64,000 nt of DNA from a virus. Made by a program: the position numbers and the translations under genes. Below are positions 1-64,000 of the stretch, one piece after another; the first letter of the stretch is position 1, and each line of letters begins with the position of its first letter. Under the pieces are notes generated by a model. That model saw nothing but the letters and a program-made list of their open reading frames with translations, was not told the origin of the DNA and searched no databases. Location of the stretch: positions 1 to 64,000 of IMG/VR virus record IMGVR_UViG_3300023184_006193, one strand, 5' to 3'.

Positions 1-973
1 TTTTGCCAGCTCTAATTTAACAAATATTAATCTTCCATCTACTATAACTAGTGATAATTCATTATCTGGCTTACAAGTGAATAGTATTCAAAATATTAAT
101 GTAGATTCAAATAATACTGTAATTAAAAGTATAAGTGGGGTTGTTTTTTCAAAAAATGGAAATCAATTAAAATTATTTCCTGCTGGAAGAACAGGTTATT
201 ATAATATGCCCTACGGTGTTACAAATATAGGAAATCGTGCATTTTTTATTACTAGAATAGTGGGGATAGATATTCCACAAACTGTTCAAAAAATTGGCAA
301 CGATGCATTCTTTATTTCTCAATTAGAAAGCGTATCAATTCCTAATAGTATAATTGAAATTGGTGCTAACGCGTTCGGTACGTCCACCAGTCTTAAGAGC
401 GTAACTATTCCAGATGTTATCACGACTGGATTTAAAGATTATATATTTAATAATTGCTATAATTTAGCTGAAGTTACTCTATCAAATAAAATGACCGAAA
501 TTCCCGTTGGAATGTTTTTTGCTTGTACTGGATTACAACAAATTGTTTTACCACCAAAACTAGAAATTATAAGGAGTAACGCTTTCTTTAACTCAATTAT
601 TAAAAATTTTATTATTCCTCCTACTGTTAAATACATAGAAAATACTGCATTTGGAGCTAGCTTTACGAATCTAAATAGTGTCGATTTCTATTTTGTTGGA
701 AAAGATTTTCCAAACCTTCAAACTAGATATTGTTTTGAGTATTCGATCTCGCCCCAGCCAATTTTCGTAACATTTTATATATATTCTTCAATTATAAATT
801 TTCCAACAGATCTTGAATTTTATCTTCCTTCAGTTAAGAAAGTATTATTTATAGATACGCCTACTATTAAGGGATTAGAAACTTTTGGATTTCCATTTTA
901 TAATAGTCCAGGAAAAGTTTCAATTAAAAAAGAAAATAGCGGTTCTGGTAAAATAAGTTTAAATAAAAATTAA
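1..973 (+). CDS. BspA-type (LRR_5) leucine-rich repeat protein, 5'-truncated by the window
   Basis: Repeats such as IDIPQTVQKIGNDAF, VSIPNSIIEIGANAF, IVLPPKLEIIRSNAF; the frame is open from base 2 (FASSNLTNINLPSTITS...), so the gene starts upstream of the window. Confidence 0.8.
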   Translation, partial: FASSNLTNINLPSTITSDNSLSGLQVNSIQNINVDSNNTVIKSISGVVFSKNGNQLKLFPAGRTGYYNMPYGVTNIGNRAFFITRIVGIDIPQTVQKIGNDAFFISQLESVSIPNSIIEIGANAFGTSTSLKSVTIPDVITTGFKDYIFNNCYNLAEVTLSNKMTEIPVGMFFACTGLQQIVLPPKLEIIRSNAFFNSIIKNFIIPPTVKYIENTAFGASFTNLNSVDFYFVGKDFPNLQTRYCFEYSISPQPIFVTFYIYSSIINFPTDLEFYLPSVKKVLFIDTPTIKGLETFGFPFYNSPGKVSIKKENSGSGKISLNKN

Positions 974-979
974 TAAATT

Positions 980-1606
980 ATGCTATCAAAAAAATCATTA
1001 GATCTAATCTTAGAATTTGAAGTTGGTGGTGGAGAAAACTACTATAATAAATTTTTAAAAAATCCAACATGGCCAGGAGAGCAAAGCGGAGTTACAATTG
1101 GCGTTGGTTATGATCTTGGATACGTTAATAAAACTGAATTTAGTGAAGACTGGAAAGACCTTCCTAAAGAAATTTTTGATAGATTGTATAAAGTTGTTGG
1201 AATAAAAGGTATCGCAGCAAAAAATCTTGTTAGAGGATTAAAAGATATAACTATTCCTTGGGATATATCATTAAAAGTTTTTAATAATAAAACAGTAACA
1301 AAATTTTATAATTTAACAAAAGAAACTTTTCCTAATTTTGATAATCTTCCAGAAGATGCAAAAGGTGGATTAGTTAGCCTCGTATTTAATAGAGGTAACA
1401 GTTTAGAAGGTGATCGTCGCCGCGAAATGAAGTTAATTAGAGATGGAATGAAATTAGTATCTACTTATGATCAAAAAGCATTAACCTTTATAGCTAATCA
1501 AATAAGAAATATGAAAAGAATATGGATTGGCGGAAGTATAGAAAAGGGTATGAGCAGAAGACGAGATGCAGAAGCTAAATTAATTGAAGATTCATTAAAA
1601 GTGTAA
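980..1606 (+). CDS. Endolysin, lysozyme-fold (pesticin/GH24-like muramidase)
   Basis: LILEFEVG (catalytic Glu position), WPGxxSGVTIGxGYDLG, LVSLVFNRG, C-terminal RRxAEA. Confidence 0.75.
   Translation: MLSKKSLDLILEFEVGGGENYYNKFLKNPTWPGEQSGVTIGVGYDLGYVNKTEFSEDWKDLPKEIFDRLYKVVGIKGIAAKNLVRGLKDITIPWDISLKVFNNKTVTKFYNLTKETFPNFDNLPEDAKGGLVSLVFNRGNSLEGDRRREMKLIRDGMKLVSTYDQKALTFIANQIRNMKRIWIGGSIEKGMSRRRDAEAKLIEDSLKV
1601..1606 (+). promoter_or_regulatory. GTGTAA candidate late-promoter element (overlaps the lysin stop)
   Basis: GTGTAA, 8 nt, then the GTG start at 1615; same geometry as at 9699, 13741 and 34895. Confidence 0.55.
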
Positions 1607-1614
1607 TAGTTATT

Positions 1615-1764
1615 GTGAAAAAACTATTACTTGTTTTGCCATTATTTTTATTAATATCTTGTTCTGAGCAAAATTTAGATAGCAGAGAGTTACCAACTAA
1701 ATATCCAGAAACACCAACAATGGGTTCTGCTGATGATATTACCAAAGAATTATATAAAAAATAA
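1615..1764 (+). CDS. Small lipoprotein (49 aa), o-spanin-like; not in the ORF track
   Basis: Translated by hand: MKKLLLVLPLFLLIS|CSEQNLDSRELPTKYPETPTMGSADDITKELYKK; basic N-terminus, hydrophobic core, lipobox Cys16, Pro-rich mature part; directly after the endolysin. Confidence 0.7.
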   Translation: MKKLLLVLPLFLLISCSEQNLDSRELPTKYPETPTMGSADDITKELYKK

Positions 1765-1811
1765 TTAAAATTAATTAAAATATATATCTTTCAGTGTATA
1801 TTATATAGATT

Positions 1812-2318
1812 ATGAATTATAATTCTGAACAATACGGCTTTGATTTAATTAAAGCCAAAAAGACTTATAGACCAAAAATTCGTAAAAATAAAAATTCAGA
1901 AAAATCCTTAATATTTTCTAAAAAAATTGTAGCAGCTTTAGAAGATAAAGCTAAAACTCATAATGAACAATTTAATAAAAAAGTCACATTAGTTGAACTT
2001 AAGAAAGCTTATAAATCTGGTTTCAATAGTTCTAACGATTTAAATAAAGAAACATTAGCTCACGTTAATTTATTCCTTAGAGCAGCTCAAGAAAATATAG
2101 TTAATTTTTTAAGTCATTTTAAAGCTGGAAATTTTGAAGTAGTAGGGAATGAATTTACTATCAGAGGAAGTTTATCTCCTCAAGAAATTGATTATAAACA
2201 AGCAGAAGAAGATATCAAAAATTATGGTTTAGAAGGTTTTGATTTTAAGAATGAAGACGAATTATATCTAGAAGATGAAGAAGATCGTGTAATTATATCT
2301 GATCTAAATAATATATAA
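1812..2318 (+). CDS. Hypothetical protein preceding the head protease
   Basis: 168-aa ORF; GTGTAT variant motif at 1794-1799 upstream. Confidence 0.6.
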   Translation: MNYNSEQYGFDLIKAKKTYRPKIRKNKNSEKSLIFSKKIVAALEDKAKTHNEQFNKKVTLVELKKAYKSGFNSSNDLNKETLAHVNLFLRAAQENIVNFLSHFKAGNFEVVGNEFTIRGSLSPQEIDYKQAEEDIKNYGLEGFDFKNEDELYLEDEEDRVIISDLNNI

Positions 2319-2322
2319 AATT

Positions 2323-3864
2323 ATGGAAAATAAATTTAAATTCAATACAATCTTTGCTAATCTTCAATTGAAGCCAATAGTTAGTGAAGATAAAGACAAA
2401 TATTTATCAGTAGCATCCTTAAGTGCTTTGAGAAAATTTTTACCACAAATTGATTCAGAGAAGAATATAGACCTTCTTCCAGTAGCTTTTGATGCTTGCG
2501 TAGTAAATAGAGTCAACAAAAATGGCGACGTAATTAATGCTGAAACTGCTTATGAAGTTGCTAAATATTTTGTTAATAAACCAATTAATATTGAACATGA
2601 CAGGACAAAAGTAGTTGGTTGTATATTAAATGCTAATTTTAGTAAATTTGGCTCAAACGAATCTCTTGCAGAATTAGATATTAAAGATATGAAAGAACCA
2701 TTTAATATTACTCTAGGTGGTGTTATCTGGAAGGTAGTTAATCAAAATCTAGCTAATCTGATAGAAGAGAGTAACGATCCAACTAGTGAAAATTATATGG
2801 GTATATCAGCCTCTTGGGAGCTTGGTTTTAATGATTATAATTTAGTACTTTTAAAGAATAAAGAGAAAAATTTAGAAAATGGTAAAATTATCTCTTCTGA
2901 ACAAGAAAAAGCTAAATTATCTTCTAATCTAAAAGCTTTAGGTGGTTCTGGAAGAGTTAATGAAAATACTTATATTTATAGAGAGGTAACTGGTGAAGTT
3001 GTACCCCTTGGTATAGGCTTAACAATAAATCCAGCTGCAGATGTCGAAGGAGTAGCTGTTAAGCAAGAAAATAATGATGAAATGTTAGAAATTGAACAAA
3101 ATCAATCAGATATTCAAATATCCGAAGAGGTTATTGATCAAAATAATATTTCACATTCAGATGAAAATAATGTAAAGGATATTAAGATAATAGAGAGAAT
3201 TATTATGAAAATAGAAAATATTAACCAAATAACCGATGATCTTCTTAAAGAAGTTAAGGCTTCGTCCATAACTGATTTTATTAATGAAGAAATCAAAAAA
3301 GCTAGCGAAACTTTCGTTGCTGAAAAAACAGAAAAAGAAAATCTTCTAAAAGAAGTTGAAGCAAAAAATGCTTCACTCGCAGAAGAGAGCGAAAAGTTAA
3401 AAACTGAAATAGCTAACATCAAAGCTAATTTAGAAAAGCTAGAACAAGAAAAAGTTGCAAAACTTAAAGAAGAAGCATTTAATGTTCGCATGGCTTCTTT
3501 TGACGAAGAATTCGAATTAAGCGATGAAGATCGTCAAGTTTTAGCTACAGATATTAAAGATTTAGAAGAAGAAGCCTTTGCTGCCTATAAAAAGAAAATG
3601 GCAGTTCTCATGAAAGAGAAAAACAAATCTACTAAAAAAGCCAAAGAAGACGAAATGAAAAAGAATATGGCTTCTGTAGTAGAGGAAGTTAAAGCTTCAA
3701 CCGATTTGGAAAAATCTACAACCGAAGTTGTAGATGAGGTAATAGACAATTCCAAACTTGAAAAAAGTTCATTACCAAACTCTTCGACAGCTAATGAAGC
3801 TACTGTAAAAGAAAAATACAGTAGAGCATTTAGTTTTGAAGAAGGATTTATACTAAATAAATAA
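2323..3864 (+). CDS. Prohead protease-scaffold fusion
   Basis: N-half NKNGD...KPINIEH...ASWE typical of phage prohead proteases; C-half acidic/Lys coiled coil; sits upstream of the capsid genes. Confidence 0.75.
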   Translation: MENKFKFNTIFANLQLKPIVSEDKDKYLSVASLSALRKFLPQIDSEKNIDLLPVAFDACVVNRVNKNGDVINAETAYEVAKYFVNKPINIEHDRTKVVGCILNANFSKFGSNESLAELDIKDMKEPFNITLGGVIWKVVNQNLANLIEESNDPTSENYMGISASWELGFNDYNLVLLKNKEKNLENGKIISSEQEKAKLSSNLKALGGSGRVNENTYIYREVTGEVVPLGIGLTINPAADVEGVAVKQENNDEMLEIEQNQSDIQISEEVIDQNNISHSDENNVKDIKIIERIIMKIENINQITDDLLKEVKASSITDFINEEIKKASETFVAEKTEKENLLKEVEAKNASLAEESEKLKTEIANIKANLEKLEQEKVAKLKEEAFNVRMASFDEEFELSDEDRQVLATDIKDLEEEAFAAYKKKMAVLMKEKNKSTKKAKEDEMKKNMASVVEEVKASTDLEKSTTEVVDEVIDNSKLEKSSLPNSSTANEATVKEKYSRAFSFEEGFILNK

Positions 3865-3876
3865 GGAGATAAAAAT

Positions 3877-4449
3877 ATGGCATTTAATCTAAGACCATTC
3901 AGAGATTATAGTGAGCATGATGTTGTCAACGTTTTCACTTTCAGTGGTGCATCTGAAAGTTCTGCCGTTGTACTAACAAAGGGCGCTGTAGTCGCAGTAG
4001 AAGGAGCAGGTTTTCAACCACTCTCTACTGGAAATCTAGGAACACCAATTGAATCTTTAGGTTCAGTCGGCGCTTCCTATAACAACACCGTATCAGATCG
4101 TTATGGTTCAGTTGCTAAAGTACGTTTGGCCAATTCTGGTGATCAACCACTTGGCTTAACTCTTATGGACATCCGTGAACTAGATGAAAACGGTGAAAAA
4201 TTAGCTTTCAATCCTCGTAAAGCTGCAGAAATGAATGTTGTAATCAGTGGACAATCTGTACCAGTACTTTCTCGTGGAGTAGTATTGTATAGTGGTGTTA
4301 ACGCTACAGCAGGTCATGTCGCTTATTTGGCTAATGGTGCTGCTGGCAATATAACTGCTAGTGCTACATTACCAGCAGGTGCAACCAAAATTGGCGTATT
4401 CCTCGGAACAGCCATCAATGGTATTGCTCCTCTAAAAATTCAGCTCTAA
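3877..4449 (+). CDS. Capsid decoration/cement protein
   Basis: Small Gly/Ala-rich beta protein between scaffold and major capsid; strong AAGGAG RBS. Confidence 0.6.
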   Translation: MAFNLRPFRDYSEHDVVNVFTFSGASESSAVVLTKGAVVAVEGAGFQPLSTGNLGTPIESLGSVGASYNNTVSDRYGSVAKVRLANSGDQPLGLTLMDIRELDENGEKLAFNPRKAAEMNVVISGQSVPVLSRGVVLYSGVNATAGHVAYLANGAAGNITASATLPAGATKIGVFLGTAINGIAPLKIQL

Positions 4450-4471
4450 TTCTAAAGGAGAAATTTAAAAA

Positions 4472-5578
4472 ATGAAAATCAAACTAAAAAATACCCCAGA
4501 GCAAGTAGAGCTTATCAAAGCTATTGGCAGTAAAGATGCCACAGTAGCTAGAGAAGCTGGCGAAGCTTTTGCCGCTTTCATCGGACCAGTCGTAAGTAAG
4601 GTTCTAATGCAAGCAGGAACAGCTAGCGCAATTTATACTGACGCACCATATGATGAAGATGACTCCCCAAGTCTACCTTTAGATCTATATTATAACGAAG
4701 GCACAGACTACGTTACAGTATGGAGTCAAAATGTAGCTGGTGGTCTACCAACTTCAACAGTTGAAGGCTTCAGTGAACTAAAAGTTTCTACATATCGCCT
4801 AGATACAGCAGTTAGCTTCTTAAAACGCTATGCTCGTCGTGGTCGCATTGATGTAGTTGGAAAAGCAGTAGAGCGCATGAGCAATGAAGTTCTTGTAAAA
4901 CAAGAGCGCAATGCTTGGGCAGTCGTTCTAAAAGCTCTAGCAGAAGCTAGAAGTGCTGGCGCAGTAAGCGCTGGATCAGTTAATCCAGAAGTAACAGGTG
5001 GCCATGTTATTCCAAGTACCTCAGTTGGAACATTCCAATTGGGAGATTTGAATAATCTAATGACCCTAATGAAAAGAATTAATACTTCTTATGCTGGTGG
5101 AACAACTGTTGATACTTATGGACTAACCGATCTATTCGTAAGTCCAGAAGTAAAAGCTGATATTCGTGCTTTCGCATATGCACCAATCATCAATAGTAGC
5201 ACAGCCACAAACTTACCAGATGGAGTTCGTGAAGAAATCTATCGTAACGCTGGAGTTCAAGAAATTTATGGAGTCACAATCCATGAGCTAGTTGAACTTG
5301 GAGTTTACGGTAAATATAACGCTCTCTATCAAGCTCTTAGAGGCTCTCAAACATCAATCGCTGATAATTCAGAGATTTCTATCGGTCTCGACCTCAGTCG
5401 CGAAGGATTTATTCGCCCTGTTGCTCGTCAAGCCGAGAGTGGTGGAACATTCAATGTTCTTCCAGATGATCAATTCGCAACTCGCTCCGAGAAAACTGGA
5501 TTCTACGGATTCCTAGAAGAAGGACGCGTTTGTATTGATGCTCGTACCATCGTTGGTCTAAGAGTTAAGGGTGTTTAA
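4472..5578 (+). CDS. Major capsid protein (HK97-fold)
   Basis: 368 aa, AAGGAG RBS, codon usage suggesting high expression, followed by a strong terminator; canonical position after protease and decoration genes. Confidence 0.8.
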   Translation: MKIKLKNTPEQVELIKAIGSKDATVAREAGEAFAAFIGPVVSKVLMQAGTASAIYTDAPYDEDDSPSLPLDLYYNEGTDYVTVWSQNVAGGLPTSTVEGFSELKVSTYRLDTAVSFLKRYARRGRIDVVGKAVERMSNEVLVKQERNAWAVVLKALAEARSAGAVSAGSVNPEVTGGHVIPSTSVGTFQLGDLNNLMTLMKRINTSYAGGTTVDTYGLTDLFVSPEVKADIRAFAYAPIINSSTATNLPDGVREEIYRNAGVQEIYGVTIHELVELGVYGKYNALYQALRGSQTSIADNSEISIGLDLSREGFIRPVARQAESGGTFNVLPDDQFATRSEKTGFYGFLEEGRVCIDARTIVGLRVKGV

Positions 5579-5608
5579 TTAACTTAAGCAAGACTTAAAC
5601 TTATTAAG

Positions 5609-5645
5609 AAACCCCTAGGAGAAATCCTAGGGGTTTTTTATTTTT
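5609..5645 (+). terminator. Rho-independent terminator after the major capsid gene
   Basis: AAACCCCTAGGA-GAAA-TCCTAGGGGTTT perfect 12-bp stem, GNRA loop, U-tract. Confidence 0.92.
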
Positions 5646-5670
5646 ATTTGTTCCCCCATTTTTAGTTTTC

Positions 5671-5676
5671 GTGTAA
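5671..5676 (+). promoter_or_regulatory. GTGTAA candidate late-promoter element
   Basis: Just downstream of the terminator and upstream of the RBS of ORF 5704. Confidence 0.6.
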
Positions 5677-5703
5677 CCCCTTGTAAGGTAAAAGGAGAAA
5701 AAT

Positions 5704-6051
5704 ATGAAGAAAAAGGTAAAAAATATAGGTGAATTGTCTCAAACTCACGGAAAAACAGAAGAAAAAGAATATAGAACACTAGATCAAATTTGGGGAGATG
5801 ATGGAATCCGCAAATATAAGACTCTAGATGAATCTGAGTATCTTCTTTCATTAAAAGAAATGAATAAGAGCGATTTACAAGCTCACGCTAGTAAGTTTGG
5901 ATTAATTCCAGTAGACGACAGAGAAACTCTTATTAAAAGACTAGTTAAAGAATTTAAAAAACATACTTCTTTATACAACGTACCAAAACAAAAAATTAAT
6001 TATGTTAAATTAGATAAAACTGCTAAAGATGTTTTATCTGAAGGTCGTTAA
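5704..6051 (+). CDS. Hypothetical basic protein with a helix-extension-helix-like segment
   Basis: LKEMNKSDLQAHASKFGL...RETLIKRL resembles Rho-N/SAP motifs; AAGGAG RBS. Confidence 0.5.
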   Translation: MKKKVKNIGELSQTHGKTEEKEYRTLDQIWGDDGIRKYKTLDESEYLLSLKEMNKSDLQAHASKFGLIPVDDRETLIKRLVKEFKKHTSLYNVPKQKINYVKLDKTAKDVLSEGR

Positions 6052-6124
6052 AATAATCATTAAGAAATTAATGATTTGTTTTTAGTTTTTTTAAAAAAAA
6101 TTAAAATTTATTTAGTATTTTTAA

Positions 6125-6130
6125 GTGTAA
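6125..6130 (+). promoter_or_regulatory. GTGTAA candidate late-promoter element
   Basis: Intergenic, upstream of the AGGAG RBS of ORF 6166. Confidence 0.6.
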
Positions 6131-6165
6131 ATTACATATAATAAATACTAGGAGAAATTAAGATA

Positions 6166-9100
6166 ATGCCAGCAACACCATCAACAGGACAAGTCACAAC
6201 TGGAACATTTTATTTGCAATTAAAAACTGGCATTGGTTTTGCTGAATTAAAAGTAGATGATAGTGGATACTACTCTCAAATAACAAGAGCGTACAGAGAA
6301 AATGCAGCTAATTTTTATCCATATTACCGCGATCAAGGAAGACCAGCTCCTGCTTATTTAACTTCTGGAAATTATAAATATTTAATAGAAAAAAACCGTA
6401 GTACATACACGCTTGATGATCAAGATGGAGGTGGACCAGTTTCTCAAGGTGGAAATGGTGGAATTTTCCCTTATAGTTATGTTTCAGTTAATCTAGGATC
6501 AGACGAAGTTTATATTGGAAAAGGTGCATGTAATACAACAGGAACTTATAGTCCAAGTTCTAATACTTATTATACAGTCGATACAAGAGCAGCTATAGGT
6601 TATGATGATAGAAATAATTTTACTGTAAATGCAACTAGTGGTGGCAAAGACAACTATGGTCATTTTAGTAAAAATATCATAGATAAAAATTCACTTGATG
6701 AAAATAATAACTCTATACTTGGAGGAAATTGTAATTGCATAAGAAATAATGTTATGTCTGTAATCGGTGGCGGTTGTTGTTCTACGATTACATCTTATAA
6801 TAATTATCTTAGTATTAAAAGTAGCAATACTATTGCAGGAGGATATAGAAATAACATTTGCGCAAATAGCTTCAATACTATAGCTGGTGGAACTTGTAAT
6901 TGCATAGGAGGATCGAATAATGCATGTAATACCATTGGTGGTGGATCATATAATGATATATGCGATAATACTTGGGAGAGTGTTATTGCTGGTGGAGTAA
7001 ACAATACAATTGAAAATTCCACACGAGCATTTATTGGCGGTGGCGTAACTAATGCCATAATTTGTAATGCTGGTGGTTCAGTAATTGGTGGTGGTTCTAA
7101 TAATAGCGTTTGTCTTTTTAGTTCTGTTCTTGGCGGAGGTGAGAATAATACCATTACATGTTATCCAAATAGTATTCACGGAGATAGTTTTCTTGGAGCA
7201 GGAAAACTTAATACCGTAAGCGCCACTATGTCTTTTTTTGGTGCAGGATCATTAAATAAAGTTGGAGATTGTGGTGCTGGAGATGAAGCTTATTCTTCTT
7301 TGATGGTATTAGGTGGTGGTTGCTGTAATTTCCTTTTAGGAAATGGCCCTAGTATGATAGGAGGATTTGGTAATGAAGCCGTAGGCAATAGAATAGTAGT
7401 TGGAGGTGGATACAAAAATAAAATTGGTCATACTACAATAGATTATTGGAGTAATGCTTCGTGTTATGCTGCATTAATGAATAGAGACCAACTCCCAGAT
7501 GCAGCAGTAATTGGTGGTGGACAATTTAATTGTATTGTAAATGGTGGTTGTGTTGCATCAATTTTAGGCGGAGCACAAAATAGAATTGTAAGTGGAAATT
7601 ATAGCTCTGTATTAGGTGGTTTTTATAATGAAATACATGGAGCAACAGATTCATTTGTTATTGGAAGTAGAGGTACTATAAGTGGCTGGGATTTCACTGG
7701 AGTTGGCGGAATAAAAAGTGGATACGCTTTTAGAGGAGCAGGTTTAATAACTGATGGTCTTAGTAGAGCATTTAATCCAGAATCATTTGCATTAAATTTA
7801 AACTTTACAAACGGAGTTATATTAACTCCACAAATTAATCTAAGAACTGTAACTTATGGTCCAAATAATTTATTAGAATCAGTAGGAATGGAAACAGGAT
7901 TCGTAGGAAACAGAAGAGGTGTTTATTTTGGATATACTGGCGGAAGACTTGTCGCTGATACAGAGGGTAATTTAAAAAATATTCAAATCGGAGATCTTAA
8001 TCATGTTGTTCCATGGATAGATTATTCTGGTGATGCACCTGGAACAAAAACATTTATAAGAAGATATAATCCTGCGATTACAATTGGAAATTTAAATCAT
8101 GGTGGTTATGAAAATATTTTAATAGGAATTCAAAATGCAGCCTTGTTCCAAAAATTTGAAGATGCAACTGGCATTGTACCAAGTGGTGGATATGTTGGTT
8201 CAGGAGCATTAAGAACAATACCTAACGCACAAGGACAACGCACTCCATGGGGATATCCAAATGATACTTGGCCATATTTCCAAGGAAGAAATGTTTTAGT
8301 TGGACATTTCAATACTTCCACGGGTACAAGAAACGTAATATATGGTATTCAAAATGAAGCATTTGATACATCAAATGATAATATATTAATTGGTAATAGT
8401 AATGCAATCATAAGACAAGGAGTAAGATATTTTACTGGAGTATCTGGAGTTGTTACTGGAATATTAACTCCAACAGGATTTAATGGTTTTAAGAGTTCAA
8501 ATGTTTTAGTAGGTATAGGTCAAGTTGAACAAGGTGGTTTTCATTCTATATTATTAGGTTTAGGAAATCAAGGAACACAATCTTATGGAGCAGTGATTGG
8601 AATAGGTAATACTAACTCTGGTACAAAAAATTATACATTTGGAGGCAATAATACTAATTTAGGTCAATTTAGTACTGTCTTAGGAAATACAAATACAATT
8701 CTTGATATTTCTGGATCAGTAAATAATGTAGTTGGTTATTATAATCTAATTCAAGGTACAGGAACAAATTTTGTATCTACTCTTGGTGATCGTAATTTTA
8801 TAACATCTGCAGTTAAAGGTTTAGTTTTAGGTGGAGAAAATGAATTAGGACCAACAACTTCAACTCTAGCAATTGGATTTAAGAATACAGTTTTTGCATC
8901 AGATTCTAATATAGTTGGTTCAAATAATTTTGTATTTAGTGGCAATAATAATTCTTACAATAATTCAATTATTTTTGGAAATGATAATGTAAGCTCAAAT
9001 ACTGAAGTAGGAATTTTTGGTCATAGTAACTGGGGCACGAGTTATAAATCATATATCTTAGGAAGCTCAAATGTTACAACTAGTGAAGCAAGTATTGCTT

Positions 9101-9666
9101 TAGGATATAAAGCAAAAACTAGAAATTATGGTGAATTAGCATTTGCTGCTGGACCAATAGCTTCAATAAGAGAAGGATCATCTCAAAAAACTCAATTAAT
9201 TTGGAAAGGAATTACAAGTGGAAATTCTCTCGTTCCTCAAGAATTAACATTAGATGGAGTTTATTCTAGTGGAAATTATACTTCTGGAAAAGCATTTTTA
9301 AGATCTGGTCATATTTGGAATGGCATATTAAATGTAGTAGCTTCTGAAACAGGACTAACAAATATTAAAACAGAAACAAGAAATATTACAGCGATAAATA
9401 GAAATAATTCATTAATAGTTGTAAATGATCAAATTACTAATTCTGCTTCATATGGAAGTCCGACATGGGGATTGTCAGTATCTGGCGACAGCACAAATAG
9501 AGCTCTAGCAATTAATGTAACTGGTGCATCTAATAAAATTATCCTATGGAATGTTGTTGGTGAATTTAATCAAATGTTTGTGCCAACTTCTGAAATAGTA
9601 AATAGATACGAATTTATCAATGGAACATTAATAAATAATGTTGTCAAGAGTGGTACTAGTTTATAA
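6166..9666 (+). CDS. Large fibre/adhesin-like virion protein with beta-roll (YadA-head-like) repeats
   Basis: Many ~14-15-aa xxIxGGxxNxI and xxxIGxxN repeats; ASIALGYKAKT YadA-like motif. Confidence 0.65.
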   Translation: MPATPSTGQVTTGTFYLQLKTGIGFAELKVDDSGYYSQITRAYRENAANFYPYYRDQGRPAPAYLTSGNYKYLIEKNRSTYTLDDQDGGGPVSQGGNGGIFPYSYVSVNLGSDEVYIGKGACNTTGTYSPSSNTYYTVDTRAAIGYDDRNNFTVNATSGGKDNYGHFSKNIIDKNSLDENNNSILGGNCNCIRNNVMSVIGGGCCSTITSYNNYLSIKSSNTIAGGYRNNICANSFNTIAGGTCNCIGGSNNACNTIGGGSYNDICDNTWESVIAGGVNNTIENSTRAFIGGGVTNAIICNAGGSVIGGGSNNSVCLFSSVLGGGENNTITCYPNSIHGDSFLGAGKLNTVSATMSFFGAGSLNKVGDCGAGDEAYSSLMVLGGGCCNFLLGNGPSMIGGFGNEAVGNRIVVGGGYKNKIGHTTIDYWSNASCYAALMNRDQLPDAAVIGGGQFNCIVNGGCVASILGGAQNRIVSGNYSSVLGGFYNEIHGATDSFVIGSRGTISGWDFTGVGGIKSGYAFRGAGLITDGLSRAFNPESFALNLNFTNGVILTPQINLRTVTYGPNNLLESVGMETGFVGNRRGVYFGYTGGRLVADTEGNLKNIQIGDLNHVVPWIDYSGDAPGTKTFIRRYNPAITIGNLNHGGYENILIGIQNAALFQKFEDATGIVPSGGYVGSGALRTIPNAQGQRTPWGYPNDTWPYFQGRNVLVGHFNTSTGTRNVIYGIQNEAFDTSNDNILIGNSNAIIRQGVRYFTGVSGVVTGILTPTGFNGFKSSNVLVGIGQVEQGGFHSILLGLGNQGTQSYGAVIGIGNTNSGTKNYTFGGNNTNLGQFSTVLGNTNTILDISGSVNNVVGYYNLIQGTGTNFVSTLGDRNFITSAVKGLVLGGENELGPTTSTLAIGFKNTVFASDSNIVGSNNFVFSGNNNSYNNSIIFGNDNVSSNTEVGIFGHSNWGTSYKSYILGSSNVTTSEASIALGYKAKTRNYGELAFAAGPIASIREGSSQKTQLIWKGITSGNSLVPQELTLDGVYSSGNYTSGKAFLRSGHIWNGILNVVASETGLTNIKTETRNITAINRNNSLIVVNDQITNSASYGSPTWGLSVSGDSTNRALAINVTGASNKIILWNVVGEFNQMFVPTSEIVNRYEFINGTLINNVVKSGTSL

Positions 9667-9698
9667 TTGATTTATTGTAAAATATTATTAAATTAAAT

Positions 9699-9704
9699 GT
9701 GTAA
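9699..9704 (+). promoter_or_regulatory. GTGTAA candidate late-promoter element, likely leaderless mRNA
   Basis: GTGTAA-N8-ATG(9713); no RBS between. Confidence 0.65.
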
Positions 9705-9712
9705 TTTATTAT

Positions 9713-10087
9713 ATGGCAACTTCATATAATATAAGCACAATTCAAGGCGACAATTTACAAATAACTCTTTCTGTAAAAGATCAATATAATACTCCAGTTA
9801 ATTTAAGTGGATACGATGTAAGAGGAGTTGTTAAATATGCTTATGGTTTTACAGGATTATCTGGACTTATAGTTGATTTAGCGCCAGTTATTAATAGTGG
9901 AGTAAATGGCTCGCTTTATGCTTCTGGATTTATAAATATAAATATTCCATCATATACAATGACAACTATTCCAGTAGGTTCATTTGTTTATGATATCGAA
10001 AGATTTCCAGAAGGAATTCCTACTGGAAATTCTTTAAAATTATTAAGAGGAAAATTTATTGTTAGTCCAGAAGTTACAAGTTTTTAA
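9713..10087 (+). CDS. Small fibre-attachment/adaptor protein (BppU N-terminal-like)
   Basis: IQGD...VKD...VNLSGY...YDIE...LLRGKFIVSPEVT pattern of small beta-sandwich proteins preceding phage fibres. Confidence 0.55.
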   Translation: MATSYNISTIQGDNLQITLSVKDQYNTPVNLSGYDVRGVVKYAYGFTGLSGLIVDLAPVINSGVNGSLYASGFININIPSYTMTTIPVGSFVYDIERFPEGIPTGNSLKLLRGKFIVSPEVTSF

Positions 10088-10090
10088 TTT

Positions 10091-12805
10091 ATGGATGAAA
10101 TCAATGTTGACGTTATTGTTTCAAATGGAACGAATGTTGAAGTCAATTCGCCGTCAACATCTGTAAATGCTTTTGTAAATTTACCACCGCCATTACAATC
10201 AACTACAGATTCTCCATCAATAGATTATAATGCTCACGTTATTCTTCCTGGTCCACAAGGTCCTCCAGGAATACAAGGTCCAGTTGGACCTCAAGGCCCA
10301 CAGGGAAATATTAGTGGAATTAATGATTTAAATGCTCAACTTATTTATTTGAGTGGACAAGATGGCGTTAATATATATACTGATAATTATAATACAATTT
10401 TTATATCTGGAAATAGTGGATATTTTCAATCTCTTATAAATACAACAAATAATAATTTAAATATAACTGGTAATACATTAGCTGCAGATCTTTTGACTAC
10501 TGGAATTACGCTTCAAACTAACATTAATACGGTTGCATCGAATTTAATTACGACTGGAAATACTCTATCTACAAACCTTGTTTCTACTGGTAACTTTTTA
10601 AGTAAAAAAATAGATGATTTAAGTGGCGTCTCTGTTCTTACATATGGAAATCAACTAATATTAGGAAACAAAACTTTTAATGGCAATACAATTATTAATA
10701 ATCTTACTATTACTGGAACTGAAACTATAGTAAATACATCAGTACTTAATGTGGCTAATCCATATCTTCTTTTAAATATATCTGGTGGAGCATCAGATGG
10801 TGGAATATTCTTTGTTACTGGATCTGGCTTAACAGGTATAAATGATGCTGGCCCAATCATAGGATTTGATCATAGTAATAAATTTAAATTTGGAATAAGC
10901 ACAAGAAATAGTGATCTTTCACCTTTACCTGATATTGCATCCGTACAAGATATTATTGCTTATAGTGGGGTAGCAGATAATAAATTTGCAACAATAATTA
11001 ATTTAAACTCAACTGGAAACGATTTACAAACTCAGATTAATACTCTTTCTAATAAAGTTATTTATACCACTGGCAATCAAATTAAAAGTGGTCGTTTAGC
11101 AATTGGTGATACTATACTAAATGCAACTAATCCATATACATTAAGTCTCCAATCAAATAATCAAGATACATTTTTAGAAATTTTAAATAGTGGTGGAGCA
11201 GGCAAAGGTGCATTTTTTGGCATGAATGAAGATAGGCTTGAATTATATAATTATCAAGGTGGAGATATATTATTCTTAACTTCAGAAAATGTAAGCGAAG
11301 GCATTGAGAGATTGTATATAAAAAACAACGGCAATATAGGAATTGGAACAAATATACCTTCTGAAAAACTAGAAGTAGCTGGAAATATAAAAGCGAATAA
11401 TTTAGTATACAATACTGGTAATCAAACTATTAGTGGTGATACAACTTTTATTGATAAAATAAATATTAAAGCTATAGATGGCTCTTCTGTAGGATATATT
11501 GAAGGAACTAGCTTTGCTAACTCTCATCAAACCTTAAAAATCCAAACAGCGGGTCAAGATGAAAATTATATTGAAATAAATTCGGCTCAAAACAGCATAA
11601 ATCTTGGGGAAGATCTTTTTAATATTACAAATAATAATGGAACTTTAAATTTTAATTCTACTTATGATGAAAATATTGCTATAAATGGAACAAGAAGTTT
11701 ATCAGCGGATAATATATCAGCTTCTTTTAAAGAGGTATTAGTTAATAATAGAATAGATATTAAAGCTTCAGATGGCGAACTTGTTGGATTTATTTCTGGA
11801 GAAAGTAATTCTGGATCTACTCAAACACTAATAATAAATGGATTTGGTGGCACAGACGAACAAAATGTTAGAATACAATCCGCTGGAAATTCAATTCAAT
11901 TTGGTGAAGCTAATTTTACTATTACAAATAATAATGGAGTTTTAAATTTTAATGGCGGAGATGATATTTATATAAATAATACAAGAAATTTAGTTGGAAG
12001 TAATATATCAGCTTCTTTTAAAGAAGTCTCTGCTAACAATTTAGTTTACAATACTAGCAACCAAAACATATCTGGAATTAAAAATTTTTACTCTAGACCA
12101 ACATTAAGTGGTATTGGAGTTTCATTAATTGGTGAAGTTAGTGATAATTTAGTATATACTACTGGAAATCAAACTATAAGTGGAATTAAAACTTTTGCCA
12201 CAGGAGTATTAATTTCTGGTAATCTCCAAGTTTTTAATACTGGTATTTTTAATGGTCTTAATTTAAATAACATTGATGCTCTTAGTTTGTCTGGAGTAGA
12301 TATAAATATTGCAAGTGGAAATGTGAATTTAACAAATCGTCCAACTGTAAATGGCACTGGCGTACTTTTAAGTGGACAAAATAGTTTTACAGTTTATATG
12401 CAAGTTACTAATTCTAATCCTGTTAATGACAATATAAGCTATTTTAATAATCTTCCAGGCGGTCCAAGTACTCTTAGATCTAGTAAAATATTTCAAATTG
12501 GAGAAACATGTATAGCCAGAAAAGCTTCTTGGAATCAATACTTAGATACTTTTACTGGTATTCCAAACCAAAATGCCACTGGATATTTTATTAACGTATC
12601 GACTAATAGAACAGGAATAATAAGCACAGTAATTAATGCTACTACAGCTGGTATATCAGGTTTTAGTTATTTTGGACAAATAATCCCTAATATCGCAGTA
12701 GGTGAAACAGATTATGTTGTTTGTGGATTAAAATGGGGAAATTATACACCAGGTTTTCGTCCCTCTGGTTGGAGAGCTGGAGTTAATATATATTGTTATA
12801 ATTAA
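10091..12805 (+). CDS. Tail/head fibre protein with a collagen-like segment and internal repeats
   Basis: (GXY)7 at ~10250-10312; GNIGIGTNIPSEKLEVAGNI fibre motif; LVYxTGNQTISG repeats. Confidence 0.7.
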   Translation: MDEINVDVIVSNGTNVEVNSPSTSVNAFVNLPPPLQSTTDSPSIDYNAHVILPGPQGPPGIQGPVGPQGPQGNISGINDLNAQLIYLSGQDGVNIYTDNYNTIFISGNSGYFQSLINTTNNNLNITGNTLAADLLTTGITLQTNINTVASNLITTGNTLSTNLVSTGNFLSKKIDDLSGVSVLTYGNQLILGNKTFNGNTIINNLTITGTETIVNTSVLNVANPYLLLNISGGASDGGIFFVTGSGLTGINDAGPIIGFDHSNKFKFGISTRNSDLSPLPDIASVQDIIAYSGVADNKFATIINLNSTGNDLQTQINTLSNKVIYTTGNQIKSGRLAIGDTILNATNPYTLSLQSNNQDTFLEILNSGGAGKGAFFGMNEDRLELYNYQGGDILFLTSENVSEGIERLYIKNNGNIGIGTNIPSEKLEVAGNIKANNLVYNTGNQTISGDTTFIDKINIKAIDGSSVGYIEGTSFANSHQTLKIQTAGQDENYIEINSAQNSINLGEDLFNITNNNGTLNFNSTYDENIAINGTRSLSADNISASFKEVLVNNRIDIKASDGELVGFISGESNSGSTQTLIINGFGGTDEQNVRIQSAGNSIQFGEANFTITNNNGVLNFNGGDDIYINNTRNLVGSNISASFKEVSANNLVYNTSNQNISGIKNFYSRPTLSGIGVSLIGEVSDNLVYTTGNQTISGIKTFATGVLISGNLQVFNTGIFNGLNLNNIDALSLSGVDINIASGNVNLTNRPTVNGTGVLLSGQNSFTVYMQVTNSNPVNDNISYFNNLPGGPSTLRSSKIFQIGETCIARKASWNQYLDTFTGIPNQNATGYFINVSTNRTGIISTVINATTAGISGFSYFGQIIPNIAVGETDYVVCGLKWGNYTPGFRPSGWRAGVNIYCYN
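11456..12024 (+). repeat. Tandem duplication of a ~95-aa module inside the fibre gene
   Basis: INIKAIDG...TNNNGTLNFN...NISASFKEV versus IDIKASDG...TNNNGVLNFN...NISASFKEV; exact 24-nt DNA repeat TAATATATCAGCTTCTTTTAAAGA at 11710 and 12001. Confidence 0.8.
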
Positions 12806-12808
12806 TAT

Positions 12809-12837
12809 TTGAAATATTTTTATTATATTTATATAAT
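12809..12837 (+). promoter_or_regulatory. Sigma70-type promoter for the glycosyltransferase
   Basis: TTGAAA(12809)-17 nt-TATAAT(12832); TTG start 6 nt downstream. Confidence 0.65.
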
Positions 12838-12843
12838 ATACTA

Positions 12844-13713
12844 TTGAAAACAGTAATTTTCTTCCTTCAAGGTGGTATAGGTAAACATATTGCGGCAACT
12901 GCTGTAGCTGAAAATATAAGTAAAAATTATCCAGACAGAAAACTAATAGTAATTTGCCCTTATCCAGAAGTCTTCTTGAATAATCCTTTTGTTCATAGAA
13001 TCTATAGATCAAATAGCGCACAATATTTTTATGAAGATTTTATTAAAAATAAAGATGTGATATTTTTAGGTAATGAAGTCTACCAAAGTAACGAATATGT
13101 AGTAGAAAATAAGCATCTAATTGAATCATGGTGCAATATGTTTGGATTAAAATATACTGGAGAAAATCCTAGATTATTTTTAAATTACGCAGAAATGATT
13201 GATTCAGCAAGAAAATACAATAGAAACAAAAAATCTATAATTATTCAAACTAATGGCGGAGGAAATGAAGGTCCAAACTATAATTGGGCAAGAGATCTTC
13301 CTGACTTCTTAGTTAAGGATTTAGTTGATTCATTAAAAGATCAATATCATATATTTCACATTGGTCGAAGAGATCAAATCAACTACGAGCATACTGAAAA
13401 AGTTGATACTCATTTTAGAGAACTTTTTTGCTTGCTTGCTTTAACTGAAAAAAGGCTACTGATAGATTCATTTGCTCAACATGCGGGAGCAGCTTTAATG
13501 CTTCCTTCTACTGTATGCTGGATTGGGACTTCACCAGATAAATTAGGCTATAATATACATAAAAATATCATCGCTAAAGATCAATCTAAGATATTTAGTC
13601 ATGCTATTGATGGAATAATAATGGAAAAAGAATTTGCTGGTTTGCCTCATCAATGTAACTATAATATAATCCAATCCTTTGATAAGGAAGAAATACTCTC
13701 AACTTTAGTTTAA
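12844..13713 (+). CDS. GT-B glycosyltransferase, GT9 (heptosyltransferase)-like
   Basis: GGIGKxI N-terminal motif, NNPFV, IDSFAQHAGAAL...TVCW; TTG start. Confidence 0.7.
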   Translation: MKTVIFFLQGGIGKHIAATAVAENISKNYPDRKLIVICPYPEVFLNNPFVHRIYRSNSAQYFYEDFIKNKDVIFLGNEVYQSNEYVVENKHLIESWCNMFGLKYTGENPRLFLNYAEMIDSARKYNRNKKSIIIQTNGGGNEGPNYNWARDLPDFLVKDLVDSLKDQYHIFHIGRRDQINYEHTEKVDTHFRELFCLLALTEKRLLIDSFAQHAGAALMLPSTVCWIGTSPDKLGYNIHKNIIAKDQSKIFSHAIDGIIMEKEFAGLPHQCNYNIIQSFDKEEILSTLV

Positions 13714-13740
13714 ATTAACGAATTGTATATCAATATTATA

Positions 13741-13746
13741 GTGTAA
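13741..13746 (+). promoter_or_regulatory. GTGTAA candidate late-promoter element, likely leaderless mRNA
   Basis: GTGTAA-N8-ATG(13755). Confidence 0.65.
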
Positions 13747-13754
13747 TTTAGTGT

Positions 13755-14270
13755 ATGACTAATTACATTGCTTCTATTGCCCAAGAAATATTTGAAGAAT
13801 TAGGGGAACCTTCTGATTTTAGCATAGCTGCTATAGCAGCATGGTTAAGGAGAAATATTGGAGGTTTAAATAACTTTTTAAATGAATCTTTCTCAATTAA
13901 CGATCAAGGTTTAGAAATTTCTCCAGCTTTAAATGACATTCAAAAATATATATTTAAAAAAATGTATAATGTATATTATTTTGATTTAAAAATTAAAAGT
14001 GTAGGAAGTTTAGCTACAACAGATTTTGTCACAATAAAAGATGATATTGCAAGCGTTCAAAAAATTAATAAAAATGAAGTACTTAAAAATTATATTTCTA
14101 TAAGAAAACAAGAATATGATGAACTTAGAAACCTTGTCTATCAATATAGAAACAATGAAAGCGCACCAGTTCAAGTTGCTGGAGACGATACTATACCAGG
14201 ATTTTATGGAAGATTTTATGGTATTAATAATCCAGGTTTTAGAACTAGAAATAATAATTTTTTCCCATAA
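13755..14270 (+). CDS. Putative head-tail adaptor
   Basis: Helical 171-aa protein, first gene of the neck block; positional inference. Confidence 0.45.
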   Translation: MTNYIASIAQEIFEELGEPSDFSIAAIAAWLRRNIGGLNNFLNESFSINDQGLEISPALNDIQKYIFKKMYNVYYFDLKIKSVGSLATTDFVTIKDDIASVQKINKNEVLKNYISIRKQEYDELRNLVYQYRNNESAPVQVAGDDTIPGFYGRFYGINNPGFRTRNNNFFP

Positions 14271-14278
14271 TTTAATTT

Positions 14279-14719
14279 ATGAGCTACATAAGTTCAGATG
14301 TTGCAGCTAGTTTTTCTAATGAATACGATCAATTTTTTGATTATTTCTCTAGACCTTTTTTAGTTAATAAAGATCCAATAAGAGTTATTAATCAATTGGC
14401 TAGTCCAATGATTTATGGATATGGACAAAATTCTGATCAAACTAATTTTACATATGTACCTGTTACTGGTGTTTTTAGTGGAAGAATATATTATAATAAC
14501 GCAAGAGATACAGACGCAGTAGATTCAGATTTGAAACTTGTATTTGCAAGAGGAGACGTTACGTTAAAAGTAAAACAACCAGCCAGAGATTTTATAGCTA
14601 ACGGTAAAACTATAAATGTAGAATTTGATGGGAAAACATGGAATATTATTACAGAAGATATTGTTAAAAGATATCTTAATAACAGTTATTATGTATATGG
14701 ATTGGAGCAAACAAAATAA
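14279..14719 (+). CDS. Putative head closure/stopper protein
   Basis: Beta-rich, with VEFDGKTWNI typical of SPP1 gp16-like proteins; position. Confidence 0.5.
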   Translation: MSYISSDVAASFSNEYDQFFDYFSRPFLVNKDPIRVINQLASPMIYGYGQNSDQTNFTYVPVTGVFSGRIYYNNARDTDAVDSDLKLVFARGDVTLKVKQPARDFIANGKTINVEFDGKTWNIITEDIVKRYLNNSYYVYGLEQTK

Positions 14720-14720
14720 T

Positions 14721-15311
14721 ATGGCTTCTAAAGTTAATACGAAGCAACTCAATCAAGAGCTTTCTAAGTCTTATGAACAGGCTATTAAAAAAGAAGCGTT
14801 AGATTTTGCTGAAGAAATCTTAACTGAAAACACAAAAAAATATTTAAATGAAATTGAAAATCATCCAGTCTCTCAAGAGATCGCCAATGGGCCAGATGCA
14901 GAAAATATAAGTTATACTTTAGATGGAAAAGAAAATCTTTTTGCTTTTATAGGTTTTGAAGCGGAAGATAAACCAATAGAAGATTTAAAAAATTTAATAA
15001 AAGAAAATACATTTTTAGATAAAAGATCAACATTTAATTCAAAAACTTTTGAATTAAAATTTAATATATTTACTCCATCTTTCGAAGAAATTAAATCTGC
15101 AACACCATTACCTTTTGAAAATGGAAAAAGCTGGGTTAAAGGAATAGAAGATGGAATTAGTGGATTCGGATATTATGTATATGGTTTATTATTTCCTAAA
15201 AGTAGATCCAAAAGAGGTATTCAATCTCAAAATAAAGTTAGAAATGGAACTTTTAAAACGGTAAAATATATGTCAGAAATGTATAGTAATTTTATTAGGA
15301 ATTTAAAATAA
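14721..15311 (+). CDS. Putative tail completion/neck protein (start at 14721 rather than 14625)
   Basis: ATG directly after the previous stop; position in the neck block. Confidence 0.45.
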   Translation: MASKVNTKQLNQELSKSYEQAIKKEALDFAEEILTENTKKYLNEIENHPVSQEIANGPDAENISYTLDGKENLFAFIGFEAEDKPIEDLKNLIKENTFLDKRSTFNSKTFELKFNIFTPSFEEIKSATPLPFENGKSWVKGIEDGISGFGYYVYGLLFPKSRSKRGIQSQNKVRNGTFKTVKYMSEMYSNFIRNLK

Positions 15312-16174
15312 TGATACCACAATTTGATAATATTATAATGACAAGTATGCTGTTTTGGTTAGATCGCACTGTCATAACAAGGGGTCAAGCTTTTACAAAT
15401 TATCAAAGCGTTTTTTATCCTTTATCTAATATGTATTATGGATATTATACTTACGGCGCTCCATTTAAACAAATGATTATTGATTGTTCTATAAGTGGGG
15501 CAAATATTATAAGTGGAATATATTTAAATAATAATTTTATTACAATAGGGCAGAGTGGATTGAGTGGAATTAATGCTACTGAAGGGCAACTATATTTTAG
15601 TCAACCAATAAGTAATCCTAACGTAGCTTTAAGTGGAAATTATGCTGTTAAAGATTTTAATATGTATTTAACTAGTAAAACAGAAGAAGCTATATTATTT
15701 GAAACAGCTTATCAAATTAACCCTAAAACATATCAAAATCCAACTGGCTTACCAGTAGGTTCAGAGACTTATCCTGTTATATATTTAAAATATCAAGGAG
15801 GTAAAAATAAGCCTCTTGCTTTTGGTGGATTTGACCAAACAGTAAGTAATGTAAGAGCAATCATATTATCTGATACAGTTTTTAACTTAGATGCCGTAAC
15901 AAGCATCATGAGAGACACAAGTCGCCAATTAGTGCCGTTAATGTACCCAAGTGATATGCCATTTGATGCATTAAATAGTGTTACTGGAGACTGTTTTAAT
16001 TATATTAATGCAACTAAAAATAAAAGCGTAGACAATGAATATGTATATATTAATGAAGTTAATATTAGTAAGTCTGATACTAAAATATTAAATGCTACTA
16101 ATAGTTTAAATCGTAATGTATATTCAGCTTTTGTTGATTTTGAATTAATAAAAAATAGATACCCTAGATTATAA
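15311..16174 (+). CDS. Putative tail terminator protein
   Basis: YPVIYL...GG motif and position immediately before the tail tube gene. Confidence 0.5.
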   Translation: MIPQFDNIIMTSMLFWLDRTVITRGQAFTNYQSVFYPLSNMYYGYYTYGAPFKQMIIDCSISGANIISGIYLNNNFITIGQSGLSGINATEGQLYFSQPISNPNVALSGNYAVKDFNMYLTSKTEEAILFETAYQINPKTYQNPTGLPVGSETYPVIYLKYQGGKNKPLAFGGFDQTVSNVRAIILSDTVFNLDAVTSIMRDTSRQLVPLMYPSDMPFDALNSVTGDCFNYINATKNKSVDNEYVYINEVNISKSDTKILNATNSLNRNVYSAFVDFELIKNRYPRL

Positions 16175-16200
16175 AAAAAGTGAGAATTTTATAAAATAAG

Positions 16201-16206
16201 GTGTAA
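16201..16206 (+). promoter_or_regulatory. GTGTAA candidate late-promoter element
   Basis: Upstream of the GGAG RBS of the tail tube gene. Confidence 0.65.
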
Positions 16207-16231
16207 TAACAATAAATGGAGAACAAATAAT

Positions 16232-17371
16232 ATGGCAAGAAATCGTATAATTTATCAATCTGAAGCTTTATATGCTGGTCCATCACCAGCCACAGGTTTT
16301 CACTTAACTTCTGGAGCTAATGTTCCTTGGGTTGGACCAACTGGTAACTCTTTAGTTAATCAACTTCAAAGAATTCAAACAGCTAACTATAGTTTCACGG
16401 TTGATCGCACAGACGTTAATCAATTCGGTCAATTGGCCGCTATTGATCGAGTAATTTTAACTAATCCAACCGTAGCTTTGGATTTTAGTTATATTTTAGC
16501 AAATTTAGTTAATGAAGTAAATCTAGGATTTACAATAAATAAATCTGGTGATACAAACGAAGTTTCTGCGATCTCTGGATTGCTAAATGGAACACAAGAT
16601 GAGAGAAATTATTTCATCCGCACTGTACCAGAAGGTAATGATGCTGTTAACTACTCTGATCCAACCGCAACAAATAATGGTGTTATAGGCGTAGGAAATG
16701 GTTTCATTAGTTCTTATTCTACAGAAGGATCTGTTGGAAATTTCCCAACTACAACAATCAATGTTGAAGGTTTAAATATGAACTTCCAAAAGGGAACAAC
16801 TGGAAATTATATTCCAGCTGTAAATCCTGCTGATGGAAGTTCAGTATCTTACTATTATAGTTTACCAACAGCAGCAACAACTTCTTCTACTGGTTTAGCT
16901 AGTGGAGTAAGCGCATTGCGCCCAGGAGACATAACTATAACAATTCCTCAAACATCTGGTGGTGGAGTAAATACTACATCGATGAATGTTCAAAGTTATA
17001 CATTAAGTTTTGATTTGGCTCGTACTCCAATTCAAAAACTTGGTAGTAAGTTTGCATTCTCCAGACCAATTGATTTCCCATTAACTGTAACTCTAAGCGT
17101 TGACGCTCAAGTAACAGATATTAATGAAGGAAGTATCAATGATCTAATTTGTAACGATACTAGCGTATACAATCCATCAATATCTATTAAGAATCCAGCT
17201 TGTAATAATGATAATGTTGTAGCTAAATATACCCTTAAAGGAGCTAAACTTGATAGTCAAGAATATAGTTCTGATATCGGTAGTAATAAATCAGTTACCC
17301 TTACATTTAGTGCACAAGTTGGTGGACCTCAAGATACAGCTCGCGGGTTGTTCATCAGCGGTCAAGCCTAA
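16232..17371 (+). CDS. Major tail tube protein (tandem two-domain, T5 pb6-like organisation)
   Basis: MARNRIIYQS start, two halves each with QSxxYSFxxxRT..QxG pattern, terminator downstream, no sheath gene adjacent. Confidence 0.75.
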   Translation: MARNRIIYQSEALYAGPSPATGFHLTSGANVPWVGPTGNSLVNQLQRIQTANYSFTVDRTDVNQFGQLAAIDRVILTNPTVALDFSYILANLVNEVNLGFTINKSGDTNEVSAISGLLNGTQDERNYFIRTVPEGNDAVNYSDPTATNNGVIGVGNGFISSYSTEGSVGNFPTTTINVEGLNMNFQKGTTGNYIPAVNPADGSSVSYYYSLPTAATTSSTGLASGVSALRPGDITITIPQTSGGGVNTTSMNVQSYTLSFDLARTPIQKLGSKFAFSRPIDFPLTVTLSVDAQVTDINEGSINDLICNDTSVYNPSISIKNPACNNDNVVAKYTLKGAKLDSQEYSSDIGSNKSVTLTFSAQVGGPQDTARGLFISGQA

Positions 17372-17393
17372 TAGTTAAGAAGAAATTATAAAG

Positions 17394-17424
17394 ATAACCC
17401 CCGTTTCCACGGGGGTTATTTTTT
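17394..17424 (+). terminator. Rho-independent terminator after the tail tube gene
   Basis: ATAACCCCCGT-TTCC-ACGGGGGTTAT followed by a T-tract. Confidence 0.9.
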
Positions 17425-17430
17425 GTGTAA
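17425..17430 (+). promoter_or_regulatory. GTGTAA candidate late-promoter element
   Basis: Directly after the terminator T-tract, as at 5671. Confidence 0.65.
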
Positions 17431-17463
17431 ATACAGTCAAGGTAAAGGTTGGTTAAAAGGTAT

Positions 17464-17685
17464 ATGGAGCACAAAATTAAAGATTTAACTTTATTTCAAA
17501 TAAAGCGTAAGATAACAAATATCTATAAAAATTTCTTTTTTATTCTTGAAGATTTATCTGATTCTGGATATAATCTTAACGAAGAAACTTATGCAAAAAT
17601 ACGTAAAAGAGTACTTGATAATGCTAATGATGCGATAAGAGAAATAGAGGAATATTTCAACACAATTGATATTAATTTAAAATGA
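17464..17685 (+). CDS. Small helical hypothetical protein
   Basis: AAGG 3 nt before the ATG at 17464. Confidence 0.6.
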   Translation: MEHKIKDLTLFQIKRKITNIYKNFFFILEDLSDSGYNLNEETYAKIRKRVLDNANDAIREIEEYFNTIDINLK

Positions 17686-17957
17686 AAAAAAGACTTAATC
17701 TTTACCAAGCTATTCCAATTGAAAAAATTATTCAAAGTAATTTATCTGTTCAATCTATACAAAGGTCTTTAACAAAAGATTTTGGCATAAAGAATCCAAA
17801 TTATTCAAATTTAACTAATTCTAATTTTTTAAAATTTTACGATTCTTGGAATGAAGAAAAAAGAAATAAATTCATTAAAACAATTGGTGGAGTAGTTTAT
17901 TTCTCTAAAATTAAAAATTTTCTTCAAAAACTAGAAAGAGAACAAACTGGAGTTTAA
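17682..17957 (+). CDS. Hypothetical protein
   Basis: ATGA overlap with the previous gene. Confidence 0.55.
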   Translation: MKKRLNLYQAIPIEKIIQSNLSVQSIQRSLTKDFGIKNPNYSNLTNSNFLKFYDSWNEEKRNKFIKTIGGVVYFSKIKNFLQKLEREQTGV

Positions 17958-17960
17958 AAT

Positions 17961-18704
17961 ATGAAAAAACTATATGAGTTTTCAATAAATAAAGAAGTAG
18001 AGGTCAAAGAAACTACTAATGAAAAGAATGAAAAAGGTGAAGAAATTCAAGTTTCAAAGAACGTAAGAAAAGAATTGCCTCAAAAATATTTTATTAAAAA
18101 ACCAAATAGAGGTCTATTTGATGAAGCAGAATTATTTTATGGAGTTCGTTTATCAGAAGGAATTAAAGCTGGTCTTTTAACGAGGGCTCTATTAGCTAAA
18201 AGATTTACTAATGATGGTGGAATTTTTAGTGAAATAGATAAAGAACAATATACTAGCTTATATCTAAAGTTATTTCAATTACAAAATGAATTCCAAAGAT
18301 TATCTGTTAAAGAAAAAAGTAAAGAAGAAGAGACTCAGTATAATAATTTAATTAAAGAAATCGCTGAGTCTAGAGAAAAAATTCAAGATTATGAGTTTGC
18401 TCAAGCTAGTCTTTTTGATCAAACAGCAGAAAATAGAGCAAGAAACAAAACTATAATGTTTTGGGTCCTTAATCTTTCTTATAAAGAGAATGATAATGGT
18501 ACATTTTCACCAGTATTTGGAGATGGAGCATTTGAAGATAAACTAAAAGAATATGATAGATTAGAAGAAGCAAGTGACCCTTTCTTTGAAAAATTGTGTC
18601 AAAAACTAGTTCTTCTTATTAGTTTCTGGTATATGGGTAGAGCTTCGACGCAAGAAGAATTTGAAAAACTATTTAATTTAGAAGAAAATAAGAGTGCAAA
18701 TTGA
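17961..18704 (+). CDS. Putative tail assembly chaperone
   Basis: Acidic helical protein between the tube and tape measure genes. Confidence 0.5.
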   Translation: MKKLYEFSINKEVEVKETTNEKNEKGEEIQVSKNVRKELPQKYFIKKPNRGLFDEAELFYGVRLSEGIKAGLLTRALLAKRFTNDGGIFSEIDKEQYTSLYLKLFQLQNEFQRLSVKEKSKEEETQYNNLIKEIAESREKIQDYEFAQASLFDQTAENRARNKTIMFWVLNLSYKENDNGTFSPVFGDGAFEDKLKEYDRLEEASDPFFEKLCQKLVLLISFWYMGRASTQEEFEKLFNLEENKSAN

Positions 18705-19698
18705 TAATAAAAATTTATTAAGACTTTACTTAGTAGATATTTTAAAAGGATACTCTAAAACATATTTAAACGATAAACTAATATATATTAAGCATATGGA
18801 CTCTCTATCTTCTGGAGAGGTAGATCTCAAGAAGGAGGAATTTTATCACAAGGCTTTAAAAAACAAGCTCCCTTCTTTATCTGATCAAGAGGCTTATATA
18901 TTAAAAGAAGAGCTTTGGTCAGAAGATAAAAATAAAGAGATTCAAAAAATAAAAGAATATTTAACTGGTTTAAAGAAAACAAAGTTAAAATTATTCCGAG
19001 AAAAAGAATTAAAAGCTATAAACGAACAAATAAATAACGAAGAAAAAAAACTGTTAAATTTAAATTTAGAAAAAAAAGAATTAATAGGATTTACGGCAGA
19101 AGATTATGCCAATAAAAAGATTAATGAATATTATATGTTTATATCTTTATATAAAGACCCCGATTTAAAAGAGAATTTCTTTTCTCAAAATGAATTTGAT
19201 GAACTTGAGAATCTGGATATTAGTAAATTAGTTCAAATTTATAATGATAAATTATCAGTTTATAATGATAAAAATTTAAAGAAAATATCTCTCCTAAATA
19301 GTCATTTAACACTTTTTAATATATCTGATGATAATCCATATTATATGTATGGTAAAAGTATTGTATATTTAACTTTTTATCAAATTGAAATCTTTGGTTA
19401 TGCTAAATATTTCAAAAATCAATTAAGCTATGCAAAACATAAGCCAGCAGATGAATATTTCGAAGACCCAGAAAAGCTAATAGAATGGCTAGAAAGCAGT
19501 AAAAATGTAGAGGAACTGCTAGAAAAGGGTGCTAGCAATAAAGCTGATACTGTGGCTACTTCTATTATTGGTGCAACTAAAGAAGATCTTAAAAAGGCTG
19601 GATTAGATGAATCTAATACTATAAGCTTAACTGAAGAAGCTAAGAAAAAGGGTGGTACTTTAACTATGGAGGATCTAATGAAACTCCATGGAATTTAA
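18694..19698 (+). CDS. Putative second tail assembly chaperone
   Basis: Helical protein directly upstream of the tape measure gene; GTG start overlapping the previous gene. Confidence 0.5.
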   Translation: MQIDNKNLLRLYLVDILKGYSKTYLNDKLIYIKHMDSLSSGEVDLKKEEFYHKALKNKLPSLSDQEAYILKEELWSEDKNKEIQKIKEYLTGLKKTKLKLFREKELKAINEQINNEEKKLLNLNLEKKELIGFTAEDYANKKINEYYMFISLYKDPDLKENFFSQNEFDELENLDISKLVQIYNDKLSVYNDKNLKKISLLNSHLTLFNISDDNPYYMYGKSIVYLTFYQIEIFGYAKYFKNQLSYAKHKPADEYFEDPEKLIEWLESSKNVEELLEKGASNKADTVATSIIGATKEDLKKAGLDESNTISLTEEAKKKGGTLTMEDLMKLHGI

Positions 19699-19717
19699 TT
19701 AAATATCTTATATTTTC

Positions 19718-19723
19718 GTGTAA
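19718..19723 (+). promoter_or_regulatory. GTGTAA candidate late-promoter element
   Basis: Intergenic, upstream of the tape measure gene. Confidence 0.6.
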
Positions 19724-19747
19724 TTTATTACAGGAAAGGCATAAGGA

Positions 19748-22700
19748 ATGGCAAGAACGTCAGCTACAATTTCTGTAGGTGCAGATACAAGGCAACTTGA
19801 AAAAGATATTCAAAGTGCTTTATCTCGCGATTTTAAATTCAAAGGATTTAATGAAAAAGCCTTTACTCAGCCATTAGGTCGAATTACTGGTGCTTCTAAT
19901 GAATTCCAAAAGTCATTGGATGCTTCTAATGCTCGTGTTATCGCATTCGGTGCTAGTGCTGGATCAATTTTTGCTGTAGAAAAAGCTTTCGTTAGTTTAA
20001 TTAAAAGTACAATAGATGTTGAAAAATCTCTTACTGATATTAATATTATATTAAATACAACATCAAAAGGATTAGAAAAATTTGGTGCAGATTTATTCAC
20101 AGTAGCTAAAGATACTGGACAATCATTTCAATCGGTTGCAGAAGCAGCAACAGAATTAGCTCGTCAAGGTCTTGGTGTTGAAGAAACATTGAAAAGAACA
20201 AGAGATGCTTTAATTTTAACTAGATTAAGTGGATTAGATACAGTCTCTAGCGTAGAAGCTTTAACAGCTACATTAAACAGTTTTAATCAAACAGCTTTAG
20301 ATTCAACAACTATTATTAATAAATTAGCAAATGTTGACGCAGCTTTTGCTGTTAGCTCTGCTGATTTGGCCAATGCAATTCAACGAGTTGGTAGTTCGGC
20401 GCAAGATGCAGGGGTTGGATTCGATGAATTATTAGCAATTGTAACAAGCGTACAGCAAACTACTGCTAGAGGTGGTGCAGTTATCGGTAACTCATTAAAG
20501 ACTATTTTTACAAGAGTTGCTAGACCAGAAGTGTTAGATCAATTACAAAACTTAGGTTTAGAAGTTCGTAATTTAGATGGTAGTACTCGTCCAGCAATTG
20601 ATATTTTAAAACAATTGTCATCAACTTTTGATACTCTTTCTGATTCTCAAAGATCACAAGTTGCAGAAAGTGTTGGTGGCGTTTTCCAGATTAATATTTT
20701 AAAAGCTGCTTTAGGTGATCTGGGTAAAGAATATTCTGTTTATAATAATGCTTTAAATACTTCAAGAGGAGCTACCGATCAAGCTATTAAACGGAACGAA
20801 GCATTAAATGAAACTCTATCTGCTTTAACGAGTAGAACACTAACGAATTTTACTCAACTAGGAGCTAAAATAGGTGCAGGAGCTTTTCAACCAGCAATTG
20901 AAGGCACATTAAAAAATGTAAATAATATATTAGAAGGGTTAGCTAATCAAGATTCAGAGAGTGTTGGAGCTAAAATTGGAGCTGGAATTTTAGGTGGTCT
21001 TTCTACTTTTATATCTGGTCCTGGATTACTTTTAATAACTGCTGTTATTGGAAAATTATTTTTAGATTTGAGTAAATTTGCTGCTACTTCCGCTAAAACA
21101 TTATTAGGTATTGGTAAGCAAGCTACTGATAGAGCTGCTATTGAAGGAAAAATTTCAAGTATTCTTGCACAAGAGCCACAACTTCTTTCAGCAATAGCAT
21201 CTAAACAAATTACTGTATTAGATACAGAAAATAGAATTTTACAAATTTTAAGAGAACAAAATGCCGTAAGAGAACAAGCCGCTGCTTTATCTCGTTCAAT
21301 TACTAGTGGATTAATTGGTAAAGGAGTAAGTACTAAAAGTGGACAAATTACTACAAAAAGTGATGGATTTATTCCAAATTTTGTAATGCAAGAAATTTAT
21401 GGTGCTTTGGCTGGGGGATATAAACCTGGAAATATTAAGGAAATGAATATTCCTGGAGTAGGAAAAACTATTTATAATTCAGCAGAGACAGTAAAAAGAA
21501 TGCCAGGATTTTCTCAACCAGCAATTATGCCTCCAGAAGGAAGTAGAGCTGGAAAAAATTATAAACAATCATTTTCTGATAAACATGGATTTAATCCTTA
21601 TGCAAGCTCTGGGCTTATTCCTAATTTTGCAAAAACATTTTATGATATAAAAGATCAAAATGGAAAAATAACATCTTATAATAATTATCAAATTCCAAAA
21701 TTAATTGCAAATGGGGTAATTAGCGAAAAAGCAGCAAGAGATGCTAATTGGAAACCAGAAAAAGAATTAAGCGCACAGAAAAAAGCAGCAAAACAAAAAG
21801 AATATGATAGTGGTTTTTATGATACTAAAGGAAGATTAGGAGTTGTTTCTGTGTCTGCTGGAGTAGAAAATGCAACAGCTTCAACTAGCGTTGGAAACTT
21901 AAAAGCATTTAGCGGGGCAGTTAAAAAAAATCCAGAATTAGCAAATAAAAAGATTACATTTTCTAATATTCAAGTTAGAAGTCTCGAAGGAAATTTAGAA
22001 AAAAGACCAAGTGAATTTACTAATTTAGTGAACGAAGCTCTTCTTGATCCAATAGCAAGTTTAACTCATAAATATCTTGGTACAGTTTTAAGAGATGAAG
22101 AAGCTTCTCCAGCTGCATTAAATGATGTTAGAGCATCTTTAAAAGGTAAAAAATTAATACCATCCACTGCAGAAGGTTCTATATTCGAAGCAGCAGTCGC
22201 GCTTGCTACAAAAACCCCTAAACAATTTATAAGATCTATTGATGATGAAGATAATAGACCATTCGACTTTGAAGAAGCTGGTCCTGCTACAGGTAATTTT
22301 AAAAAGAGATTTAAATTTGGAGAACAATTACAAAAAGCAGATGCAAAACTAACTGGAAGTCCTGGAGCAATTGCTAGTATTATTAAGAAAGCTTATAACT
22401 CTAATTTTGATCCAAGTCTTCCATACTCTGAATATCTTTCTGGAGGATTTATTCCTAATTTCGCAAATGCTTTAAATGATGCAATAAATAGAGAAAAGAA
22501 AGCTGGCGTAAATCCAAATTCTATAAGAATTGGAAGAAGTAATTCTTTAATCTCTAATATGAATCCTAGTGGTCTTGGGGTTTATAATACTAAAGATGAA
22601 CCAAGAGGATTATCTCAAGGAATTTCAAGATATGGTTCATTAAATGGTGCTCGTAGAGCAGGTGCAGCAAAAGGTTTAATTCCAAATTTCGCTTTATATT

Positions 22701-25700
22701 CAGCCACTCAAACTGAAGCTGGACCAGAAGCTTTACCAGCATCTAAAGAAGCTAATGCAGCTTTTGCAACTCTTGCAAAAAAAGTTTATAATGGAATACT
22801 AACTTTTGATCAAGCGAATAAAGAATTAACTAGACTTGCTAAAGAATTTGATTTAATTGAATCTAGTACTGAAAAAGTAAGAAATACATTAACTCGCGCA
22901 GACAAGTCTTATCAAAGATTAGTGGTTGAAACTGACGCATTAGTTGCTGCAAGTGGAAATTTAATAACGGGATCTAAATCTCTAAAACAATTAGAAGCTA
23001 GAGCCGCTGCTGGAGGAAGAGGTGGAGAAATAGCTCGAGGCGGATTAGAAGCAGCAAGAGAAAGAAGAGCTGATGCAGCTTCAAGATTACAAGGAATAGG
23101 AATTGGTGCAAGTATAGCTGTTCCAATAGTAAGTCAAATCGCTCAGGAATTTGCACCAAATAATAAGTATGCAAAATTTGGAACAACAGCTTTAAGTGAT
23201 ACAGCAGCATTTGCTGGCACAGGAGCTTTATTTGGACCATGGGGTGCAGCAATTGGCGGATTAATTGGAGCTACAATTGGCTTAACTAAAGCATTTAAAG
23301 AGTTGAATGATAGATCAGAAGAATTTGCTAAAAATTCAAGAGAATCTGGTAATAAAGTAGCAAGATTTTCTGAGGATGTTCAAGGATTTTTAACTTCAAG
23401 AGAAAAAATTGCTGGAGTAGAAGCTGGAGCAATAAAAGCTACGCCAAATGAATTAAGTAGATTAGAAGGCCAAAGATCTGCAGCATTTAATAGAATTTTG
23501 TCATCTGTAAGTGAAGATATTCAAAAAGAACTATTAGCTGGATTATCTGGAACAGAAGCGGAATTACAATCTGCGATACAAAGAGCAAATGATGAAATTG
23601 CTTCTAATAATTTTGTAAATCAATTCATACAAACCACTAATGAACAACTTAAAGATGGAGCTAAAAATTTAGATTTAACCGAGACATTAAGACAATTAGG
23701 ATCAATAAAAACAACAAATGGAGAATATATTGGAGATTTAATATCTCAACAAAGCGGCTTATTGAAATCATTTGACGCATTAACAATTGCTTCAGAAAAA
23801 TACTATGGAATAAATGATCAAATAGCTAAGTCTATAGAGCAAACATCAATTGCAGCAGATAAAGCTACAATGAGTATAGATGAATTTGCAAAAAATGATA
23901 TATTTGGATTTAATACAACCTCTCCCCAAGTAAATGCGGGTCCTGCTGGTTTTGGTACTAACATAAAGACAGAGTTCACAGGGACCGCAGGTAATTTAGG
24001 GGGCGAAGCGAAAATTACTGACATAAATAGACAAATGTATGAAGCAGATTTACAAAAATCAATTCAAGATTCTGGAAAAGGATTAAAAAACTTTATTCTT
24101 CAATTAGGAGATTCTGGAAAATTACAAAAAGATAAAGCTCTGGAATTAGCTAATTCAATACAAACTATATTAGATAGTAACAAATCTTTAGAAGAAAAAG
24201 GAAAAGCTTTACAAGAAACTTTTGGTAATTTAAGAAAATCATCCGAGATAGTAGATGAAACATTTAAAAAATTAGTAGATGCACAATTAAATTATATTAA
24301 TTTAACCACACAAACAATGAAATTATTTTCAGAAGATGCTGCTCAAAGACAACAAGCAGCAAAATTTATTCAACAAGGAGATTTTGGAAATGTACTTAAA
24401 GAATTTTTAAAAACAAATGAAGGCACACAATTTTTACCAGAAAATATCCTTAAGGGTACTAATATGGCCGCAATGCAAGGGATTTTAGGTGGCACAGCAG
24501 ATTCAAAAAGAAGAATTGAACTAGAAAGAAAATTTGGAGAAGTTTATAAAAAAGCTGCACAAGAAATTGCAGATGGTGGAGTTTTAACTGATAGAACTTT
24601 AGCCGAATTGCAAATTGGAATTCAACAAACTAGCATGGAAGCTGGTATGACAACTAAAAATTTAGTGGAATTAGGATCATCAATTGGTGATGCTGCTACT
24701 AGAACTGAAGCGCTAAATATTTATACAGAAAAAGAAGCTCAACTAAAGAAAGAACTTGGAGATAATATAGTAGCATTAAATTTAGCAGCATCTGCTGCTG
24801 CCGATAGTTTAAGAGCTATAGCTGGATTTAAAGAAGGAACATTATTTGCAGATGAATATAAGCAAATACAAAATAAAGCAAGAGAAGATAGAATAAGATC
24901 TAAAACAAATAAACCAAGTGATATATTTGGATCATTTTCAGATGAAATGACTTATGGAGTGCAGGATGCATTTAGAGATTTAAATAATACAGCTGCTGAC
25001 ACAGCAAGAACAATGAAGAGCGAATTCAATAATGCATTTCAATCTGTTATAGATGGAACTCAAAATGTAGGAGATGCATTTAGAACAATGGCTTTAAATA
25101 TAAGCAGAAGAATGCAACAGCTTGCACTTGAAATGACAACTAACTTAGCATTTAATAGTCTTTTTAGTTCGATAGGTGGTTTACCAAGTGTATTTAAAAA
25201 TCCATTAGGTAGATCTAAAGGTGGATATATACAAGGATTTTCAACAGGCGGAAAAGTTTTAGGTGGATCTGGAACAAAGGACGATGTTCCTGCAATGCTA
25301 AGTAATGGAGAATATGTTATTAAAAAATCCTCTGTAAACAAATATGGTACAAAATTTTTAAATCAATTAAATGGTGGGGGAGTAGTTAAAAAAGCAGATG
25401 GTGGTAATGTTAGTGATGAATTAATTGCTGAATATTTAAGAAATTCAAACAAAACCCCAGCTTCTGAAACTGATCCTGGAAGAGTAGTTGATGCAGCTAC
25501 AAGGGATTTATTCGCTCAATCAATTAATGCAATGCTAGATAATAAAGATGTGTCATATAATCAAACATTTTCAAAATTATTATCTTCAAATAATCCATCT
25601 GGTGGTGAATTTAAAAGTAGCCTTGGTGCATTTTATACATATAATGATCCAAATTATCCAACGGCTGGAGAGTATTTAATTGATCCATTATTATCTCAAT

Positions 25701-26518
25701 TAGCTTTAACTGATCCAAATGATCCGCAAAATAGAGTAAATGATCAAAATAGAAGGAAACTTTTTGATTATTTAGTTGGTGGAATAGATTTATATGAACA
25801 AAATAAACAATCAATTTTAGATACAATACAAAGAAATAAAGAAGAAAATGCTAGAATAAATCAATTAAATCAACAGCAACAAGACGCTTATAACAATCAA
25901 TTAAAAATGGGAACCTATGGAACATTAGCTATGGCGGGATTAGGATTTGGAGCTTCAGCTTTAAGTAATTATGGCGCACCAGCTTTGAAAAGTTTATTTG
26001 GTGGTTCATCAAAAACTAAAGTAGGAGGACAACAAGCGACAGCAGTTGGAGATTTTGGAAAAGGATATGGATATAAATATGCAACATACGTAAAAAATGG
26101 TGGGTTTATAGGATATGCTAATGGTGGATACAGCAATAGAGATGATGTTCCAGCGATGTTAATGGGCGGAGAATACGTAATGAAGAAAGATTCAGTAAAT
26201 ACATATGGAAGAGGATTTTTTGATAAGTTAAATTCTGGAAAAATTAAAAAATTTGCAGATGGTGGAATGGTAGGTGATAATTTAACAGATATAAATAATA
26301 AAAAAACTTCAGAAAATAACTTAGAAAATAATATAAATATAACTGTAAACGTTAACGGATCAGATTCAAATGTACAAATGAATTCTGAAAATTCAGCAAT
26401 GAGTTCAGCAGAAGGTCAAGCAAAAGCTATTAAATTTGCAGATCAATTAAAAGCAGAAATTATAAAAGTTATAGTTCAACAGCAAAGACCTGGCGGTTTA
26501 CTAACTAAATCAAAATAA
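19748..26518 (+). CDS. Tail tape measure protein (2256 aa)
   Basis: TP901-type N-terminal core (ELARQGLG, GAVIGNSLKTIFTR), Ala-rich helices, hydrophobic GPWGAAIGGLIG segment, two GGxxxxDDVPAMLxxGEYV motifs. Confidence 0.93.
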   Translation: MARTSATISVGADTRQLEKDIQSALSRDFKFKGFNEKAFTQPLGRITGASNEFQKSLDASNARVIAFGASAGSIFAVEKAFVSLIKSTIDVEKSLTDINIILNTTSKGLEKFGADLFTVAKDTGQSFQSVAEAATELARQGLGVEETLKRTRDALILTRLSGLDTVSSVEALTATLNSFNQTALDSTTIINKLANVDAAFAVSSADLANAIQRVGSSAQDAGVGFDELLAIVTSVQQTTARGGAVIGNSLKTIFTRVARPEVLDQLQNLGLEVRNLDGSTRPAIDILKQLSSTFDTLSDSQRSQVAESVGGVFQINILKAALGDLGKEYSVYNNALNTSRGATDQAIKRNEALNETLSALTSRTLTNFTQLGAKIGAGAFQPAIEGTLKNVNNILEGLANQDSESVGAKIGAGILGGLSTFISGPGLLLITAVIGKLFLDLSKFAATSAKTLLGIGKQATDRAAIEGKISSILAQEPQLLSAIASKQITVLDTENRILQILREQNAVREQAAALSRSITSGLIGKGVSTKSGQITTKSDGFIPNFVMQEIYGALAGGYKPGNIKEMNIPGVGKTIYNSAETVKRMPGFSQPAIMPPEGSRAGKNYKQSFSDKHGFNPYASSGLIPNFAKTFYDIKDQNGKITSYNNYQIPKLIANGVISEKAARDANWKPEKELSAQKKAAKQKEYDSGFYDTKGRLGVVSVSAGVENATASTSVGNLKAFSGAVKKNPELANKKITFSNIQVRSLEGNLEKRPSEFTNLVNEALLDPIASLTHKYLGTVLRDEEASPAALNDVRASLKGKKLIPSTAEGSIFEAAVALATKTPKQFIRSIDDEDNRPFDFEEAGPATGNFKKRFKFGEQLQKADAKLTGSPGAIASIIKKAYNSNFDPSLPYSEYLSGGFIPNFANALNDAINREKKAGVNPNSIRIGRSNSLISNMNPSGLGVYNTKDEPRGLSQGISRYGSLNGARRAGAAKGLIPNFALYSATQTEAGPEALPASKEANAAFATLAKKVYNGILTFDQANKELTRLAKEFDLIESSTEKVRNTLTRADKSYQRLVVETDALVAASGNLITGSKSLKQLEARAAAGGRGGEIARGGLEAARERRADAASRLQGIGIGASIAVPIVSQIAQEFAPNNKYAKFGTTALSDTAAFAGTGALFGPWGAAIGGLIGATIGLTKAFKELNDRSEEFAKNSRESGNKVARFSEDVQGFLTSREKIAGVEAGAIKATPNELSRLEGQRSAAFNRILSSVSEDIQKELLAGLSGTEAELQSAIQRANDEIASNNFVNQFIQTTNEQLKDGAKNLDLTETLRQLGSIKTTNGEYIGDLISQQSGLLKSFDALTIASEKYYGINDQIAKSIEQTSIAADKATMSIDEFAKNDIFGFNTTSPQVNAGPAGFGTNIKTEFTGTAGNLGGEAKITDINRQMYEADLQKSIQDSGKGLKNFILQLGDSGKLQKDKALELANSIQTILDSNKSLEEKGKALQETFGNLRKSSEIVDETFKKLVDAQLNYINLTTQTMKLFSEDAAQRQQAAKFIQQGDFGNVLKEFLKTNEGTQFLPENILKGTNMAAMQGILGGTADSKRRIELERKFGEVYKKAAQEIADGGVLTDRTLAELQIGIQQTSMEAGMTTKNLVELGSSIGDAATRTEALNIYTEKEAQLKKELGDNIVALNLAASAAADSLRAIAGFKEGTLFADEYKQIQNKAREDRIRSKTNKPSDIFGSFSDEMTYGVQDAFRDLNNTAADTARTMKSEFNNAFQSVIDGTQNVGDAFRTMALNISRRMQQLALEMTTNLAFNSLFSSIGGLPSVFKNPLGRSKGGYIQGFSTGGKVLGGSGTKDDVPAMLSNGEYVIKKSSVNKYGTKFLNQLNGGGVVKKADGGNVSDELIAEYLRNSNKTPASETDPGRVVDAATRDLFAQSINAMLDNKDVSYNQTFSKLLSSNNPSGGEFKSSLGAFYTYNDPNYPTAGEYLIDPLLSQLALTDPNDPQNRVNDQNRRKLFDYLVGGIDLYEQNKQSILDTIQRNKEENARINQLNQQQQDAYNNQLKMGTYGTLAMAGLGFGASALSNYGAPALKSLFGGSSKTKVGGQQATAVGDFGKGYGYKYATYVKNGGFIGYANGGYSNRDDVPAMLMGGEYVMKKDSVNTYGRGFFDKLNSGKIKKFADGGMVGDNLTDINNKKTSENNLENNINITVNVNGSDSNVQMNSENSAMSSAEGQAKAIKFADQLKAEIIKVIVQQQRPGGLLTKSK

Positions 26519-28000
26519 TTAATACAATTTAATATTAAAACTAATATTTCTTTTACCTTGTATTAAGCGATCTTTATTAATTGAATTATTTGTCAAATAT
26601 TCCTTAGTAGGAGTATTATCGTATTCATAATTTAATAAAAATGTAACATAATTTTGACCATTTATTTCTTTAAAATACTTTTGCATAAAAATTAAATTAG
26701 TTGTATTTGTTTCTATATATATTTCATCTGCATTTGAAAATGGAGTAATACATTCTAAATAAATAGAAGTTTTATTTTGATTTTCTATAACATCAATAAT
26801 TGATATATTGTTTATATTTGTATTATTAAAATATAATAAATCAGATTTTAAGTCTTTATATATTAAATTATCATTCTTATTTAAGTAATAGCCAAGTAAA
26901 TTATCTGGAATCATTGAGTCCATCGTATCTTCATCTATTGGTATTGCGTCTGGTACAGATACTTCATTTTCTATTGAAAGAGTATAATCTTGGGTATCTT
27001 TATTTGATTTTATAAAATATTTTTTAAATTCTGTATTTAATAGAGATATATTAGTTTCTGGCCAACTTAATTTTTGATAACTTTCATTATTTAATAAATA
27101 AAGAACTCCTTGATATAAGCCAACTATTTGATTACTAGAATTTTCTTTAAATATTAAACCTGGTTTATATAGTTGATTAGTAAAATTTTCTATTAAAAAA
27201 TCATTAAATTCTAAATTAGTCATTTTTGTTTTAAAAAAATTAACAAAATCTATTTGCTCTTTTGTGAAGTAAAAAATTTCTATTTCTATTATTTCTTCAT
27301 CTAGAATTAAATCATTGATTGGTAATGTTAGAATTTTAATATTTTGATTATTATCTAACCATTTTTCATCTATATTGGATATAAAAATTTGTTCTAATTT
27401 AATTTTTTGATTATTTTTATATTTATAAGGAATAACATAAAATCCATTTATATTATTTTCTATAATTTTTTCACTATTTAATATTAATTTAATACCAAAA
27501 TTATCTAAACTTTTTAGTATATCTGTAAACATATTTTTAACAACTGATTGATCTAAATTTAAATTAGAATATTCTACTTCAATTTCATTTATAAAGTCTT
27601 TACATTCAATTATAAATTTTAATTTTTTAAAAAATCCTTTGATATTATTTTTTTCTAAAAAATCAGAGTAATTTTTTTCTAGATTATATATATATTTTTG
27701 TTTTGCAACTTTTTTGTCTGATGTAAAAGTTTTCCATTGTCTTGGAGGAGAAGATATCATTTCTAAAGGTATATCCCCTTCCATCGAATCAAAATGAGTT
27801 AGCCACAATAAATCTTGAATATTGGCATCTGAAATAGATATATTATTTTCTTCTTTTATTAGAATATTTTTTTCATCAAAAATTTTAACATTATAAGTTA
27901 TTCCATTAAAAATATTAAAAGATTCTTCTAAAAATGCTGGTCTAGTAGCATTTAAATCCCATTCTAACTCAATATTTTTTGTTAATATTTTATATTTCAT
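26519..28000 (-). CDS. Hypothetical very AT-rich protein after the central fibre gene
   Basis: 493-aa ORF, N/I/K-rich, no recognisable motif. Confidence 0.55.
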   Translation of the reverse strand: MKYKILTKNIELEWDLNATRPAFLEESFNIFNGITYNVKIFDEKNILIKEENNISISDANIQDLLWLTHFDSMEGDIPLEMISSPPRQWKTFTSDKKVAKQKYIYNLEKNYSDFLEKNNIKGFFKKLKFIIECKDFINEIEVEYSNLNLDQSVVKNMFTDILKSLDNFGIKLILNSEKIIENNINGFYVIPYKYKNNQKIKLEQIFISNIDEKWLDNNQNIKILTLPINDLILDEEIIEIEIFYFTKEQIDFVNFFKTKMTNLEFNDFLIENFTNQLYKPGLIFKENSSNQIVGLYQGVLYLLNNESYQKLSWPETNISLLNTEFKKYFIKSNKDTQDYTLSIENEVSVPDAIPIDEDTMDSMIPDNLLGYYLNKNDNLIYKDLKSDLLYFNNTNINNISIIDVIENQNKTSIYLECITPFSNADEIYIETNTTNLIFMQKYFKEINGQNYVTFLLNYEYDNTPTKEYLTNNSINKDRLIQGKRNISFNIKLY

Positions 28001-28008
28001 AATAGAAA

Positions 28009-31000
28009 TTAATTCCCTGCATAGCCTCCTACAACATTTATGCCTCCAGTTAATACAAACGATGGAGGAGCTTGTTGACTTAATGTAATTGAAGATGTTA
28101 TTAAATTAGATCTTTCTTCATAAGGGTTTACCGCTTGTACACCAACATACCATGTTCCTATTCCAGTTGGAGTGAAGAAAAATGGTAAATTACCACTAGA
28201 CGTAGGTAAGGCAAGACCTTGATTTCTTAATGGAGAAAGTGGGGCATCAAATAAATCTTGATCTAAAATTTGACCAGCTACAAATGGGCTATTAAACCTT
28301 CTGTACATATTATAGAATGATACTACTCCAGAATTATTTGGAGGAGTAATAGTATATGCAATAGAATTAATTCCTCCTTGATTTGATGTATATGCTGGAA
28401 ATGCTCCATTTAATCCATAATTTCCAGTAGTATCTCTATATAAAATACTTAAAGTTAAACTAGGATCATTCGGTTGAGGTATTTTAGTTGGAACAGATAT
28501 TAGAGCTTCACCAGTAACAATATCTGTATATTTTTGATCCACATATTTAAGAGCAGTTATATTATATGATTCATCTGTTTTTTGATTAATATTCGTTATT
28601 CTATAAGACTCTAGATCATTCAAATATCCTTCTAAGTAGTATCCAGGATATAGTAAATTATTTGGATTATTTATTCCATATCTATTTGATATATTACCAG
28701 AATAGAGCGATGGATCATAATCAAATGTCCAAACTGTATTTTTTGGTAATGAATATCCACTAGATCTTAACGCTGTTGGAAATGAAAATGCAATATATCC
28801 AGTATATTGACCTGTTCCTTGAGATATGTAATTTTTAGGATTATTAATACTAATATTTTGAATTTGAGATCTTCTAAAAAAATCAGAATTTAATCCAGTT
28901 ACTCCGCTAGAGGTTTGACTATATCCAGTTATATATAAATTACCTAAGTATGTTCCATAATCTAAATTATAACTTGGCGTTAAAAATTTAATATCTAATG
29001 GATTAACCGACCCAGTTATTGCTAATAAAGTATTAGCATTATATGGTACATCTAAAATTGCATAACCAGTAGTAAGTTCTAAAGTCCTCCCTGCAAAATT
29101 TTGATATTTTTGATTTTGATCGTAAATTTTTATTATATCACCTGGTCTTAAAAAAGCCCCATCTAGACCAACCTCAAAATCAACAGTTTCTGTTTCTAAA
29201 TTTTCTGTTGTTAAAAACCATCTTCCCATTCTTTTTGCTTGGCTTCTTTTTGTAGCCCCGAATGCGCTAATTTCTACTTCTCTAATTCCATATTTTAATA
29301 AAGCTGATCTATCTTCTACGTATTCTACAGCTGGTAAATAATTATTATTTTCATCATTATATCTAACCAACGCAACAGATCTTCTAGCTTTCTTTGCACT
29401 GCTTGAATAATTAAATTCTCCGTTTTTAACATTACTATTATTAAATAAATAAATTGAATCCTTTGGCCGATCTTGATTTATAAATAATTGTCCAGCTGAA
29501 TAATATAATATTCCATTAAATACAGAAGCCATATCATCTAGCATTTTTGATGCTTCTTGTTTAGACGAAATCAAAACATTACATGTAAATCTTGGCTCTA
29601 AACCACCAAAACCATCAGGAACAAGTTGATCACAATATTGAGATATTTCATATAATGTCCATTTATCAGTTAAATTCATGTCTATATATCTTCCTAATCC
29701 AAAACGATTATTAGTTATTAAATCATACAAACACCAAGCGGGATTATCTGTCCAAGCTAATTTAAATTGACCATTCCATGGCCCGCTATAGTTTTTAGTA
29801 ATTGGATTGTAATTAATCGGAACTTTAACTTTTAATAACTGCATTTTATATTTTCTATTTGGAATTTCTGTAAAATATTTTGCATTGAAATTATTATAAA
29901 CCATTGCTGTATTTGGATAAGTGAATTTATTTGGATATACGAAAGTTATACTATCTACAGTAGTGCTATTGCTTCGTGCAGCTTGACTAAATTCTGAAGT
30001 AACTTTATTTAATTCAAATGCCCAACCGATTTGATCTGGCATTAGATCTATAAAATATCCATTTTCCGCAGTAGGTCGAAGATGAAAGGTATAATGAATT
30101 AGAGTAGGATTATTTTGTATCTTTCCTCTAACATAAAATGTATCTGAAGAAAATAATCTTGGATTAGTTGTTGGAACAGTTATATTTGGCACAGCTACTA
30201 CTTCTTTTCTATCGGAAAAAACTCTCCACAATCTAACTCCAAATTGAATCTGATCGGGTGATACTGTTCCAGCGTAAGCGCCAGAAATAATGGCGCCAAA
30301 TAAATTATTAACTATTACATTAATTCTAATAGATTCTACTTCTGTATTATAAATATAATATTTTTTAGTTGGAACTAAACCAGAAACTGTTCCGCTATAA
30401 AAAAATGGTCCATATAAAGTTTCTCCAATATTTTTTGTTACAGCTGTTTTTACTGGATATTTATTTCTATCTACAAGATATCCATCATAGTGATATCTAT
30501 CTTCATAAAGATTTATTCTTGGAGAAGAAACTGTATGATCATTTGTTGCGCCATAATCATATCTAAAGTTAATAAATCTAAAATTTAATAATCCTTCTGT
30601 TGTAGCTAATGGAGTTTCATTCCAAAATACAGATCTTGCTTCTGGAGGTACAATAATTGTTGGATCAAGTTGGGAAGAAAATCCTATTCCACCCGTAACA
30701 AAAGGACTAAATGAAACGCTAGAATAACCTATATCTCCAACATTTTTTCCACTAACACTATAAATATAACTACCAGTTACAAATCCTTCAATTGGTCCTT
30801 CTGAAATAATATCTATAATAGATGCATTTTGGATTGTATATACTGATATATTTTCCATTCCAGTCGAGAATAATTTATACTGCTCTCTATATGGTACTGA
30901 ATCTTGTATATCGTAAGCGGTTCTTAATTTAGGCGTATTTGCATTATATAATGCTAATTGATCTGCTCCTCCTCGACCAACTCCACCTTCATTTGGATGT

Positions 31001-31329
31001 CTAGTATCCCAGTGAAACCTAGTGGCTCCAGAGTAATATATATTAAAAGGATACACAAGAGGTAGTCCAGTTGATTGCCAAAACCAACCAGTTTGATCTA
31101 ATATTGGGCTTCTTGCTGCAATTATTCCACTCATTCCATAAGTTAGAGTTGCTTGCCACATTGGTAGCCCCCACCAATCTATTCCACTAAATAGTAAGGT
31201 ATGATTACCACCTAAATGATTAGCAGCTAAACTATCTGGAAATTCTGGGTTTCCCCAAATAAATCCCATGTTATTGACAAAATCAATTCCATGAAATCCT
31301 TCTGACCATTGATTGGGATTGCCTGGCAT
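28009..31329 (-). CDS. Central tail fibre / host-specificity protein (lambda gpJ-like)
   Basis: DIISEGPIEG, KVKVPxNY...WNGxFKLAWTDNPAWCLYDL...RFGLG, LYEISQYCDQLVPDGFGGxEPRFTCN, LRPGDII. Confidence 0.92.
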   Translation of the reverse strand: MPGNPNQWSEGFHGIDFVNNMGFIWGNPEFPDSLAANHLGGNHTLLFSGIDWWGLPMWQATLTYGMSGIIAARSPILDQTGWFWQSTGLPLVYPFNIYYSGATRFHWDTRHPNEGGVGRGGADQLALYNANTPKLRTAYDIQDSVPYREQYKLFSTGMENISVYTIQNASIIDIISEGPIEGFVTGSYIYSVSGKNVGDIGYSSVSFSPFVTGGIGFSSQLDPTIIVPPEARSVFWNETPLATTEGLLNFRFINFRYDYGATNDHTVSSPRINLYEDRYHYDGYLVDRNKYPVKTAVTKNIGETLYGPFFYSGTVSGLVPTKKYYIYNTEVESIRINVIVNNLFGAIISGAYAGTVSPDQIQFGVRLWRVFSDRKEVVAVPNITVPTTNPRLFSSDTFYVRGKIQNNPTLIHYTFHLRPTAENGYFIDLMPDQIGWAFELNKVTSEFSQAARSNSTTVDSITFVYPNKFTYPNTAMVYNNFNAKYFTEIPNRKYKMQLLKVKVPINYNPITKNYSGPWNGQFKLAWTDNPAWCLYDLITNNRFGLGRYIDMNLTDKWTLYEISQYCDQLVPDGFGGLEPRFTCNVLISSKQEASKMLDDMASVFNGILYYSAGQLFINQDRPKDSIYLFNNSNVKNGEFNYSSSAKKARRSVALVRYNDENNNYLPAVEYVEDRSALLKYGIREVEISAFGATKRSQAKRMGRWFLTTENLETETVDFEVGLDGAFLRPGDIIKIYDQNQKYQNFAGRTLELTTGYAILDVPYNANTLLAITGSVNPLDIKFLTPSYNLDYGTYLGNLYITGYSQTSSGVTGLNSDFFRRSQIQNISINNPKNYISQGTGQYTGYIAFSFPTALRSSGYSLPKNTVWTFDYDPSLYSGNISNRYGINNPNNLLYPGYYLEGYLNDLESYRITNINQKTDESYNITALKYVDQKYTDIVTGEALISVPTKIPQPNDPSLTLSILYRDTTGNYGLNGAFPAYTSNQGGINSIAYTITPPNNSGVVSFYNMYRRFNSPFVAGQILDQDLFDAPLSPLRNQGLALPTSSGNLPFFFTPTGIGTWYVGVQAVNPYEERSNLITSSITLSQQAPPSFVLTGGINVVGGYAGN

Positions 31330-31333
31330 AAAA

Positions 31334-32131
31334 TTATACTAGATAGCTACTTGATTGACTTATCAAGTGCAATTGTTCATTGAAATAATTTTGAAATCCA
31401 TAATAATTATTTTGTAAAAATCTGACATCACTTTCATTCCATATAACTGATCTTTTATTTGCAACGTAAGTATTTTCATAATAAACATTCGCAGCAACAC
31501 TACCTACCATTAAAGTACCATATCCTACTGGAACAGGTCCACCCTCTCCAACTAAATTAACTGGTCCATTAAAAAGATAGGATTGTGGTCCACCTAATAC
31601 GCCTTGACCATCTCCAATCGAACCTTGATTTGCTGTTGTTGCTTGTTGAGCTTGAAATGGAATCTTTGGCGGTGGTTTAGACAATAGTCTAGTAACTCCA
31701 TCGGCAATTAAAGCTATGCCAGCAACAATTGCAGCTGGAGCTAAAGCTTTAGGTAAAGGATTCCAACTTTGTCCAGCGGTAGCCCCTGCTGCTACAGAGC
31801 CTATTCCACCAATAACTTCAGCATAACCCCACCAATCGTTCCAACCTGCACCAACAATACTTGGTATTAAATCAATAGATTTTAATTGGTTTTTTTTATA
31901 TACACAAAACATTTCTGATTCTGGTATTTTTAATGGATCATTTGGAATATCTAGTATTTTCTTATTCAAAACAATATGATATTCATAATTTTTATTATCA
32001 ATAATCCATTTTCTTAATTTTCTAGTATTGGCTTCTATGGCTCTAAGAGCTTCATTGACGCTAGAGACTTCAAGATTCCATTCTTTTCCAATATCTTCAC
32101 CTAATTTACCATGTAAAGTTATTTTAACCAT
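31334..32131 (-). CDS. Tail assembly protein I (lambda gpI-like)
   Basis: ITLHGKLG...EALRAI, IPSIVGAG, SYLFNGPVN...GGPVPVGYG. Confidence 0.9.
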   Translation of the reverse strand: MVKITLHGKLGEDIGKEWNLEVSSVNEALRAIEANTRKLRKWIIDNKNYEYHIVLNKKILDIPNDPLKIPESEMFCVYKKNQLKSIDLIPSIVGAGWNDWWGYAEVIGGIGSVAAGATAGQSWNPLPKALAPAAIVAGIALIADGVTRLLSKPPPKIPFQAQQATTANQGSIGDGQGVLGGPQSYLFNGPVNLVGEGGPVPVGYGTLMVGSVAANVYYENTYVANKRSVIWNESDVRFLQNNYYGFQNYFNEQLHLISQSSSYLV

Positions 32132-32135
32132 ATAT

Positions 32136-32465
32136 TTATTTACATTTAAAATAATTAAATTGATCCTGTTTTATATTATATAAAACCATATCTAACATTA
32201 AATAATTTGCACAAGATTTATCTAATCCACTAAATTCATTATTATCAATAGTGTGACTATGGTAGATATATAATATATTATAGTTGTGTTTAATATTTAA
32301 AAAATCTCCTATAGAAATTTTAAAAAAATTATTTTTTTGTTTGGATATATTTTTAGTTTTAATGCATTTTATTTTTTTATTATCTTTTACTATAAAACCA
32401 CAGCATTCATTAGGGAAATCTTCTAATGCATGTCTTTTAATGAAATTTTTAATTGTATTTTTCAT
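32136..32465 (-). CDS. JAB/MPN domain protein (lambda gpK N-terminal domain only)
   Basis: PNECCGFI...YHSH...FSGLD JAMM motif; 109 aa with no NlpC/P60 domain. Confidence 0.88.
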   Translation of the reverse strand: MKNTIKNFIKRHALEDFPNECCGFIVKDNKKIKCIKTKNISKQKNNFFKISIGDFLNIKHNYNILYIYHSHTIDNNEFSGLDKSCANYLMLDMVLYNIKQDQFNYFKCK

Positions 32466-34312
32466 TATTGAATTTGATCTAATCCAGGAAATCCTCCAAA
32501 TGGAAGAAATCCATTTAAATATTCTCCAGTAACATCTTCTGGTAAACCATGAGCATAATTATTCCAAGGATCATGAACATCTGGTCTTCTTGGCCAAGAA
32601 GCTGGGCTTCCATCTGTTAAAGCGCTTCCAGTTGCATACCAAGATGGAACAACGAGTCTTCTAAAATCACCTCCTGGTCCAGCAGCTTGATATCCAGTAA
32701 TTCTATATCTTCTATAAAAGCTCCAATAATCCCAACCTCCTCTTGACATTGGCCAAACTACTGGTCTAAAATATGGATTTTTTTGCCATCTTAATCTACA
32801 TGCGTTTATAGTCTTGGAGCATGTATCTGCACCCCAAAATTTTCTATTTGGTGGATTGTTAAAAACATCTGATGTATGATTCGTTAAACATACAAAGTAA
32901 TATTTAATTCCATGATTTTGTAAAAATACAAAATCTCCAGTTTGATAAAAAGCTCCAGTAACCCAATCTCCACTATCGCCAATTCTAAATTGTCCACTAA
33001 AATTTAATTCACTTAACGCGGTTCCTGCGTTAGAGGTAGTAGATATTAATCTCCAATTGGGCCAAATCCCTCTAGAGGGAAAAGTTATTTTATATGTTCC
33101 AGCTGCGCTACCATTTAAATTCCATGCTAATGGATATCCACTAATATCAACAACTGGATTCCAAGATGAGGCTATATTGCTATAATATTGAATTTGATAA
33201 TTATTATTAATTGTAGAAGTAGAACTAAGTGAAACTTGAGTTACTTCTGCTTGTATTGGGCCACTTAATTCTATGATTTGTTGAGCTGCATTTGAAGTAA
33301 CTGCGGTGACAGCAGTATTATCATTATTCAAAGCGGCTGCGCACTGAGCAGATGTCCCTGCGTTTAATGTATAATTTGTAAATGTCCAATTTGCCCAATT
33401 ATTATTTCCTGTATGTCTAAAATAATTAAATCCTGAAAATCTTTGTCTTGATTGAACTCCACTTAAAATTGTATTTAAAAATAACTCATCATTTTCAGTT
33501 GCAACTGGAGGAGCTTCTAGCGGAAGTGTTATTCTTCTATCTGGATTTGAGACGGATCCGTAAACTCCACTATGAATTGGATCTATTCTTTTATTATATT
33601 CATATAAACATCCTTCTCCTCTATATTCAAATGGACATTTATTAGCCAAAAGAGTTCGTCCTGGTAAAGTTAGATTTTCTAAATCTAAAATTGATACCAG
33701 GTTATATTGAAGGGTATTTTTATTTTCTAATTCTTTTCTATCCACATAATAAATATCTCTAGGTAATTCTATTTCTGTTATGGATGGGTCATCTGAATAT
33801 GGATTATAATTACCAGAAAAATTTAATGGATCTAAATATTTTAAAAAAGTCCTAATTCTTGTAAATTTTCCACCAATAATATCTCCTAATGATTGGACTT
33901 GCATTCTTATATATTTATAAAATGAATTGGTATTATTATCTGGCGAATAATTTGTTAAAGTAAGTTGTGGAGTTGGCAATGTTCCTACAGAAACATAATC
34001 GAAACCTTCAGCAACCATTGGGAATGGATAGTAATAATTATTTTGCCAATATATTTGGCCTTTATCAAATGAACCATTAGTTAAATTAAATAGATTAAAA
34101 TTATTATGACATCTTAAAATACCATTTTGCATTGGCTGACCGCTAGTATTAATATATCTTATTTGTGGATATATGTCACTTAAATCTAATTCATATAAAT
34201 AAATTGGAGTCGTTGGAGTTATGCTACTTAATTCTGTATTTAAAGAATTAGATCCACTTGTGATTGTATTAAAAACTTGAATCGCAGGAGATGATCTTGT
34301 TGGAAGTGGCAT
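32465..34312 (-). CDS. Minor tail protein L (lambda gpL-like) with large insertions
   Basis: RIRTFLKYLD, CPFEYRGEGC, DTCSKTINACRLR, PFGGFPG; four Fe-S cysteines. Confidence 0.9.
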   Translation of the reverse strand: MPLPTRSSPAIQVFNTITSGSNSLNTELSSITPTTPIYLYELDLSDIYPQIRYINTSGQPMQNGILRCHNNFNLFNLTNGSFDKGQIYWQNNYYYPFPMVAEGFDYVSVGTLPTPQLTLTNYSPDNNTNSFYKYIRMQVQSLGDIIGGKFTRIRTFLKYLDPLNFSGNYNPYSDDPSITEIELPRDIYYVDRKELENKNTLQYNLVSILDLENLTLPGRTLLANKCPFEYRGEGCLYEYNKRIDPIHSGVYGSVSNPDRRITLPLEAPPVATENDELFLNTILSGVQSRQRFSGFNYFRHTGNNNWANWTFTNYTLNAGTSAQCAAALNNDNTAVTAVTSNAAQQIIELSGPIQAEVTQVSLSSTSTINNNYQIQYYSNIASSWNPVVDISGYPLAWNLNGSAAGTYKITFPSRGIWPNWRLISTTSNAGTALSELNFSGQFRIGDSGDWVTGAFYQTGDFVFLQNHGIKYYFVCLTNHTSDVFNNPPNRKFWGADTCSKTINACRLRWQKNPYFRPVVWPMSRGGWDYWSFYRRYRITGYQAAGPGGDFRRLVVPSWYATGSALTDGSPASWPRRPDVHDPWNNYAHGLPEDVTGEYLNGFLPFGGFPGLDQIQ

Positions 34313-34313
34313 A

Positions 34314-34856
34314 TTATACTGGAACCTCTTGTAATTTAATTTTTATTGTATAATTATTATAAGAATTATAATTTACTGTCCAGGATGGGGCTGTAAATCT
34401 TGTATTAAAATTTGTTTTACTGTAAATCGTTGGAACATTGTAAACAAATGAAGTTTGCGCGTTCATTTGATTTAAAAAATGCAATATAGAGATTGCTTCT
34501 GGTTCTTTTCTGTTTTCAAAATTAGCGTCAAAACCTACTAAGTTTGTATTTATTCCATCTGGTACTCTTTGTTGGTATCCATTACCAAATGTCATTATTT
34601 TTACTCTTGGCTCGAGAGATATTGATGTTTGGTAAGATGGTTTCCAGAAGAAATTCGGAACTAAAGTATTATTAATACTTATATATCCATCCCATTCTAC
34701 TTGAAGATTGGCTGTCGAGGTTGGGTTGTTTGCTACTCCAATATTATTATTTATAACAGAATAATAATATCTACCATTAGATCCAGAAACTATATTATAT
34801 TTAATATAATTAACTGTACTAGACCAGCCAGAAACTGTATCGTATATACTTGCCAT
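34314..34856 (-). CDS. Minor tail protein M (lambda gpM-like) with an N-terminal extension
   Basis: FFWKPS...PRVKIMTFGNGYQQRVPDGIN. Confidence 0.88.
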   Translation of the reverse strand: MASIYDTVSGWSSTVNYIKYNIVSGSNGRYYYSVINNNIGVANNPTSTANLQVEWDGYISINNTLVPNFFWKPSYQTSISLEPRVKIMTFGNGYQQRVPDGINTNLVGFDANFENRKEPEAISILHFLNQMNAQTSFVYNVPTIYSKTNFNTRFTAPSWTVNYNSYNNYTIKIKLQEVPV

Positions 34857-34877
34857 AACCTTATACCTTTTAAATAA

Positions 34878-34900
34878 TTACACTTGTTTTAATGGTGTAA
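34878..34900. promoter_or_regulatory. Back-to-back divergent GTGTAA elements
   Basis: TTACAC at 34878-34883 (minus strand, towards M) and GTGTAA at 34895-34900 (9 nt before ATG 34910). Confidence 0.75.
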
Positions 34901-34909
34901 TTATATTAA

Positions 34910-35707
34910 ATGGCTATCTTTTCTTCTAAACAAAATCAAAATATTTATTTAAATGGACAGTTTGTATCTGGAGTTCAGTCTTTAGGGGTATCTTATGATA
35001 CCAATATAGTGCCTTCTTTAGCTTTAGGCGATACTGGATTTAATTATCTTGTTAATAATCAAAATAAATCTTCTATAAGTTTAGAGTACGTCCCATCAAA
35101 TATTGATCCAATTCTTTCTTTTACTGGAGAAAATATAATAAGTGGAATGTTGGGATATGCTGATAAATATATAAATTTTAATAGTGGTTATTTAACTAGA
35201 TATAATATTAAAACTTCTATTGATAATCCTGTAGTTTGCCGTGCGGATATAGATGTTTATGGTCAATTTGGAGAACAGACTGGAATAAGAAATAATAATT
35301 CAATTAATTATAATATAACTCCATATGATCTATGTTATACTGATATAACTTTTAACGAAGTCCTAACAAATAGATTGATTTCTTTTGAAATGAATATATC
35401 TACTAGCCGTATTCCTCAGTATGATGTAGGCCAATATTATCCAAGCGAAGTTCTTGTACAATATCCTATAAGAATAGATTTTAATTTTGAATTAGATATT
35501 GATAATTATATTATGCCAAATATAAAATCATTTTTATTAAACGAAGATATAAGATCTATGCGAATAAATTTTAAAAATTATTCTACATTAAATAACGTAT
35601 TATCTTTTAATTTTGATAATATAGTTAAAAACAATGAAAGTTTAAATATAAATGTTTCTGAAAACGGAAAAGCTTCTATTGCGTTTTCCACTTATATATT
35701 GAGTTAA
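34910..35707 (+). CDS. Second tail-tube-fold protein (baseplate tube / minor tube paralog)
   Basis: Collinear similarity to 16232..17371, e.g. SFEMNISTSRIPQYDVG..VQYPIRIDF versus SYTLSFDLARTPIQKLG..IDFPLTVTL. Confidence 0.65.
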   Translation: MAIFSSKQNQNIYLNGQFVSGVQSLGVSYDTNIVPSLALGDTGFNYLVNNQNKSSISLEYVPSNIDPILSFTGENIISGMLGYADKYINFNSGYLTRYNIKTSIDNPVVCRADIDVYGQFGEQTGIRNNNSINYNITPYDLCYTDITFNEVLTNRLISFEMNISTSRIPQYDVGQYYPSEVLVQYPIRIDFNFELDIDNYIMPNIKSFLLNEDIRSMRINFKNYSTLNNVLSFNFDNIVKNNESLNINVSENGKASIAFSTYILS

Positions 35708-36504
35708 ACCTTCTTTATTCTTTCTATAAGTTCAAATATCTTTGCTTTGGGAATATCTGATATTGAGTTTAAATTTTCTGCATTATCAAATTTCTCTTTA
35801 ATTAATTTTTTCTTTAATTGATCAAAATTAATGCTTTTATCTTTCATTACTTTTTCTAATAAAGCGTGAGGAGATGTTGGACTTTCATTTGTAGATGATG
35901 AGTCATCAAGTAGTTTAGCGTCTCCTAATTCTTCTTGACTTACAATATTAATTTTTAAAAAATTACGTACACATCGAACAAATGCTCTGTTTTCAGCAAT
36001 TGCAGCTAAAAAGAATCTTGCAAAGCTTTTCGTATTATTTAATGTGGCATCAGCTAGAGATTCGAAAACAATTTCTTTTCCACCAGTTTCATAATTAGGA
36101 AGCCAAGTTATTCTACAACTTGTTGCGAAATAATTCTCAGAGGCTGCTACTACTTTATATTCTACACTTGTGTATCCACGAATTTGGGCAAGCTCTTTGA
36201 TTCCACCCAAAAGAATAAGTAGATCTTTATCTTGAAGTTTAGAAACATCTGTTTCTTGTGTCTTTTGTCTATTTGGTACAAGATGTTCAGTCTTTACCAT
36301 TTTACGCCAATTAATACTTCCATCATCATTAAAAATATAATTAAGACTCTTGTCTTCAATAAGACCGTATTTATTTCTTGTTATAAGATTTGGTGGTACC
36401 ACTTGAATAAGCTCTTCGTTTTTTTGAGAAACAACTACTGTTTCAAACAATTCCGAACTGCCAATTGAAATCGTATTTTCTTCTGTTTTAATTTTAGGAC
36501 TCAT
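35704..36504 (-). CDS. Putative Rad52/Sak-like single-strand annealing protein
   Basis: GIKELA...ADA...AIAENRAFVRCVR pattern; short helical C-terminal domain. Confidence 0.45.
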   Translation of the reverse strand: MSPKIKTEENTISIGSSELFETVVVSQKNEELIQVVPPNLITRNKYGLIEDKSLNYIFNDDGSINWRKMVKTEHLVPNRQKTQETDVSKLQDKDLLILLGGIKELAQIRGYTSVEYKVVAASENYFATSCRITWLPNYETGGKEIVFESLADATLNNTKSFARFFLAAIAENRAFVRCVRNFLKINIVSQEELGDAKLLDDSSSTNESPTSPHALLEKVMKDKSINFDQLKKKLIKEKFDNAENLNSISDIPKAKIFELIERIKKV

Positions 36505-36510
36505 TTATAG

Positions 36511-36539
36511 ATGATAACATCATTTAAAAATTTAGTCAA
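36511..36539 (-). promoter_or_regulatory. Sigma70-type promoter with extended -10
   Basis: Minus strand TTGACT-17-TATCAT with TG at the extended -10 position; ATG 6 nt downstream. Confidence 0.7.
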
Positions 36540-37710
36540 TAGTAAAAATATAAAAACTTTCCAATTCTTTGTATAAATCCCCATCATTCTTAAAATCAAA
36601 AGATTCATTTACATTTGCTGAATAGCTTTGATTATTTTTATAACTTTGGAAAGATGGATACATTTTACCTTTACTTAATAAGATTTTGGCTGATTTAAAT
36701 CTTAAATTTTGCTTTTCAAAAGATTCTATAATTTTTTTATTATCTTCTAAATTTTTTATGTTTATATTACAAAAATCCATGAGATCTAATTTATATTTTT
36801 GCACTTCTTCTTCTTCTATAAATGATATTATAGAAAACTTTATACCATTATTTCTTAAATTTTTAATAAAATCTATATCAAAATTTGAATTTTTATCAAA
36901 TATAAAAAATACAGATAAAATATTTTTCTTAAATTTTATTAATTGATTTATATTTATGGGTCTATTTGTTAGAATATTTGTTTTATATAAAGATAGAATA
37001 TTGAATAAGTGCTCTTCATTAAACACATAATCCATTCTTACGTTAGCGATATTTATATTGAATTGTGATAAATCTGGAATATGGTCTGGAATAATTTCCA
37101 ATGCTCTTAAGTGATATGCGTTTCCAAAATATACAGATTTTTGGTTTACCTTTTCTTTTAAATCTAATTTATTTAAAACCGAATTAATTATTTCTTCTGG
37201 TTTAATGAAATTAATAGTCTTTGGGTTTTCGATTGCTGCGTAAGATGGTTTTTTATTTTTTAAATCAGAAAAAATTAAATCATAATCTTTAGGATTAGAC
37301 CAGTATGGACCAGATTGATTTGGATACATATTGCAATATAGTGCTACTATTTTTTTATCAAAAGCAGATGCTAAATGCACTGGTAAACTGTCTACTCCTA
37401 AATGCAACATTGAATTCTGTATAATATAAGCTAAGTTATTGAAGTTAGTCTGTCCTTGCGTTGGGTAGCAAAGTGGTAGAGGCGCATCATCTTTGCCACC
37501 AATTTGTACGATATTTATATTATATTTATTTAATATGGGAGCTAAATTAAAAATTACTTCCTCCCAATAATCATATTCTCTAGAAGCAAATTTTCCCTTT
37601 GGATGTATAGTAATATATTTATCAAATGGTAATGGAAAAAACTCTTGATTAATATATGGTTTTGAAATTGGTACTCCGCAATTTAAAGCGTATTGTTCTA
37701 GAATGTGCAT
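36532..37710 (-). CDS. GT9-like glycosyltransferase, C-terminal half plus an extra domain
   Basis: YITIHP, IVQIGG, LHLGVDSLPVHLASAFDKKIVALY; lacks the N-terminal GD motif. Confidence 0.75.
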   Translation of the reverse strand: MHILEQYALNCGVPISKPYINQEFFPLPFDKYITIHPKGKFASREYDYWEEVIFNLAPILNKYNINIVQIGGKDDAPLPLCYPTQGQTNFNNLAYIIQNSMLHLGVDSLPVHLASAFDKKIVALYCNMYPNQSGPYWSNPKDYDLIFSDLKNKKPSYAAIENPKTINFIKPEEIINSVLNKLDLKEKVNQKSVYFGNAYHLRALEIIPDHIPDLSQFNINIANVRMDYVFNEEHLFNILSLYKTNILTNRPININQLIKFKKNILSVFFIFDKNSNFDIDFIKNLRNNGIKFSIISFIEEEEVQKYKLDLMDFCNINIKNLEDNKKIIESFEKQNLRFKSAKILLSKGKMYPSFQSYKNNQSYSANVNESFDFKNDGDLYKELESFYIFTID

Positions 37711-37711
37711 A

Positions 37712-39640
37712 TTATATATTAAAATTTTTAATATTAAAATCTATTTTATCTTTACCATTATGTAGATAGCTCAACATTCTTTGAGTACCAAAATGTGGAA
37801 GAAATGCCATTTCAAAGTAACCTTCATGATCACCAGCACCCTCAAGCCACATCAAATTATCCATTTGTTGAATATATGGTATTATTTTATGAATATATTC
37901 ATTTCCATTTAAAATGGAAAAATATTCTTGTTTTGTTGCGAAGTATATATTATATTCTGGATAAGTATTTTTTAAAGAGGGTAGTAGGCTAGTTGCCATA
38001 AATACGTCTCCAGCACTCTCTGGCATTACTATTAGAATTCTTTTTCCTTTATCATTTGGATCTAGAATGTCTTCAAATGGAACTTGTTTACTTTTATTTA
38101 AATCATCAAAAGCTACTTTTCTAAAATAACTTTCGATATCAGATCTTTGCATACCTTTACTTATTTGATCCATCCAATGTTTAAATCCAGAATCATTTTC
38201 ATCAATATTTTTTAAACATAAAATGTTATGATACAACGATAAAATCCATTCTTTATCGTCTTTAAAATTTTCTATAATTGCATTTGGATTTTTTTCTACT
38301 TGTGCAAAATTAAAATCATAGTTTATATTTGGTGCAGAATCTATAAAAGATTCAATTTGTCCACCAACGCTTTCTACTGAAAAGTTTTTAATAGTCCATT
38401 CTCTAGCTTTTTTGCCCATTTCAATTTTTTCAGACTTTGGCATTTTATATACTTTATTTAAATTTTTAGCTATTGAATGGGGATATGTAGACGCTTTTCT
38501 GAACTCTGTTCCATGCTCTCTATATTCTGACCACTCTAATGGTATGGATGCTGCTTCTTTCTCGCACATTTCTTCTCCACAAGAATAATCTGTAACAAGA
38601 GTGATTAATTCTGTTAATTTTGCTTCTTGAATTGGGATTTCTTGTCCACCGCTGGTAAATGGGTGACAATAAACATCCATTAGATTATATACTTCATTTA
38701 GTTGTTCTTCTGTGACTCCAATCGAAACATTTGTAGTTATTTGGCTTTTTTCTGCTCCACAAAATTTACAATTTAAATCTTGACCAGTGAAATTTTTAAT
38801 TTCATACTCTCCGCAATTCCTACAAATATAAGTTGTTAAAATTTCAGCTGGATTAACATTCAATTCTTGACATAATTTATGTATATTCCATCCTTCTCCC
38901 CAATGGGTATGGAGAAGTAAAAATGTATTATTGATTTGTGGATTTTCTTTTTTCCATAAAGCGTATCCCTCTAAAAGATTAGGGACACTTTTCCTAAGTT
39001 GATTTCTAAAAACAAATCCTATAATAAATGCATCTTGCGGTAAATTGTATTTATTTCTTATTTTTTTTCTATCAAAATCTGATAATCTGTAAAAATCTTT
39101 CGATTCCAAACATCCATGAATTGTTCTAACATGTTTATGCCCCATATTATTCAATGCTTTAGTAGCGAAATTACTCCAAATCCAATAATTTTTTACTTTT
39201 CCTGCGCAATTTATTGCTGAATCTAAAATTGGAAGTGAATCTAAAGTCGTCCATATTACTGAATTAATTTTATCAAACCAAGGTTTATCTATAGCAAAAT
39301 CAACTCCCCAAATATCCTGCACGGCAATATAAACATCTGGTTTCTCTTGTTCTATTATTCTATCTAAATAATGCGCTCCATAGCTAGCCATTCGAGCCAT
39401 ATGTGGATCTCTATTTAATTGTTCAAGTTCTTGGGGATTATCTGGAAGCGAACCAAAACTTTTCCATGGAGTTCTTTTTAATTCTGGATGACTCCAAGTC
39501 ATTCCACACGCATAGTGAACTAAATCATATTTATTTGAATTATATAAATACTTTAAGAGAGTTTTTGCACTTCTTCCGAAGCCAGTTTTGGCAAGGGAAA
39601 AATCAGTTTGTATTAAAACTTTTTTCTTTTTATTCACCAA
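37712..39640 (-). CDS. Multidomain glycosyltransferase: GT4 + Zn ribbon + helical module + GT9 N-terminal half
   Basis: TGFGR, RNQLRK, YNLMDVY..PFTSGGQEIPIQEA (GT4); CxxC..CxxC; ILIVMPESAGDVFMATSLL. Confidence 0.8.
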   Translation of the reverse strand: MVNKKKKVLIQTDFSLAKTGFGRSAKTLLKYLYNSNKYDLVHYACGMTWSHPELKRTPWKSFGSLPDNPQELEQLNRDPHMARMASYGAHYLDRIIEQEKPDVYIAVQDIWGVDFAIDKPWFDKINSVIWTTLDSLPILDSAINCAGKVKNYWIWSNFATKALNNMGHKHVRTIHGCLESKDFYRLSDFDRKKIRNKYNLPQDAFIIGFVFRNQLRKSVPNLLEGYALWKKENPQINNTFLLLHTHWGEGWNIHKLCQELNVNPAEILTTYICRNCGEYEIKNFTGQDLNCKFCGAEKSQITTNVSIGVTEEQLNEVYNLMDVYCHPFTSGGQEIPIQEAKLTELITLVTDYSCGEEMCEKEAASIPLEWSEYREHGTEFRKASTYPHSIAKNLNKVYKMPKSEKIEMGKKAREWTIKNFSVESVGGQIESFIDSAPNINYDFNFAQVEKNPNAIIENFKDDKEWILSLYHNILCLKNIDENDSGFKHWMDQISKGMQRSDIESYFRKVAFDDLNKSKQVPFEDILDPNDKGKRILIVMPESAGDVFMATSLLPSLKNTYPEYNIYFATKQEYFSILNGNEYIHKIIPYIQQMDNLMWLEGAGDHEGYFEMAFLPHFGTQRMLSYLHNGKDKIDFNIKNFNI

Positions 39641-40176
39641 AGATCGCCTTCTGCTTCTACATTTGATGTTGCGTCGGTAGATTCAGTCTTTCTATTCTTC
39701 AATCTTTTAATATTTTCTACTTCTTGTTGATGAAAAGTTGAATGCAATGCGAATTTTAGAAACTCCTTAATAAGTGAAGCTTCGTTGAAATAAAATCCAA
39801 TTAAATAAGATTGTTTATTTTCGCTATTTTGCTTATCTTCTTTATTTACTGAATAAGAATATCCTACTTGTTTATCATCTTTAATATACGGACAGAACTT
39901 AATTCTTGTGGTTTGCTTTTCAGAAGTATGATAAGCAGAAAATTCTACATTTCTTTCGATTGCGTCTAAAATTCCAGCTGCTTCAGTTAGGGAGAATTTA
40001 ATTTTAACACTTTTATTGGGGTTATTTTGATTCTCTGAAAATGAACCGATTTTCTTGGCATCATTCCAAGACGATTGTTTAATTAATGATCCCCATATAG
40101 AGGCATCTTTTGTATTTACTGTGAAGCTGCAAGCTGTTCCAGTATTTTTGCTGTTTGGTTTATAGAATGAAATCAT
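39634..40176 (-). CDS. Putative single-stranded DNA-binding protein (start likely 40176)
   Basis: Beta-rich, aromatic, with an acidic tail ending in an aromatic residue (EAEGDLW); next to the polymerase, own promoter. Confidence 0.4.
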   Translation of the reverse strand: MISFYKPNSKNTGTACSFTVNTKDASIWGSLIKQSSWNDAKKIGSFSENQNNPNKSVKIKFSLTEAAGILDAIERNVEFSAYHTSEKQTTRIKFCPYIKDDKQVGYSYSVNKEDKQNSENKQSYLIGFYFNEASLIKEFLKFALHSTFHQQEVENIKRLKNRKTESTDATSNVEAEGDLW

Positions 40177-40183
40177 ATAGCTT

Positions 40184-40212
40184 ATATTATAGCAAGTATA
40201 ATTAAATGTCAA
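40184..40212 (-). promoter_or_regulatory. Sigma70-type promoter
   Basis: Minus strand TTGACA followed by TGcTATAAT (15-nt spacer; 17 nt to the overlapping TAATAT). Confidence 0.65.
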
Positions 40213-42791
40213 TTATTTTTATCAATCTTTTTTAAGTCATTTAATTTCATGTAAATTTGATGGTCTTGAATAGCTATTAAATCTCCAAATATACAATCAT
40301 CTCTTTTTGAGCCTTTCGCTATTACAATATTGCCTTCTTCAAAGGCTTTATTATTTAATAGTTTATTATTTTCAATATTATCATTAAATATTAATACGCT
40401 AATTGCTGATGTTTCATCTGATATCTTTAATCTTACATATCTAGTTTTCTTTTCATTTTTAGAAACACCAGTATAAACTTCTTCGATTTGTCCTACTAAA
40501 GCTACTTTAGTATTAACTTGTTCATCGATAACATCACTTATATATTTAAGATTTTCTCTTTTTTCCGCAAAAATATCTCTTAAATTCTTATTATAAGTAT
40601 ATCCTAAAAGTTTCTTTTCATAATACCAATTTGCAAAACTTTCACTTTTACTATTTTGATTATAAATTTGAAGGTATGGTTCGTATTTTGTCTTAATAGT
40701 ATTTAACCTTGCATCTTTAATAACAACGTTGCCCTTCTCATCAGTGAACTTATTAAGATGTTTAATTATTTTAATTAAATCATAATCAAACTTTTCAGCA
40801 AATGAAATAGAGTATTTCTTTTCTTTAGCTGTTAATATATTCCATAATTGAGCTTCTAGTACAATCTTACTTCTAGATTGATTAAAACCACTCAATGCTC
40901 CTGCTTGAATTAAAGAAGACAGCACTCCAATATTAAGATTGGCTTCTTCTGCTGCTTGGAATATTTCAAATTTATTGGAATATTTATTTCTAAAACTATT
41001 AAGCTTTTCAATCGACTTGTCGCTAATGCCCTTAATTGATAACAAGCCAAATCTAATGTCTTTATCTTCTATTGAAAAATCCATCTGTGATTTAATAATG
41101 TGAGGTGGAAGAAGTTTAATATCAAATTCATGCATCTCTTTTTGAATTTTAGAAATTTCACCAATTGGATCGGGCTCATTTCTACTCATCTTCAATAGAG
41201 ATAAAAAGAATTGCTGTGGATAATTGAATTTTAAATAAATTGTAACTGCTGCTAAAGCTGCATAAGCCAATGAATGACTTTTATTAAACGAATAATTTGC
41301 AGAGTCCTCTAAAATCTTCCAAAGGATCTCTCCTACTTCTTTTGGAATTTTATTTTCTTTAATTTTTGATTCAATCTTTTTCTTCCATGCTTTAATTTCT
41401 TCAGTTTTCTTTTTGCCTACGATTCTTCTTAAAATTTCTGCTTCGTCAAGAGTGAAACCAATTTTATGTGCCATTTTCATTAACTGCTCTTGATACAAAG
41501 CTACTCCGCCAGTTTCCTTTAAAATCTCATCGAAAAATGGATGAATACTTTCTGATTGCTGATAATTTGTATGAGCAGCATATTTATCTACGAATTGTAA
41601 TGCTCCAGGTCTTGCTAGAGCTAGTACTCCACTTAGTTCTTCTAGATTTTTTGGTTTTACTTTTTGGCAAACTCGAAAATTAGTTTCTGCTTCAATTTGA
41701 AACAGTCCATGTGGTGATCTTAATTCTTGTAAATTTCTGTAAATAGATTCATGATTTAAATCAATATCTTCTACTTTAATTCCTATATTTTTACAAACAT
41801 CATCAACTACAGAAACACTTCTTAAGCCTAAAATATCAAGTTTAATATTAAATATACTAACCCAATTCATATCAAAGCTAGAAACTGGTTCTTTATCGGA
41901 AGAAAATTCTGTAGGACATACTGTTTCTAAATCGTAATAAGAAAGAAGAACTCCAGATGGATGAACTCCTTTATTCTTAATTAAATCTCTTAATTTTAAT
42001 GCGATTTGAAATGTTTCTTTATTTTCGTCGCACCAATCTTTAAATTTCTCTACTTCTTCATAAGCAGTATTAATATCTTTGACTTGACCATAAACTTTAG
42101 GAATTAATGAAGAAATATTGGTCATCTCTTCTTCGCTTTTTTCACCTACAATTTTTCCGCATTCTTTAATAAGCAACTTACCACTAAGAGTATTTAATGT
42201 TAAAATTTTACTAGTTTTGCCTTTAAATTTTGTTTCTAAATATTGAAGTACTTTTTGACGATTATAATAACAAATATCAATATCTACGTCACACATCAAA
42301 CTACCATCTAAATATGTTATACCATCAATAACCTGCTTTTTAGCTCGAATCTTGGATATAAATCTTTCGAAATAAAGGTCATATTTTACTGGATCAATTC
42401 TAGTTACTCCAATAAGATATAAAATTAATGATCCTGCAGCTGAACCTCTACCTAGTCCTATTGGAATATCACTAGTCTTACAGAAGTTAATAACATCCCA
42501 AACTAATAAAATATAATCAATAAACCCTAATTCTTTTAAAGTGTCTAATTCATATTTAGCTCTATCAATATACTTTTTATAATCTTTATTGTTTTTATCT
42601 ATATTTAATTTTTTAAATCCATTTAAAGCTAATGCTCTTAAAAAATCATAATTTGAAACATCTTCGCTAATATTTAAATGCCTCTTAAGAGATGAGTCTA
42701 TTGAAAACTCTGGAAGTCTAACTCCATGCAGACCCAAATCTGTATTATCAAATTTATCTGAAAAAACTTTATCGTCTAAATGCTTATTCAT
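40209..42791 (-). CDS. dnaE: DNA polymerase III alpha (family C) core lacking the PHP domain
   Basis: GRGSAAGSL, FERF, DVDID, HPSGV, KLDILGL, LFQ, ALARPG, YQEQLM, YSFNKSHS, IRFGLxxIKG, C-terminal OB fold. Confidence 0.95.
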   Translation of the reverse strand: MNKHLDDKVFSDKFDNTDLGLHGVRLPEFSIDSSLKRHLNISEDVSNYDFLRALALNGFKKLNIDKNNKDYKKYIDRAKYELDTLKELGFIDYILLVWDVINFCKTSDIPIGLGRGSAAGSLILYLIGVTRIDPVKYDLYFERFISKIRAKKQVIDGITYLDGSLMCDVDIDICYYNRQKVLQYLETKFKGKTSKILTLNTLSGKLLIKECGKIVGEKSEEEMTNISSLIPKVYGQVKDINTAYEEVEKFKDWCDENKETFQIALKLRDLIKNKGVHPSGVLLSYYDLETVCPTEFSSDKEPVSSFDMNWVSIFNIKLDILGLRSVSVVDDVCKNIGIKVEDIDLNHESIYRNLQELRSPHGLFQIEAETNFRVCQKVKPKNLEELSGVLALARPGALQFVDKYAAHTNYQQSESIHPFFDEILKETGGVALYQEQLMKMAHKIGFTLDEAEILRRIVGKKKTEEIKAWKKKIESKIKENKIPKEVGEILWKILEDSANYSFNKSHSLAYAALAAVTIYLKFNYPQQFFLSLLKMSRNEPDPIGEISKIQKEMHEFDIKLLPPHIIKSQMDFSIEDKDIRFGLLSIKGISDKSIEKLNSFRNKYSNKFEIFQAAEEANLNIGVLSSLIQAGALSGFNQSRSKIVLEAQLWNILTAKEKKYSISFAEKFDYDLIKIIKHLNKFTDEKGNVVIKDARLNTIKTKYEPYLQIYNQNSKSESFANWYYEKKLLGYTYNKNLRDIFAEKRENLKYISDVIDEQVNTKVALVGQIEEVYTGVSKNEKKTRYVRLKISDETSAISVLIFNDNIENNKLLNNKAFEEGNIVIAKGSKRDDCIFGDLIAIQDHQIYMKLNDLKKIDKNN

Positions 42792-43008
42792 CTGAGTCTT
42801 CTTCTTGCTCTCTTTCTATATTATCTATTTCTTTATTGAAAGCGTCTAGTCCACTTGCCAGTATCTTCATAGAGGCTTTGTCTCTTAAAGAAAAGAAAAC
42901 GTCAGCTTTACCATTTTTCTTTCCTTTAGTTACAGTGATTAGAAGATAATCAATATTATTCTCTTCTAGTTTCTGCGTCATATCATATACGTCGTCTAAT
43001 GATGCCAT
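42784..43008 (-). CDS. Small acidic hypothetical protein inside the split polymerase locus
   Basis: 74 aa, GAGGT RBS, tightly coupled to both neighbours. Confidence 0.6.
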   Translation of the reverse strand: MASLDDVYDMTQKLEENNIDYLLITVTKGKKNGKADVFFSLRDKASMKILASGLDAFNKEIDNIEREQEEDSDE

Positions 43009-43009
43009 A

Positions 43010-43648
43010 TTATACCTCTATTTGCCATTTTAATTTATTCCATACTTTTAAGTTTAAGTCAAGATCATTTATTGCATCATGAAGTTTTTCATAATCATGT
43101 TCAATTCCATTTTCTTTACCTAAAGCTGTCAAAGAGCTTTTGACTCCTTTTTTTCTTGTATGATAGATTTTATACTGATATTCAATAAGATTTTCTTTTG
43201 GATTATATGGCATTCCATATTTTATACCCCTTGCGACTGTATTTGTATCAATGAATTTATTAACAAGATGTTGCCAAGAACATCCCATGTATTTATAGTA
43301 CTCTTTAATAAGATAAATATCAAATCCAAGAGTATTGTGTCCAATTATATAGTCTGCATGATCTAACCAATCCTTAATTGTAGCAAATATTTCTTTTGGG
43401 TCGTGTCCTTCTTTTTGAACTTTTTTATGATCATATCTTGTGATTCTTGCTGCATCTTGGCTAATTTTTAAATCTGTTTGCCATTTCAAATAAAAATTCT
43501 TTTGATCTATTTTTTTATCCCCTTGAACTTTTAACATCGCTATTTGCCATGGAATATTATGGCAAAAATTAAGACAAAGATTAAACGTCTCGCAGTCAAT
43601 AAAGACTAGAGTTTTTTTCTTATCATATCTTAAAAGATGTTCGTCCAT
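43010..43648 (-). CDS. DEDDh 3'-5' exonuclease (DnaQ/epsilon-like)
   Basis: FIDCET, IGHNxxGFD, IDT, LHDAxxD. Confidence 0.9.
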   Translation of the reverse strand: MDEHLLRYDKKKTLVFIDCETFNLCLNFCHNIPWQIAMLKVQGDKKIDQKNFYLKWQTDLKISQDAARITRYDHKKVQKEGHDPKEIFATIKDWLDHADYIIGHNTLGFDIYLIKEYYKYMGCSWQHLVNKFIDTNTVARGIKYGMPYNPKENLIEYQYKIYHTRKKGVKSSLTALGKENGIEHDYEKLHDAINDLDLNLKVWNKLKWQIEV

Positions 43649-43649
43649 A

Positions 43650-44108
43650 TTAAAAATCAAAAGGATCTGGTTGTTGCCCTAAGTTTTGTAGCCAATTAAT
43701 ATATTGATATTCATTATATTTTTCCCACTTATCTCCTTTAGATAAATTGTATACCATATAATAACTTAAATTTTTTAAAAAAGCAACAATATATACATCT
43801 ACATTAAGACAATTAGCTACATGAGTTATTGTATATTTTTGAGTATCTCTAGTTTCAAATCTATTTATAATCGCTTTAAAGTAATTTGGTCCAGGAATAT
43901 TATCATCATCTATACGAGTCATTTCTAAAACTGCAACTGGTTTCATTTGGCCATCAATAATTCTCCATTCAATCTGGTCTACATCTGTAGTATAGAGTCT
44001 ATTTAATTTATATTTCCATAACCTATAATCTATTAGTCTATCTTCTCTATCATCTCTTTGGCGAGTTTTTCCACCAAAATTATTTACTTTTTTCTCAAGA
44101 GTTTTCAT
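43650..44108 (-). CDS. Putative PD-(D/E)XK-fold nuclease
   Basis: TDVDQIE...PVAVLEM...Q...VANCLNVDVYIV pattern. Confidence 0.45.
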   Translation of the reverse strand: MKTLEKKVNNFGGKTRQRDDREDRLIDYRLWKYKLNRLYTTDVDQIEWRIIDGQMKPVAVLEMTRIDDDNIPGPNYFKAIINRFETRDTQKYTITHVANCLNVDVYIVAFLKNLSYYMVYNLSKGDKWEKYNEYQYINWLQNLGQQPDPFDF

Positions 44109-44844
44109 TTTTCCAACTTTCAAAACAAAATTCATTACTACTCATGTGTTCTATTTCTGGTTTATTCAAAACGCTTCTATTATTAATGCATCTAAAAGTA
44201 AGATATGTTTTAAAATCTTTTCTAGAATTATAATAAATACTTTTCGTATTGAAAACTTCTAGTTTATTCTCTTTAGCAAATGATAGCATTTTGTCTTTAA
44301 TTATTAAATCAAAGGGTAAGTCATTATTTTCTATAAAGATTGCTGGTTTCGTAAAATCAAATTGTGGCACACAAATGCTATTTTTTAAAGCATTGTTGAA
44401 TATAAAAGAATCATAAAATGGGATAGCTAAAATTAAATCCTCTGACCAGTTCTGTTTTAGAATAGAGTAGTCTAATCTAGGTTCATAGTAAAAACCATCT
44501 TTCGCTGCTATGCTAAATAATTTAGTTAATGACTCGTATCCTTTTTTATTCTTAAAAAATAAAATAACTTTTGAGTTTTTAGCTCTTGATTCGTCTGTTT
44601 TATCGTTCATTGATTCCGTTACAGAAATTCTAAGGCCATAATTTAACTTGATTTTATTATTATTTGTATTTGTATAGGCTTCTAAAAATGAAGACATATT
44701 ATCTTCTACCAAAAATACCTCTTTAAGTTTATTGTGTTTAGCTATTTGAATTATTGAATCTGGATAATCGTCTGCTTCATTCTTATCTTCTAGAGTCAAT
44801 ATAGATCTCCCTAAAGAATAATGTGATTTAAACAATGGTATCAT
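44095..44844 (-). CDS. Stand-alone PHP domain of DnaE (degenerate metal ligands)
   Basis: KSHYSL..SIL, EDN..SFLEAY, YGL, LFFKNKKGYESLTKL.S, GFYYEPRLD match the DnaE N-terminus. Confidence 0.85.
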   Translation of the reverse strand: MIPLFKSHYSLGRSILTLEDKNEADDYPDSIIQIAKHNKLKEVFLVEDNMSSFLEAYTNTNNNKIKLNYGLRISVTESMNDKTDESRAKNSKVILFFKNKKGYESLTKLFSIAAKDGFYYEPRLDYSILKQNWSEDLILAIPFYDSFIFNNALKNSICVPQFDFTKPAIFIENNDLPFDLIIKDKMLSFAKENKLEVFNTKSIYYNSRKDFKTYLTFRCINNRSVLNKPEIEHMSSNEFCFESWKNENS

Positions 44845-44852
44845 TTTTCTTA

Positions 44853-44881
44853 AATATAGCAGACTTTTTAATAGTAATCAA
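44853..44881 (-). promoter_or_regulatory. Sigma70-type promoter with extended -10
   Basis: Minus strand TTGATT-17-TATATT with TG at the extended -10 position; ATG 8 nt downstream. Confidence 0.55.
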
Positions 44882-45843
44882 TCTAAAAATTCATCTTTTG
44901 TATCATTTAGAAAATCATCTTTGGCTAAAGCTGAGTTAAATTTTGGACATCCTTCATACTTTCTAGTTTCTACTTTAAATCCTTTGATATCTTTAAAATT
45001 ATTTTCTAGACTAGATTCTACTATTTCTCCATTATTATTTACCTTAACATAATATGTATATGGATCTTTATATGGACACTTCCATCCTCCAACTTGACAC
45101 ATCCATTTATTTTTTACGCTATCAACTGCAAAATTTGCTTTAGCTGAATTTTCGTCAAATTTATTTACATATTCATTAATATGTTCCAAATAGTGCTCGA
45201 AGCCTTTAATTTGATCTTCATCAAAAGATAATTCTTGAATTGGTTGCTTTGGAAACCTTAAGAATAAAAACTTAACGATAGGTTTTAATTTTGGCCATAA
45301 TTTTTTACTAGCAAGACTATACATCATAGCTTGAATGTTAGCTTCTAGGTCATCACCCCTAAATTTATATTTAGAGCTTTTGTAGTCGATTATATGCATT
45401 TCTTTTTTGATTTTAACGGGTTTGTCTATGAACCCACGAATATGGTATTTGGGCTCATCATTTTTAATATCAAACGAATACTCTGGCTTGACTATCTCTC
45501 CACCTTCTCCAAAAAAATCGTTCTTAAGTCCAACTAGAATCATATCATTTAATAATTTATAATTACTGTCATCTAATTTAACTTTTTTAGCCAATTTTTT
45601 AACTAATTTATCTACGCCATTATCTCCATCAATAGCATTCTTTTTTATTATTCTTTTATAGTTTTTAAGATGCCTTTTGTTTAAAAGTAATTCAAAAATA
45701 GTATGACATATAGTGCCTCTTAATGCACCATCATTTTGAGATTGGGGTACTTTAGCGTGGTAATTAAGCCAATAAACCCAAGAACAAGTTTCCAAGGTTT
45801 TAATTCTAGAAGCTGATAATACTTTTAAAGATTCTTTTTCCAT
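44878..45843 (-). CDS. Cas4/AddB-like PD-(D/E)XK exonuclease
   Basis: LSASRI...C, GTICH, RGFID, IIDYKS, QAMMY, C-terminal cysteines. Confidence 0.85.
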   Translation of the reverse strand: MEKESLKVLSASRIKTLETCSWVYWLNYHAKVPQSQNDGALRGTICHTIFELLLNKRHLKNYKRIIKKNAIDGDNGVDKLVKKLAKKVKLDDSNYKLLNDMILVGLKNDFFGEGGEIVKPEYSFDIKNDEPKYHIRGFIDKPVKIKKEMHIIDYKSSKYKFRGDDLEANIQAMMYSLASKKLWPKLKPIVKFLFLRFPKQPIQELSFDEDQIKGFEHYLEHINEYVNKFDENSAKANFAVDSVKNKWMCQVGGWKCPYKDPYTYYVKVNNNGEIVESSLENNFKDIKGFKVETRKYEGCPKFNSALAKDDFLNDTKDEFLD

Positions 45844-46730
45844 TGAATTATTTCTTCCATATTCATCTCTCCAAAATCTTTTTTAAGTGGTAATGATATC
45901 TTCAATTGTCTATCGTCAAAATATCTCTTTAATTTAGAGTAAATTTTTTCTGAGGCAATATTTCCAGCATTATTTTTACTTGAGTCGTTATTTAAACTGA
46001 TATATATTTTTTTAATATCAATTTTTAAAAGATAATTTAAAATTGGTAAACTCAAACTTACCCCAAATGTAACAATAACATTTTTAATTCCAGCTTGCCA
46101 AAGGCTAAGTAAATCTCCTATGCTTTCTACAAGAATAACTTCTTTTTCATTTTCTATAATTTTTGAATTTAAAAACAAAGGATAAATAAATTCGCTCTTT
46201 TCTCCAAGATGCTTCCATTTTATTTTAGATAGATTTGATATATCTCTTCCAGAAAATCCAGTAATATTATTATTTAAATTAAAAATTGGAAATACATATC
46301 TATTTTTCATCTTACCCATTTTTGCAACACCACCTTTAAACTCTGTTATTATTTCTTTTTGTATATTTCTTTTAATCCAATAATCATGATTATTTTCTAA
46401 TTTAGATAACAATTCTATATCAAATGTTTTGGTTGATTTTAATAAAGGTTTTTCTATTTCTTTCGGTTGGTGAAATGCAAAATTTTTATTTTGTAACCAT
46501 TCTTTTGCTTTACTTGCGTCTTCTAATTTAAGAGTCATTCCAACTAGCGAACTAAAGTCTCCACTTATGTTTTCCTTAAAATCAAACCAATGACCTGTAT
46601 CTTTATAAATCTTTAAGACAGTATCATTATCACTATCTCTATAAAGAGGTCTAGTCCTATATTCTTTACCGCAATCTTTTAACTTATATCCTAGATCAGT
46701 TAAAATTTGATAAACATTTAATTGTTCCAT
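45825..46730 (-). CDS. DNA primase (DnaG-type TOPRIM)
   Basis: RYVFPI..GFSGR, KWKH, VILVESIGD, NND. Confidence 0.85.
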   Translation of the reverse strand: MEQLNVYQILTDLGYKLKDCGKEYRTRPLYRDSDNDTVLKIYKDTGHWFDFKENISGDFSSLVGMTLKLEDASKAKEWLQNKNFAFHQPKEIEKPLLKSTKTFDIELLSKLENNHDYWIKRNIQKEIITEFKGGVAKMGKMKNRYVFPIFNLNNNITGFSGRDISNLSKIKWKHLGEKSEFIYPLFLNSKIIENEKEVILVESIGDLLSLWQAGIKNVIVTFGVSLSLPILNYLLKIDIKKIYISLNNDSSKNNAGNIASEKIYSKLKRYFDDRQLKISLPLKKDFGEMNMEEIIQWKKNL

Positions 46731-47374
46731 TCTAAAGCCTCACTTATCGTAGGAAATTCTTTCATAAAAATCTTTTTGCATTTTTCTGCAATAAGCCTAT
46801 GTTCTTTTTGAGTATTTTGCTCAGTTCTTAATTGAATATAATGAACCCAACTTCTTAATGATCCCTTCATATACATTGTTGTTTCTGTACTTAATGGTAA
46901 TACCATTCTTGCTACTTCTTTAGCTACTCCATTTTCAATCATTGTATCATAACAATGTTGAGATAAAGATAAACTTTCTGCAATTAGTTCACTTATTTTT
47001 TCATAAGCTGGACTATTTACTGATAAAAGTTTTTCTCCTACTTGTCTATTTTTATCTCCTTGTAGTCTAAGTTCAATATCTTCGTACTCGGTAGCTAAAC
47101 TATATCTTTGACTAAATTCTTGAAAACTAAATGATCTATGCCTTAAAATTTGTGCAGCGATTCCACGACTAGTTTTAATTTCAACGCACATATCAACTAG
47201 CTCAAATGGACTCCAATGTTTATGCTCAATTAAAAACTTTAATAATTTTGGAGCAGTTTGCGTATTCATTTGATTTGATGGATTACTAACTCTAGCGCAA
47301 TATGCAACTAAATCTTCTGGATTTTTCAACCCTTTTATTTCTGGTTTTGTAATTGATATTAATTCTACGTTCAT
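46718..47374 (-). CDS. thyX: FAD-dependent thymidylate synthase
   Basis: HWSPFE, QILRHRSFSFQEFSQRY, EVARMVLP, TQKEH. Confidence 0.97.
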   Translation of the reverse strand: MNVELISITKPEIKGLKNPEDLVAYCARVSNPSNQMNTQTAPKLLKFLIEHKHWSPFELVDMCVEIKTSRGIAAQILRHRSFSFQEFSQRYSLATEYEDIELRLQGDKNRQVGEKLLSVNSPAYEKISELIAESLSLSQHCYDTMIENGVAKEVARMVLPLSTETTMYMKGSLRSWVHYIQLRTEQNTQKEHRLIAEKCKKIFMKEFPTISEALEWNN

Positions 47375-48855
47375 AATAATTCTCCATCATTTGCATTCGC
47401 ATCGTTTAATTCGTATTGCTCTCTTTGACGTTCTGCTACGTCGAGAAGTGATCCTCTTTCTTCTATGTTAAAATTTTGTACATTATAATTTAAATAATTT
47501 TGCGACCATACCTCTTTACCAGTGCAATCTAATCTTCTAACTAAATCTTGATGACCCGCTGCATCTTTTCCTTGAAATCTTGTTTTAGTTGGAATCAATT
47601 TATGAGTTCCAAATGTTTGGCCGTCTAGAGTAATCTCGTCTAAAGTCTTTCTTCTAAAGATAGCCACGAATGAAGCGAACCATTGTAATCTGTCTGAAAG
47701 TGAAATTACAGAACTATCATCTACTACCTCTGAACCTTTTCTATTGAAACTTTCGCCAGTTCTATTTAACTGCATAGCGGTAATAATTGGACAATGAATT
47801 TCTTCGGAAATTCTTTTTAACTTATCGATCTTATCTCCAATTGCTTGATGCTCTGCCCAATTTTGGCCTACTTTCTCTCCAGTTAATTTAATGTAATCAT
47901 AAGCTATCATAGCTTGATTTCCTCTTCCAACTTTAGAAAGATACCATCTACGAATAATAGAGCATACTTGATCAATATTTTTATTTCCCACATGATAATG
48001 AAAGTATTCATATTTTTTAACTTTAGACCAAGCCTCTCTCACTTTCTTAGTCATTTCTTCATTCTTTCTCCAATTACCAGTTTCAAGATACCAAACAGGT
48101 ACTCCACTTAAAGATGCTACCATCCTTAATTGAATATCTACTGTTTGCATTTCAGTATCAAGAATAAGAGTTTTAGTTTTATTCTTTGGGTTAATAGAGG
48201 TCTTGAAGCAAATATCATTTAGCCATGTTGATTTACCTTGACCTGGCCTACTTGCAATTGCGTAAATATTTCCATTTTTTAAACCACCATACATTCTATT
48301 AAATTCAGAATACGGAGTTATAAGTCCCGTATCTTCTTTTGGACTATTGCCAATTTCCTCCACAAGATCTTCAACGCCTTCGAAAATATTAATTGGAACA
48401 TCATTCTCTGAATAGGAAGATATTTTTTTATTATAGATGTGATCTATTTTACCTATAATCTCATCTAAATTATCATCTGCATTTTTGGTTACATAATCTT
48501 TTAGCTTATCTGCGGTTTGCGATATCTCTCTTCTTACTCTTAATTTTAATAACTCTTTGCATGCTTCCATCGTTGCTTGTTCAGTTATTTGAGAGAAACT
48601 TAAATTATCTATATAATCAAAAATATTAATATCATCTTTAAATGAAATACCCAAGTTCTTTATTCTTTCAGCAAGAAGAACTTTATCTACATTTTCACCT
48701 TTATGCTTGATGTTCTTGAATACGGAATATATTGTTGAATGAACATCATTAAAAAAATCATTTTCAGATAAGAAGATGTCAATATCTGCAAATAAGTCTT
48801 GATGCTTCAATAAGCCGCTTAGTACGTGTCTTTCTACCTGTAAAGAATAAATCAT
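47371..48855 (-). CDS. dnaB: Replicative DNA helicase (DnaB family)
   Basis: ASRPGQGKS, DTEM, YDYI, MQLNR. Confidence 0.92.
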   Translation of the reverse strand: MIYSLQVERHVLSGLLKHQDLFADIDIFLSENDFFNDVHSTIYSVFKNIKHKGENVDKVLLAERIKNLGISFKDDINIFDYIDNLSFSQITEQATMEACKELLKLRVRREISQTADKLKDYVTKNADDNLDEIIGKIDHIYNKKISSYSENDVPINIFEGVEDLVEEIGNSPKEDTGLITPYSEFNRMYGGLKNGNIYAIASRPGQGKSTWLNDICFKTSINPKNKTKTLILDTEMQTVDIQLRMVASLSGVPVWYLETGNWRKNEEMTKKVREAWSKVKKYEYFHYHVGNKNIDQVCSIIRRWYLSKVGRGNQAMIAYDYIKLTGEKVGQNWAEHQAIGDKIDKLKRISEEIHCPIITAMQLNRTGESFNRKGSEVVDDSSVISLSDRLQWFASFVAIFRRKTLDEITLDGQTFGTHKLIPTKTRFQGKDAAGHQDLVRRLDCTGKEVWSQNYLNYNVQNFNIEERGSLLDVAERQREQYELNDANANDGELL

Positions 48856-48864
48856 CCTTTATAT

Positions 48865-48893
48865 ATGATACCTCAGTAAAAATTAAAAGTCAA
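48865..48893 (-). promoter_or_regulatory. Sigma70-type promoter for the dnaB-thyX-primase block
   Basis: Minus strand TTGACT-17-TATCAT, the same hexamers as at 36511-36539. Confidence 0.7.
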
Positions 48894-48904
48894 GTGTTTT
48901 AAAC

Positions 48905-49174
48905 TTAATCTTTGTCTTCGTCAAAATCGTCTTCTTCTTCGTTTTTTCTTGCTATTAAATCTGTTGTGGCTTCTAAATTTAATTGATCTATACTTTGGCT
49001 CCATGTGTTGATATAATATAATAAAGCCATAGCATTTATTTGATTATCAAATTTTGTAAATACTTGTGGGTCACCTTTACTTGAAAAATTAAAAAGTATA
49101 TATCCTCCAAAACTGCATTCGTCAATTTGTTTTAATAATGAATCTGGTATTTTAAATTTTTTCTTATTTGTCAC
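48905..49174 (-). CDS. Small hypothetical protein
   Basis: 89 aa, GTG start 9 nt after a GTGTAA element. Confidence 0.65.
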   Translation of the reverse strand: MTNKKKFKIPDSLLKQIDECSFGGYILFNFSSKGDPQVFTKFDNQINAMALLYYINTWSQSIDQLNLEATTDLIARKNEEEDDFDEDKD

Positions 49175-49183
49175 TATTAAATT

Positions 49184-49189
49184 TTACAC
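49184..49189 (-). promoter_or_regulatory. GTGTAA candidate late-promoter element inside the replication region
   Basis: TTACAC on the + strand; 9 nt before the GTG start at 49174. Confidence 0.55.
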
Positions 49190-49609
49190 TTAAATGATTA
49201 AAATTCCGCATTTTTCTTCTATATATTGTGGTGAAAGTTTTTTTAAATCAGCTTCATATAGCTCTAGGAATTTAAATTCATTCATTTCAAGCCATTTTTC
49301 TTTTTTGACATCTCTTTTTATACTCTGAAGATATTTTAATCTAGAATTATCATGAAAAAACTCATTGAAGGATTCATGTTGATTACCTTGAATCTCAATT
49401 GCTATCTTTTTTGTTGCATTTAATATGTCTACCTTAAGCATCGTTCCATAAACTGGAAACTCTTCGTAGACTATATGATTCTTCCAGTAAGGATAAAAAA
49501 ATTGCTTGAATTTAAATTGCAATTTACTGCGACTCTTGCCTTCCCAGTTTATTAAATTTTTTCTTACATTTTTATTAACGAGCGTGCCGTTAATATTTAA
49601 CAATCTCAT
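49190..49609 (-). CDS. Vsr/DUF559-like endonuclease
   Basis: EEFPV..LKVDI...IAIEIQGNQH...RDVKK. Confidence 0.75.
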   Translation of the reverse strand: MRLLNINGTLVNKNVRKNLINWEGKSRSKLQFKFKQFFYPYWKNHIVYEEFPVYGTMLKVDILNATKKIAIEIQGNQHESFNEFFHDNSRLKYLQSIKRDVKKEKWLEMNEFKFLELYEADLKKLSPQYIEEKCGILII

Positions 49610-50748
49610 GATGCAAGAGTTTTGATAAATTTATTATAAAAATAATCTACAAGAGGTTTATTCTCTTCGAGGTAGGCTCTTAGATTATCAATACCTTGAT
49701 GCTGCTTCTTAAGTTCAAGATTTTGTTGTTTAAGCTCTTCTATAATTTCGTCTGAGAATGTTACCCACGCACCCTTGGCACTTGCGAATTCCCAAGAAAG
49801 AATTTGATCGATTACTTCATACTCTCTCCAAACAGAAGATCCATCCTTGCGACCATATTTAATTGGGTACTGTACTTTTGAATTAGTGGATTCATTGGTC
49901 GATTTCTTAATTGCAATTTTAACATTATGTCCAATAATTTTATTCTTAATTGGATCATATCTATCATTTGGCTTTTCAAGAATAAGGTCTTTATTAAACT
50001 TTGGTTCGAATTCAAGAATCCAATTAGCAAAATGCAATAGCGCATTACCACCAGTTGCAGTAGTTTGACGAATATCTTTATTGGCTGCATAAGGATCAAG
50101 CTTAATATCAGATCTAACTTGACTTATAAAAATTGCCATGTGACCACGTTTAGAAAGCGCAAGAGAAATTTTTTTCATCAACATTGATGAAATAACTGCG
50201 CCTCCTGCAACCTTTGTGGCTTCTGTCATACTCTTTTGAGAGTCTCCTTTAGTCATCAAACCATCAACAGAATCAAGAATGAATATATATCTCTTGTTTT
50301 CGTCATTAGATTGAATAAGATCTTTCATTAATTCTGAAACAGTTTCAAAAATATTGCATTCAAATACAAAACAAGTTCCATCTGTCCATTCTTTTGGATC
50401 GGTTACAAATTTAATTCCAGATCGCTCTTTGACTTCCTTGCTTAATCTTCCTTCTGCTTTGAATAGCAAAGCTCTAGAGTTTTCTACTGTTTTTAAGAAA
50501 TTTTTTGTTACTTCTAATGCTTCAGAAGTTTTACCACCCTCATTCATTCCGATGAATCTATGCAATCCTGGGCATAAACCACCACCAGTAGCTATATCCA
50601 GATTCAAACTGCCAGTCGATACTTTGTAATAAACCTCATCTTCAAAATTATAATGGTCTTCTTTATTATCTTTTAAAAATGATAATAGTCTATCTGATGC
50701 GCTAGGACCAGATGATTCTACAACTTCTTCTTTAGGTTTTCTTCCCAT
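49606..50748 (-). CDS. RecA/UvsX-like recombinase
   Basis: STGSLNLDIATGGG, GMNEGGKT (Walker A), ILDSV, FISQVR, TGGNALLH. Confidence 0.9.
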   Translation of the reverse strand: MGRKPKEEVVESSGPSASDRLLSFLKDNKEDHYNFEDEVYYKVSTGSLNLDIATGGGLCPGLHRFIGMNEGGKTSEALEVTKNFLKTVENSRALLFKAEGRLSKEVKERSGIKFVTDPKEWTDGTCFVFECNIFETVSELMKDLIQSNDENKRYIFILDSVDGLMTKGDSQKSMTEATKVAGGAVISSMLMKKISLALSKRGHMAIFISQVRSDIKLDPYAANKDIRQTTATGGNALLHFANWILEFEPKFNKDLILEKPNDRYDPIKNKIIGHNVKIAIKKSTNESTNSKVQYPIKYGRKDGSSVWREYEVIDQILSWEFASAKGAWVTFSDEIIEELKQQNLELKKQHQGIDNLRAYLEENKPLVDYFYNKFIKTLAS

Positions 50749-51076
50749 ATCTTATAAATTCTAACAGAGTTTTAGGTTTTTGGCAAACTTTTTTATCTTC
50801 TGCTACCTTATTTTCTTTTAATTCTATTTTAGTAATATTTAAATTCATATTAAAACTTTCATATTCCTTTAATAAGAAAGCTTTTCCTTCTGACTTTAAG
50901 AACCAAGCTAAAGATGGTGGAGGACTTCCTAGTTCTTTAAGATTATCCCAAAACTCCAAAGATTTAAATTTCTTTGTAAGTCTTTGGGCTATTTTAATTT
51001 CTCTTGGCCAATTTATATTTCCTTTAACGTATTTTTTAACTATTAATTGGCAAAGTTTATGATTTGAAATTTTCAA
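50732..51076 (-). CDS. Hypothetical protein
   Basis: 114-aa ORF overlapping both neighbours; C-terminal KTLLEFI. Confidence 0.55.
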   Translation of the reverse strand: MKISNHKLCQLIVKKYVKGNINWPREIKIAQRLTKKFKSLEFWDNLKELGSPPPSLAWFLKSEGKAFLLKEYESFNMNLNITKIELKENKVAEDKKVCQKPKTLLEFIRYGKKT

Positions 51077-52202
51077 TATCGCATTCTACCATCTTTTTCA
51101 CTAAATTGTCAAATGAAATTTTAGGTTTCCATCCAAGCTCTTTCCTTGCTTTATTTGAATTTCCTAATAATAATTCTACTTCTGCTGGCCTATAAAATTT
51201 AGGATTAACTTGAAGTAATATTTTATTATTATCAGATACATACATTGTATGTTCATTTTCACCAATCCATTTGCCATTTACTCCTGCTACATTAAAAGCT
51301 TTCTCTACAAACTCTTTAATTGTATGAGTTTCATTAGACGAGAACACGTATTCTTCTGGCACTCCATTATAATTTGAATTATATTTATCTTGATTTAGCA
51401 TCATCCAAACGCCTTCAATGAAATCTTCTGCATCGCTCCAATCTCTTTTTGCCTCCATATTGCCAAGCTCCATTGGTTTGAATTCTTCATTATTTTTTAA
51501 GGCATTGTGTATTCTTGCTATATTTTTAGTAATTTTTCTAGTTACGAATTCTTCTCCTCTTCTAATTCCTTCGTGATTAAATAACCATCCTTGAATTGCA
51601 TAAAGATTATACGAATCCCTATATACTTTGATCAATTGTCTAGAGGCGGCTTTGCTGGCGCCATATGGACTTCTTGGCCTTAATGGATGTTTTTCGTCTT
51701 GTGGACTATACATTACATTTCCGAACTCTTCGCTAGACCCAGCCTGATATAATCTGCAAGATGGTTTATAAAGTCTAATTGCTTCTAATATATCTAGAAC
51801 ACTAGTGGAATTAGTCGCCCATGTTTGCTTTGCGAAATCCCAACTACTCGCTACAAAACTTTGGGCAGCAAAATTAATAAAATAATCTGGTTGAAGTTTT
51901 TCTACTGTTCGAGCGATTGCGTGTGAATCTGTTAGATCAAAATTTATTAAATGAAATCTATCCGATTGTATATGTCTTATATTTTCATGATTATATACGC
52001 TAAGTCTTCTCACTCCTCCAAAAATTAATAAATCAGTATGCTTTAAAAGAAAATCAGCCATATGACTTCCATCTTGTCCAGTTACTCCAGTTATTACTAC
52101 GGTTTTTCTTCCTTTTATAAGTTTACTTGCGTCTTCAATATTTAAGATATTTGCCGTATCTATTTTTTTGCCATGATATGTTTCTATAAAATTTTTATTC
52201 AT
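51057..52202 (-). CDS. gmd: GDP-mannose 4,6-dehydratase
   Basis: ITGVTGQDGS, AQSFV..SW, YQAGSSE, PRSPYGASK, LFNHE..RGEEFVTRKI, RDW, YRPAEVELLLG. Confidence 0.95.
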   Translation of the reverse strand: MNKNFIETYHGKKIDTANILNIEDASKLIKGRKTVVITGVTGQDGSHMADFLLKHTDLLIFGGVRRLSVYNHENIRHIQSDRFHLINFDLTDSHAIARTVEKLQPDYFINFAAQSFVASSWDFAKQTWATNSTSVLDILEAIRLYKPSCRLYQAGSSEEFGNVMYSPQDEKHPLRPRSPYGASKAASRQLIKVYRDSYNLYAIQGWLFNHEGIRRGEEFVTRKITKNIARIHNALKNNEEFKPMELGNMEAKRDWSDAEDFIEGVWMMLNQDKYNSNYNGVPEEYVFSSNETHTIKEFVEKAFNVAGVNGKWIGENEHTMYVSDNNKILLQVNPKFYRPAEVELLLGNSNKARKELGWKPKISFDNLVKKMVECDIENFKS

Positions 52203-53127
52203 TTTTAAAAAAATTATTAATCTTTAGAAATTTATATAAATCTTCTTTTGATAGAACGCAGTCTTTAGATGAATATTCTCCATTTGTAAAATTTACTTCA
52301 TTATATATATTTTTGTAATGCATTAAAAAGAAATCCTTTTCTTCTTTTATTCTTGGCATCTCTTCTTTGCAAGACATAATTTCATGAATTTTTTCACTTA
52401 TTCTTGGCTTACCTATTTGATATTTTAAACCAAACTCTTCTTTATAGATCTCAAAGACATCTTTAATTAAAAAACTATCTATTTTAGGTATTAAATTAAA
52501 ACCCGTATAATTTAAAGCGTTTTCTATAAGTTCAATTGCTTGGCTAATATGAATTTTAAATCTAGTCATTTCTTCTGAATACAAGGTAAGCGAGTAATTG
52601 TTTTTAAGTGCATCCCAAATTAATGGAATTAAACTTCCAGTAGAATTTGTAACATTTCCATAAATAACACTAGAAAGTTTGACTTTACTTCTTTCTGCAT
52701 TTGTAATGAAACTTTCTCCTGCTACGAATTTCATTGATCCATAGAGGGTAGTTGCGGCTCTACTTTTATCTGAAGAAATAAAACAAGAGGATTCAAAATT
52801 ATTATTCTCTGATATTGTTCTACTGTTTAATGCGCCATGTATAATAGTTTGAATTGATTCTTCAATATTTTGATCAACAGCCTCTATTTGTTTTAGGCTT
52901 GCGGTAAAAATACCGATTTGATGATCTTTTGAAGATTTATTCATTAAATCTAAGTTCCTTACATCTCCTAATATGAAATTGACTTCTGGATATTTCTTTT
53001 TTAAGAAATAATGTTTTGCTTCGTCTCTGCTATAAACTGTTAAGTAATTATCTTTATGCAAGTGTTCTATTAAATTCTTACCTAAAAATCCTGCTCCACC
53101 AGTTATAAATATTTTTTTATTTTTCAT
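52195..53127 (-). CDS. UDP-N-acetylglucosamine 4,6-dehydratase (PseB/FnlA-like)
   Basis: ITGGAGFLG, YSRDEAK, GDVR, SDK..YGSMK, YGNV..S.GS, MTRF, EKIHE. Confidence 0.85.
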   Translation of the reverse strand: MKNKKIFITGGAGFLGKNLIEHLHKDNYLTVYSRDEAKHYFLKKKYPEVNFILGDVRNLDLMNKSSKDHQIGIFTASLKQIEAVDQNIEESIQTIIHGALNSRTISENNNFESSCFISSDKSRAATTLYGSMKFVAGESFITNAERSKVKLSSVIYGNVTNSTGSLIPLIWDALKNNYSLTLYSEEMTRFKIHISQAIELIENALNYTGFNLIPKIDSFLIKDVFEIYKEEFGLKYQIGKPRISEKIHEIMSCKEEMPRIKEEKDFFLMHYKNIYNEVNFTNGEYSSKDCVLSKEDLYKFLKINNFFKNE

Positions 53128-54007
53128 TTCTTAGGAAAGAATCATATTCTTTAGGGAATTTATTTGGAAAATATCTAGTATATCCCTCTGGATTGTCTGA
53201 TCCATTAATTCCTCCTCCTTCAATGTGGACTCCAATAACATAATCTATTATGTCTATAAATGCAGATTTTTCAAAAGAATTTCCTTTATGTTTAAGATTT
53301 AAGTATTCATCCCATAGCACAGATATTCCCCCAGTTATCATGCCATCGTTTATTACCGATTTGTTATTTATTACTTTAGTGGCTTCTTCCATTATTTTCC
53401 AAAATCTAGATTTTTGATCTTCATTTAAATTATTAAAAAATCTTTTTTTATTAAATAAAAATGTTCCACAGCAATGAGTTCCATATTGGATAGTTATATT
53501 GCAAGATTTAAGTTTTAATATTTTTGATGTATAGAGTTTTTCTCTATTTGAAACATCTTTTCCAAATTGTTCTTTTGTCACATCTCCAAACCAAGTAATA
53601 CATTTTTCTTTTTGATAAAATTCTTTAAATGATGACCCACAAATTCCAACTGAATCTTCTTCTGCTTCTAGTACTTCTATACATTCTTCAAGATATCCTT
53701 TTCTCCAGATATAGTCTGTTTCAAGAAAAAATATATAATCAAAGTTTTCATTTTTTATAATATCAAAACATTTTTTATAATTAGCGGCGTATCCTATATT
53801 CTTTTCATTTATATCTAGAGTTATATTAAGTTCTTTATTTTTTTCTTTAAAACTTTTTAAGTAATTTTGGCATTCTTCATTAGAATTATCATCAAAGATA
53901 TATATATGGTCTGGTTTTTTGTCTGTATTTTCAATAGATGTTCTTAATGATTCTTTTAGAATATTTAATCTATTATAAGAAAAGTAAACAAAAGCAATTT
54001 TATTCAT
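53117..54007 (-). CDS. GT-A (GT2-like) glycosyltransferase
   Basis: SYNR, IFDDNS, NIGY, FLETD. Confidence 0.75.
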   Translation of the reverse strand: MNKIAFVYFSYNRLNILKESLRTSIENTDKKPDHIYIFDDNSNEECQNYLKSFKEKNKELNITLDINEKNIGYAANYKKCFDIIKNENFDYIFFLETDYIWRKGYLEECIEVLEAEEDSVGICGSSFKEFYQKEKCITWFGDVTKEQFGKDVSNREKLYTSKILKLKSCNITIQYGTHCCGTFLFNKKRFFNNLNEDQKSRFWKIMEEATKVINNKSVINDGMITGGISVLWDEYLNLKHKGNSFEKSAFIDIIDYVIGVHIEGGGINGSDNPEGYTRYFPNKFPKEYDSFLRNEK

Positions 54008-54773
54008 AAAAATTTTTCAATTCATCTAATTGATTTTTTAAAGGTTTAATTTTAAAATCTGTTTTTAAACATTTATTTATGATTATTGTTTTTTTAGATA
54101 TTATATCTTTTTTTAAATTATATACGTTATTTATGAGTTTTAATAGATTATATTTAGTTATTTTTTCTGTTCCAATTTGTATGACTTTATCTTTTTCTTT
54201 CCAGTTTTTAACAATTGAAAATGCTTGGATTGACCACTCTAAGGTAGTAATTCCATTCCAATAATGATTATGAAATCCATTAACTTTATCTTTTTGATTA
54301 AAAAACCATTCCATGAGAGATTTCTTTCCATATACTTCTGGACCAATAATAGAAGTTCTTAATTGTTTTACATTATTGAATTTTTCAAGAATTTTAGATA
54401 TATATGCTTTACTTATTCCATAATCATCCTGTGCATCTTTTATATCATTTTTAGAATAAAATTTATTAACTTTTAAATCGCCAGAAAATTCACAATCCGT
54501 AGTTGGATGTAAAATTTTGCCATTAAAATTTTTAGCAAGAAATAAAGGCAAGTCAATATTTATTGATTTAAAATCTTCCCATTTATTATTTTTTTGTGGA
54601 ATTGCGCCAATACAATTTATTAAAAAATTTGATTTTGATTTTTTTATTAATGTTTTGAATTCTTCTGTAGGCCATCGATAGTCTATGGTTTCTATATTAA
54701 TATTTTTTTTTAAGAAATACTTAACTACCATATGTCCGAGCATACCTTTATGCCCCAGAATTAAAATTTTCAT
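54000..54773 (-). CDS. NDP-4-keto-6-deoxyhexose reductase (RmlD-like SDR)
   Basis: GHKGMLG, INCIG, TDCEFSG, YGISK, RTSIIG. Confidence 0.85.
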   Translation of the reverse strand: MKILILGHKGMLGHMVVKYFLKKNINIETIDYRWPTEEFKTLIKKSKSNFLINCIGAIPQKNNKWEDFKSINIDLPLFLAKNFNGKILHPTTDCEFSGDLKVNKFYSKNDIKDAQDDYGISKAYISKILEKFNNVKQLRTSIIGPEVYGKKSLMEWFFNQKDKVNGFHNHYWNGITTLEWSIQAFSIVKNWKEKDKVIQIGTEKITKYNLLKLINNVYNLKKDIISKKTIIINKCLKTDFKIKPLKNQLDELKNFYE

Positions 54774-55561
54774 CAAATAAATTCTCCAATTATTTTTCTA
54801 AAATCTGTTGTAGACATTCCAGTTTTATGTTGAAAATATTTTTGTGGATTATAACTTAATGCTTCCTTATTTTCTGAAAACAATTTTTTAATTGTCCTGG
54901 ATACACCATGATAAACTGGAACATCTCCATTTAATATGAATTTATAATTTTCATTCATTTTTAATAATCTATATGGAAAATAGTCATCCATGCAATGACC
55001 TGGATACCAATTTAAATCCCATCCATCAGTATATCCATTAACTTTAAATAAATCCTCTGTTCTTAAAATTAAAGGATGTTGTCTGGAATAAGAGTCGTTT
55101 ATTTTATAAAATCCATTTTTTGCTTTTTGATTGAATTTATCAAAAGTAGTTTCATCTATTTCTCCTAAATCATCAGATATAACATTTTTTTGATAGAGTG
55201 GATCATGATTACTTCTTTCAACAAGAACCGCGCATGCTGTACATGGGTAATTTTTTTCAATAGTTTCTATAAGTTTTTTATCCCATCCTATAGAAAAAAT
55301 CATATCATCATTTATTATGGCTGTATATTCATGCTTTATGAATGGAATAGTAAAATCTATTGCAAAGGATGCGCCAAGATTTTTTGGAGTATTTATGTAT
55401 TCTAAATTAAAATCTTCACAAATTTTTATTGATTCTGGATCTTTACCCTGAATTATTGGTATAATTTGCGTTTCTACAGTTGCAGATTTAATTAATGAAT
55501 CTAGACAATTTTTTAAAAGAGCTGGAGATTTCCATGTGCATACTGGTATTGTTAAATTCAT
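54773..55561 (-). CDS. GT-A (GT2-like) glycosyltransferase
   Basis: LTIPV, NLG, INDDM (DxD-like), DD...VYH. Confidence 0.75.
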   Translation of the reverse strand: MNLTIPVCTWKSPALLKNCLDSLIKSATVETQIIPIIQGKDPESIKICEDFNLEYINTPKNLGASFAIDFTIPFIKHEYTAIINDDMIFSIGWDKKLIETIEKNYPCTACAVLVERSNHDPLYQKNVISDDLGEIDETTFDKFNQKAKNGFYKINDSYSRQHPLILRTEDLFKVNGYTDGWDLNWYPGHCMDDYFPYRLLKMNENYKFILNGDVPVYHGVSRTIKKLFSENKEALSYNPQKYFQHKTGMSTTDFRKIIGEFI

Positions 55562-56350
55562 TTAGAAAAATTTTATATCCTTATCTTGATAAATATTATC
55601 TATAAAATATGGATGATTTTCCATTATTTTTGGATGAGATAAATTAAAATCTTTTATTTCTACTGGTATTGTATATATACCATTTTCTTCTTTATAACCT
55701 TGATTATATAAGCTTTGATTCTCTGGGTGTTCATTATCATAAAATTTCATTTTTAAATGAAATGATTGCGGGTTATTCTTTTTCACATAATTATAATGAT
55801 AATATCTTATAGTATTGGGAAGAGTAATATATGAGTAGTTCGAAGCATAAGAGCAATGATTGGCTTCGATAAATTTTGCATTATCTTTTGGCCTAAAAAC
55901 TCTAAAATATTCTCCATCATAATATTTTTTAAAAGAATTGCAAAAATTATATGAATTTAATCTTATTTCTTTAATATTATCATGATCTTTATAAAATTTT
56001 AAATAATTTAATGTTTCTTCTATTTCTTGGGTATGATGAACTTCATCTGCGTCAATTAAGAACAACCAATCTGCATTTTCTTGTATAGCTATATTCATTG
56101 CGATTTGACAATGATCGTACTCCGTGTTTCCATTCGCTTGTATTAGTTTATATTTTTTATCTAATTTTAAATACTTGTTAATTATATTATATGTTTTTTC
56201 ATCTGATCTTTGGTTTGCGCCAGCAGTTTGTGCAGATTTCCATGATCCCTCTACAATATAAAGATCACCAGGAAAATGAATGACGCTTTCTAAAGCTTTA
56301 TCTAAATATTCAAAATCATTAAATACCCTTAAAAAAGAAATTATTTTCAT
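55562..56350 (-). CDS. GT-A (GT2) glycosyltransferase
   Basis: DWLFLIDADE, RVFR, YHY. Confidence 0.8.
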   Translation of the reverse strand: MKIISFLRVFNDFEYLDKALESVIHFPGDLYIVEGSWKSAQTAGANQRSDEKTYNIINKYLKLDKKYKLIQANGNTEYDHCQIAMNIAIQENADWLFLIDADEVHHTQEIEETLNYLKFYKDHDNIKEIRLNSYNFCNSFKKYYDGEYFRVFRPKDNAKFIEANHCSYASNYSYITLPNTIRYYHYNYVKKNNPQSFHLKMKFYDNEHPENQSLYNQGYKEENGIYTIPVEIKDFNLSHPKIMENHPYFIDNIYQDKDIKFF

Positions 56351-57186
56351 TTCCATTTCCACCTATTCTCTAAATCTTCGCCAAATTGTAACACTTGACA
56401 CCAATCTTTTCTAAACCATGGATATTCATCTGTTTTATGTAATTCTTGATGACTATAATGTTTTGTGTAATTTTTACCATTTGGTTGTGGGTTATATTTT
56501 TTATAGGATATTAAGTCTATGTTTAGATCTAATAGATCTTGCATAAAAAAATCAAAATATTTTTTAATAAAATTAAATCCATCAGTTCCTCCGCCCATTT
56601 CGTGGCATCCTTCTGGATTATATTCAATTCCTCTTTTATTTAAATATTCTAAAATAACTTGTCTCTCTACAAATCCATTAATATTTTGTAAATTCCAATA
56701 AGCCTCAACATGTTCAATTTCTCCAAATAAAAGTTGATCTAGTATAAATTTAGATTCTTTCCAATCGTCCCAGCATAAACCAGAAAGTTTTTTTTCATCA
56801 TTTAGTCTTAATTTAATTTTTTCAATGACGCTTTCTATTTTAGGAAAAAGTAAATCTGTTCTTATTTTGAATACATATTTAGGATTAAATTGTTTGATGA
56901 CATGAATTGCATTTAATGTAGATATTTTTTGCAAATTACAATTACCTCTTCCTCGCTCTTGTGGGTATTTATTAATGATAGTTAATATGTCTTTTTGTTT
57001 TAAATACTCAAGAACATTGATTGGTGAGTCTTCCCATGTAGACCATATAACATTATTATACATTGAATAGTGATCAATGATTTTATATAGATCTGTATAT
57101 GGTGTGCCTCCGATTTTAAAATCTACATCATTCCAAAAGGATGTACCTTGTACAATAAGCCATGTATCTTTTAAATCAATTTTCAT
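56347..57186 (-). CDS. WavE-like putative glycosyltransferase
   Basis: LIVQG, IWSTW, NxNLQ..ST, KIRTDL, DQLLFG. Confidence 0.65.
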   Translation of the reverse strand: MKIDLKDTWLIVQGTSFWNDVDFKIGGTPYTDLYKIIDHYSMYNNVIWSTWEDSPINVLEYLKQKDILTIINKYPQERGRGNCNLQKISTLNAIHVIKQFNPKYVFKIRTDLLFPKIESVIEKIKLRLNDEKKLSGLCWDDWKESKFILDQLLFGEIEHVEAYWNLQNINGFVERQVILEYLNKRGIEYNPEGCHEMGGGTDGFNFIKKYFDFFMQDLLDLNIDLISYKKYNPQPNGKNYTKHYSHQELHKTDEYPWFRKDWCQVLQFGEDLENRWKWK

Positions 57187-57898
57187 ATTTTGATAATAAA
57201 TTTTCTTGATGAGGTCCTAATATGTATTCGTTGTTTGAATATCTGCAAGTTTCAAAATTAAAATCAAAGTACTCAATCTTTAATCCTAAAATTTGCACAT
57301 ACATAGATAATAACATTTCTGCATGAATTCCCATTGGAGATATCTCCCATATGGTTCTTATGTTTGTATATAAATTACTAATTTTATTAGCTACTTCTGA
57401 ATTTGAATACCAAAATAAATCGCATATACCAAAATTCTGATTTGTATTAGGAAAATATATTGTATTTTCATTAATACTTGTTGGAATTATAAAATTTTCA
57501 TGAAAATATATATCTGGTCTAGCTCTAACAACTAAATCATATTTAAAATTTTGGTGATTCTCTTCTATGGATTTAAGTAAATTGCATTTAAGTATTTTAT
57601 AATACATTGACATTACTCTATCTATAATATGAAATTTATTAGTTTCTAGCGCTGAATTTTTAAAATTATTTTTATATTCATTATTAAATACCTCTATTTC
57701 ATATTTTAATGGAGATAACTCTTTTATTAAATCATATGGAGAGGATTGATCGGGCCACATATGATCTTGATCTTGATCCCATAGGTATGTGCTTATGAAA
57801 ATATCAAAATTATTATTTTTAATCAATTTATCATAAAAATTGTTTTTAATTCTTTTATAAGTTCTTGGCATCCCAGATATGCATAATGCTGATTTCAT
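57176..57898 (-). CDS. Putative glycosyltransferase (ALCxSGxxR / RxRPD family)
   Basis: ALCISGMPR, DIFIST, SMYYKI, KYDLVVRARPD, D, HAE. Confidence 0.6.
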   Translation of the reverse strand: MKSALCISGMPRTYKRIKNNFYDKLIKNNNFDIFISTYLWDQDQDHMWPDQSSPYDLIKELSPLKYEIEVFNNEYKNNFKNSALETNKFHIIDRVMSMYYKILKCNLLKSIEENHQNFKYDLVVRARPDIYFHENFIIPTSINENTIYFPNTNQNFGICDLFWYSNSEVANKISNLYTNIRTIWEISPMGIHAEMLLSMYVQILGLKIEYFDFNFETCRYSNNEYILGPHQENLLSKYEN

Positions 57899-58647
57899 AT
57901 ATTTACATTTAAAATATTATTTGCATTTAATGTTCTAATTTTAAATTCTGGCCTAAGAGTTAAATACTGCCAATCAAAATTAAAATATTTTACATTAATA
58001 TTATTCATATTAAGCCATACTTGAAGATGTTTCTCATTTGATGGTTCAGGTGCTACCCTATCTGCCACGATCTCTAAATTATAATATAAGTTACAAATTT
58101 TGTCCATTGTATTCGAATTAGCAATATAAACTATATCGTTTATTTCCCCGCAATGTCCAAGTGGCATATAAACTGAGTTATTATCATTTTTAATTTGATT
58201 TAATAAATCTAATGTTAATACATCTTTAATAAAGACATCCGTGCGCCATTTTATAACTATATCATATTTAAAGTTTTTTTCAAATTCATATTGATTTTTG
58301 AGTTGATTCGATTTCCATACTTTATAATAAAATGCAAAAAATCTTGCCCAATTATTCTTGTAATGAACTTGGGGTTGGTGAAAAATCTTTAAATATTTTT
58401 CGTTAGTGAAATTTTTTTCAATTTCATCGTTATAAATCTCTTCATCATAAGATGTTGGATTATATAGGTTTATCATTTTTTTAAGATTTAAATTTTCTCC
58501 TTTACCGATCTCTTCTTCTTTCACTTGATTATCCCAACAACTTATAAAAGTATCGGCATTAAATTTATCTATAATAGATTCTTTAATAAATGGAAAAGAT
58601 ACGTCATATCTTCTTGTTAAGCCATGCAAAAGTAGCGCTACCTTCAT
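57895..58647 (-). CDS. Putative glycosyltransferase, paralog of 57176..57898
   Basis: VALLLHGLTR, DTFISCW, FYYKV, KYDIVIKWRTD, IND, NE. Confidence 0.6.
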   Translation of the reverse strand: MKVALLLHGLTRRYDVSFPFIKESIIDKFNADTFISCWDNQVKEEEIGKGENLNLKKMINLYNPTSYDEEIYNDEIEKNFTNEKYLKIFHQPQVHYKNNWARFFAFYYKVWKSNQLKNQYEFEKNFKYDIVIKWRTDVFIKDVLTLDLLNQIKNDNNSVYMPLGHCGEINDIVYIANSNTMDKICNLYYNLEIVADRVAPEPSNEKHLQVWLNMNNINVKYFNFDWQYLTLRPEFKIRTLNANNILNVNI

Positions 58648-59615
58648 AACAAGATATCTTTTATTCTATTTTTAATAGTCTCTTTTATTTCTATGTCTAT
58701 TTCTTGTGGTAAATATTTTTTCTTAAATTCTTTAAATGAATCGTTTGAAAATATATAATGACAACAAATTTTAATTAGATCTTCTTTATTCTCTTGAGGA
58801 TTAAACTCTGAGCTTACCCATTTCTTCCATTTGCCAGAATCAAAACACATTTGAAATAAAATATTTTTAGCATCTGCACCTAGATATTTTAATATTACAG
58901 AAGACTCTATAATGCCAAACTCTGGAGCAATATTTATGCAGTCTAATCCTAGATTAAATTTTTCTTTTATAATTTCTGTTGATTGATAATCTCCATTATG
59001 CTCTTTTGATATTAAATTAAATTTTTTTGCTACTTTAAGCATTTTAAGTAGTTTATCTTTATCATATTCCCCTGTATTTTTACCATCTTTTAATTTTGTG
59101 CCACATTGAATTACTAAGTATTTAATTTTATTAAATTGATTTTCTGTAACAAGTGATTTTACCTTGTCTACAAAAATCTCAAGTTCTTCTGGTGAAATTT
59201 CTCTAAGAGCTTGTTCCGTAGCAATTTCATAATAAATATTGGCATTTGCAAATTCGCAAAATTTTAAATATTCTGCTGTTTTAATCGCAGCTTTATCTAG
59301 ATCTTTATATTTTAAAAATGGATCTAAATGAATAAAGTCAAAATACTTTGTATCATTATGAAATGAGGCAAAGGTGTCTTCATTATCAGATTTTCCTTGG
59401 CTTTCTCCACCATGATCTCTAAAAATTTTTATTTTATTAGTTTTAGATCTAACATATTCTGAAAATGTTTTAGAGTTAAAGTTTCCTACATATCCTCCAT
59501 CATAATCAATTTGTCTTCTAGATGGAATTAGGCCTAATTCGATATTGTTTTCAATGCAAAATTCAATTGTTGCATCTATAGTATTTAATGATACTGGCCC
59601 TAAAAATAATTTCAT
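58644..59615 (-). CDS. GatZ/KbaZ-like TIM-barrel (tagatose-6-phosphate epimerase-like)
   Basis: LGPVS, SRRQID..GGY, RDHGG, IHLDP, YEIATE, VIQCGT, KEHNGDY, NIAPEFG. Confidence 0.7.
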   Translation of the reverse strand: MKLFLGPVSLNTIDATIEFCIENNIELGLIPSRRQIDYDGGYVGNFNSKTFSEYVRSKTNKIKIFRDHGGESQGKSDNEDTFASFHNDTKYFDFIHLDPFLKYKDLDKAAIKTAEYLKFCEFANANIYYEIATEQALREISPEELEIFVDKVKSLVTENQFNKIKYLVIQCGTKLKDGKNTGEYDKDKLLKMLKVAKKFNLISKEHNGDYQSTEIIKEKFNLGLDCINIAPEFGIIESSVILKYLGADAKNILFQMCFDSGKWKKWVSSEFNPQENKEDLIKICCHYIFSNDSFKEFKKKYLPQEIDIEIKETIKNRIKDILL

Positions 59616-60292
59616 TTTATTCTTCTATAAATTCTTACTCCACCCCAATATTTTTGATTATCATATTCATCAATTATTAATTCAAATCCTTTATTTTCAA
59701 TATCAAAATCTTCAATTCCTTTTATAACATTGATATGAGTATCTTCTTGATCGCATTCTTCTGTTTTTGGTTGCTCTGTTCCGCCTTGAAATTTTGGAGA
59801 AGTATCGTGCAATCCTAAATATCCTCCAATTTTAACTTTATTGTGATATGCTCTAAGATCTTTTAATACGTGAATCCTACAATGGCAAGCGTCAATAAAA
59901 ATAAAATGAAAATCATTGTTTAGAGAATCTATTACAGATTTATCTGTAGATTTACCATCTATAAAATGCATATCTGTTTCATTAAAAAATCTAGGATCAT
60001 ATCCATGAAGTTTGCTGTCAACTCCATATGCTTGAGTATTATTCTTTTTAATTGCTTCTAAATATAAATGCATTGATTTAAGAAAATGCCCATGAGCGGT
60101 TCCTACTTCCAATATATTCCATTGTTCTTGACTAAAATAATCGGCAGTTAATTTTAATGCTGTTGATACGGCAACCCAATCTCCAGGTGGATTGGAGTCT
60201 AAATGTTGAATTTTTAATGAATTATCTATGATATTGAAATCTAATTCTTTTGATGAATAAAAGGAATATTCGCCATTATATATTAAGTTCAT
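59612..60292 (-). CDS. Class I SAM methyltransferase (Methyltransf_24-like)
   Basis: ILEVGT..G, YGVD, FIFIDACH, GGYLGLHD. Confidence 0.85.
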   Translation of the reverse strand: MNLIYNGEYSFYSSKELDFNIIDNSLKIQHLDSNPPGDWVAVSTALKLTADYFSQEQWNILEVGTAHGHFLKSMHLYLEAIKKNNTQAYGVDSKLHGYDPRFFNETDMHFIDGKSTDKSVIDSLNNDFHFIFIDACHCRIHVLKDLRAYHNKVKIGGYLGLHDTSPKFQGGTEQPKTEECDQEDTHINVIKGIEDFDIENKGFELIIDEYDNQKYWGGVRIYRRIK

Positions 60293-61863
60293 GGATTATT
60301 ATATGAATCTGTTGTGTTAATGTATAAATTATATTTTCCAAAATAATATAAAAATAAACTCAATGGATATTCATGAAGCGGAGACATATTTAGCCAAATA
60401 AGAGAGGTTAAGATATTTATCTTTTTTTGATTTAAGTTATTGTTTTTTATGAATATATTAAATATTTTTTGACAATCACATAGATTATTGCTTCTTAAGA
60501 TATCGCAAAATATTTTATTATTTTCATTTTTTATAAAAAATAAATTCTTGTTAATAATATCATGATTTAATACTAAGCTATGGTTTAATTTTGCTAAATC
60601 ATAATATTTATCACCATATTCGATATTACCACCGAAATCTTGTCTCCAATCAATAAGTTTAAATTTATTTTTATTATAAATAATATTATCTAAGATAAAA
60701 TCTCCATGAAATTTAGAAGCTTCGTCATTGCATAATGATTCAAAATCTATGGATTTTATTAAATCTAAAGTTTTTGGTATTTTAATCCCGTTAATTGTTT
60801 CTTCGTTATCTAATATATTATGCTTTATTAATGTCTTATTTACTCTTTCTATAGTTTTGTCTTTATAAAAAAATTGACATATTTTTTTAAACTCTATTCC
60901 TGCGTCAGCTTTTATCCAAAGATTATCTTTAGCGAAATTTAATAATTTATTGAACTTTTGAGTATCTATTACTTTTGATAAAACTTCACCATTTGCTATT
61001 GAATATTTATAGAAATTATTTTTATAGGCTAAAATTTCTGGACATGTATCGTTTAAATGTCTTACTCTTAAAACTCTATTTTTACAAATCTTTTCATCAT
61101 GAAAAAATTTTATAACAAATTTATCAAAAATAAAAATTGATTCATCTGATTTATCTAGGATTTCAAATTTATCTTTACATTTTTTTCTAGATTCATTTAG
61201 GGAATCAACGTTTCCAATATCTAACCAAGAATTAAATTCTTTATAAGTAAAGTCTTTTTCCTTAAGCATTTCTTCTATTACATGACAATCTGATAATGAA
61301 TTATCATTTTTTCTTTTATTTAAAATATCATCTAAAATTTTCCAAAAAAGTTTATAATCTTTAATCCCACATAGACCTATATAGTCGTAATCATAATTAA
61401 TTTGACCCTTTTCATTAATTCTTACTATTTTATTTTTTTGAATATCAAAACTCCTGTATTGTGCGGAGTTTTTTTGTTTTGCTCCAGCAAGCCAATTTTG
61501 ATTTAAATTGGGAATTTTTTCAGTAATGATTGTATCGCTTGCATTAAAAATAAATTTACATTGTAAATATTTCTTGGCACAACTAATTGAATATAATAGA
61601 CTGCTACCTTCTCCTTCATATTTATCTACTCTAACAAATTCAAATTTTTTGCTAGGATAGGCTAGTGTTAAGAAATCTTTTACTTGATCGCCAAAATGAC
61701 CTAATGTTACAACTATTGTTATATCGTCTGGATAGCTTTCAACAATATATGATAAAGCTGGTTTTTTTCCAATCCTTACTAGGGATTTATTTGTAAATTT
61801 TGTTAAATCACCTAATCTGCTACCTATTCCACTTGTTGTTACTAATACTTTATAGTCTGCCAT
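60289..61863 (-). CDS. Fused nucleotidyltransferase + APH/choline-kinase-like sugar kinase
   Basis: SGIGSRLG...NKSL, WLDIG; C-half FHGDFILDNI, LIDWR, YYDLAK. Confidence 0.85.
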   Translation of the reverse strand: MADYKVLVTTSGIGSRLGDLTKFTNKSLVRIGKKPALSYIVESYPDDITIVVTLGHFGDQVKDFLTLAYPSKKFEFVRVDKYEGEGSSLLYSISCAKKYLQCKFIFNASDTIITEKIPNLNQNWLAGAKQKNSAQYRSFDIQKNKIVRINEKGQINYDYDYIGLCGIKDYKLFWKILDDILNKRKNDNSLSDCHVIEEMLKEKDFTYKEFNSWLDIGNVDSLNESRKKCKDKFEILDKSDESIFIFDKFVIKFFHDEKICKNRVLRVRHLNDTCPEILAYKNNFYKYSIANGEVLSKVIDTQKFNKLLNFAKDNLWIKADAGIEFKKICQFFYKDKTIERVNKTLIKHNILDNEETINGIKIPKTLDLIKSIDFESLCNDEASKFHGDFILDNIIYNKNKFKLIDWRQDFGGNIEYGDKYYDLAKLNHSLVLNHDIINKNLFFIKNENNKIFCDILRSNNLCDCQKIFNIFIKNNNLNQKKINILTSLIWLNMSPLHEYPLSLFLYYFGKYNLYINTTDSYNNP

Positions 61864-62197
61864 AATCGTCTTGAACCCTGATAACGTCATCTAAATGATT
61901 TGTTGAGCATTCTAAATATAGGGCATCAGTAATACCTTCCATTCTATGCACCATTTTAGTTGGAACACAAAAATGATCTCCAGGATTTAATTCTATTATA
62001 TTTAAATTATCTTTATCGTTTCCATAATAGAATCTTAATTTTCCTTCTAAAACAATAAACGTCTCATGTTTAAAATCGTGATATTGTAAACTGCACTTCT
62101 TATCTTTACGCATCAATAATCTTTTTACTACATAAAATTGATTTTGTTCCAATAACTCTTCGTATCCCCAGGGTTTTTCTATTTTAGATATTAACAT
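61850..62197 (-). CDS. Cupin, type II phosphomannose isomerase-like
   Basis: KPWG, SLQYH..KHETF, VHR, DDVIRVQDDYGR. Confidence 0.85.
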   Translation of the reverse strand: MLISKIEKPWGYEELLEQNQFYVVKRLLMRKDKKCSLQYHDFKHETFIVLEGKLRFYYGNDKDNLNIIELNPGDHFCVPTKMVHRMEGITDALYLECSTNHLDDVIRVQDDYGRL

Positions 62198-62537
62198 TTT
62201 TAATTCCTTCATTTCTTTTTAAATTAAACGCAATAGCAGTATCATCTTCTGATGATACTTTCTTGTCATTTATTAAAATTCTTTTTCCATTTCCTACTCC
62301 CATTATTAGTAGATCATAAAAAATCCCAGCTTTTGATAATTGATTTTCTGTATATTTTCTTACGCCCTCTCTCCTGCCTGTTAATAATATTAGTCTATAC
62401 CCTTTTCTATCCCATTCTTTTAATTTTTCTAAAGTACCATCCAGTAGATTTAAATCATCAATATGTTGTTTGCATATATCTCCTTTGTGCTCAATTAAAG
62501 TTCCATCGATATCGCAAATAATTGTATTTGGGCCCAT
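62184..62537 (-). CDS. Capless HAD-family phosphatase
   Basis: CDIDGT, LTGR, YDLLIMG, INDK. Confidence 0.85.
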   Translation of the reverse strand: MGPNTIICDIDGTLIEHKGDICKQHIDDLNLLDGTLEKLKEWDRKGYRLILLTGRREGVRKYTENQLSKAGIFYDLLIMGVGNGKRILINDKKVSSEDDTAIAFNLKRNEGIKNVNI

Positions 62538-62538
62538 A

Positions 62539-63159
62539 TTATTCTTTCATTCTGCATGCCCAAACAGCTTTAGATAATTCTTCTTGCATGAAGGGTTTAA
62601 GATTGTATTTTTCACATGCTCCAGTTATGTCTGATTCTTTTATTTCTTGACCATCCCATATTTTGCCTTTAAAATTTGTTTCAAAATTTTCTACTGTATC
62701 TATATAATCATGAGCCAATATAATGTCTCCACTTTTTAGAAATTCAGAAAATAAATTAAATTCTACTTTTTTATCTCCTCCATCACAAAATACAATAGAT
62801 GTGCCTTCCATTTGAATAAGATTTTTAACATTTTTAATCGTTTCTTCTTCGAAAATATTAGCTTGTATAAATTTTATATCTAGGGATTTTATAAGTTCTC
62901 TTCCATCTTTCGTATCGCCATCTCTACCTGATAAGTTCCAATCTGTAAAATCATAAGTATACAATTCACAATTATTAGGTACGATTGGATGTTTTTTTAA
63001 GAAAACCGTGAAACCTCCACAGCATGTACCGAGTTCTATAATTCTTGATGGTAGTTTATTTAATTCTTTTAGTTTATTGAAAAATTTATCAAATGCTTTG
63101 AACATATTAACTGATTGACCTGCATGTAAACCTTCTATAATTTGTGGTTGAAAACTCAT
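62539..63159 (-). CDS. SAM methyltransferase (CmcI/Methyltransf_24-like)
   Basis: IIELGT..GG, YTYD, FCDGG, GDIILAHD; AAGGAG RBS. Confidence 0.8.
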   Translation of the reverse strand: MSFQPQIIEGLHAGQSVNMFKAFDKFFNKLKELNKLPSRIIELGTCCGGFTVFLKKHPIVPNNCELYTYDFTDWNLSGRDGDTKDGRELIKSLDIKFIQANIFEEETIKNVKNLIQMEGTSIVFCDGGDKKVEFNLFSEFLKSGDIILAHDYIDTVENFETNFKGKIWDGQEIKESDITGACEKYNLKPFMQEELSKAVWACRMKE

Positions 63160-63168
63160 TTTACTCCT

Positions 63169-63921
63169 TTATTTTTTCTTTAATACAACAAGATTTAATG
63201 GACAAAGGTCTGTTCCTTCTAGGGTTTCTAAATTTTGTTGTAAAAAATTATAGTCGATTTTTTCTGGAGATATTAATTCTACTTCTAATAAATTTTCATT
63301 TTGCTTTATAAACGATAAGTATGATTCTAAATTCCAATTATTTTGCCCAGTTATTTGTTCGAATAAAATAATATATCCATTTTTATTTAATTTTGGAAAT
63401 ATAGTGCTTGTTATAGATAGGCTATCGTGAATCCCTTCTGGAGCACCAATGCCAATATGCTGAAACACATAAGAAGAAAATATAAGATCATATTTATTTT
63501 TTAAAATTTCATGATCGATCTCTTGAGATGTATAATGAGTTTCTTTTGAATTCTTCCAGTATTTATTGTTATAAAATAAATTTAAGGCTTCTTTCGATAT
63601 GTCAAATCCAAAATATTTTATATGCTTTGTATTATACTCTTCTTTTCCAAAAAATTGAGCATTTCTTCCGCACCCACAACCAATTTCTAAAACATTTTTG
63701 GATCTATCTATTAGATCTCCATAGAATTTTGTAAGTTTTTTTTGTTTAAAATCTATTGGCGTAAAAGTTGGATGTCTAATAGAATGTATAGCATCTTCAA
63801 AGTCTTTATATAAAGTTTGGTATGGTATTCCTTTATCGCTGTCTAAGTCAAAATTAATAAATTCAGATTTTTCATAAGGATCATTTTTATCTAAATTATT
63901 TGTTAGGTTTTTTAATTTCAT
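63169..63921 (-). CDS. Class I SAM methyltransferase
   Basis: VLEIGCGCGR, GFDIS, YDLIFS..VFQHI, GYIIL. Confidence 0.88.
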   Translation of the reverse strand: MKLKNLTNNLDKNDPYEKSEFINFDLDSDKGIPYQTLYKDFEDAIHSIRHPTFTPIDFKQKKLTKFYGDLIDRSKNVLEIGCGCGRNAQFFGKEEYNTKHIKYFGFDISKEALNLFYNNKYWKNSKETHYTSQEIDHEILKNKYDLIFSSYVFQHIGIGAPEGIHDSLSITSTIFPKLNKNGYIILFEQITGQNNWNLESYLSFIKQNENLLEVELISPEKIDYNFLQQNLETLEGTDLCPLNLVVLKKK

Positions 63922-63925
63922 ATGA

Positions 63926-64000
63926 CTAATTTTGTTTAATTGAATTATATATTTTTTTATGTATTTTATCTATAATAAAATTAGCTTGGGCTTTTTGGCT
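63926..64000 (-). CDS. 3' end of an upstream gene (partial)
   Basis: Open minus-strand frame SQKAQANFIIDKIHKKIYNSIKQN* ending 4 nt before the next ATG. Confidence 0.35.
   Translation of the reverse strand, partial: SQKAQANFIIDKIHKKIYNSIKQN

Follow-up and report, generated by a model that had tools for sequence, protein, structure and literature searches.

Why should the outer tail and fibre proteins of an uncultured lake phage carry Ser or Thr followed by Gly at about twice the chance rate? The question is posed by the 64,000-nucleotide stretch of DNA analysed here (the window), which covers positions 1 to 64,000 of IMG/VR virus record IMGVR_UViG_3300023184_006193. A first-pass annotation had proposed that these pairs, denoted [ST]G below, are the sites at which the phage writes a dense glycan shield on its virion by means of its own sugar pathway.

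Ser/Thr-Gly pairs in the proteins of the structural module

The pair [ST]G and its reversal, G[ST], were counted in 59 ORFs, and each ORF was compared with 2000 shuffles of its own sequence, which retain its composition. The principal proteins are given below, with the counts of [ST]G and G[ST] in that order and z scores for [ST]G.

10091-12805, plus strand: 904-aa tail fibre, collagen-like at its start and bearing BppL_N-type motifs (phrog_5073); the most enriched protein, 39 and 12
28009-31329, minus strand: gpJ-like central tail fibre or tip protein, 1106 aa (phrog_31, PF13550); 28 and 7
32465-34312, minus strand: gpL-like minor tail protein, 615 aa, with PF05100 over residues 82-244 and a long C-terminal extension; 16 and 10, z 3.5
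34910-35707, plus strand: conserved 265-aa protein with no assigned function, beside the tail-tip genes; 6 and 0, z 2.9
15311-16174, plus strand: 287-aa structural-module protein, for which Pfam and PHROG searches gave no match; 7 and 1, z 2.9
9713-10087, plus strand: 124-aa protein just 5ˊ of the fibre gene (phrog_1084, function unknown); 6 and 2, z 2.7
4472-5578, plus strand: capsid-like protein, a comparator, not enriched; 3 and 8
19748-26518, plus strand: 2256-aa protein, a comparator for the inner tail, not enriched; 26 and 30

Pooled, the first six proteins contain 102 [ST]G pairs against 49 expected, and 32 G[ST] pairs against 48.2 expected. The fibre would be expected to carry 19.0 pairs (z 5.35, with its count reached by 0 of 2000 shuffles) and the gpJ-like protein 14.2 (z 4.15). 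All seven hand counts in the first-pass annotation were exact on recount, the five runs of pairs that it quoted are found in the sequence, and the order asymmetry that it described is real, with the reversed pair at or below expectation. Not all structural proteins are enriched. Besides the six, the other 17 together have 88 [ST]G pairs against 91.0 expected, and the tail-tube candidate at 16232-17371 is not significant against 2000 shuffles (10 and 7; z 1.1). Counts at 6166-9666 are 34 and 26. The capsid was correctly judged not to be enriched, although the assignment of the capsid-like protein is a lead, drawn from feature scores of 0.97-0.99 to Mu GpT-like and major-capsid clusters. The 2256-aa protein is probably the tape measure, judging only by its size and position.

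The excess was also confirmed in an unselected set consisting of the 23 ORFs that start between positions 3877 and 34910 (10,328 aa). There, SG ranks first among all 400 dipeptides (111 against 75.2 expected; z 4.6), with TG at 79 against 65.0 (z 1.8) and GS at 57 against 75.1 (z −2.4). Across the 36 ORFs outside this range there is no SG excess (27 against 30.9 expected).

In the six enriched genes, the DNA words A[GC]TGG are found 71 times in frame 0, once in frame 1 and never in frame 2, and therefore the signal lies at the protein level. Hydrophobic residues are found at 52% of the 102 sites at position −3, 56% at −1 and 51% at +2, against a background of 35%, which gives the pattern hydrophobic-x-hydrophobic-[S/T]-G-hydrophobic or Asn. 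The signal for proteoglycan xylosylation is Ser-Gly with acidic neighbours. This candidate was rejected because the flanks are hydrophobic rather than acidic, with Lys, Arg, Glu or Gln at 6% of −1 positions compared to a background of 13%.

By its domain, its sequence similarity and its neighbours, the protein at 28009-31329 is classed as a central tail fibre of the lambda gpJ type. It matches phrog_31 (E 1.1e-138) and PF13550 (Phage-tail_3; 77.9 bits against a cut-off of 23), and is 38% identical to lambda J over 356 aa. Nearby are genes of the gpM type (PF05939, 34314-34856) and gpL type (PF05100, 32465-34312), and a phrog_32 tail assembly protein of the gpK/I type (31334-32131). Only two of its 28 sites (515 and 754) fall within the lambda-like core at residues 427-765, in agreement with the earlier statement that they lie mostly outside it. 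In the gpL-like protein, 13 of the 16 sites are located past residue 244.

Conservation in related phages and comparison with controls

The enrichment recurs among homologues. The median [ST]G z score of 120 fibre homologues is 7.9, and for 14 of the 39 fibre sites the six-residue context is found again in 12 or more of 119 homologous fibres. Copies of the sequence Q-x-I-x-G-x-K-x-F in the 120 homologous fibres have [ST]G at the corresponding place in 306 of 469 cases. Most gpJ homologues are likewise enriched. At 13 of the 28 gpJ sites, between 66 and 109 of 109 homologues (42-89% identity) retain [ST]G, and between 92 and 109 retain the Gly. Among 33 non-redundant homologues, the gpJ excess is confined to approximately 17 conserved alignment columns; outside these columns there is none (375 [ST]G pairs against 375.7 expected). 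The family of the 265-aa protein, with 93 members in related loci, has 488 pairs against 228 expected and 160 of the reversed pair, and its alignment includes four conserved [ST]G columns.

Among 1945 ORFs of the related loci, 180 have an [ST]G z score above 3 (values reach 14), whereas the reversed pair does so in three. In a one-in-three sample of locus ORFs matching the families of 19748-26518, of the gpK/I/M-like proteins and of the gene at 26519, [ST]G stands at 0.84 times expectation. The corresponding value is 0.85 in four gene families around the GT9-like gene described below (35704, 36532, 37712 and 39634). The enrichment is restricted to outer tail proteins.

The pattern is absent from the fibres of lambda, T4, T5 and PSS2. 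Among 20 lambda, T4 and T5 proteins tested the best z score is 3.2, and the best in the marine phages PSS2, HTVC008M and HTVC010P is 3.4. HTVC010P, whose 35-kb genome lacks an annotated glycosyltransferase, nevertheless encodes a fibre with 19 [ST]G pairs against 9.9 expected. For 17 tail proteins of five cultured phages, the ratios to expectation are 1.43 for NG, 1.31 for DG, 1.18 for [ST]G and 1.26 for the four residues combined as [STND]G. By comparison, 28 gpJ homologues give 0.70 for NG and 1.62 for [ST]G, with a combined value of 1.25 that is close to that of the controls. In 30 fibre homologues NG falls to 0.54 (z −10.5); GN is not depleted (G[ND] 1.23), and the [STND]G total of the fibre family is 1.58. 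DG is at 1.02-1.05 in the fibre and gpJ homologues and thus is not depleted.

A proposed turn at the end of beta-strands

The best reading of the [ST]G excess, and one to which we attach modest confidence, is a lineage-specific replacement of Asn or Asp by Ser or Thr at turns where beta-strands end. A small hydroxyl residue would close the strand, and the following Gly, presumably in a left-handed conformation, would open a loop or bulge. Tail proteins of model phages over-use a capping residue plus Gly as well, mainly as Asn-Gly and Asp-Gly, and the same slot would be occupied by Ser or Thr in this group of uncultured low-G+C aquatic siphophages. Fibre modules bearing the motif would have multiplied and spread between fibres. 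One fibre motif, at residues 684-704, matches PF18338 (BppL_N; 42 bits against a Pfam cut-off of 25.8), a family that takes its name from a baseplate protein of a lactococcal phage, and this match was counted for the turn. Glycosylation is not needed to account for the pattern.

Substitutions at the gpJ sites support this reading. Where Gly is kept (1801 alignment cells), Ser/Thr is lost in 291, and Asn makes up 28% of the replacements compared to a background of 8.4%. Where Ser/Thr is kept (1828 cells), Gly is lost in 318, with Asn accounting for 93 of the replacements. Asn is thus the main substitute at both positions, which is the pattern of Asx/ST-turns and of left-handed positions. Lambda J, when aligned, has Y-S-G at site 515 and V-D-G at sites 185 and 772. 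Because Ser/Thr exchanges with Asn/Asp at the first position and Gly with Asn at the second, including Asp-Gly at two lambda J sites, the exchanges are those of an Asx/ST-turn plus Gly. In a structural model of gpJ of middling confidence (mean pLDDT 65, pTM 0.42), 0 of the 11 sites located in blocks with pLDDT of at least 70 are predicted inside a strand or helix, and eight are at the edge of one.

The known element most similar to these sites is the Asx/ST-turn plus Gly at a strand end, as in the type I turn with a G1 bulge and related hairpins. Both have a Ser, Thr, Asn or Asp side-chain oxygen followed by Gly or Asn, conserved positions, predicted here to lie where strand gives way to loop, and the same exchanges. 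The difference is that here Ser/Thr nearly excludes Asn, at about twice the chance rate and in many unrelated tail proteins of one phage group, whereas model phages favour Asn and Asp. Several observations count against the turn. No control approaches the enrichment in strength, and the combined total of the fibre family exceeds that of the controls. A purely structural account also gives no reason for Ser/Thr to replace Asn/Asp, and AT pressure, we infer, should favour Asn codons. If the pairs are only turns, one phage group places Ser/Thr in a structural slot that is universal and that holds Asn/Asp in model phages, and the case warns against taking a dipeptide excess as a modification signal.

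Glycosyltransferase-like genes

The window contains the following genes that might supply or transfer sugars.

36532-37710, minus strand: GT9-like protein, 392 aa (PF01075, 36.5 bits against a cut-off of 22), with 286 homologues; model pLDDT 91
37712-39640, minus strand: 642-aa protein, weakly GT1-like over one stretch (PF00534 below cut-off at E 2.3e-5), with a TAA-T-ATG junction to the next gene
12844-13713, plus strand: 289-aa ORF directly 3ˊ of the fibre gene; candidate second GT9-type donor-lobe protein (a lead only)
51057-63921, minus strand: sugar-nucleotide and glycosyltransferase cluster

In the model of the 392-aa protein, residues 1-186 correspond to the nucleotide-sugar-binding lobe of heptosyltransferases, and are the only part to align with GT9 structures when the whole model is compared. 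Z scores for these residues are 18.1 for 3tov (rmsd 3.1, 178 residues aligned), 17.7 for WaaC, 17.6 for WaaF and 16.0 for TibC. The GT9 matches have rmsd values of about 3 Å over 150-178 residues, and other GT-B enzymes give Z scores of at most 12.7. Residues 530-587 of the 642-aa protein resemble the N-terminus of heptosyltransferases (positions 3-59 of the RfaQ model at residues 530-586, E 7.6e-4; a second weak E value for the stretch is 6.3e-3), and the two adjacent genes may therefore encode the halves of a split GT9 enzyme.

The first-pass annotation had counted about nine glycosyltransferase genes, with one of them in the structural module. This count is verified in part, as Pfam matches back five genes (GT2 at 53117, 54773 and 55562, GT9 at 36532 and the weak GT1 at 37712). 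The one in the structural module is probably 12844-13713, which stands as a lead. By feature score it matches, at 0.98, viral clusters with PF01075 in 15% of their members, and hhalign, at a probability of just 5.6%, aligns it at the D-S-x-x-x-H-x-A motif of the GT9-like family; a Pfam search gave no match. Besides the three GT2 genes, the cluster at 51057-63921 encodes a GDP-mannose 4,6-dehydratase, a Polysacc_synt_2-type (polysaccharide-biosynthesis) dehydratase, an epimerase/reductase, methyltransferases, a cupin isomerase, a small HAD protein and a nucleotidyltransferase-kinase fusion. No multi-pass membrane protein is encoded in the window, where no ORF has more than one hydrophobic segment.

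Genes of the GT9-like type lie inside or beside tail gene blocks, and 32 of 79 loci centred on them include an ORF with an [ST]G z score of at least 5. This adjacency is a further point against the turn. However, phages with unenriched homologues of gpJ and the 265-aa protein carry the GT9-like gene as well, which counts for the turn. The gpJ proteins of loci L031, L033, L035, L037 and L039 have z scores of −1.1 to 0.4 and share contigs with the GT9-bearing loci L106, L136, L104, L112 and L138; L047, L049 and L073 likewise carry a GT9-like gene.

Alternative explanations

It is possible, but in our judgement unlikely, that the pairs are acceptors of a phage-encoded protein O-glycosylation resembling that by the TibC/AAH heptosyltransferases. 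The enzyme would be soluble and of GT9 type, perhaps formed by 37712-39640 together with 36532-37710 and aided by 12844-13713. It would recognise strand-loop-strand elements of folded tail proteins in the cytoplasm, and donors or further sugars of the glycan would come from the enzymes encoded at 51-64 kb. At its fullest, a proposal that we likewise consider unlikely, the strand-end turns would be acceptors of a new phage-borne O-glycosyltransferase whose GT9 fold is split over two adjacent genes, and a large, widespread group of uncultured aquatic siphophages would sugar-coat their host-recognition apparatus by their own pathway. The predicted donor lobe (Z 16-18), the location of GT9-like genes beside tail-tip genes and, as a lead, directly 3ˊ of the fibre gene, the nucleotide-sugar genes with at least five glycosyltransferase genes, the lack of a multi-pass membrane protein in the window and the restriction to outer tail proteins would all fit. 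TibC is reported to heptosylate Ser-313 of TibA within Q-N-S-G-G (PMC4358343), and TibC/AAH, acting on TibA and AIDA-I, would share with the phage system a soluble GT9-type catalytic fold, an enzyme gene adjoining those of the putative substrates, and an acceptor Ser that opens the loop joining two strands in a beta-rich surface protein, with one mapped TibA site being Ser-Gly (PMC4358343, PMC3835316). Phage-encoded glycosyltransferases are reported to modify the virion proteins of mycobacteriophages Che8, Corndog and Myrna (PMC12363180, PMC12582341). These phages resemble the present one in carrying glycosyltransferase genes, but their capsid is glycosylated (PMC12363180), whereas the capsid-like protein here is unenriched.

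Several results weigh against glycosylation. Asn, which is unable to carry an O-glycan, freely replaces Ser/Thr at the sites, and the same turns occur in J of lambda, a phage without such enzymes. The gpJ family exhibits neither site turnover nor an excess beyond its conserved columns, whether gpJ or the 265-aa protein is enriched does not follow from the presence of GT9, and the HTVC010P fibre is enriched. TibC is reported to have modified Ser and not Thr (PMC4358343), whereas the two interchange here and are equally common. The phage enzyme, known from sequence and model, also lacks the defining features of TibC/AAH. In place of their four-cysteine iron finger, a 51-sequence alignment has no invariant cysteine and only Cys-11 nearly so; in place of their N-terminal beta-barrel, the model begins with a helix plus an alpha/beta domain, and the catalytic C-lobe is already formed by residues 1-186. 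Identity to TibC is 12% in the structural alignment, and phmmer against all PDB chains detected no similarity to TibC at E values up to 10. Moreover, GT9 enzymes normally act on lipopolysaccharide cores, and modification of the host envelope would be an equally good job for these genes. The premises of the proposed shield (enrichment, asymmetry, outer-tail selectivity and the sugar and glycosyltransferase genes) stand, but several tests favour a structural turn over a sequon, and the unenriched capsid-like protein gives no indication of a shield covering the entire virion. If some pairs do carry sugars, they would provide the first rule for glycan attachment to virions beyond actinobacteriophages and giant viruses. 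The sites concerned would be on proteins with which abundant aquatic phages bind their receptors, and the rule would bear on host range, particle survival and the purpose of the large glycan gene clusters in such phages.

Asn-Gly is the fastest-deamidating sequence in proteins, and Ser/Thr might have replaced Asn before Gly through selection for chemically stable turns in long-lived lake-water particles. We consider this explanation improbable. It would fit the depletion of NG in the fibre homologues, without depletion of GN, and in the gpJ homologues, with DG undepleted in both and NG in excess in control tail proteins; in unassigned ORFs of at least 500 aa, NG is at 0.46 and GN at 0.92 times expectation. 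Altered viral capsid function by deamidation is reported for other viruses. However, a literature search found no report of NG avoidance in phages, and NG and GN are both reduced to 0.53-0.71 among the replication enzymes of these phages and in their glycosyltransferase block. Most avoidance of Asn next to Gly is therefore genome-wide rather than virion-specific.

That the excess arises from composition, local low complexity, a DNA-level motif or chance is very improbable, and was not supported when tested. Codon use before Gly is strongly skewed, with AGT at 33 of 57 Ser codons compared to 45 of 228 elsewhere and ACT at 38 of 45 Thr codons compared to 97 of 218. Yet the shuffles keep the composition of each protein, the reversed pair is not in excess, the DNA words are in frame, SG is first of the 400 dipeptides, and over 100 homologues conserve the sites, at which Ser and Thr interchange.

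Ser/Thr-Gly pairs are overrepresented in a subset of virion proteins

The window has a low G+C content (~29%) and carries the following features:

2-973 (+): BspA-type leucine-rich-repeat protein (PF13306, E 3.6e-57)
980-1606 (+): pesticin-like phage lysozyme homologue (PF16754), directly after the BspA-type gene
~3.9-26.5 kb (+): structural genes
28009-31329 (-): gpJ-like gene of a lambda-like tail-tip block
31334-32131 (-): tail assembly gene of the same block
32465-34312 (-): gpL-like gene of the same block
34314-34856 (-): gpM-like gene of the same block
36532-39640 (-): two glycosyltransferase-like genes, next after the tail-tip block
After this pair: replication genes for a Pol III alpha subunit, an exonuclease, a PD-(D/E)XK nuclease, a primase, ThyX, DnaB and a RecA-like protein
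51057-63921: nucleotide-sugar and glycosyltransferase cluster

Pairs in which Ser or Thr precedes Gly ([ST]G) and the reversed pair (G[ST]) were counted in 59 ORFs, and each ORF was tested against 2000 shuffled versions of itself. Counts are given below as [ST]G/G[ST], and z values refer to such shuffles. The first-pass annotation had offered hand counts for seven proteins, all of which are exact. The [ST]G excess is individually significant for the fibre (10091-12805; 39/12, z 5.35), the gpJ-like protein (28/7, z 4.15) and the gpL-like protein (16/10, z 3.5), and three small proteins encoded at 9713-10087 (6/2), 15311-16174 (7/1) and 34910-35707 (6/0) reach z values of 2.7-2.9. For the tail-tube candidate the count is correct (10/7), but the enrichment claimed for it is not significant (z 1.1).

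Pooled, the six enriched proteins contain 102 [ST]G pairs versus 49.0 expected (2.08x) and 32 G[ST] pairs versus 48.2 expected, which bears out the order asymmetry noted originally. The remaining 17 structural ORFs show no excess (0.97x); they include the 2256-aa protein, the Gly-rich product of 6166-9666 and the capsid-like candidate at 4472-5578, in agreement with the earlier remark that the major capsid protein is not obviously enriched. Without any selection of proteins, SG ranks first of 400 dipeptides in the 23 ORFs starting between 3877 and 34910 (111 vs 75.2 expected, z 4.6) and shows no enrichment in the window's remaining 36 ORFs. The comparison of structural with non-structural proteins that had been suggested as a check thus places the SG excess in the structural range only.

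Counted by reading frame, the matching DNA words of the six enriched genes number 71, 1 and 0. A DNA-level motif is ruled out as the cause, since the words are found in frame only, and selection therefore acts on the protein. The codon preceding Gly is strongly T-ending in these genes, with AGT encoding 33 of the 57 Ser residues and ACT 38 of the 45 Thr residues, while TCA and ACA are nearly absent (2 and 6 occurrences). This skew looks like avoidance of Shine-Dalgarno-like A-GGA junctions and does not account for the dipeptide.

The excess is shared by a large group of uncultured phages

On the basis of sequence searches, there appears to be no close cultured phage. A search of a phage collection gave no match for the fibre, the GT9-like protein, a TIG-repeat fibre or 11 kb of window DNA, and the gpJ-like protein and the polymerase have only distant matches among cultured phages. 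Hundreds of relatives are present in metagenomes, on contigs of up to ~160 kb, and the [ST]G excess is confirmed to extend to this large group. The 120 fibre homologues have a median z of 7.9, with values above 3 in 97.5% of them, and contain 7212 [ST]G pairs versus 3233 expected and 3277 reversed pairs. The corresponding figures for 120 gpJ homologues are a median of 2.7 and z above 2 in 67%; values lie between -1.1 and 1.1 in the nine weakest matches, whose coverage of the query is 45-70%.

In 159 loci from viral contigs of related phages, 180 of 1945 ORFs have z > 3 for [ST]G (maximum 14) versus three for the reversed pair. These include 34 of 110 gpJ homologues, 35 of 93 members of the 34910 family and 6 of 107 gpL homologues, together with four other ORFs (two DnaB-like, one RecA-like and one of the 6166-9666 family). 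A further 101 are unassigned; the top-ranked of these are long, and some have weak TIG matches. A Pfam search of eight of the most enriched locus ORFs gave weak TIG matches alone, in three of the eight, and the sole PDB sequence match of the fibre was a 'cell wall surface anchor' repeat. When every third locus ORF per group was sampled, [ST]G stood at 0.84x in families matching the 2256-aa protein, the gpK/I/M-like proteins and 26519, at 0.85x in the four gene families around the GT9-like gene (35704, 36532, 37712 and 39634) and at 1.27x in replication enzymes. Two giant gpJ fusions of ~2900 aa (L054:3577-12288 (+) and L055:3325-12069 (+)) carry 113 and 115 [ST]G pairs, with z of ~10-11. The excess is absent from a gpJ-like ORF of 4575 aa in another locus, L080 (74/95).

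A universal property of fibres is ruled out by lambda J (13/17), lambda Stf pieces (z -0.7 and 1.6), T4 gp34-37 (with 18/22 for gp34 and 27/31 for gp37), T5 pb1 (19/25) and the PSS2 fibres (z 0.3 to 3.0). Proteins of HTVC008M reach a maximum z of 2.9, and the top control values are those of T5 polymerase (3.1), T5 pb4 (3.2) and the HTVC010P fibre (3.4). The latter has 19 [ST]G pairs versus 9.9 expected (1.9x), and there is no glycosyltransferase among the annotations of the 64 HTVC010P genes, so a two-fold excess is possible without such enzymes.

The pairs occupy conserved positions

At the 102 sites of the six proteins, hydrophobic residues occupy positions -3, -1 and +2 from Ser/Thr in 52%, 56% and 51% of cases versus a background of 35%, an alternation that corresponds to a predicted strand ending at Ser/Thr. 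The structural model of gpJ is middling in quality (pLDDT 65); in its better-predicted blocks, none of 11 sites lies inside a strand or helix and eight are at an edge. Thirteen of the 28 gpJ sites remain [ST]G in 66-109 of 109 homologues, with Gly retained in 92-109, and Ser and Thr swap freely (e.g. 67 Thr and 42 Ser at site 185). In 33 non-redundant homologues, the gpJ excess resides entirely in 17 conserved columns, with 375 pairs elsewhere versus 375.7 expected. Outside conserved columns, the 34910 family stands at 1.18x and gpL at 1.29x.

Asn is the top replacement both where Gly is kept and Ser/Thr is lost (28% vs 8.4% background) and where Ser/Thr is kept and Gly is lost (93 of 318). 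Lambda J is alignable at three conserved sites, where it has Y-S-G, V-D-G and V-D-G versus Y-S-G, V-T-G and I-T-G in the window. For 17 tail proteins of five cultured phages, the residue class Ser, Thr, Asn and Asp precedes Gly at 1.26x overall (Asn 1.43x, Asp 1.31x, Ser/Thr 1.18x). The class total is 1.25x in 28 gpJ homologues (Asn 0.70x, Ser/Thr 1.62x) and 1.58x in 30 fibre homologues (Asn 0.54x, Ser/Thr 2.2x). These totals suggest that in this lineage a different residue occupies an otherwise ordinary structural slot, and that modules bearing that residue have multiplied in the fibres.

Both NG and GN are depleted throughout the loci (0.53-0.71x), even in replication enzymes and glycosyltransferases, and the Asn-Gly shortage is therefore in part genome-wide and symmetric. 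Only the extra, order-specific shortage of the fibres can relate to the virion.

A GT9-like enzyme is encoded beside the tail-tip genes

The 392-aa protein encoded at 36532-37710 (-) has a high-confidence predicted fold (pLDDT 91). In structure comparisons, including one with Foldseek, its residues 1-186 correspond to the GT9 donor-binding lobe (Z 18.1 for 3tov, 17.7 for WaaC, 17.6 for WaaF and 16.0 for TibC), compared with at most 12.7 for other GT-B enzymes. The absence of an N-terminal barrel, of four conserved cysteines and of any sequence match to TibC places the protein outside the TibC/AAH family. Sequence searches of the PDB gave nothing useful for this protein or for its 642-aa upstream partner (37712-39640 (-)). 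Residues 530-587 of the partner weakly match a heptosyltransferase N-terminus, as in an N-lobe; the two genes are joined as TAA-T-ATG in different frames, and their families co-occur in ~90 loci. The N-lobe match and the junction make a split enzyme a lead, and a GT9 heptosyltransferase fold seems to be divided between the two genes. There is a weak indication that the ORF directly 3ˊ of the fibre gene may encode a second donor-lobe protein.

The GT9-like family is present in 512 stretches of viral contigs. An initial trend, in which gpJ enrichment tracked GT9-like or GT1-like homologues within 10 kb, failed on a wider check of the contigs: five loci scored as lacking such genes lie on the same contigs as GT9-centred loci, and the GT9-like gene was found in three of four whole records searched. 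The gene also occurs in phages with non-enriched gpJ and 34910 homologues; on the contigs of these phages, giant genes that adjoin the GT9-like gene are very rich in [ST]G (z 8.2-10.3). One relative, a 48.6-kb record rated 31% complete, has neither the gene nor the enrichment.

Genes for a mannose-6-phosphate-isomerase-like cupin, a 117-aa HAD protein, a nucleotidyltransferase fused to an APH-like kinase and a GatZ-like protein are clustered at 58644-63159 (-). Every match in this cluster lies far below the family cut-off. For the cupin the matches are to mannose-6-phosphate isomerase models, and the small HAD is nearer Cof-type models than GmhB; a heptose pathway and donor are therefore unsupported.

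Possible explanations for the excess

The [ST]G observation is confirmed, and an artefact is excluded for practical purposes. The most economical explanation, which we hold to be somewhat probable, is structural: the pairs would be conserved strand-end turns, built with Ser/Thr in this lineage and with Asn/Asp in others. The first-pass annotation had instead proposed that the pairs are O-glycan acceptor sites for phage-encoded enzymes. Virion glycosylation is described for mycobacteriophages in two reports (PMC12363180, PMC12582341), and the location of the GT9-like genes, the fold of their product and the TibC precedent all favour acceptor sites. According to the TibC report (PMC4358343), this enzyme heptosylates TibA at Ser-313, which sits in Q-N-S-G-G, and at Ser-322. 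The same report gives Thr as not modified, whereas Ser and Thr interchange at the gpJ sites. The Asn substitutions, the equivalent sites in lambda J and the absence of site turnover and of any association with the GT9-like enzyme also argue against acceptor sites, and we regard this proposal as legitimate but unlikely. Selection against deamidation-prone Asn-Gly pairs may contribute, but we give this little credence. Searches of the available literature turned up neither a Ser/Thr-Gly attachment rule nor Asn-Gly avoidance described for phages.

Additional features of the window

The tail-tip genes (gpM, gpL, the assembly protein, gpJ and a 493-aa ORF) are oriented oppositely to the 2256-aa gene and run towards it (19748-34856), whereas the tail genes of lambda form a single operon. 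The 6166-9666 (+) gene encodes a Gly-rich protein of 1166 aa (177 Gly) with many Cys residues and repeated G-G-x-x-N-x-I-like rungs, which is probably a beta-helical spike; Pfam and PHROG gave no match for this protein, and [ST]G pairs are not in excess (34/26). Near its N-terminus, the fibre carries a short collagen-like Gly-x-y run (G-P-Q-G-P-P-G-I-Q-G...; residues 53-72, 10247-10306), which directly precedes a region with many L-x-x-T-G-N-x-L motifs at spacings of 11 and 18 residues.
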